The notes under the pieces were generated by a model, which saw only the letters and a list, made by a program, of their open reading frames with translations, was not told where the DNA came from and did no database searches. Shown piece after piece: positions 1-32,000 of a stretch of 32,000 bases of DNA; position 1 is the stretch's first letter, and each line of letters opens with the position of its first letter. The stretch comes from Candidatus Saccharimonadota bacterium. GTDB lineage: Bacteria > Patescibacteriota > Gracilibacteria > Absconditabacterales > Absconditicoccaceae. Both the position numbers and the translations under genes were made by a program. The stretch is taken from contig CP006913.1 of NCBI GenBank assembly GCA_000503875.1, forward strand, positions 90,001 to 122,000, written 5' to 3'.

Positions 1-867
1 CAAAGTTTTTGCTCCATATTTAAGTCAGGCTCTCGCCAGTTTCTTTGCCAATACCTCAACAACAGATTCTTGAAATTCATAAGCAATCTCACAAATCAGA
101 TCTTCTGTCAGCGCTATATTTTGTTGTTCAAAATTTTTTAATAAGATGGAAACTTGGCTTTTCATTCACGAAAAACTAAAATCAAAGGATTCTTTCGCAA
201 GAAAAATTCTTTTAAAACTAACGGCATTATCCAATATATCGCATTTGTTACATTCTACATATTCCAGAAGTTTTGTTTTATGCTTTTGAGCCATTTCTCC
301 AATCCAAACTCATCCTGGGTAAGGACCGCCAAGCATCCTTGAAACCTTATCAAAACATTCACCAGCTGCATCGTCCAATGTTTTTCCTAGATGTTCTATG
401 TGAAATTTATTTTGGTCCTCCGTGATAAAATATAAATCATTATGTCCACCACTTGCTGTGAGGACAACCATAGGAAATTCAATATCAGTTTTGTTTCTTT
501 CCAAAAGTAAGGAAAAAATATGTCCATAAATATGGTTCACTTCGTATAAAGGTTTATTATATCGCTTGGCAAGAGTCGCTCCGACAGCTTTCCCTACCAC
601 GAGTGATCCAGGAAGTCCTGGGTGGGTAGTTACACTGATAGTATCCACATTCTCGATTTCTCCCCACCCAACTGCGTGTAACACTCACAATATTTTTTCG
701 CTATGTAATCTCGAAGCAATTTCAGGCATTACTCAACCATATTTTTGATGATCAGGCACTTGAGAGTAAGCGAGGAGTTGGTCAACAGAAAAATGATCTC
801 CATCAAAGGAAATTATCCCAATCGATGTATCGTCACAGCTTGTTTCTATTGCCAAGGTTTTGATCAT
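1..867 (-). CDS. tsaD: tRNA N6-adenosine threonylcarbamoyltransferase TsaD (Kae1/Gcp family), 3' end runs off the window
   Basis: ATG at 865-867 (minus). Translation MIKTLAIETSCDDTSIGII...YG(G)VMPEIASRLH...TASGGHNDLY...DDAAGECFDKVSRMLGGPYPG(G) is typical TsaD. Track ORF 310..684 is the middle piece, and several in-frame TGA sit at conserved Gly positions. The frame stays open to position 1. Confidence 0.9.
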
Positions 868-927
868 GGTATTAATGTTTATATATTGAAACATATTAAG
901 TTGATTTTTATTTATTCGCTCCGCTGG

Positions 928-1014
928 GATACTTTTTGCTACCAGGTCAAAAAGTAACCAAAAACCCCTCGTGAGCTGTTACATTTTCTTAACCTAAAAA
1001 TGTAAACGCTCACC
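928..1014 (-). repeat. Two-hairpin repeat element, copy 1 (87 nt), downstream of nrdG in sense orientation
   Basis: The reverse complement, ggtgagcgtttacatttttaggttaagaaaatgtaacagctcacgaggggtttttggttactttttgacctggtagcaaaaagtatc, is near-identical to 13244..13371 on the plus strand. Hairpin 1 is GTGAGCGTTTACATTTT / AAAATGTAACAGCTCAC. Hairpin 2 is GGTTACTTTTTG / CAAAAAGTA(T/A)C. Confidence 0.6.
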
Positions 1015-1033
1015 TATTTTAATAGTTTGTTTC

Positions 1034-1744
1034 TTACTTCCTAATTCCAACATGATCTACATATTTTTCTGCGATGATTTTAAATTCTTCGAGTTCTTCT
1101 TCATTAAACGGTTGTCCTCAGAAATTAGGATCCAAGGTATTCCCTCCGATATAGTTTTGTAAATAATAATGTTTTGCTCCTCTAATAAAATGCGCCATAC
1201 TTTCGATATCATCAGCGGTATGCATACCTTTGATTACGGTTGTTCTATATTCATATTCTATATTTCCTTCCAATAACATCTGTAATAACTTTTGATAGCT
1301 CAAGAAAAATTCTGGTTTTTGTGGTAAACCAACAGCATCGTCATAACTATAAATAGCATGTTTGAGATCGATCGCAACATAATCCAAAATTCCATCCTGA
1401 ATCATTCTTTTGACTATTTTATAATCTCTTCCGTTTGTATCGAGTTTTACTTTAAATCCCATAGATTTAATTCTTTTTGCAACATCATACAAATCTGTCT
1501 GCAATGTAGGTTCTCAACCACAAATACTAACTCCATCCAAAAATCATTTTCTGCTTTCCAAAAAATTGAAAAAAACTTCTTCAGGAATAAGGTCATTTTT
1601 GAAGAGCATCATTTTTTCTGGAAGCACACATTCTGGATTATGACAAAAATGACAACGAAAATTACATCATTGCGTAAAAATAACACAAGCTATGTGTCAT
1701 GGATAGTCGACTAATGTTGATTTTTGGATTCAGGCTATATGCAT
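1034..1744 (-). CDS. nrdG: Anaerobic ribonucleoside-triphosphate reductase activating protein (radical SAM)
   Basis: ATG at 1742-1744, TAA at 1034-1036, 236 aa with TGA=Gly. N-terminus MHIA(G)IQKSTLVDYP(G)HIACVIFTQ(G)CNFRCHFCHNPE carries the CxxxCxxC radical-SAM cluster motif. FLDGVSICG(G)EPT follows. Track ORF 1118..1504 is the central piece. Confidence 0.9.
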
Positions 1745-1795
1745 AATTTCTTTGTAAGGATTGCTATGTTATCTTCAATCTAAAATCCTGTTTTT

Positions 1796-2470
1796 TTATA
1801 TAGAGCTTGCTATGATTTTTATCCTTTCGATAGCTTTATCAATATTTCTCATTCCCTGTCCTACAGGATAGAAGGTAGGATATACCTTATATTTTATTCA
1901 ATGTATTTCAAATTGTTCATAATCATTTTTTTGATAGTCAGAAACCTTGATATTTTTTCTCAGCAACAAAGAACTTACTTGATTCCCAAACGAAACAATA
2001 TACGTAGGTTGAACCAAAGCAATTTCTTTTTCAATTGCTTCCAGATATGCTTTAAAAATATCATTGTGTAAGGGTCTTGCATCGATCTGAGTACACTTTG
2101 CAAGATTGGTCACATATATTTTATTCTGACGTAATTCTTGGTATACCTGCTGACAAAATTCGGTAGTCCATTCATTGGGTTTATAGCTTTGTATGGCGGT
2201 GAACGCTGGCTTGGAGATGGCACCTACGGCAAGAAACAATTTCCAGATATTCTTGGTTCCAAGCCAGGCTGCACGCAGTCATTTTCGATCTTTCTGTGCT
2301 GAAATATTTCTTCCTGTGGGATTCATAAAGAGAAAAAGAATATTTGGTTTTTTGATACACCCCGCTCCATACACAGGAGCAAGTGTTTTCTCTCCATATT
2401 TCATTTGAAGTGTATCAAAAAGAGGGAACAAATCAGGTAGTTGTAGAGCGTTCATAAAAAGAACAATCAA
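1796..2470 (-). CDS. Uracil-DNA glycosylase superfamily protein (family not resolved)
   Basis: Track ORFs 2279..2470 and 1898..2239 join in frame through TGA, and the frame extends past TGA at 1898-1900 to TAA at 1796-1798. FLFMNPTGRN resembles the G(M/I)NPG active-site motif of SMUG/MUG-type UDGs. VTNLAKC and a C-terminal FYPVGQG also fit. The start could be ATG 2470 or ATG 2455 (MNALQLP...). Confidence 0.5.
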
Positions 2471-2472
2471 AT

Positions 2473-2513
2473 AAAAAAAGCGAAGCAGAAGGGTTTGTTA
2501 CCTTCTACTCCGC
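2473..2513 (-). terminator. Intrinsic terminator after the nrdD glycyl-radical ORF
   Basis: Minus-strand RNA GCGGAGUAGAAGG-uaacaaac-CCUUCUGCUUCGC forms a 13-bp stem with two G.U pairs, followed by UUUUUUU (plus-strand A-run 2473-2479). Confidence 0.6.
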
Positions 2514-2536
2514 CTTCTGGAAATTAAATTATATAG

Positions 2537-2797
2537 TTACGCTGCACATGCACATCATACAAATTTTACTTCTTGATAGTTATTTACCAAATCATACGCG
2601 TTATTTGGTGTTGAAAATTGTCTAACAAATTCTGAATTAGCAGTTTTGCTTTCGTCGAAGTATTTGCGTGAATAGAATTCTGATTTTTTTCCTGTGTTAT
2701 AATGGCTAACAGGTCTAAGATATCCCATTACTCTAGTATATACTTGGCATTGAGTTCTTTGAATTTCTTTTCCTTCTTTGTTGGTGAATGTTTGCAT
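2537..2797 (-). CDS. Stand-alone glycyl-radical C-terminal module of class III RNR (NrdD C-terminal fragment, 86 aa)
   Basis: Own ATG at 2795-2797. Translation MQTFTNKEGKEIQRTQCQVYTRVMGYLRPVSHYNTGKKSEFYSRKYF contains the NrdD glycyl-radical signature (RVxGY..RPV...N.GK..E). It reads through TGA 2555-2557 to TAA 2537-2539. It is in a different frame from nrdD and separated from it by TAA plus 34 nt. Confidence 0.75.
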
Positions 2798-2831
2798 GAT
2801 GGCGTATGTATAATAAAAATAAAAAGAGGTT

Positions 2832-5039
2832 TTATTGAACTTGTTTTTCTTTCAGAATTCTGAGTTTTTCAGGATCTGAAGTATGTTTTTGTCTGGTTTC
2901 CATATTAAATTCATCTCCTACATATCCAAGTTCTTTATCACATTTTGGACAATAATCATGTTCTCCTACAATATATCCATGTTTTGGACAAATAGAGAAA
3001 ACAGGAGAAATAGTAATGTATGGAAGTTGATAATTTTCAATAACTTTTTTCACCAACATTTTGCATGCTTCTGCGTCTGATAATCTTTCTCCCATATATA
3101 AGTGGAGAACAGTTCATCACGTATATTTACATTGTAATTCATTTTGTAGTTCTAATGCTTCGAATGGATCATCTGTATATCATACAGGGATTTGTGTCGA
3201 ATTCGTATAATAAGGTGCTTCATCGGTTCACGCTTGAATAATCTTAGGAAGTTGTTTTTTGTCTTCTCTAGCAAATCTGTACGTTGTACCTTCTGCTGGA
3301 GTAGCTTCAAGATTATAAAGATTTCCAGTTTCTTCTTGATATTCTTTGAGAACTTCTCTCATATAGTCTAAGACTTCGAGAGCAAGAATTTTTCCACCCT
3401 CTGTTGTCATATCTTCTTTTCCACCCGTAAAATTAAGTACTGCCTCATTCATTCCATTCAAACCAATAGTTGAGAAGTGGTTTCTGAAAGAATGAAGGTA
3501 TCTTTTGGTATACGGATAGAATCCACTATCCAACCATTTTGTAATTTCTTTTCTTTTTAATTCAAGAGAAATTTTTGCTAAATCCATTAATCTTTTGACT
3601 TGTTTCTTAAATCATTCAAGATCATTTTTGAAATTATATCCAACTCTTGCTAAATTTAAGGTAACAACTCCAATTGATCATGTCATTTCAGAAGAACCAA
3701 AGAGACCACCTCATCTTTTTTCTAATTGAGTAAGATCAAGTTGTAATCTACAACACATAGATCTAACTGCTCAAGGCTTATATGCATTAGGATTTTCTAC
3801 TTTAGTTAGCTTTCCATTTTCATCTTTAACGGTCTTAAATTGAGACCCTACAAAGTTTTGAAAATAAGGGATTCCGTATTTAGCAGTCATTTCAAACAAA
3901 AGATTGATATCTGGATCATCCCATGGAAAATCTTCTGTGATATTATATGTAGGAATAGGAAAGGTAAATACTGCACCAGTCCAATCTCCTTTAGTATAAA
4001 TTTCAATCAATACTCTATTGAGAAGTTTCATTTCTTCTTCAAGTTCGCTGAATTTTTTTGGATAATATCCGTGTTCTATACCACCAAGCATCAAAGATTT
4101 CTCTTTAAGATCTTCAGGGCATTTCCAATCCAATGTAATATTGGTAAATGGAGTTTGTGTTCCCCAACGTGAAGGAACATTAAGACCAAAGATAAAATTC
4201 TGCATTTGTTGTGATACATATTTATGTACTTTGAAATCAACATGAGCTTTTCTTGCCTCTGGAGAATCAAATTGTACCTTAAGTTCATCAAGTTCTTCTT
4301 CTATACTAACTTTATATTTATGTACAAAAGGAGCAAGATATGTGTCAAATGATGAGAATGCTTGTGCACCGGCCCATTCATTTTGCAAGGTTCCCAAAAA
4401 GTTAATCATTTGGTTTACTGCAGATTGAAGATTGTTAGGTGGAGCAGATTGTACTCTGTTATCCAATCCATTAAATCCCTCTTCCAAAAGTTGTCTCAGT
4501 GACCATCCAGCACAATATCCAGAAAACATATCTAAATCGTGAATATGATAATCTCCATTTCTATGAGCACCTCAAACTTCTTCTGGATATACATGAGAAA
4601 GCCAATAATTGGCAACTACTTTCCCAGCAACATTAAGAATCAAACCCCCCAAAGAATATCCTTGATTTGAGTTTGCGTTCACTCTCCAATCAGTTTGTTG
4701 AAGATATTCGTCCATAGTTTTACCTACTTCTACTACCACTTTTCTAGCTTCTCTAGATTGTGCTCTTTTTTCGCGGTACAAGATATATGCTTTGGCAACC
4801 GTATCATGACCTTCTTTGATCAAAACTTGTTCAACAGCATCTTGAATCATTTCTACATCAGGAATTTCGTTTCCTGCTTTTGTAAGAACGGTTTCGATAA
4901 TTTTGTCAGTGATGGTTTCTACATTACTATAGTCCGTTCCACCAACAGATTGAATAGAAAGTTTAATGGCATTTTCTATTTTGCTTCTATCAAAAGAAAC
5001 GATAGCTCCATTACGTTTTTTTACTTTATAAATTGCCAT
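2832..5039 (-). CDS. nrdD: Anaerobic ribonucleoside-triphosphate reductase, large body (ATP-cone to Zn-ribbon), lacking the glycyl-radical tail
   Basis: 735 aa with TGA=Gly. Track ORFs 4572..5039, 3771..4529, 3228..3587 and 2832..3095 are all in one frame. Motifs seen: ATP-cone N-terminus (MAIYKVKKRNGAIVSFDRSKIENAI), GDYHIHDLD, MCCRLQLD, (G)GLFGSSEMT(G)SIGVVTLN, (G)GTVLHLY, and Zn-ribbon ICPKHGYIVGEHDYCPKC. It ends at a genuine TAA (2832-2834). Confidence 0.92.
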
Positions 5040-5070
5040 CTTTCGAAAAATTTTGAGATAAAAATAAAAA

Positions 5071-5118
5071 ACACTAGATATAGTAGTATTTATTTTGTTG
5101 TTGACCTATATATTGTGT
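5071..5118 (-). promoter_or_regulatory. Two tandem NrdR-box-like 16-bp palindromes upstream of nrdD
   Basis: On the minus strand the boxes read ACACAATATATAGGTC (5103-5118) and CTACTATATCTAGTGT (5071-5086). Each matches about 13/16 of the published NrdR-box consensus acaCwAtATaTwGtgt. Their centres are 32 bp apart, and they lie 32-80 nt upstream of the nrdD ATG. Confidence 0.55.
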
Positions 5119-5340
5119 TATAATATAAAAAATCAATGGAAACTTTATTCGAACAATTTTGGGTCCGATAGCTTTTAGTTAGCAGGATGCCAAAAAATCA
5201 AGGGCTTTTTTAACATTTTTTTGTCAATTTTGTGGGAAGATTGTTGGGGATAGTAATATAAAAAATTCAGATTTTTGTATTCTCTTGTATCTTTTTATTA
5301 AATTCCTATATAAAGCTTATTTTAAATGCTGATTTTTTCT

Positions 5341-5823
5341 ATGAAAACATCACTCAAAACAGGAATGAGTTTCTGAGTAACCTCAGGTGTTATAACTACA
5401 TTATGACTTTTGGTAGGACTTGCTTCATGAAGTGAAATGAGAGCGGTTGTGATAGCAGGTATTTTGACTATAGCAATTGCTGATTCTTTTTCTGATGCTC
5501 TCGGTATTCACATTTCCCAAGAATCTAATCCAAAAAATTCTCATAAGCAAGTTTGGGAATCCACTATTTCTACATTTTTTACTAAATTTCTTTTTGCCTG
5601 TACATTTATTCTTCCCGTTATCTTTTTTCCTTTGTTTTGGGCTGTAGTAGTTAGCTGTGTTTGGGGATTATTCGTGATTACGTTAGTGAGTTATAAAATA
5701 GCAGTTTCTCAAAATAAGAAACCACGACACAGTGTATTTGAACACGTTATGATAACTGTAGTAGTAATTGCGCTTACTTATATTACAGGGTTATGAATTA
5801 ATAAACTTTTTGTTGCAAACTAA
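5341..5823 (+). CDS. VIT1/CCC1-family (iron/manganese) membrane transporter, short form
   Basis: MKTSLKTGMSF(G)VTSGVITTL(G)LLVGLAS(G)SE...IAIADSFSDALG, followed by hydrophobic helices. Track ORF 5437..5796 is extended upstream through three TGA and downstream through TGA 5794-5796 to TAA 5821-5823. Confidence 0.7.
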
Positions 5824-5884
5824 TGATATTTTCTACAAAATCTTATAAATTCAATTGAAAATCCCTATAAAAAACTATATACAT

Positions 5885-6568
5885 ATGTTCAATACTATGG
5901 TTTATTTTCTAATAACATCGAATATGCTTTGACATATAGTTTCTTATCAAATGCTTAACCATGATGTTGTAGAAATAAAAATTCAATTACCACAGATAAT
6001 TTCTTACAAACCAGGGCAATGGGCTTTGATTGATTATAAAGTTTCTGAGCAACCGCTTAAGAGGGCATACTCTATTGCTGAGTACAAGATTGTTGATCAG
6101 AACTGTGAAATTACATTGGCGATTAAATTACTTGAAGGTTCAAAAAGCTGATGATATCTCAAAATCGCCAAGCAATGAGACGATATAGAAGTCGTAGGAA
6201 TTTTCTGACATTTTGTATTGCAAGACAACGAAAATCCAAAAGTATTTATCGGAACATGAACAGGATTGGTACCGTTGATAGCTATGGCAAACATGACCAC
6301 GTCAGACAAAAAATTATATTTTTCAGTATCACATAAATCTGATCTTTTTTATATAGATCGTATACAAAACATCGCGAACCTTGAGTCACATATCCATGTT
6401 TCAAGAGAAGAAGTAGAAGGCTGCGAACCAGGAAGAATAGATCTCACAGCAGCATCTTTTCCCGAAAACACAGAATTCTATATCTGTTGAAATCCTGCAG
6501 TAGTTACCGCCTTCGCAGAAACGCTTCAATCTAGATGATATCAAAAAATTTATACAGAGAAATATTAG
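5885..6568 (+). CDS. Ferredoxin-NADP reductase-like FAD/NAD(P)-binding oxidoreductase
   Basis: Track ORFs 5951..6151 and 6266..6490 join in frame with TGA=Gly. Motifs seen: RAYSIA (RxYS FAD motif), FIGT(G)TGLVPL (NAD(P) GxGxG-type motif) and YIC(G)NPAVV. TAG at 6566-6568. The start is uncertain (5885, 5897 or 5951). Confidence 0.65.
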
Positions 6569-6600
6569 TTTAATTTTAACTCTTAGTCCTGAGAAAGGGT

Positions 6601-8817
6601 ATGGATATCAAAAGCCTAGAAAATTATTTAAATTATAAACCGCATATAGGAAATCCACAGTTTATCGTGGATGAACTTATCGAAAAAGCAAAAGAATATC
6701 TTCCTGCAGAACAGCTTCCAAAAATTCAAAAAGCATATGAATATGCCAGGCAAGCACATGGATGACAACTAAGATTATCTTGAGAAGAGTATATAGTTCA
6801 TCCACTCAAGGCAACTGTATTTCTTATGGAAATCAAACCCGATCTTCAGACAATTCAAGCAAGTATTTTGCATGATGTAATCGAAGACACTCCAATAACT
6901 GAAAAAGATATCAAAGAAAACTTTTGAGAAGAAGTTGCTACTCTTTGTGAAGGGATGGTAAAAGTCTCAAAAATTAAATATAAATGAGAGGATAGACATT
7001 TGGAAACAATCAAAAAAACATTTCTTGCAATGGCAACCGATTTGAGAGTAATTTTTATTAAGCTTTGTGATCGTATTCATAATATACAAACACTTCAATA
7101 TCATCCAAATCCTTCAAAAATCCAGAAAATTGCCCAAGAAACTATGAAAATCTATGTGCCTATTGCCAAAAGATTATGATTATACTACTACCAATTATAT
7201 TTGGAAAATTGATCATTTAAACATATTGATGAACCAGCATTCAATAAAATTTTTAATTATCTCAAAAAATATTTTTGAGGAGGAGAAAAATATACAAATA
7301 AAGGAATAGATTTGATTACTGATCTTCTTCAAAAAGAATGAGTAGAAGATTTTATAGTAAAAGGAAGAATAAAAAGTCCTTATAGAGTTCACGAAAAAAT
7401 AGAAAAAAAATATCATACAGATGATCTTGGTGAAGTTATGGATCTTTTGGCATTTAGAGTAATTACCAAATCGGTCGCTGATTGTTATATGATTTTGGGA
7501 GTCGTACATAAGCATTTCACACCGTTGATCAAAAAGATCAAAGATTATATCGCTGTCCCAAAATCAAATGGTTATCAAAGTATTCATACAACAGTTTTAG
7601 GAATGTTTGCATTTCCTATAGAGATTCAAATCAGAACTCATGAAATGGATGAGGTAGCAGAATATTGAGTAGCTGCTCATTTTGCGTATAGCGAACACAA
7701 TAAACCTATGGTGGTATCCCAACATCAAGGCGAATGGATCAAAAGACTTCAAGAAATTGTCCATAGTTACAAAGAATCTGACGATAAGGAAAAATTTAAA
7801 GATGAATTAAAAATAGAGGTATTGGATAAACGTATTTATTTGTATACACCAAAAGGAGATGTCATAGAATTGCCGCATGGAAGTTCTGTTTTGGATTTCG
7901 CATTCTTTATTCACTCTGATATCGGTTTGAGATTTAAAAATGCTATTGTTAATGGTCAGATAAAACCAATAAGTTATAGACCAAAAACAGGTGATATTAT
8001 TAGTATAAATACCTTTAAAAATAAGTATTCTGCAAACAAACATCGATTTGATTTTCTTCATACTATGGGAGCAAAATCCAATCTCAATAAACATCTCAAA
8101 AACGAACAAAAGACAGATCTTATCAAAAAAGTTAGTACAGAATTAAATATTCATTTGGAAAAAAACAATCTTCCGAGATTAGACGCTGCCCAAGATAAAA
8201 TATCAAAACTTTATTCAAAATCAGAATTAGAAAAGAAATTTATTGAAATTTTAGATAGAAAAACAAGCTATAGTCAGCTTATTAAATCAGCATATCCTAA
8301 AGAACGAGAGCAGCGAAACAAACAAACAAATCCAACATTTTTTCAATCACAACTTCAGCAGATTAAAGATGCTGCAATAGCAAGAATTCTAATTGATGGG
8401 GATCATCTTTCCAATTATAGTTTATGCAAAGAATGTAATCCTTCAATTCATGATAAAATTATTGCAAAATCTTGAAAAGATGGAATCAAAGTACATAAGG
8501 TTGAATGTAAATCGCTTAAAACAATTTCTTTTGAGAAACTTTTGGAAGCACACTGGGAATGACAAGAAATCAATAATTATGGAGTTTCTGTGGAATTAAA
8601 AATATTTAATAAATATTCAAATTTGCTTGAGGTAATGACTATTTTGGGAGATCTTCATATTGTAATTTTACAGGTATCTATCAAAAATAATGGTGATGGA
8701 ACAAGTAGTATATTTTTGGAATCTGAATTCAAAAATCCTGCTCGTATAGCTTTCTTATTAAATAGCTTGAAAAAATACGATAATTCAATAAAGGTAAACA
8801 AAAGAAAAATATCATAA
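6601..8817 (+). CDS. rel: Bifunctional (p)ppGpp synthetase/hydrolase, long RSH (HD + synthetase + TGS + ACT)
   Basis: 738 aa with TGA=Gly. AHG(G)QLRLS(G)EEYIVHPL and HDVIEDT mark the HD hydrolase domain. GRIKSPYRVHEK, PKSNGYQSIHTTV and IEIQIRTHEMDEVAEY(G)VAAH mark the synthetase domain. IYLYTPKGDVIELPHGSSVLDFAF marks the TGS domain. The tail is ACT-like. Track ORFs 7438.., 7708.. and 8590..8817 are in frame. Confidence 0.92.
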
Positions 8818-8844
8818 TGGCTTTATTATTTTATTATAGTACAT

Positions 8845-9309
8845 ATGCTCGAAGAAGTAGGTGTAGTTATGGACAAATCAACATGGAGCTTTTCATGAAT
8901 GCTTGCAACGCAAGGAATAAGTTTTTGGATAAATATTCTTATGTTGATTATTATTTTGTTCTGGGTATTGAGTATTATTTGGGTAGCCAAAGATATTATG
9001 GCAAGAAGCAATAGATTGTCTCTTCAGGTACTTTCTGTGTTTTTGGTGACATTTTTTTCTCCTATAGTGTGACTTCCTATATATCGAGTTATTAGACCGA
9101 TAGGATTTATGCGCGATAGATTACCTTGGAGAGAAGCAGCAGTTATGAATTTAGTTGTTTGTTATAATTGTGGAACCTTAAATCCAAAAGAACATGAATG
9201 TTGTTTGGCCTGTGGAGAAGCGCTCAAGATAAAATGTAAGCAATGTGGAAAAGATTATCCTCATTCATACGGTTACTGTCATTTCTGTGGAGCACCTAAT
9301 ATTGATTAA
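8845..9309 (+). CDS. Membrane protein with PLDc_N-like N-terminal segment and C-terminal double zinc ribbon
   Basis: Frame opens after the rel stop. ...MLIIILFWVLSIIWVAKDIMARS...FFSPIV(G)LPIYRVIRP resembles the small PLD-nuclease-N membrane motif. The C-terminus is CYNCGTLN...CLACGE...CKQCGK...CHFCG (four CxxC). Track ORF 9109..9309 is the tail. Confidence 0.5.
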
Positions 9310-9424
9310 TTTAAATTCTCTTGTTTTTTAGTACAAAAAATCTAACTATAGAATAGTTTATTACCTATCAAGTGAAATATGATGCATCTTGGAACAACTA
9401 CGACAACTACTACAAGCCAATAGA

Positions 9425-9486
9425 TTGGTGGGAGTTTTGTATTGTTTCTTACATAATCCTACCAGAAATGGTGGGATATTTTTTTT
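9425..9486 (+). promoter_or_regulatory. Candidate transcription attenuator in the thrS leader (alternative hairpins plus U-tract)
   Basis: Terminator hairpin: AUCCUACCA (9456-9464), GAAA loop, UGGUGGGAU (9469-9477), then A and U8 (9479-9486), ending 20 nt before the thrS ATG. An upstream copy UUGGUGGGA (9425-9433) can pair with the same UCCUACCAG, giving a mutually exclusive antiterminator. Confidence 0.4.
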
Positions 9487-9505
9487 AACTTTTCAGTATA
9501 TACCA

Positions 9506-11407
9506 ATGGCAAACGAAGATTCTTTATTACACAAACAACGCCACTCATTGGCGCATATTATGGTGCAAGCGCAACAAAGATTGCTTGATCCAGAATTGAT
9601 TCTGGGAGTAGGGCCAGCTATTGATAATGGATTTTATCATGATTTTTTGTGGTCAGACAAGGCAGATCAGGAACTCATAAAAACTGAGGAATCTATTATG
9701 AAAACAACAATCAAAGAGATGCAAAAGATCGTAAAAGAAAATCAGGATTTTGTCTATTTGGAAATGCCTGCCAAAGATGCGCAAGAGATGCTTAAATTAT
9801 TAGGACAACCATATACTCTTGAACTCTGTAATGACTTGATTGTATGATGAGAAACTGTGTTGGGTGTTTATATCAATACGGTTAATGCACAAGCTGTAGA
9901 AAGAATGCTTGCTCATACTAAGCCAGAATATCTTGCAAAATATAAAAATATCACAGAATGGTTTACAAAACATTATCCTGCGTCAATCGAATGAAAATTC
10001 GTAACTTTTGCAAATATGTGTAAATGACCTCATGTAGAGAATACAAAAGAAATCAATCCAGATTCTTTTACTCTAGAAAAATTAGCATGAGCATACCGAA
10101 AATGAGATTCAGATAATATTATGATGACGAGAATTTATGGATTAGTTTTTGAATCCAAAGATGAACTCAAGGCTTACCAAACTATGATGGAAGAAGCAAA
10201 AAAACGTGATCACAGAATACTCGGTGCAAAACTCAAAATATTCACGTTATCTCCATTAGTTTGAGCTGGTCTTCCACTTTTGCAACCAAATGGAATGCTT
10301 ATTAGAAAAGAAGTAGAGGATTATCTCTGGGAACTTCACAAAGATAAAGGATATCAAAGAGTATGGACTCCGCATTTGGCTAAAGAAGATCTATATAAAA
10401 CATCTGGTCATGCAGAAAAGTTTGGAGATGAATTATTTAGAGTACAAGGAAAGGAAGAAAAGTTTATTATGAAACCAATGAACTGTCCACATCATATGCA
10501 GATTTTTGCAGATAATCAATTCTCTTATCGTGATATGCCCGTAAGATATTTTGAACCAGCTACGGTTTATAGAGATGAAAAATCAGGGCAACTTTCAGGG
10601 TTAACAAGAGTAAGAGCTATTACGCAAGATGACGGACATTTATTCTGTCGTGCAAGCCAAATTGGAGAAGAAGTAGGATCAATTGTGAATATTATCAAAG
10701 AATTTTACTCAACATTGGGTATGATCAATGATTACCGAGTTAGACTTTCTATTAGAGGTCCAGAAGGAAAATATCTAGGATCAGATGAAGTTTGGGTACA
10801 AGCAGAAGAAGCATTGAGAAAAGCTTCAGAAGAAAATGAATTACCATTTAGAGTAGGAGTAGGTGAAGCTGCTTTCTATGGTCCAAAACTTGATTTTATG
10901 TTCAAGGATGCAATTGGAAGAGAATGGCAACTAGCAACTATTCAATGTGATTTCAATTTACCAGAAAGATTTGATTTGAGTTTCGTAAACGAGCAAGGAG
11001 AAAAAGAAAGACCAGTAGTTATCCATAGAGCAATCTCAGGATCATTAGAAAGATTTATGGGAGTTATGATAGAACATTTTTCTGGTGCATTCCCATTGTG
11101 GTTGGCTCCGGTACAAATCCAAATCGTTCCCGTTGCAGAAAAATTCAACGACTATGCATTTGATCTTAGATCACAAATATACAAAGCAGGACTTAGAATT
11201 CGCGTAGATGACGGTGATGATAGCTTCTCAAAGAAGATTAGAAATGCAGAACTTATGAAAGTGCCATATATGCTCATTGTAGGAGAAAAAGAAGAATCTG
11301 ATAATTCAGTCAGCGTTAGAGTCTACAAAACCAAGGAACAATTGACGATGTCTGTTACTGATTTTATTGCTGAGAAAGTTAAGGAATATAAGGAAAGAAG
11401 TTTATAA
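9506..11407 (+). CDS. thrS: Threonine--tRNA ligase lacking the N-terminal TGS domain
   Basis: 633 aa with TGA=Gly. It starts directly at the editing/SAD domain (MANEDSLLHKQRHSLAHIMVQA, HxxxH). Further motifs: FANMCK(G)PHV and class II core motifs (MNCPHHMQIF, FRVGVGEAAFYGPKLD, HRAISGSLERF). Track ORF 10280..11407 is the UGA-free C-terminal 375 codons. Confidence 0.92.
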
Positions 11408-11412
11408 GAAAT

Positions 11413-11447
11413 AAAAAAAGGGAGGCGTTACGCCTCCCTTTTTGTTT
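11413..11447. terminator. Bidirectional intrinsic terminator between thrS and the convergent 11456..11782 gene
   Basis: AAAAAAA-GGGAGGCG-tta-CGCCTCCC-TTTTTGTTT: a perfect 8-bp GC-rich stem flanked by an A-run and a T-run. Confidence 0.8.
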
Positions 11448-11455
11448 AATTTTTT

Positions 11456-11782
11456 TTATTGGAAATATCCAATAAAATCAGGTTTCCTTGTTCCATTTCG
11501 TATAGACTCGAGAAATGCTTCAGCTTGTTGGGGTATCATATCTTGAGATACAATATTGTTGTCTTTGAGATATTTTTTCGATGATCTCTCTATTTGTTTT
11601 TGGACAACAAGCTTTTCAACATCTGATAAATTTTGATCTATTTTTTTACCAGAAATTTGTGCAAAACGGATCTTTCCTAATTTGACATTTTTTTGAGTAT
11701 CGTCTAGATGAGTAAGTGTTAATGTAACACGACCATCAGCATCAATAGAGCCTTTTACTGTTTTTACTTTTAATGTATTCAT
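11456..11782 (-). CDS. Hypothetical protein (108 aa), no recognisable family
   Basis: Uninterrupted ORF with ATG and TAA. It is followed by the bidirectional terminator. I recognised no motif. Confidence 0.55.
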   Translation of the reverse strand: MNTLKVKTVKGSIDADGRVTLTLTHLDDTQKNVKLGKIRFAQISGKKIDQNLSDVEKLVVQKQIERSSKKYLKDNNIVSQDMIPQQAEAFLESIRNGTRKPDFIGYFQ

Positions 11783-11914
11783 ATAGGTTTTTTTGTATTT
11801 TAGCTGAGTTTATATATTTTCTCTCTAAAAACAAGATATCTATTGCGTTTTAGTGCAAAATATGTATAGAGTTTCTTACAAATAAAACCAATACTAACCT
11901 AAAACATAAACTAT

Positions 11915-12496
11915 ATGACACTATTTGGAATCATCTTTTGGTCGCTTATTATAAGCGTAATTGTTGTCTATATCGTGTACGAATATAAACAAACACAAAA
12001 AAAGAAAAAAGCAGCAGAAGCTGAAAAACAAAAAAAGGAAGAGATAAATAAAATATTACTAACGTACAATAAACGTTACACCTCTCTCAAAAACGAATTA
12101 ACAAAATTTGGTGAAAAAAAACAAACAGATAAGGCAAGGCAATTGCTCGATGATACTTATACAAAGTATTATAGAAAATTCGATCGTGATTCTATTTTAT
12201 ACGATATTAGTCGTTTAGAAAAAGAACTCATTGTTCTCGAAAACAGTTGTAAAGTTTACCGAGAAAAATCTCTTTTCAAACAAGAACAAGCGCTTATCTT
12301 TACTGCCTTATTAGAACAATTACAACAAGAAATTTCAATATGTGAACGATTGTCACTCTCTGAGGAACAAAGAAAAGTTTTATCTACTGTCAAAAATCGT
12401 TTAAAAGTAGACACAAATAAAGCTGATAAATACCCACAAGAAGCAATCCGAAGAACACAAAGTTCTTTAAGAAAGCTCCAACCATTAATAAAGTAA
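11915..12496 (+). CDS. Hypothetical N-terminally anchored coiled-coil protein (193 aa)
   Basis: N-terminal hydrophobic helix MTLFGIIFWSLIISVIVVYIVY, then a K/E-rich heptad-like sequence. ATG and TAA present, with a terminator just downstream. Confidence 0.6.
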   Translation: MTLFGIIFWSLIISVIVVYIVYEYKQTQKKKKAAEAEKQKKEEINKILLTYNKRYTSLKNELTKFGEKKQTDKARQLLDDTYTKYYRKFDRDSILYDISRLEKELIVLENSCKVYREKSLFKQEQALIFTALLEQLQQEISICERLSLSEEQRKVLSTVKNRLKVDTNKADKYPQEAIRRTQSSLRKLQPLIK

Positions 12497-12503
12497 TCTA
12501 TGG

Positions 12504-12530
12504 AATCCCCGTAACCCGGGGATTTTTTTA
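12504..12530 (+). terminator. Intrinsic terminator
   Basis: AATCCCCG-taacc-CGGGGATT followed by TTTTTTT. Confidence 0.75.
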
Positions 12531-12587
12531 TATTGAGATTCTCTTAGCTTTTCATACTATACAAACAATTAATTCTGACTATTTCTT

Positions 12588-13229
12588 ATGCCAAAACTGT
12601 TTTATAAAACAATAACTCAACAATCAACATACGAAATTCCAAAGATCAAGGGATCTAGATTTTTCGCTACATTATTTCCTATTGAAAGCAAGGAACAAGC
12701 AGAGGAATATCTTGTTCAGATAAAGAAGCAATATCACGATGCCACCCATAATTGTTCAGCGTACAAAGTAGGCGTGAATCTTCATTACGATCTCTTCGGT
12801 ACAGCAATTATTGATCCCGCGTATAAGAAAGTAAACGATGATGGTGAGCCTGCAAACACCGCTGGCAAACCTATTCTCTCCGTCCTCGACGGTGCAGGTT
12901 TGCAAAACATTCTCTGTGTAGTTACCAGATATTTCGGTGGAACTCTCCTGGGAGTGGGAGGGCTCATTCAATCATATTCCCATACTGCCAAAGAATCTCT
13001 CTCCCACTCCCAGCTCGTGGACAAAGAGATCACCTCGCAAGTTTCACTTGCATACGATTATGACCAAGTTTCCCTTGTCCAACACCTTTTTTCCAAATAT
13101 GATGCAAAAGTTATTAGTGATTCATACGACCAAAATATCAAACAAATCGTTGAAATAAATATCTGATTTATTAATGATTTCAAAAAAGAACTCAGTGAAA
13201 AGAGTAATGGGAAAATTAATATAAAATAA
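12588..13229 (+). CDS. yigZ: IMPACT/YigZ-family protein
   Basis: YEIPKIKGSRFFATLFP...HDATHNCSAYKVG...DDGEPANTAGKPIL...VVTRYFGGTLLGVGGLIQSY is the characteristic UPF0029/IMPACT N-domain. Track ORF 12588..13166 extends through TGA 13164-13166 to TAA 13227-13229. Confidence 0.8.
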
Positions 13230-13243
13230 TTTATAACAAAAAA

Positions 13244-13371
13244 GGTGAGCGTTTACATTTTTAGGTAAGAAAATACATGGAGTCGAATTTGTTTGTGTTT
13301 TCTACCGTTAAGAAAATGTAACAGCTCACGAGGGGTTTTGGTTACTTTTTGACCTGGAAGCAAAAAGTAAC
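13244..13371 (+). repeat. Two-hairpin repeat element, copy 2 (128 nt; same as 928..1014 but with a 42-nt insertion in the hairpin-1 loop)
   Basis: ggtgagcgtttacatttttaggt[aagaaaatacatggagtcgaatttgtttgtgttttctaccgt]taagaaaatgtaacagctcacgaggggttttggttactttttgacctggaagcaaaaagtaac. The bracketed part is absent from copy 1. The element lies between the convergent yigZ and MFS genes, in sense orientation downstream of yigZ. Confidence 0.6.
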
Positions 13372-13406
13372 ATTAAAAAAATGTTATAAATTATTGATCT
13401 ACTTAT

Positions 13407-14582
13407 CTATTCTTTCGCAATAACATGACGAATTTTCGTCATTACCAAGAAAATACTTCAACAAACAATAATAGCGGAAACCATAAAAATAGAGATATTA
13501 TGATCCAAGAGGAATCCTCCGAGAAGCGGTCCTACAAACATAGACATAGATTGTACAGAGGACATTACTCCCATAAGTTGTCCTTTAGCATTTGGATCTG
13601 CGTGTTCCATAATTTCTGACGAATAGATAGGTTGAATAAGAGATTGAAGAGGAACTAATAATACAAAGAGAGAAATAAACCAAGGCAATGGATGTACAAT
13701 AGACATCAAAATAAAAACAACCAATACACCGAAATTGAGAATATATAATAATTGTTTAAGTGAAAACTTTTTAAGCCAGAATCTTTTTAATAAGAAAACT
13801 TGATTAAGAACCATAATTATCCCAGTTCCAGCCATTAGGTATCAACTGAAAGATCCCGATACTCCGTATTCTTTTGTGAGATATAGCGAGAGAAGTGATT
13901 GGTAAAGTGCAAACCCAGTAAGGAGAATAAAAAATGAAACAATAAAGGAATTGACAACTGGTTTTCTGATATAGGTAATAATTTGTTTAATCGGATTATA
14001 AATTATTTTTTTGGTTACTTGATGGAGATTGGTTTCGCTATAGGCAAATATAATAACAAAAATTTCTATCAGAGAAAGCGCTGCCATAAACCAATACGGA
14101 ACCATTACTCCAAAATGAAGTAAAGCCGCTCCTGTCAAAGGTCCAACGATAAATGCACTGCCAAATAAGGCACCAAGCATTCCCATATTTGCACTACGTT
14201 CTTGTTTTGTAGGAGAAATATCGGCTATGATAGCTTGCAAAACACTAATATTCCCACCAGTCAATCCGTTGATAATTCTTCCAATAAGAAAGAAAATAAA
14301 AACTGGACTAATAGCGATCATAAACGCAGAAAGAAACGATCCAATCACACAGACGATCAATACTTTTTTTCTTCCAATCACATCAGAAATTTGTCAAAGA
14401 ATAGGTGCTGCCAAAAAAGCGGCTAAGGCATATCCAGTGATACCATACGAAATAAGATGTGCAGATACTCAGTAATGAGCAGCTAAATCAGGAAGAGTAG
14501 GAATAACAATTCCAATTCCCAAAATATCCAAAAATCAGACTAACAAAATAATAAATTTACTTTTATTTATATTTTTAGACAT
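13407..14582 (-). CDS. MFS transporter (drug:H+ antiporter/Tet-like)
   Basis: 391 aa with TGA=Gly. MSKNINKSKFIILLV(G)FLDILGIGIVIPTLP...L(G)QISDVIGRKKVL carries MFS motif A. Track ORFs 13842..14381 and 13458..13835 are in frame. TAG at 13407-13409. Confidence 0.85.
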
Positions 14583-14609
14583 GTATACATTTCATTATCT
14601 ATAAATTTG

Positions 14610-15824
14610 TTATTCGTATCTCAAAGCATCAATAGGTTTTAACTTAGCTGCTTTATATGCTGGGTAAATTCCAAATCCAATTCCCACTGCAGTAGCAAAA
14701 CTAAATGCCATCAAAATAGATTGGATCGTAATAATTCCTTGTACTAAACTTTGAATAGCTCGAATAGTAATATAACTTAATCAGATTCCAATTAGTCCTC
14801 CCAAAATACATAAAGCTACTGATTCGCTAAGAAATTGAAAGATAATATCTCTAGTTTGTGCGCCTATTGCTTTACGGATTCCAATTTCTCTTGTCCTTTC
14901 AGTAACGGAAACAAGCATAATATTCATAACACCAATTCCACCTACTACAAGTGAGATCATAGCAATAGCACCCAAAAACATTTTCATAGTATTTGTGATT
15001 GAACTTATAGTATCAAGAGCATCAGCCTGATTAGATATGGTGAAATTTGCATCATCACTATTTGTTATTCCAAAATGTTCGAGCAAGACTTCTTCCATAT
15101 TAGCTTTTACACTATCAATAACTTCTGTACTTGCTGCAGAAACACCTATACTAGAGAGATATTTTGTCCCAAACAACCTCCTCTGTGCTGAGGAAATCGG
15201 TACAAAAACTGTTGAATCAGCATTTCAGAAACTTTGTGTTCCTTTAGATTCCATTACACCAATTACGGTGAGCACATTTCTTCCAATATGAATATCTTTA
15301 CCAATAGGATTTTCATTGCCAAATAATTCTGTAGCAGTGGTTGCTCATAAGACAGCAACTTTATCTATATTATCAACATTACTTTGAGTAATAAAAGATC
15401 ACTTTTCAACAACACTATTACGTACTTCTAAATATCATGGAGTGACTCCATAAATACTTGCTTGCATATTATTTGAAAGATATACAATTTGTTGTCTATT
15501 GCTATATTCGGGTGAAACAGCTTTTATATTTGGTAACATCGCTATTAAATCTGATTCTTCCAATGTTAAAACATTTTGAGAGCTCATTCATCATGCAGAT
15601 CATCTGACATTACTTTGTTGATCCCCACCCGGTGTTACGGTAAGAAGATTTGTACCCAATGCTTCTACATTAGAAAGAATACTTTGCTCTGCTCATTGTC
15701 CAACAGCGATCAAAACAACAACAGAAAAAATTCCTATAATAATTCATAAGCTACTGAGTCATGATCTAAGTTTATTTGATTTGAGTGCAGATACGGCATT
15801 CTTTATATAATCTCGAAGTGACAT
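14610..15824 (-). CDS. ABC transporter permease, MacB/FtsX family
   Basis: 404 aa with TGA=Gly. N-terminus [21 protein letters not shown](G)LSSL(G)IIIGIFSVV, a large extracytoplasmic loop, and an FtsX C-terminus ([17 protein letters not shown]...[18 protein letters not shown]). Confidence 0.85.
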
Positions 15825-15847
15825 AGTGAATTATTAATTATAAATTG

Positions 15848-16528
15848 TTATCTATTTTTTTTCATTTTTTCAATCATTCCATCTTTGATATGAATAGTAT
15901 GTTTTGCATATTCGGCAATCTCAGATGCATGAGTAATCAATACAACGGTTTTTCCTTCATTATTTAGTTCTGTAAAAATATCAAGAATATCCTTACCTGT
16001 TTTAGAATCCAAGGCTCATGTTGGTTCATCAGCTAAAATTAGTGTTGGTTCTGTAACAATAGCGCGAGCAATAGCTACTCTTTGCTGTTGTCAACCAGAG
16101 AGTTCATTCGGCATGCTTTGTAGTTTTTCCAGTAATCATACCTTTTTCAATGCATGTATAGCGCGTTGTTCTCTCTCTCCTTTATTAATTCCCTGGTATG
16201 CTAATGGAAGCATTACTTGATCAAGTACAGACATCCTAGGAATGAGATTATATCATTGAAAAACAAATCAGATTTTTTTTCAACGAACCTGTGCCTTTTC
16301 ATTTTCCGTAAGGTTTTCTAACTTCTTTCCATCGAGAATATATTCTCCACTTGTATGAATATCTAACAATCAAATAATATTCATTAGTGTAGATTTTCCT
16401 GATCATGAAGGTCCCATAATGGCGAAAAAGTCCCCGTCATTGATAGTTAAATCTATTCAACATAATGCACGTGTGATTAAAATTTCTTCATTCATATAAT
16501 CTTTGATTATTTTTTTGAGTTCTATCAT
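15848..16528 (-). CDS. ABC transporter ATP-binding protein (MacB/LolD-type)
   Basis: 226 aa. Walker A GPS(G)SGKST with TGA at 16403-16405, Q-loop FVFQ, signature LSGGQQQRVAIARA, Walker B LILADEPT(G)ALD, and H-loop ITH. Confidence 0.92.
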
Positions 16529-16559
16529 TTGTACAACCAGAAATAAATATTAGTATATT

Positions 16560-18410
16560 TTAATTACGAGGGAATCATCAACCGCCTCATCAAACTCAAA
16601 GTCATCTCATTGATGACATTCCTTCTTGAGCTGGAAAATTTGTTCATGTTGATTTACTGTTTGATGATCAAGATACTGTCTTATATTCATCTAATAAAAT
16701 AGTTTCTCATAAATTAAGTCAACTAGTAACTTCAGTATTGAATGTATCATGTATTCCTATTTCAATTGGTTTCATAGTAGAATTTCAGTTTTTTATAATT
16801 TGTACAACAGATCTTTGTCCTCTTGTTTGTATAGCAGTTGTTGGGATAATCATAACATTTTTTGCTTGTTCAGTAATAATTTCAATATTTACTGTCATAC
16901 TATCATAAATCTTTTTTTCTCCTTTTTCCATATTGATAATAGCAGTATAAGAAACAACTCACGCACTTGTTGTTGGGGTCGGATCAATATTGGATATTTC
17001 TCATGTTACTGAATATCATGGATATGCATCAAAAGTAATATTAGCAATTTGTCATTTTTCAATTTTTACAATATCTACTTGATCAATTAACATATGTATT
17101 TCATAAAAATTTGGATTAGAAATAGTTATTCATTCTTCAGAGATAGTATTACTAGAAATATTGTCTCCAACTTTAAATGTAACCATATCTATACTTCAAT
17201 CGAAAGGAGCCCTAATTTCATAATTTTCTTTTTGTTCTACGAGTTTAGAAAGAGAAATTTCTCATTGTTTAATATTGTTTTCTTGAAGAATTTTGTCTTC
17301 ATAAGATAATCATTCAATCATTTCTTGTAACGTTTCTTTATATATCGCTACTTGTGTTTCATAGTTTTTTATTTCATTTTGTTTGTTTAAAATATCAATC
17401 TCACTAGATTTTATTGAGTTTATATTGTTGTTTGATGAAGAAATGTAAGAGAGTGCTTTTGTATTTCCATTGTTTATAGTAGAAACTCGACTATCTATTT
17501 GACTTTGATTTAATCCTCAACAAAGCGGAGTTGCTTTAGCTGCAATTAGTGCATGATCAAACATCGTAGATAAATCTGTTAATAAATCTTTGTTCGCATT
17601 CTGTAAATTTTGTAAAATTGTGGATGTTGTAGTTGATGAATTTTCTATATTTTGAATTGTCTTTTCTATTGTTATTAGTTTTGAAGAAGCTAGATTATAA
17701 GATGTTTCAGCACGGCCTTTTTCTAGAGGATCATTTTCGGATATACAATATGAAATATTATCATAAGCATAACTTCAAATACCAGAAAACCAAAAAATTT
17801 TATCAACAGAATCTAGCATGCCTTTTATATCAATAACCATAGTTTTTGAAGAGATCAAAAGTGATTGAATCCACATATCACTCGTTTGCAATGAATCTCA
17901 TTGGTTTGTTGTCATATCTTGAAGATCCTTTTTTGCAATACTCAGTTTTAATAAAGAATCATTTATATTTTGTTGCGCTTTTAATAGATCTACTTCGGAA
18001 TATTGATTCAAAACTTTCTGGTAACTTATTTTTGTACTCTGTAAACTAAGAGATTGTTGTGCTATATTTTTTTGTAAATCTCATTTATCTATTTCTGCAA
18101 GAAGTTGATTTTTTTTTACAATATCTCATTCTTTTACATAAAGCGCTTTAATAGTTCCTGCATAAGCGAAAGTCAAAGTTTGCTGATTAGTGATTTTGGT
18201 ATCGCCCAATACTTTAACGGAGTTCTCAATAGATCAAGTGGTAACTATATATGTTTTTTGTGTTTTAATTTCGTTTGTTGATGATCAAGAAAAAGAATAT
18301 ATTAATATTCACAAGATTAAAACCAATCAGATTAAACTATACCACTTATGATATTCTAAAAAGGCCCAGATTTTATGTGCTTTGTGTAAAATTTCTTTTT
18401 TAAAATCCAT
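16560..18410 (-). CDS. HlyD/MacA/YknX-like efflux adaptor subunit with an unusually long coiled-coil/low-complexity middle (616 aa)
   Basis: N-terminal TM segment, then GTIKALYVKE(G)DIVKKNQLLAEID (lipoyl-like), a long Q/N/S/K-rich helical region, IRAPFD(G)SI, beta-barrel-like segments, and a Gly-rich tail. No standard-code ORF exists because of about 25 in-frame TGA. ATG at 18408-18410, TAA at 16560-16562. Confidence 0.7.
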
Positions 18411-18458
18411 CGTTTTATATAGTAAGTAAAAATTATTGTACGCATTATATTGATTGTG

Positions 18459-18506
18459 TGTAAGAATTATGTAAAAAAAGAAAAAGATTCTTACAAAGAA
18501 CTTACA
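18459..18506. promoter_or_regulatory. Candidate response-regulator operator: four TGTAA(G/A) half-sites
   Basis: TGTAAG (18459) and TGTAAA (18470) lie on the plus strand 11 bp apart. CTTACA (18490) and CTTACA (18501), which are TGTAAG on the minus strand, are also 11 bp apart. TGTAAGAAT / ATTCTTACA form a 9-bp inverted repeat. The site lies in the 139-bp divergent region between the efflux operon and the TCS. Confidence 0.35.
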
Positions 18507-18549
18507 TGAAATAAATATACTGCTTGCGTTTATTATTAACTAAGTATAA

Positions 18550-19206
18550 ATGAAAGTATTTCTTTTGGAAGATAACGTTCCATTGGCAAAAAACATCCAA
18601 GAATATCTCAAACTCAAAGGAATAAAAGTAGATATTGATTTTGATGGAGAAAGGGGATTAGAAAAAATTCAGACTACTCATTACGATGCGCTTATTCTTG
18701 ATATAAATCTTCCTCACAAAGATGGAATTACTATTTGTAAAGAACTTAGAACCGCAGGAAATACCTTACCTATTCTTATGCTTACTTCGAGAAACACTTC
18801 GAAAGACGTTATTGTCGGTTTGGATGCGGGAGCGGATGATTACCTGGGCAAGCCATTTGACATGGAAGAACTTATCTCCCGCATCCACGCACTCACGAGA
18901 AGAAATTCATGCAACAAAGAACAACTTGTTACCATAAAAAACGTGACCGTAAACGTACCGCAAAGGACAGTCGAAAGAAGTTGAAAACCAGTTCCTTTAT
19001 CAACATTGGAATTTGATTTACTCAAATATTTGCTTCAAAATAGAGGAATTCCTGTGGATAGAAAAACATTATTTGAAGAGGTTCGAGGCGATTTTGATGA
19101 TCATATGTTTTCGAGAAGTGTAGATGTCTATATAGGGTACCTACGCAAAAAACTCGGCAAAACATTTATAGAAACCAAAAAATGATTTGGATATCTGATT
19201 AAGTAA
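18550..19206 (+). CDS. OmpR/PhoB-family response regulator
   Basis: Receiver domain (LLEDN...DALILDINLPHKDG...LMLTSR...GADDYLGKPF) plus a winged-helix C-terminus (LTLEFDLLKYLLQN...VDVYIGYLRKKL). Two in-frame TGA. TAA at 19204-19206. Confidence 0.9.
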
Positions 19207-19228
19207 TTTTACTCTGTAAAATTAAAAA

Positions 19229-20452
19229 ATGCACATCACCAATCAAGAACAACTCAAGAGACAAAAAAGAAAACTGAGTATCTTATTTACTATTATTCTT
19301 TTTGCTGTTGTAACAGGTTTGCAAATTATTTTCTTGATGGGAAGATATATTGATTATTCCAATAGAGAAATTCAGAGTTTAGAAAATGAGGTATTTCCAA
19401 GACATAAACAGATGCAAAATATAATGACAGAAAATATGCCTCCAATGCCTATGTTTGGCAAAGAAGGGAGAGGACGAAGACTTAAATGAGGAAATGTTAT
19501 CTTATATAATCATGCTCAAAATAATATAGTTGCCTCGTCTTTGTGAGATGAAGAACTTACAAATGAATTGGTGCAAGAGCTTTTGAAACAACCATCAAAT
19601 CAATGAAGTCTTTTCTATAATAAAAGCAGATTTCTGTTTGTCAAAGATGAAATATTGTCAGGTAATCAATCATTTTTTTTGATGCCCGTACAAATGGGCA
19701 TACCTGATATCGTTAGAGATATTTTGTTATTTATTTTGTTTTTTTGAGTGCTATCCATTTTGTTTTATCGTGTAATTTATTGGTTTGTGGGTAAGATATT
19801 TCTTCCTATTGAAGAAAATATCCAAGATATGGAACAATTTATTTTCAATGCAGGACATGAACTTAAAACGCCATTATCTGTTATTAAAAGTCATCTTCAA
19901 CTCGCATTAGCCAAAAAGCAATATCAAAAGCCTATAGATGAAAGCGTTAAAGAAATTGATAAAATGAATACATTGCTTGATGCATTAGTGAATATTTCTG
20001 TTATTCATCAAGAAACACAAAAAGAAACTATCGATATTTCACAAGAAGTTGAATATATTATTTCTCAATATAATCAGCATGCAAAGAAAAATAAAATTAT
20101 TGTAACTGTTGAAAACATTGATTCCTGTAACGTTATAGCAAATAGAGAACATCTTCACATGCTTGTTTCCAATCTTTTGTCCAATGCAATTAAATACAAT
20201 AAACCAGGAGGGAAAATACATATAACTATTGCTTCATGAGAATTACATATAAAAGATACAGGAGTAGGTATTTCAGCAAAAGATACAGAAAAAGTTTTTG
20301 ATAGATTTTATCAAGTAGGTAATGTAAGAAACCAAGAATGATTTGGAATAGGTCTTGCATTAGTAAAAAAAATTGTTGATATGTATGGATGGAAAATAGA
20401 ACTTATAAGTAAAGAAAATATAGGTACAACCTTTATAATCAGATTTATATAA
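19229..20452 (+). CDS. Sensor histidine kinase (HisKA + HATPase_c), two TM segments
   Basis: H-box FIFNAGHELKTPLSVI, N-box LLSNAIKYNKPGG, G1 IKDTGVGI, and G2 (G)FGIGLALV. Track ORFs 19229.. and 19748..20239 are in frame. TAA at 20450-20452. Confidence 0.87.
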
Positions 20453-20491
20453 ATTTTTACATCTCTCTTACATAGAATGATTATAATGAAG

Positions 20492-20520
20492 ACGCAAAAT
20501 TGATATTTGCGTTTTTATTT
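20492..20520 (+). terminator. Possible weak terminator or attenuator after the kinase gene
   Basis: ACGCAAA-attgata-TTTGCGT followed by TTTTATTT. The stem is short (7 bp). Confidence 0.4.
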
Positions 20521-20534
20521 ATTATATATTATCA

Positions 20535-21014
20535 ATGAACAATAAACCACTTTTATTAGCAGGAAGTATTGCTTTATGAATTATTGCATTAACGCTTGTA
20601 TTTATGGCAGGAAGAATGAGTGGAAACACTTGAAACTTCAACGATTTCAACGGAAGATGAGGTATGATGAGAGGTAATTTTGATGGAAAATGAAGTAATA
20701 GAGATTGAATGAGAGGACAAATGATGAACAGAGAAATGGAATTTATAAATGAATCCACGCTATCTGCAGAACAAAAAACACAATTAGATCAAATTAAAGA
20801 GTCTCAACAAGCAAAAATGCAAGAACTTATGCAATCTTTTCGTACAGGATCAGGTGTTTCAGAAACAGAAATTGATACCATTTGGAAAGCACATATGGCA
20901 GAAATTAGACCATTTGTTGCGCAAGATCAACTTGATGAATTTGATGCTTTTGTAGCAGAAGGTAAACCTCAGATGCCAAGAATGATGTGAGAAAAAGGAA
21001 GAGGAATGTGGTAA
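20535..21014 (+). CDS. Secreted/anchored Spy/CpxP/ZraP-like (LTxxQ-type) protein with a Gly/Asn/Arg-rich N-region
   Basis: Signal/anchor MNNKPLLLAGSIAL(G)IIALTLVFMAG, then GNT(G)NFNDFNGR(G)GMMRGNFDGK(G)SNRD(G)MRGQMM, then a helical region with LSAEQKTQLDQIKESQQAKMQEL. It lies immediately downstream of the TCS. TAA at 21012-21014. Confidence 0.45.
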
Positions 21015-21033
21015 AATAGAAAATACAATAATT

Positions 21034-21064
21034 AAAAAAACCTGGGTTCATTCCAGGTTTTTTT
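21034..21064. terminator. Bidirectional intrinsic terminator
   Basis: AAAAAAA-CCTGG-gttcatt-CCAGG-TTTTTTT, between the convergent Spy-like and rubrerythrin genes. Confidence 0.65.
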
Positions 21065-21074
21065 GATATGTTCT

Positions 21075-21659
21075 TTAATAATTCTCGCATTTAACAATGA
21101 AGTATTCTTCTTCATGACCACAGCTTGGACAAGCTTTAGGTGGTTTCTTACCTTTGTGAGTATGACCACATTTGGTACAAATCCATTCAATTTCTTCTGA
21201 TTTATTTCTTATTGTTTCGTTCTTTATTTGCGTATGTAATTTCTGATATCTTTCTGCATGATGCATTTCTGCATTCATAATAGCTTTAATTCTAACAGCT
21301 ACTTCTGGGTATCATTCTTCCAGAGCAACTTTTGCAAACATCGGATATAATTGTTCAAATTCGTGAGTTTCTCCAGCTACTGCATAACCAAGATTTTCCA
21401 AAGTAGATCAAAGTTTTACAAAAACCTCTGTTTCTACAGCTTGGATTTCCATATCCAATCATTCTTTTTCTTTGATAGCCAAAAACATTTTCATAAACCG
21501 AGAAGCGTGCTCCTTTTCTTGTTCAGCTGTTTCTTCAAAGATAGTTGCAATCTGAAGATATCATTCTTTTCTCGCTTTGCTTGCAAACATGGTATAGCGA
21601 TTTCTTGCTTGAGATTCACCTACAAATGCTTGTGCTAAATTAACTAATGTTTTTTTCAT
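21075..21659 (-). CDS. rbr: Rubrerythrin
   Basis: 194 aa. N-terminal ferritin-like diiron domain (GESQARNRYTMFA...EQEKEHA...AGETHEF...MNAEMHHAERY) and C-terminal rubredoxin-type CTKCGH...CPSCGH. Four in-frame TGA. Confidence 0.9.
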
Positions 21660-21692
21660 AATAAGTATAACTTAGTTCATAAAATATTTTAT

Positions 21693-21857
21693 TTAAGGAA
21701 CAATATTTAGTGTAGTATTTTGTTGTTCAAAATAATAGTTTGTCAAAAATCATTCAAATTCCTGTCCAATAGATTCTTTATAGAGAACGACAAAAACAAG
21801 AATAACTAAAAGAACAATAACTCTTTTTATAGTGTTGTTTCTCTGCGGTTTGTTCAT
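21693..21857 (-). CDS. Possible small membrane protein (54 aa)
   Basis: MNKPQRNNTIKRVIVLLVILVFVVLYKE... with one in-frame TGA. No homology recognised. It could be non-coding. Confidence 0.25.
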
Positions 21858-21952
21858 CTAAAATCGAAAAGATAAAAAATATATCTCTATCAGTATAGAT
21901 TTTAAAGGAAATTCCAAGTCAAAATAGAAAAAATAGTAAAAATCAAAAAATA

Positions 21953-21980
21953 TTGACATTGACAATTAAATCATTATAAA
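21953..21980 (+). promoter_or_regulatory. Sigma70-like promoter for the 22023 gene
   Basis: TTGACA (21953-21958), 16-nt spacer, TATAAA (21975-21980), 42 nt upstream of the ATG. Confidence 0.45.
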
Positions 21981-22022
21981 AAGATCCCATACATCAAAGT
22001 ATGGACCAAAAAAACCTAAAAT

Positions 22023-22436
22023 ATGACAAAGAAATTATCGACATTTAAAGAAGTTATGCAAAAAATGCATTACTGGGTTGATCTTTTTAAACAAGAACAA
22101 AGTGTTCGTCCTAGTAAAATAAGAGCTTCAAGGCTATTGTTTCTGTATACGAATGTAGCTGTTCTTTTGAAAGACGCAACGATTCTGGCTACTGATGGAG
22201 AGCATAAAATAGTAGAAGAAATTCAATCATTAATTCCATCACAGGAATCTTTGCTTGCATTATTCTTGATAATTGAAAAAAAATCTTCATTATCGAGCAA
22301 AGATTTGGGCCGGTTTTCTGTAGAAACAAGAACATTACTATTGCTTCTTCGAAATGAGGATAAGCTCAAAGAAAAAAAACAAATGTTTCAAGATAATCTT
22401 GAACAAATAATTGTTTTATTGCAACCGTTTGTATAA
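22023..22436 (+). CDS. Hypothetical protein (137 aa)
   Basis: Uninterrupted ORF with a promoter-like element upstream and a terminator downstream. No family recognised. Confidence 0.6.
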   Translation: MTKKLSTFKEVMQKMHYWVDLFKQEQSVRPSKIRASRLLFLYTNVAVLLKDATILATDGEHKIVEEIQSLIPSQESLLALFLIIEKKSSLSSKDLGRFSVETRTLLLLLRNEDKLKEKKQMFQDNLEQIIVLLQPFV

Positions 22437-22453
22437 CTAGGTATTTGTATTTT

Positions 22454-22485
22454 AAAAGCGCGAAGTTTTCTTCGCGCTTTTCTTG
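22454..22485. terminator. Intrinsic terminator
   Basis: AAAAGCGCGAAG-tttt-CTTCGCGCTTTT, a perfect 12-bp stem including the flanking A/T pairs. Confidence 0.8.
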
Positions 22486-22547
22486 TTATTTTTCTTTTCT
22501 TCTTATCTTTAATTGTTTTTTTCTAATTTCAATCCACACGGCAATTT

Positions 22548-23591
22548 TTTAACCAAAAAGAGATAGTAATTAACCCCAAAAAATACCAATGCCATAATCA
22601 AAAAGATTCAGATTTTATTTATTCTATTGGCCTCCTGCATCAACATTAAGATCATCATAATCAATGAGAAGATCCATACAAACGCTCTAATTTCTTTTCT
22701 ATTCCAGCCTAAGCCAAGAAGTCTATGGTGAAGGTGCGTATAATCACCTTTAAGCGGTGATTTTTTCATGACAAAAATTCTATAAAACCCTACCCAAATG
22801 GCATCAAAAATCACGAGAGATAATACTACAACAATTGTTCCTATCTTGGCACCTCCTGCGATCGAAAGATACGCCAAGCTAAATCCAAAAAACATAATTC
22901 CCACATCTCTCAGTAATGCCAAAGGTTTATACTCCACTATCGTGGACACCAAACTCAAGGCGAACAGCACCAAACTTAGGTTTTGTACCAAAGTCAGCGT
23001 CACCAGGTTCGCCTCCGTAAACACCGTAAAATGCTGAAATACTACATATTTAATCAACAAAAATATCGTCAAAAATCCTACACTAGAAACTCAACTTGCT
23101 TGCGCATAAATCCCATCAAACCAGTTGATTGCATTAATACACAAGATTGACCAGATAACAAAGAAAATAGCGAAAAACCATTGTGGCATCATCCATTTCC
23201 ATGATCCAATAAGGATTTCTTGTCCTTGAAAACCTCCTATATACACCGCCAAAATTGCTCCCAAAATATGAGATAACAATCTTATCCATGACGGTAAAGA
23301 AAATTTAATTTTATCGATATATCTAAGTTCATCCAATAATTGTACAAGCACAATTGGGAAGCTTCCTATCATCAATCCCCAAAACAAATTATTTCCCAGA
23401 TATTCTGGAAACAAGACCGCTACAATCCCAAAAAATCCCAGATACACGAAAACCCCTAAGATTGTTGGCACGGGCTTTCTTGTATTTTTAAGATCATTTC
23501 CTGGTTTATCCAAGACTCCTAATTTTCTAAATATCCACATTCATAGCAAACTTATCGCTATCGCACCTATCAATGAAAATAGTAAATTCAT
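22548..23591 (-). CDS. Glycosyltransferase family 4 polyprenyl-phosphate N-acetylhexosamine-1-phosphate transferase (WecA/TagO/MraY superfamily)
   Basis: 347 aa with TGA=Gly. Motifs seen: LGVLDKPGNDLKNTRKPVPTILG, INAINWFDGIYAQAS(G) and DYTHLHHRLL. Multiple TM helices. Track ORFs 23091..23540 and 22608..23072 are in frame. TAA at 22548-22550. Confidence 0.8.
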
Positions 23592-23726
23592 TAAATCTGA
23601 ATATAAGATAAATATTTTTTGTAGTGTAGTGTTTTTGTGGTTGTTTTCCAATGTTTTTTTCCCATTTGCAAATTTTCTTCAAAACCATACACTATCATCG
23701 TTTATTCAATTACTTATCAACAACAA

Positions 23727-24866
23727 ATGCAAGAATGACCGCAACATCAAGAAGAACTCAAAGTTTTTCTCGTAGATATAGTTACCAAAGATACTAAGCC
23801 AGAAATTCTCGCAGATAGAATGCGTGAATTGGAAAATCTCGTCAACACTTTTGGAGGAGTGGTGATTTTGCAGACTTATCAAAAAAAAGATCAGCCAGAC
23901 AATAAAACCTACGTTGGAAAGGGAAAACTTGAAGAGATTATTGCAGATATGCAAAGATTAGGTGCTAATTTACTCGTTGTTGGAAATATCCTCAAACCAA
24001 GACAAGTATATGAAATTAGCGAACAACTTCGTCCTTTCAAAATGAAGATCCGAGATAGAGTAGACCTTATTCTCAAAATTTTTGATAAACACGCAGAAGG
24101 AGGAGAATCTGGATTACAAATCGAATTGGCCGCTATCAAACATATGGGGCCTAGAATTTTCGGTATGGGAATAGAACTTTGACGTCAAGGAGGTGGCGGA
24201 AGCGGCGCGATGCGCTGACTTGGTGAGACCAATACCGAGATTATGAACCGCCACCTCAAAGAGAGGCAACGGAAAATCGCAAAAAAACTCGAAGACTACG
24301 AACATATGAGAAAACTTCATCGTGATTCTAGAATCAGAAAATGACTTCCTACGGTAGGAATCGTAGGATATACCAATGCAGGAAAATCTACTTTGCTCAA
24401 TGCACTTACCAAAAAGTGAGTACTTGCCGAGGATAAACTCTTCGCTACGCTCTGAACAAATGTCGGGAAATTATATATGATCACAGATCCAGAAACAGGT
24501 CGCGGCAAGGAAATCCTTATCAACGACACGATCTGATTTATCCGCGACCTTCCTCCAACTCTTATCAAAGCCTTTAAATCTACATTAGAAGATAGTATAG
24601 AATCTGATTTACTTTTGCACGTTATCGATGCTTCCGACACGTTTGTCCAAGAAAGAATCGACGTTGTTCACGAAATTCTCGCACATATCGGCGCAAAGCA
24701 ATCCAGAATCTTAGTCTTCAATAAAATTGATGCCATATCCCCAGAGCGCCTTCTCCAGCTCCAAGAAACTTATAAAGACGAAATAACTGCTCGAATTTCA
24801 GCCAAAGATCAACAAGGATTAGAAGAACTCAAAAAGCTCTTGATAGAGAAATTAAATTTGATATAA
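23727..24866 (+). CDS. hflX: GTPase HflX
   Basis: 379 aa. HflX N-domain (VGKGKLEEI...ILKIFDKHA...LQIELAAIKHMGPR), G1 GYTNAGKSTLLN, G3 NDTI(G)F with TGA at 24534-24536, and G4 NKID. Confidence 0.9.
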
Positions 24867-24901
24867 TCAAACTCGTAAAATAAAAAGAAAGGAAAAATAT
24901 C

Positions 24902-25111
24902 ATGGAAAAAGTAGTTACAATATTATTTAAAGGTGGAAAACTTTTTTTTGTGTATCTTCAAAAGGCTCTAGTAATAGCATTATCGATAATAGCGCTAGGT
25001 TGTCTTGTAATTGCATTTAGAAACTTTCAAGACTCTATTTATGGTCTTTTCTGCCTTGGTTTTGGTTCTATATTCGCACTAGGAGCTGTGTATATAGCAG
25101 AAATCAAATAA
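24902..25111 (+). CDS. Small two-helix membrane protein (69 aa), hypothetical
   Basis: Uninterrupted ORF with two hydrophobic segments and a terminator overlapping the stop codon. Confidence 0.5.
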   Translation: MEKVVTILFKGGKLFFVYLQKALVIALSIIALGCLVIAFRNFQDSIYGLFCLGFGSIFALGAVYIAEIK

Positions 25112-25145
25112 TCTCATACTTGTATTTTAGTATGGGATTTTTTTT
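25111..25145 (+). terminator. Intrinsic terminator
   Basis: ATCTCATACT-tgtatttt-AGTATGGGAT (10-bp stem with one G.U pair) followed by a T-run. Confidence 0.7.
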
Positions 25146-25183
25146 AAATGTCAATTCTTGTTTGGAATATTGATTATAATTTT

Positions 25184-25211
25184 TTTACAAAATACGAAAT
25201 TTGTGTATAAT
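25184..25211 (+). promoter_or_regulatory. Sigma70-like promoter for the beta-propeller gene
   Basis: TTTACA (25184-25189), 16-nt spacer, TATAAT (25206-25211), 37 nt upstream of the ATG at 25249. Confidence 0.4.
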
Positions 25212-25248
25212 AAAGTAACGATTTTTTAATTACTTTATTTTCATTATC

Positions 25249-27693
25249 ATGAAAAATTTTCATCATTGGATACTTACCAGTATTGCTATAGCATGATTAG
25301 TAATTACTAGTACACTTTTTACCCAAGCCCAGCAAACAACGGAAGGCGAAATTCAATTAGAAATTCAGGCAGGAAATTCTTGTTGTGTATACTGAACTTC
25401 AGTAGTATTTTGAGGAAAGGATATTAGCTTCGGTATTACAGAATTTTCTGGAGATTTTTTGAGCTATAATGGAACAAATACATGGGGTTGTGTAGATATG
25501 TTATGAACAGAGACATGACGAGCAATGTATATACAAATGTCATGAGATATGGAAAATCAAAATGGAAATAAAATAAATTCAGGGAATGTAAAAATAAGTT
25601 TTGATGATACTACTTTAATCTGATGAGATTGTCAATATACAGTAAATGGTGGAATTGATGTATCATTAAATACAGGAGTAACTTTAGTAGAAAAAGCTGA
25701 AATTGCATGAAATTATGGAAAAATATGTGAATTAGGAACAACAAATGTCGAACTAAAAGTAGTAACAAATACATGACAAGCACCAGGAAATTACCAATGA
25801 ACCTTAGTTATAGATTTACCAAGTTTTGCAAATGGTACCTGTGATGCAGAATTGATAGGAACATTCTATGATGCAGAAACAGATTGATTGGCTTATATAG
25901 GAAATATGTGATCAGTAGGAGTTACTTCTAATAGTTGATCATTCTCATACAAACCAGGAGAGCAAATAACATTCAAAGTATGAACAGTAACTTTAGGAAA
26001 TCCAGTTATTCCATCAGCGAACGGAAGTGTATTTGTGACAGATTTATTTGGAGTAGCTAGGACAGAAATAACAGATCCTAATGTAATCGAAATAGGTAGA
26101 TTATTGCAATGATTAGATACTGATAATAATCCAGAAAATGGAATCGTAATTGAATCAAGCATAGCATCACAATTTACAGAAAACAACAACGTAACAGCTT
26201 TGGATGTTAGCGCAAAACTTACTGCACTTAGTAAACCAATCAAAACAGCAAAACAAGTTGTGCAACATTTAGAAAAAACCGCAGAAGAAAAATTAAGTGA
26301 AGATGTAAATATTTGATACTCATCAGTTGAAATTATTCCTTGATGATCATATGAAGAACCCCAAATTGTTATAGATAGTTGAAATAATACGTATATTGCA
26401 TGAACTTTTGAACATGAAAATGCTTTAGCTGGAATGGTTTCTTTTTGATCAATAGAATTATATAATAACTGACAAAGTCGTGATGGATATATAGGTAAAA
26501 AGAATGTAAGTGGAGATTGGATTTGGGTAAAAAAATATGGATCAGATAGTTCTGATAATCCCAATTCTGTAAAAATAGATGCTATGGGTAATATATATAT
26601 ATGATGAAGTGTGTGATGATCTTTTGGTTGAACGGGCGTTTTTGGGCAAATAGTATTGAGCGGAGTTGTTGCCAATGAGTTGTGATGGTATAAAGAGCAC
26701 CCATTTGTTGCAAAGTTGGATAATGATGGGAATTGGTTGTGGGTAACTACAGGTTGATATGAAATATCTGCAATAGAAGTAGATCAAGTATGAAATAGTT
26801 ATGTAGTAGGAAATTATTATTCAACATGAACTTTTTGATCGATAGTATTTCCAAGTGAATGAGAATATACTTCATCTCTTTTTATATGAAAAATAGATAG
26901 TAATGGGAATTGGTTGTGGGTAAAAAAAATGGATACAAGTGCAGGTATAAGAATAGATACTCAAGGAAATATATATGTAATATGATCTTTTTGATGATCA
27001 GGAACTTTTGGAACAACGATATTAACTAGTGTTGCGCATTCTACTTTTGTAGCAAAAATAAGCTCATCTGGAGATTGGCTACGAGCTACCCAATCCCAAA
27101 CTTCAACAGATGTTAATTGTTCTTCTTCACTAAATTCATCAGCAATAGATCAACAATGAAATATTTATCTTCTGTGAACTTTATGATCTTATTGTGAAGA
27201 CCCAATATATTTTGGAGATACTATGTTAACTGGAGATGTTGCTGGTTATACTAGTTTTATTGCAAAGATGGATAGTAATGGAAATCGAGTAACCGCAAAA
27301 AAATGAATAGGATGAGTAGGCTTGGCAATAGACAAAAATTGATTTATTTATACAACAGCATCATTCGATGGTTCTATTTCCCTTTGATCTGCTCAACTTA
27401 CTAACAGATGGTCTTCTTTTTCATATAATGATATCGTAGGATATGTCGTGAAATTAAATCAGTCTCTTGAACCAGTTTCTGCTAATTTGTATGAATGAAT
27501 GGGAGTTTCATCAATAGTTGCTGACAGTTCAGATGATGTTTATCTTATAGGAACTATGTCTGACGTTAATTTATCTCTATGAGATGCTGTTTTGACATGA
27601 GCTCGAAATTCAAGTCTCCTATATAAAATGCCATTTCGAGATAAAGAAAGTATTTTGTTTTATCAAACAACACCTCCTGAACGAGCTAATTAA
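25249..27693 (+). CDS. Large secreted protein: signal peptide + unknown Cys-containing beta-rich N-domain + middle domain + ~6 SBBP-type beta-propeller repeats (814 aa)
   Basis: MKNFHHWILTSIAIA(G)LVITSTLFTQAQQ looks like a signal peptide. Repeats recur about every 60 aa: YIGKKNVSGDWIWVKK, FVAKLDNDGNWLWVTT, FIGKIDSNGNWLWVKK, FVAKISSSGDWLRAT, FIAKMDSNGNRV, YVVKLNQSLEPV. Each is followed by D..GN.Y..G motifs. I counted about 48 in-frame TGA, so no standard-code ORF is visible. TAA at 27691-27693. Confidence 0.8.
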
Positions 27694-27710
27694 TTATGAA
27701 TTAATTAATC

Positions 27711-27745
27711 AAAAAAAGCCTAGTCATCTTCGACTAGGTTTTTCT
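27711..27745. terminator. Bidirectional intrinsic terminator
   Basis: AAAAAAA-GCCTAGTC-atcttc-GACTAGGT-TTTT, between the convergent propeller and def genes. Confidence 0.7.
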
Positions 27746-27746
27746 T

Positions 27747-28241
27747 TTACATCTTTTTTACATTATTCTTTTTTATTAATTTATCTGTAAACAATATCCC
27801 CTCCAAGTGGTCCATTTCGTGTTGAACAATAACCGCGTTGAAATCCTTCAGTTTCTTTTTTTGCTTATTTCATTTTATATCCAAATATTCTACAGTTAAT
27901 GATTTATATCTTTTTACTTTTCCCAAAATATCAGGTAGAGAAATGCAAGCTTCTTCTCAAATAATAGTATCTTTAGAAAATTCTTTAATTTCAGGATTTA
28001 TCATAATTGTTTCTGCCAAAAGAGCTTCTTTAGTTTTTTTCATATCTCGTTGAGTTGTTGCAATTATACGAATATTTTTCCCCACTTGAGGAGCGGCAAG
28101 ACCAACACCATCATGTTTTCGCATCAATTTGATCAAATCTTGGCAAAATGTCTTTATTTCCGGTGTAATTTCATCAACAAATTCTGATTTTGATCTTAAG
28201 ATAGGATTGCGATCTCAAGTTTGGATTATATATTTTTGCAT
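27747..28241 (-). CDS. def: Peptide deformylase
   Basis: 164 aa. Motif 1 GVGLAAPQVG, motif 2 (G)EEACISLP (an EGCLS variant), and motif 3 QHEMDHLEG. Three in-frame TGA. Confidence 0.9.
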
Positions 28242-28396
28242 GGCTTAATAATTTAGTACATAAAGTCTATTCAAACCTAGCCAATTCCTCTTATACGATT
28301 TTGTCCTTGAAAATCAATATTAAAAACATATAGTATACGTTTGTAAGTAGTTCAACCGGATCTATGTATGTAGGTTCCAACTGGAAAGATCGCTGC

Positions 28397-28486
28397 GGAG
28401 AGATGGCAGAGCGGTTGAACGCGACAGTCTTGAAAACTGTTGTCCGGGCAACTGGACCGTGGGTTCGAATCCCACTCTCTCCGCCA
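28397..28486 (+). tRNA. tRNA-Ser, anticodon UGA (reads UCN), class II with long variable arm, CCA encoded
   Basis: Acceptor GGAGAGA/TCTCTCC, anticodon stem ACAGT/ACTGT with loop CTTGAAA, variable arm GTCCGGGCAACTGGAC, T-arm GTGGG-TTCGAAT-CCCAC, G73, CCA. It closely resembles bacterial tRNA-Ser. Confidence 0.93.
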
Positions 28487-28504
28487 TTTATATTACAACT
28501 TCGT

Positions 28505-29590
28505 ATGACAAGTAAAAAAATTCCTACCGTTAAATTTTTGTTATCATTAGGTTTTATTTCTTTGTTTACCTTTGTAATTGCATCACCAGACCTTTTCCCA
28601 AAAGCAGAGCAACAAATTGTTGTTAGTTCAAGCTTTGTGTGATATAATGATGAAATCTCTTCAGATATTACTATAGATATGATTACTATAGATGAAGCAA
28701 GTGATGCTGAAGTTGGAGTTCTCCATTATGTGGTACAACCAGGTGATGTATTGAGTAAAATTGCTAGTACATTTGGTACTACAGTTTCTAAAATACAAAA
28801 AGTTAATAAATTAAGTTGACCAATTAAACCCGGTCAAAAGCTTATTATTGCAAATGAAGACGTAGGTTTCTTGTATACTATGCCAGAAACTATCAATATA
28901 AAAATATTTACCAATAAATATAATTTGAACACAGAAGAATTTATGTCATTAAACTATATCCAAGACGAATCAGAGATGTTATATGAAGAACAGGATGTCT
29001 TTGTTAATATGACAAATGAACAAGCATATGATAATGGTCTATTAGAAAGACCAAAACCAGTAGTTATTATAAAACCAAAAGTATCATATAAACCAGTAAT
29101 TAATAAACCACAATGAAATAATTCAAGGACAACTTCTTCTTCATCAACAAGTACATCTAAGAAATCAAGTATAATTTCTCAATGGGTATACAAAAAAGAT
29201 ATAAAGAACTGATTCTATGCATGATATTGTACATGGTATGCAGCTATTATATCTCCAGAAATCTTCCCATATATAGAAGAAAATAAACAAGAAAGACCAT
29301 TTTGAGGAAACGCAAATCAACGATGTGATAATGCAGATAAAGCTGGTTTAAGAGTAGTATGGAATTCTACAAAGAATCCTGTAAAACCTTGAGCAGGTGC
29401 ATTGGTAGTGTATAAACAGGGTTGACCTAGTTATCGTTCTTATGGACACGTAGGTAAAGTTAAGGAAGTAGATTCTGACGCAGGAACATTTATTCTTACA
29501 GAAATGAATACAGCAGGTAAATTTATTGTAACTCAACGTAAGGATAGTATAGATAATGATAATATTAAATGTTATATTTATTCTAAATAA
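28505..29590 (+). CDS. LysM + CHAP domain peptidoglycan hydrolase (secreted/anchored)
   Basis: N-terminal anchor KFLLSLGFISLFTFVIA. LysM domain HYVVQPGDVLSKIASTFGTTVSKIQKVNKLS(G)PIKPGQKLII. Ser/Thr linker. CHAP-like catalytic Cys (G)YCTWYAA and His YGHVGKV. TAA at 29588-29590. Confidence 0.8.
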
Positions 29591-29604
29591 TATAAGAAAT
29601 ATAG

Positions 29605-29640
29605 AAAAGCCTGAGCAAAAACTCGGGTTTTTCTTTTTCT
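29605..29640 (+). terminator. Intrinsic terminator
   Basis: AAAAGCCTGAG-caaaaa-CTCGGGTTTTT: a short stem with one G.U pair, then a T-rich tract. Confidence 0.55.
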
Positions 29641-29738
29641 TCAAGCAAATATTCTTCTCTTGAAAATCTGCTCTTTTTTCATACAGTAGTCGAACACATA
29701 TCAATAGGTATGCCATTTTACTAATAGATAATAATAGT

Positions 29739-32000
29739 ATGCAAGCAATAAATCACAATTACTTAAATTCCGGAGGTGTTAGATTTTCATCATCTAAATT
29801 TTCTTCTAATAAAATTTCTCATAATCTTCCAAAAAATTGGAAAAAGACTGGAGGGTTAATTATAGGATGAATACTTCTTATTTTTGTTTTTTGGTTCACC
29901 AAAAATGTTGTTCAAGGACTACCAGATATTTCAGATATCAATGATATGGTTTTTTCAGAATCTACTATTATCCAAGATAGAAATTGAAAAGAATTATATA
30001 AATTATACGAGGAAAATAGGGAATATGTTCCATTTTCTGGTATCTCTCAAAATATGATCAATGCCATCGTTGCGATGGAAGACCAACGTTATTGGGAGCA
30101 TAGCGGACTTGATCCAATGGGTATATTAAGAGCATGAATAAATAATGTATTGCGCCCAGGCGGAGGTATGCAAGGAGCATCAACTATTTCTCAACAGCTT
30201 CTCAAAAATCTTTTGTTAAATAAAGATTTTAAAAGAGAATCATTTCAAGAAAAAGTTGTAAGAAAATTAAGAGAAATACTTCTCATAGGAAAATTAAATA
30301 ACGTATTAGAAGATCAAATATACAAAGAACAACCATCGATAGGAAAAAATGAACTTCATAAAGAAATGAAAGATAAGGTTCTTGAATTATATCTGAATTA
30401 TATTGCTTTTTGAAATAATTCTTTTGGAGTAGAAGCTGCCTCAAAGACCTATTTTAGTAAATCAGCAAAAGACTTGGATGTATTAGAAGCTTCTGTTCTT
30501 GCTTCAATACCAAAGAGTCCAACTATTTATAATCCATATAGAAATAGAGGAAAAAATATGGGATTGCTTTCTATTGTAGATCAAAATGGAGCACAAGCTG
30601 CAGCAACATGAACTCTTTTGGAACAAGTACTTGCCAAAATGGCTCAATGATTAGAAAGTGTAGAAATATCAAAAGATGGTGGCTTTACAAAATCATTGGA
30701 AGCTATCTCTTCATTTGTGATAACAGAATGAACAAACAACTATACTATAACATATACAATATGAAGAAAAGATTTTGCTTTGATGAGAATGTACGAAGAT
30801 GATTATATTACTCAAAATGAATTAAAACAAGCATTTTTAGAATGATTAACATACGAACTTCGTAGTAATAAAGTAGAAATGTTAGCGCCACATTTTGTTC
30901 AATGGGTCATTGAAGAATTAGAAAAAAAATATGATAAAGATACTTTATTTAAGGGAGGTATTATTATCAAAACAACGCTTGATTTAGAACAACAAGTACT
31001 TGCAGAAACATCTCTTGCTAATAATTTAGCAGTTCTTCAAGAAAATGGAGCAAATAATTCATCTATGATTTATTTGGATTCAATAAATGGTGATGTATTA
31101 GCTTATGTAGGTTCTATTAATTACTTTGATGAAAAAATCCAAGGACAAAATGATATGGTAAGAAGACCAAGACAATCAGGGTCTGCTATTAAACCATTTA
31201 TTTACGCGCTTGGTTTTCAGTTACTTCCTTTGACATTGGATACACCAATGTTTGATATTCCATTTAAAATAGGAAGAGATGAACCAAACAACGCTGATGG
31301 AAAATTTGAATGATTATTACCGCTTAAATATGCATTAGCACATAGTAGAAATATTCCAGCTACCAAAATGATTCTTGCATTATGATGAGAAACTGTAGCA
31401 AAACCATTTTTAAGTGATTTGTGATTGGTAGGGGTACAAGATTCTGTAGAATATTGATATACATTAGCATTGGGAGCTGCAGAAGTCACTATGTTGGATT
31501 TAGCTAATGCTTATGCTCATCTATCTACAAATCAACCAGCAGAAATAAATCCTATTTTAGAAATCAGATCAAGAGATGGTTCTTTAATTTATCAAAGAGA
31601 AGATAAAAAACAGGAAGAAGTTATTCCTTGAGGAATTAGATATCTATTATGGAATATTCTTTCAGAACCATCAAATAGATTGGCAGGATGGGTATCTAAA
31701 TTTAATGTTAAATGATTATCATTGGCATTAAAGTCAGGAACATCTAATGTAAAAACGGATAAAGGAAATCGTCCAAGAGATGGTTGGATGGCTGTATATA
31801 ATTGAAGTAAAGTTGCCTTATTTTGGGCAGGTAATGCAGATTGAACAGCCATGAATAGAAATGCTTATGGATGAACAATTCATGCAAATCCTATGAAAAG
31901 TTTTTTCACTTCACTTATGAAAAATAATTATATAACCAATGATGCAGTCAAATCTGTTGATGTAACAAGTGTTGATATTTCAAAGATATCAGGTAAATTA
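29739..32000 (+). CDS. Class A penicillin-binding protein (PBP1A-type transglycosylase/transpeptidase), 3' end runs off the window
   Basis: TM anchor (G)ILLIFVFWF. GT51 motifs AMEDQRYWEHSGLD, GASTISQQL and RKLREILL. Transpeptidase motifs RQSGSAIKPFIY (SxxK) and SRN (HSRNIPA). Many in-frame TGA. Track ORFs 30150.. and 30879.. are in frame, and the frame is open to 32000. Confidence 0.9.

What the first reader, a model, noticed from the sequence alone, without database searches (positions are those of the whole stretch)
1..32000. UGA is decoded as glycine across the window (table 25; Gracilibacteria/Absconditabacteria-type CPR genome)
Every conserved gene is shattered by in-frame TGA under the standard code but becomes full length when TGA is read through. 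Where I can align a TGA to an invariant family motif, the residue is Gly.
- ABC Walker A GPS-G-SGKST: TGA 16403-16405, minus strand.
- ThrRS CK-G-PHV: 10025-10027.
- Rel AHG-G-Q: 6763-6765.
- HflX G3 DTI-G-F: 24534-24536.
- NrdG CG-G-EPT: 1514-1516, minus strand.
- TsaD YPG-G, NrdD T-G-SIGVV and NAD-binding GT-G-TG are further cases.
Genuine gene ends use TAA or TAG only. A PBP, a LysM-CHAP hydrolase and a GT4 transferase are present, which argues against a wall-less Mollicute. UGA=Gly is established for these CPR lineages, so the code is not new. It does determine every other call made here.
Basis: partly seen in the sequence, partly recalled or inferred. Interest (0 to 1): 0.7.

Follow-up and report, generated by a model that had tools for sequence, protein, structure and literature searches.

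The report
UGA=Gly code, plus CGA/CGG=Trp

Summary
All five cited TGA codons are where stated. With TGA read as sense, the window holds 27 genes at 90% coding density. These genes carry 217 in-frame TGA and no in-frame TAA or TAG.

UGA is Gly, not Trp:
- In 26 standard-code ThrRS relatives, window TGA aligns to GGN in 78% of pairs and never to TGG.
- In five close relatives, TGA and GGN swap freely (72 and 164 pairs), against 1 and 0 pairs with TGG.
- Against solved structures, TGA falls on Gly at every strongly conserved column.
- In relatives, the radical-bearing glycine of NrdD is itself encoded by TGA.

The window is 99.995–100% identical to contigs of candidate division SR1 bacterium RAAC1_SR1_1. 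Its 2013 genome paper already reports UGA=Gly and a tRNA(UCA), so the finding is already known.

One correction is needed, because table 25 is incomplete here. The 29 CGA and 4 CGG codons behave as Trp:
- Both ThrRS CGA codons sit on Trp columns that are TGG in every standard-code relative.
- CGA/CGG exchange with TGG in 27 codon pairs, and with Arg codons in only 2.

This reproduces a 2021 Codetta prediction.

A by-product: nrdD is split into a large ORF and a separate 86-aa glycyl-radical ORF, and the split is conserved in relatives.

The parts
1..894 (-). tsaD, 3' part cut by the window edge; 5 in-frame TGA, 1 CGA
   Evidence: Pfam TsaD, E=2e-47. In the PDB alignments, TGA falls on G at the GG-VPE, YPG-G and FSFS-G motifs.
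1034..1744 (-). nrdG, radical-SAM activase; 6 TGA, including 1514-1516 in CG-G-EPT
   Evidence: Pfam Radical_SAM and Fer4_12; codon confirmed; 72-89% identical syntenic copies in L027 and L087.
1796..2455 (-). UDG-superfamily gene; 2 TGA, 1 CGA
   Evidence: Pfam UDG. The CGA at column 57 is kept as CGA in L027 and L087.
2537..2797 (-). Small stand-alone ORF (86 aa) carrying the NrdD glycyl-radical motif TRVMGYLRPV and a C-terminal GCACAA tail
   Evidence: Pfam NRDD profile positions 531-562 of 562. It lies in a different frame from the large ORF, after a 34-nt spacer. The split is conserved in L027 and L087. The family has 450 members, and the best 120 are all 60-113 aa.
2832..5039 (-). nrdD large ORF (735 aa: ATP-cone plus catalytic barrel plus Zn ribbon), ending in TAA before the glycyl-radical domain; 9 TGA
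   Evidence: Pfam NRDD positions 2-529 of 562, E=1e-161, plus ATP-cone. TGA at 3678-3680 and the TGA TGA pair at 3114-3119 align to G and GG of T. maritima NrdD 4coi.
5326..5823 (+). VIT1-family membrane protein; 4 TGA, 1 CGA
   Evidence: Pfam VIT1.
5885..6568 (+). FNR-like oxidoreductase; 8 TGA, including GT-G-TG at 6257-6259; ends in TAG
   Evidence: Pfam FAD_binding_6.
6601..8817 (+). rel (RelA/SpoT); 11 TGA (6763-6765, 6781-6783, 7666-7668 and others) and 3 CGA (8044-8046 on a Trp column)
   Evidence: Pfam HD_4, RelA_SpoT and TGS. In PDB 6yxa and 7oiw, TGA falls on G at S-G-EPY, RL-G and EY-G-VAAH, and CGA 8044 falls on W. The same CGA aligns to TGG in L019 and L020.
9506..11407 (+). thrS; 7 TGA (10025, 10088, 10103 and 10262 on invariant Gly columns) and 2 CGA (10097-10099, 10736-10738, on Trp columns invariant across the standard-code relatives)
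   Evidence: The four TGA align to GGN in 26 of 26 standard-code relatives, and both CGA to TGG in 26 of 26. Of 18 conserved Arg columns, the window has AGA at 15 and CGT at 3, never CGA.
12588..13229 (+). UPF0029/IMPACT-family gene; 1 TGA
   Evidence: Pfam UPF0029 and DUF1949.
13407..14582 (-). MFS transporter; 5 TGA; ends in TAG
   Evidence: Pfam MFS_1.
14610..15824 (-). MacB-type ABC permease; 11 TGA, 2 CGA
   Evidence: Pfam MacB_PCD and FtsX.
15848..16528 (-). ABC ATPase; 9 TGA, including Walker A 16403-16405, signature 16091-16093 and Walker B-adjacent 16016-16018
   Evidence: PDB 5xu1 and MJ0796: TGA falls on G at 5 of 9 columns, all of the conserved ones. The protein is identical to the RAAC1_SR1_1 protein P0001 except at the X positions.
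16560..18410 (-). HlyD-like adaptor; 28 TGA, which is 67% of its Gly codons; Gly-rich tail R-G-L-G-V-G-G-G-G-G-G-F
   Evidence: Pfam HlyD_3.
18550..19206 (+). OmpR-type response regulator; 2 TGA; CGA at 19084-19086 in the EEV-W-G motif
   Evidence: Pfam. PDB residues at the CGA column are Y, or W one position away. The CGA aligns to TGG in L087.
19229..20452 (+). Histidine kinase; 6 TGA, 1 CGA
   Evidence: Pfam HisKA and HATPase_c. The CGA at column 83 aligns to TGG in L085.
21075..21659 (-). Rubrerythrin; 4 TGA; CGG at 21498-21500
   Evidence: Pfam. TGA falls on G at 3 of 4 columns in PDB alignments. The CGG aligns to TGG in L084 and L085 and to CGA in L087.
22509..23747 (-). PF00953 (MraY/WecA-type) glycosyl-phosphate transferase. 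The true start is probably downstream of 23747, because relatives align only from residue 39-62 onwards.
   Evidence: Pfam Glycos_transf_4.
23727..24866 (+). hflX; 7 TGA (24534-24536 in the G3 motif DTI-G-F); CGA at 24051-24053 and 24792-24794; CGG at 24270-24272
   Evidence: PDB 8vkw. In 120 Absconditabacteria homologues, the CGA columns are R/W only (78/42) and R/F/W (57/48/15), and the CGG column is mostly L/F/Y/I with 11 R. The protein equals RAAC1_SR1_1 P148_SR1C00001G0110.
25249..27693 (+). 814-aa secreted SBBP-type beta-propeller repeat protein; 48 TGA, 6 CGA (27082-27084 and 27286-27288 at the repeat Trp positions)
   Evidence: Pfam SBBP matches only with TGA=G and CGA=W (E=4e-9). It does not match with TGA=W and CGA=R, or with X at the TGA codons (CGA left as R). 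Repeats read GNWLWV / GDWL[CGA]A / GN[CGA]V. Three CGA align to TGG in L085.
27747..28241 (-). def (peptide deformylase); 3 TGA, 2 CGA
   Evidence: Pfam, E=7e-47; PDB alignments.
28397..28486 (+). tRNA-Ser(UGA anticodon), the only tRNA in the window. There is no tRNA(UCA) or tRNA(UCG) here.
   Evidence: ARAGORN; Rfam RF00005.
28505..29590 (+). LysM-CHAP peptidoglycan hydrolase; 8 TGA; CGA at 29321-29323 in GNANQ-W. The TGA at 29303-29305 is the single TGA that aligns to Trp in solved structures.
   Evidence: Pfam LysM and CHAP. PDB 2lrj and 2k3a, weak alignments (E about 0.01).
29736..32000 (+). Class A PBP (transglycosylase plus transpeptidase), cut by the window end; 19 TGA
   Evidence: Pfam Transgly and Transpeptidase; 75-77% identical copies in L084 and L087.

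Best explanation
The window is a chromosomal stretch of the published genome 'candidate division SR1 bacterium RAAC1_SR1_1' (Candidatus Absconditibacteriota, CPR). Its genes are written in a code with three departures from the standard one: UGA means glycine, and CGA and CGG mean tryptophan. Only UAA and UAG terminate.

Shown here at the codon level:
- TGA occupies Gly columns and exchanges freely with GGN among relatives.
- CGA/CGG occupy Trp or aromatic columns and exchange with TGG, not with AGR or CGY.

Inferred from the literature, because none of these lie in the window:
- UGA is read by a dedicated tRNA-Gly with anticodon UCA.
- Release factor 2 is dispensable or lost.
- CGA/CGG are read by a tRNA(UCG) carrying Trp identity elements.
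- Arg is left to AGA/AGG and CGU/CGC.

Low G+C content (32% here) is the presumed driver. UGA is the only A/U-rich way to write Gly, and CGN codons had become rare.
For: **Source.**
- The window is 99.995-100% identical to L081-L083.
- Its ABC and HflX proteins equal the NCBI RAAC1_SR1_1 records at every non-X residue.
- The taxonomy places the organism in Candidatus Absconditibacteriota.

**UGA = Gly.**
- *Standard-code ThrRS loci (26).* Window TGA aligns to GGN in 131 of 168 pairs (78%) and to TGG in 0. Window GGN aligns to GGN in 76% of pairs, and window TGG to TGG in 84%.
- *Recoded loci (49).* TGA aligns to TGA in 16% of pairs, GGN in 57% and TGG in 0%. Window GGN aligns to subject TGA in 12%, but window TGG does so in only 1%.
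- *Five close relatives, about 11,660 codon pairs.* Window TGA aligns to TGA 124, GGN 72, TGG 1. Window GGN aligns to TGA 164.
- *Solved structures from standard-code organisms.* TGA falls on G in 23 of 44 best-hit columns. This includes every strongly conserved motif: Walker A, ABC signature, DxxG, S-G-EPY, CR-G-PH and YPG-G.
- *Mini-Codetta on ThrRS.* Among 48 codon types, only TGA (G, 4 of 4) and CGA (W, 2 of 2) deviate to a non-conservative residue. ATA gave L at 2 of its 3 columns (I at 1), a conservative difference I attribute to noise.
- *NrdD radical glycine.* The glycine in RVM-G-Y is TGA in L027. It appears as 'W', a table-4 gene-calling artefact, in 18 of 120 relatives.
- *Composition.* With TGA as Gly, Gly is 7.4% and Trp 0.84%. 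With TGA as Trp, Trp would be 3.1%.
- *Pfam.* SBBP is recognised in the 814-aa protein only under G/W decoding.

**CGA/CGG = Trp.**
- Both ThrRS CGA codons align to TGG in 26 of 26 standard-code loci.
- At the 18 ThrRS columns where at least 90% of standard-code relatives have Arg, the window has none of its CGA.
- SR1-type relatives carry CGA only at the conserved Trp columns. More distant CPR relatives carry CGA/CGG only at the conserved Arg columns.
- In close relatives, CGA/CGG pair with TGG 27 times and with AGR/CGY 2 times. AGR and CGY pair with each other 9 times.
- Rel CGA 8044 aligns to W in B. subtilis Rel and to TGG in L019 and L020.
- HflX column 109 shows only R or W in 120 homologues.
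- Rubrerythrin CGG aligns to TGG twice.
- Usage is 30 (CGA) and 4 (CGG) per 10,000 codons, which matches the published range for the clade.

**Literature.**
- The RAAC1 genome uses UGA=Gly and has a tRNA(UCA) (PMC3812714).
- Absconditabacteria are predicted to read CGA/CGG as Trp, with consistent tRNAs (PMC8629427).
Against: - No decoding component lies in the window. There is no tRNA(UCA), tRNA(UCG), prfA or prfB, so the mechanism rests on the literature. I found no statement on RF2 for this genome.
- About half of the TGA columns fall on variable positions in distant homologues: N, E, S, Q and others.
- One TGA (29303-29305, CHAP 'x-GNA') aligns to Trp in three of the four weakly matching CHAP structures shown.
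- Only about 15 of the 33 CGA/CGG codons have positive Trp or aromatic support. Some are uninformative or mixed. Def column 41 aligns to W in a phage Def but to R in Leptospira Def. TsaD column 111 aligns to E or S. hyp3 column 110 CGA aligns to AGG in L085. HflX CGG column 182 is mostly Leu in relatives.
- Ambiguous (dual) decoding of CGA/CGG cannot be excluded from sequence alone. To my knowledge it has no experimental confirmation.
Confidence: 0.9

Rival explanations
1. Plain NCBI table 25: UGA=Gly and everything else standard, so CGA and CGG are arginine. The Trp-column matches would then be real Arg-for-Trp replacements.
For: - This is the code used for the public RAAC1_SR1_1 protein records, which show R at the HflX CGA/CGG positions.
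- A few CGA columns align to Arg or to variable residues. Examples are Def column 41 against Leptospira Def, and hyp3 column 110 aligning to AGG.
Against: - Both ThrRS CGA codons align to TGG in all 26 standard-code loci. None of the window's CGA falls on the 18 conserved Arg columns.
- CGA/CGG pair with TGG 27 times and with Arg codons twice. AGR and CGY never pair with TGG.
- Exclusive R/W alternation at a buried hydrophobic HflX position is not a plausible amino-acid substitution pattern.
- The repeat Trp positions of the SBBP protein carry CGA.
Confidence: 0.07
2. Table 4 (Mycoplasma/Spiroplasma-type): UGA is tryptophan.
For: - Many database proteins of relatives show W at these columns.
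- One TGA aligns to Trp in CHAP structures.
Against: - The W residues are gene-calling artefacts. The same columns are G in standard-code homologues.
- Window TGA never aligns to TGG in 168 pairs with standard-code relatives, and aligns to it once in 223 pairs with close relatives.
- Trp content would be 3.1%.
- W would sit in Walker A, in DxxG and at the NrdD radical glycine.
- Pfam SBBP is lost under W decoding.
- Peptidoglycan genes are present.
Confidence: 0.01
3. Standard code: the TGAs are real stops, from pseudogenes, sequencing errors, programmed readthrough or selenocysteine.
For: Under table 11 the genes do fragment. NCBI assembly GCA_003543185.1, from the same organism, was called that way.
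Against: - There are 217 in-frame TGA but no in-frame TAA or TAG.
- Profile matches run full length across the TGAs.
- The same TGA positions are conserved or replaced by GGN in relatives.
- The sequence is identical in three independent assemblies.
- TGA aligns to Gly, not Cys, and is far too frequent for Sec.
- Rfam finds no SECIS or other recoding element.
Confidence: 0.005

Closest known systems
NCBI translation table 25 (Candidate Division SR1 and Gracilibacteria code; Campbell et al. 2013, Rinke et al. 2013)
   Same: UGA is read as Gly and UAA/UAG are the only stops. The genome is AT-rich and belongs to SR1/Absconditabacteria. The source genome's own paper reports UGA=Gly and a tRNA(UCA).
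   Different: Table 25 keeps CGA and CGG as Arg. In this window they behave as Trp.
Absconditabacteria code inferred by Codetta (Shulgina & Eddy 2021, eLife; PMC8629427): UGA=Gly plus CGA and CGG=Trp
   Same: All three reassignments are reproduced here with independent evidence, namely codon-pair substitution patterns and invariant columns. Codon usage is 30 (CGA) and 4 (CGG) per 10,000, within the published range of <37 and <7.
   Different: Nothing found. I did not check whether RAAC1_SR1_1 itself was among the six species they analysed. Neither study has experimental confirmation.
NCBI translation table 4 (Mollicutes and some endosymbionts): UGA=Trp
   Same: UGA is a sense codon in a small, AT-rich genome. 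Gene callers often pick table 4 for this lineage.
   Different: The amino acid is Gly, not Trp. According to the literature, the decoder is an extra tRNA-Gly(UCA), not a tRNA-Trp(UCA). The organism has peptidoglycan genes.

Membership tests
Table 25 (SR1/Gracilibacteria code) | UGA encodes glycine | tested here: met
   Codon-level alignments to standard-code and recoded relatives, PDB alignments, and the NrdD radical glycine.
Table 25 (SR1/Gracilibacteria code) | UAA and UAG remain the only stop codons | tested here: met
   There are no in-frame TAA or TAG, against 217 in-frame TGA. The 25 complete genes end in TAA (23) or TAG (2). Gene ends coincide with the ends of Pfam profiles and PDB homologues.
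Table 25 (SR1/Gracilibacteria code) | All 61 standard sense codons keep their standard meaning | tested here: not met
   CGA falls on invariant Trp columns. CGA/CGG exchange with TGG and not with Arg codons.
Table 25 (SR1/Gracilibacteria code) | A tRNA-Gly with anticodon UCA in the genome | not testable with these tools
   The only tRNA in the window is tRNA-Ser(UGA). None of the 30 tRNAs in 80 related loci has anticodon UCA. The literature reports a tRNA(UCA) gene in RAAC1.
Table 25 (SR1/Gracilibacteria code) | Release factor 2 (prfB) absent | not testable with these tools
   The rest of the genome (CP006913) could not be read here. No statement about this genome was found in the papers available.
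Absconditabacteria three-change code (Codetta 2021) | CGA encodes tryptophan | tested here: met
   - ThrRS columns 198 and 411 are TGG in 26 of 26 standard-code relatives.
- Rel column 482 is W.
- 23 CGA-TGG pairs occur in close relatives.
Absconditabacteria three-change code (Codetta 2021) | CGG encodes tryptophan | tested here: inconclusive
   There are only 4 CGG codons.
- Rubrerythrin CGG aligns to TGG in two relatives and to CGA in one.
- PF00953 gene column 3 aligns to TGG.
- HflX column 182 is a hydrophobic column (L, F, Y, I).
- hyp3 column 97 aligns to AAG.
The evidence is supportive but thin. Three related loci carry CGG at a conserved ThrRS Trp column.
Absconditabacteria three-change code (Codetta 2021) | tRNA(UCG) and/or tRNA(CCG) with Trp identity elements; Arg decoded by tRNA(UCU) and tRNA(GCG) | not testable with these tools
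   These tRNAs are not in the window. They are reported for the clade in PMC8629427.
Table 4 (UGA=Trp) | UGA aligns to Trp columns and exchanges with UGG | tested here: not met
   TGA aligns to TGG in 0 of 168 and 1 of 223 pairs.
Candidatus Absconditibacteriota (SR1), genome RAAC1_SR1_1 | Sequence identity to the deposited genome or its proteins | tested here: met
   Two proteins are identical to NCBI RAAC1_SR1_1 records apart from the masked codons. The DNA is 99.995-100% identical to three assemblies of the same population. The nearest other ThrRS loci are SR1 and Absconditabacteria MAGs at 60-70% identity.

The most novel reading that the evidence does not exclude
On the genetic code, nothing novel remains open. 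The most novel reading my evidence does not exclude concerns a by-product: this lineage runs a two-piece class III ribonucleotide reductase.
- The 735-aa NrdD ends, with a real TAA, just after its Zn ribbon.
- The glycyl-radical domain is made as a separate 60-113-aa protein with a conserved C-terminal CxC tail.
- That small subunit could be an exchangeable radical-carrying subunit. This would be functionally akin to the GrcA/YfiD 'spare part' of pyruvate formate-lyase, except that here it would be obligatory.

I found no description of this arrangement in the searchable literature. That search was limited to one query.
Probability: 0.35. Interest if true: 0.55.

Novelty: already known. Interest (0 to 1): 0.25.

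Why it matters
The practical consequences matter more than any conceptual ones.

- **Wrong code, wrong genes.** With table 11, these genes shatter. NCBI assembly GCA_003543185.1, from the same organism, shows ThrRS and Rel in pieces. With table 4, 217 glycines become tryptophans, and domain recognition can fail. The SBBP repeats are an example.
- **Table 25 is still not correct here.** The 33 CGA/CGG codons are turned into Arg where Trp is meant. This affects the deposited RAAC1_SR1_1 proteins too. Every downstream call on this window should use UGA=Gly and CGA/CGG=Trp.
- **A testable prediction.** The CGA/CGG reassignment is so far a computational prediction. The window gives concrete targets for proteomic confirmation, such as ThrRS ...LAGAY-W-K... 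and Rel ...NKH-W-FDF....
- **Mixed database records.** Protein databases hold three different translations of this lineage. Columns that mix W with G, or R with W, are the signature to look for.

Tried and rejected
- **tRNA(UCA) or tRNA(UCG).** None in the window. None among the 30 tRNAs in the 80 related loci.
- **Locating the source contig.** A look-up through the deposited ABC protein P0001 found nothing on record. It worked with the TGA-free ORF 11915-12493.
- **The search of protein representatives.** It was never used.
- **Campbell et al. 2013 (PMC3619370).** Not held. Two other papers held no statement on RF2. RF2 loss therefore remains unchecked.
- **Rfam scan of the window.** Only the tRNA was found, with no recoding element.
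- **Synteny in the ThrRS loci.** It was poor beyond thrS. Codon-pair statistics for other genes needed four extra look-ups through HflX homologues.
- **NrdD against solved structures.** The structures are too distant for most of its TGA columns. Only the T. maritima alignment is informative.
- **Selenocysteine, pseudogenes, sequencing error.** Considered and rejected (see the rival explanations).
- **A 1-nt difference from L081/L082.** It lies at window 13336, in an intergenic T-run, and is irrelevant.

Full report
**Observation**

The window is AT-rich, at 32% G+C. Under the standard code, stop-to-stop ORFs of at least 100 codons cover 17.9 kb, and the longest is 381 codons (380 by the count). 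With TAA/TAG as the only stops, a clean, almost gap-free set of 27 genes appears. It covers 28,677 nt (89.6% coding) and 9,559 codons, of which 217 are in-frame TGA. All 25 complete genes end in TAA (23) or TAG (2).

Inside these genes, frame 0 contains 217 TGA but no TAA or TAG. The two other frames contain all three triplets, 140-348 times each. With TAA/TAG as stops, ORFs of at least 200 codons hold 10,171 codons. In 100 dinucleotide-preserving simulations the mean was 49 and the maximum 462.

I masked TGA as X and ran the products against Pfam. The matches are full length:
- TsaD, the NrdG radical-SAM activase, UDG, NrdD, VIT1 and an FNR-like protein.
- Rel, a double zinc ribbon protein, ThrRS and UPF0029.
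- MFS, a MacB permease, an ABC ATPase and HlyD.
- An OmpR-type regulator, a histidine kinase and rubrerythrin.
- PF00953, HflX, Def, LysM-CHAP and a class A PBP.

The five coordinates in the finding are each an in-frame TGA in the stated motif. The other named cases are also correct.

**Where the window comes from**

The ABC ATPase and HflX equal the NCBI proteins of 'candidate division SR1 bacterium RAAC1_SR1_1' at every unmasked residue. Both come from a contig of 1,177,760 bp.

A TGA-free ORF of the window was found on three assemblies:
- An ENA assembly of the Rifle sediment metagenome, 99.995% identical to the window.
- NCBI GCA_003543185.1, also 99.995% identical.
- A Logan assembly, 100% identical.

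The taxon belongs to Candidatus Absconditibacteriota. The nearest other thrS loci among GTDB species representatives are SR1/Absconditabacteria MAGs at 60-70% protein identity. Gracilibacteria and other Patescibacteria follow.

**Which amino acid is UGA?**

I aligned all window proteins, with X at TGA, to the 80 thrS loci using tblastn. I used table 4, which is conservative against Gly, and read off the aligned codons.

| Window codon | 26 loci with no in-frame TGA (standard code) | 49 recoded loci |
|---|---|---|
| TGA | GGN 131 of 168 (78%), TGG 0 | TGA 16%, GGN 57%, TGG 0% |
| GGN | GGN 76% | TGA 12% |
| TGG | TGG 84% | TGA 1% |

Four thrS TGA codons (10025, 10088, 10103, 10262) sit on columns that are Gly in 26 of 26 standard-code relatives.

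A per-codon tally over conserved ThrRS columns (a small Codetta) covered 48 codon types. Two deviated to a non-conservative residue: TGA to G (4 of 4) and CGA to W (2 of 2). ATA gave L at 2 of its 3 columns, a conservative difference I attribute to noise.

Five close relatives were reached through HflX homologues and one thrS locus. They gave about 11,660 codon pairs over 17 genes:
- Window TGA pairs with TGA 124 times, GGN 72 times and TGG once.
- Window GGN pairs with TGA 164 times.

I also aligned the products to solved structures from standard-code organisms.
- TGA falls on Gly in 23 of 44 best-hit columns.
- This includes every strongly conserved motif: Walker A GPS-G-SGKS, signature LSG-G-Q, DEPT-G-ALD, ThrRS CR-G-PH and GAYWR-G-D, Rel S-G-EPY and EY-G-VAAH, HflX DT-x-G-F, and TsaD YPG-G and FSFS-G.
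- The remaining columns are variable positions (N, E, S, Q and others).
- One TGA (29303-29305) aligns to Trp in weakly matching CHAP domains. That is the only counter-example.

Three further arguments support Gly.
- **Composition.** TGA as Gly gives 7.4% Gly and 0.84% Trp. TGA as Trp would give 3.1% Trp.
- **The NrdD radical glycine.** By the established chemistry of glycyl-radical enzymes this residue must be glycine. It is TGA in locus L027. It appears as 'W' in 18 of 120 database homologues, which is the artefact of gene calling with table 4. The same artefact explains the mixed W/G columns in the ABC and HflX families.
- **Domain recognition.** The 814-aa protein with 48 TGA is recognised by Pfam as SBBP beta-propeller repeats only when translated with G (and W for CGA). 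It is not recognised with W, or with X at the TGA codons.

UGA=Gly is therefore secure, and UGA=Trp is excluded.

While checking the literature I found that Shulgina & Eddy (eLife 2021, PMC8629427) predict a further change for Absconditabacteria. They infer that CGA and CGG are both reassigned from Arg to Trp, with consistent tRNAs. The window has 29 CGA and 4 CGG codons. That is 30 and 4 per 10,000, within their reported range.

ThrRS gives the cleanest test.
- Both window CGA codons (10097-10099 and 10736-10738) align to TGG in all 26 standard-code loci.
- Six ThrRS columns have Trp in at least 90% of the standard-code relatives. The window writes them TGG at four and CGA at two.
- Eighteen columns have Arg in at least 90% of those relatives. 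The window writes them AGA at 15 and CGT at 3, never CGA or CGG.
- Across the 80 loci the split is clean. SR1-type relatives have CGA (occasionally CGG) only at those Trp columns. More distant Gracilibacteria and other CPR have CGA/CGG only at those Arg columns.

The close-relative codon matrix agrees.

| Window codon | Pairs in close relatives |
|---|---|
| CGA | CGA 20, TGG 6, AGR 1, TGA 1 |
| CGG | CGG 2, TGG 3, CGA 1, other 3 |
| TGG | TGG 78, CGA 17, CGG 1 |
| AGR | AGR 260, CGY 3, CGA 1, TGG 0 |
| CGY | CGY 64, AGR 6, CGA/CGG 0 |

So CGA/CGG exchange with TGG in 27 pairs and with Arg codons in 2.

Individual sites point the same way:
- Rel 8044-8046 aligns to W in B. subtilis Rel and to TGG in two relatives.
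- The OmpR-type regulator's EEV-x-G position aligns to TGG in L087.
- CHAP GNANQ-x aligns to W in staphylococcal CHAP structures.
- In the SBBP repeats, GNWLWV alternates with GDWL[CGA]A and GN[CGA]V, and the CGA codons align to TGG in L085.
- HflX column 109 is a buried hydrophobic position. It shows only R (78) or W (42) in 120 Absconditabacteria proteins. Column 356 shows R, F and W.
- For CGG the best in-window case is rubrerythrin 21498-21500, which aligns to TGG in two relatives and to CGA in a third.

Several CGA/CGG sites are uninformative: Def columns 41 and 65, TsaD, MacB, and unassigned ORFs. One CGA pairs with AGG. Ambiguous decoding cannot be ruled out from sequence. The deposited RAAC1_SR1_1 proteins carry R at these codons, so the public annotation uses plain table 25.

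**Mechanism**

The codon-to-residue correspondences above are shown here. The rest is inferred from the papers, because the window holds only tRNA-Ser(UGA), and no UCA tRNA turned up in the related loci.
- A dedicated tRNA-Gly(UCA) reads UGA. The RAAC1 genome paper reports a tRNA(UCA) gene nearly identical to those of other SR1 genomes (PMC3812714).
- Termination is by RF1 at UAA/UAG. RF2 loss could not be checked.
- A tRNA(UCG) with Trp identity reads CGA and CGG, while tRNA(GCG) and tRNA(UCU) keep CGY and AGR for Arg (PMC8629427).
- Under this code, CGA-CGG-TGG is a fully synonymous mutational path. That fits the observed exchanges.

**Comparison and novelty**

The finding is a correct recognition of a known code in a known genome. 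The 2013 genome paper states that this organism reads UGA as glycine. The CGA/CGG=Trp layer is also published, as a computational inference. Here it is independently reproduced for this genome region from synonymous-exchange patterns. Nothing about the code is new. The value lies in correct annotation and in concrete targets for experimental confirmation.

**By-products**

- **Split nrdD.** The 735-aa ORF ends in TAA after the Zn ribbon. An 86-aa ORF follows in another frame, 34 nt downstream. It carries the glycyl-radical motif and a CxC tail. The arrangement is conserved in L027 and L087. The small ORF defines a family of at least 450 proteins, and the best 120 are all stand-alone at 60-113 aa. 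One literature query found no description.
- **HlyD-like gene.** It writes 67% of its glycines as TGA, including a run at its C-terminus.
- **HflX G2 motif.** In this lineage it reads LFATL-G-T, where characterised HflX proteins have D or E.
- **Gene calls elsewhere.** NCBI GCA_003543185.1 carries table-11 gene calls for the same organism, with every large gene in pieces.

Noticed in passing
window 2537-5039 (-); also L027 5193-7654 and L087 1-1170: nrdD is split. A 735-aa ORF (ATP-cone, barrel, Zn ribbon) ends in TAA. A separate 86-aa ORF follows in another frame, 34 nt downstream. It carries the glycyl-radical motif RVMGY and a conserved C-terminal CxC tail. The split is conserved in relatives. 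The small ORF has at least 450 homologues, and the best 120 are all 60-113 aa stand-alone proteins. One literature query found no description.
   Followed up: partly
window 25249-27693 (+): An 814-aa signal-peptide protein has 48 TGA and 6 CGA (12.5% Gly). Pfam finds no family when TGA is masked or read as Trp. It is recognised as SBBP beta-propeller repeats once translated with TGA=Gly and CGA=Trp. L085 holds a 48%-identical homologue.
   Followed up: partly
window 16560-18410 (-): The HlyD-like adaptor of the MacB/ABC operon writes 28 of its 42 glycines as TGA, the highest share in the window. It ends in a Gly-rich tail with 8 TGA in the last 15 codons (R-G-L-G-V-G-G-G-G-G-G-F-P-R-N). TGA share per gene ranges from 0 to 0.67.
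   Followed up: no
L082 (NCBI GCA_003543185.1, DPJE01000004.1), equal to window 1915-22495: A public MAG of the same organism (99.995% identical) carries table-11 gene calls. Rel is cut into at least five pieces, ThrRS into two, and NrdD is largely uncalled. Protein databases also hold table-4 (W) and table-25 (G, but R at CGA/CGG) versions of this lineage.
   Followed up: partly
window 24453-24455 (hflX column 243): The HflX G2/switch-I motif reads LFATL-[TGA]-T. Mycobacterial HflX has E at this position, and to my recollection E. coli HflX has D. All 120 Absconditabacteria homologues have G, or the artefactual W. This is a lineage-specific Gly at a normally acidic position.
   Followed up: partly
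window 29303-29305 (LysM-CHAP): This is the only TGA that aligns to Trp in solved structures (staphylococcal CHAP 'W-GNA..W'). The alignments are weak (E about 0.01). The neighbouring CGA at 29321-29323 aligns to the second Trp of that motif.
   Followed up: partly
window 22509-23747 (-) and 23727-24866 (+): The PF00953 gene, taken from its first ATG, would overlap the divergent hflX start by 21 nt. Relatives align only from residue 39-62 onwards. The real start is probably further in, near MNLLFSLIG, which leaves a normal divergent intergenic region.
   Followed up: no
window 13336: There is a single-base length difference (T4 versus T5) from assemblies L081 and L082. It lies in the intergenic space between the UPF0029 and MFS genes and is the only difference in 20.6 kb.
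   Followed up: yes
window 11456-11782 (-): A 108-aa TGA-free ORF lies between thrS and the next gene. Gene callers call it in the ENA, NCBI and Logan assemblies. It has no Pfam hit on record. I did not include it in my gene set.
   Followed up: no
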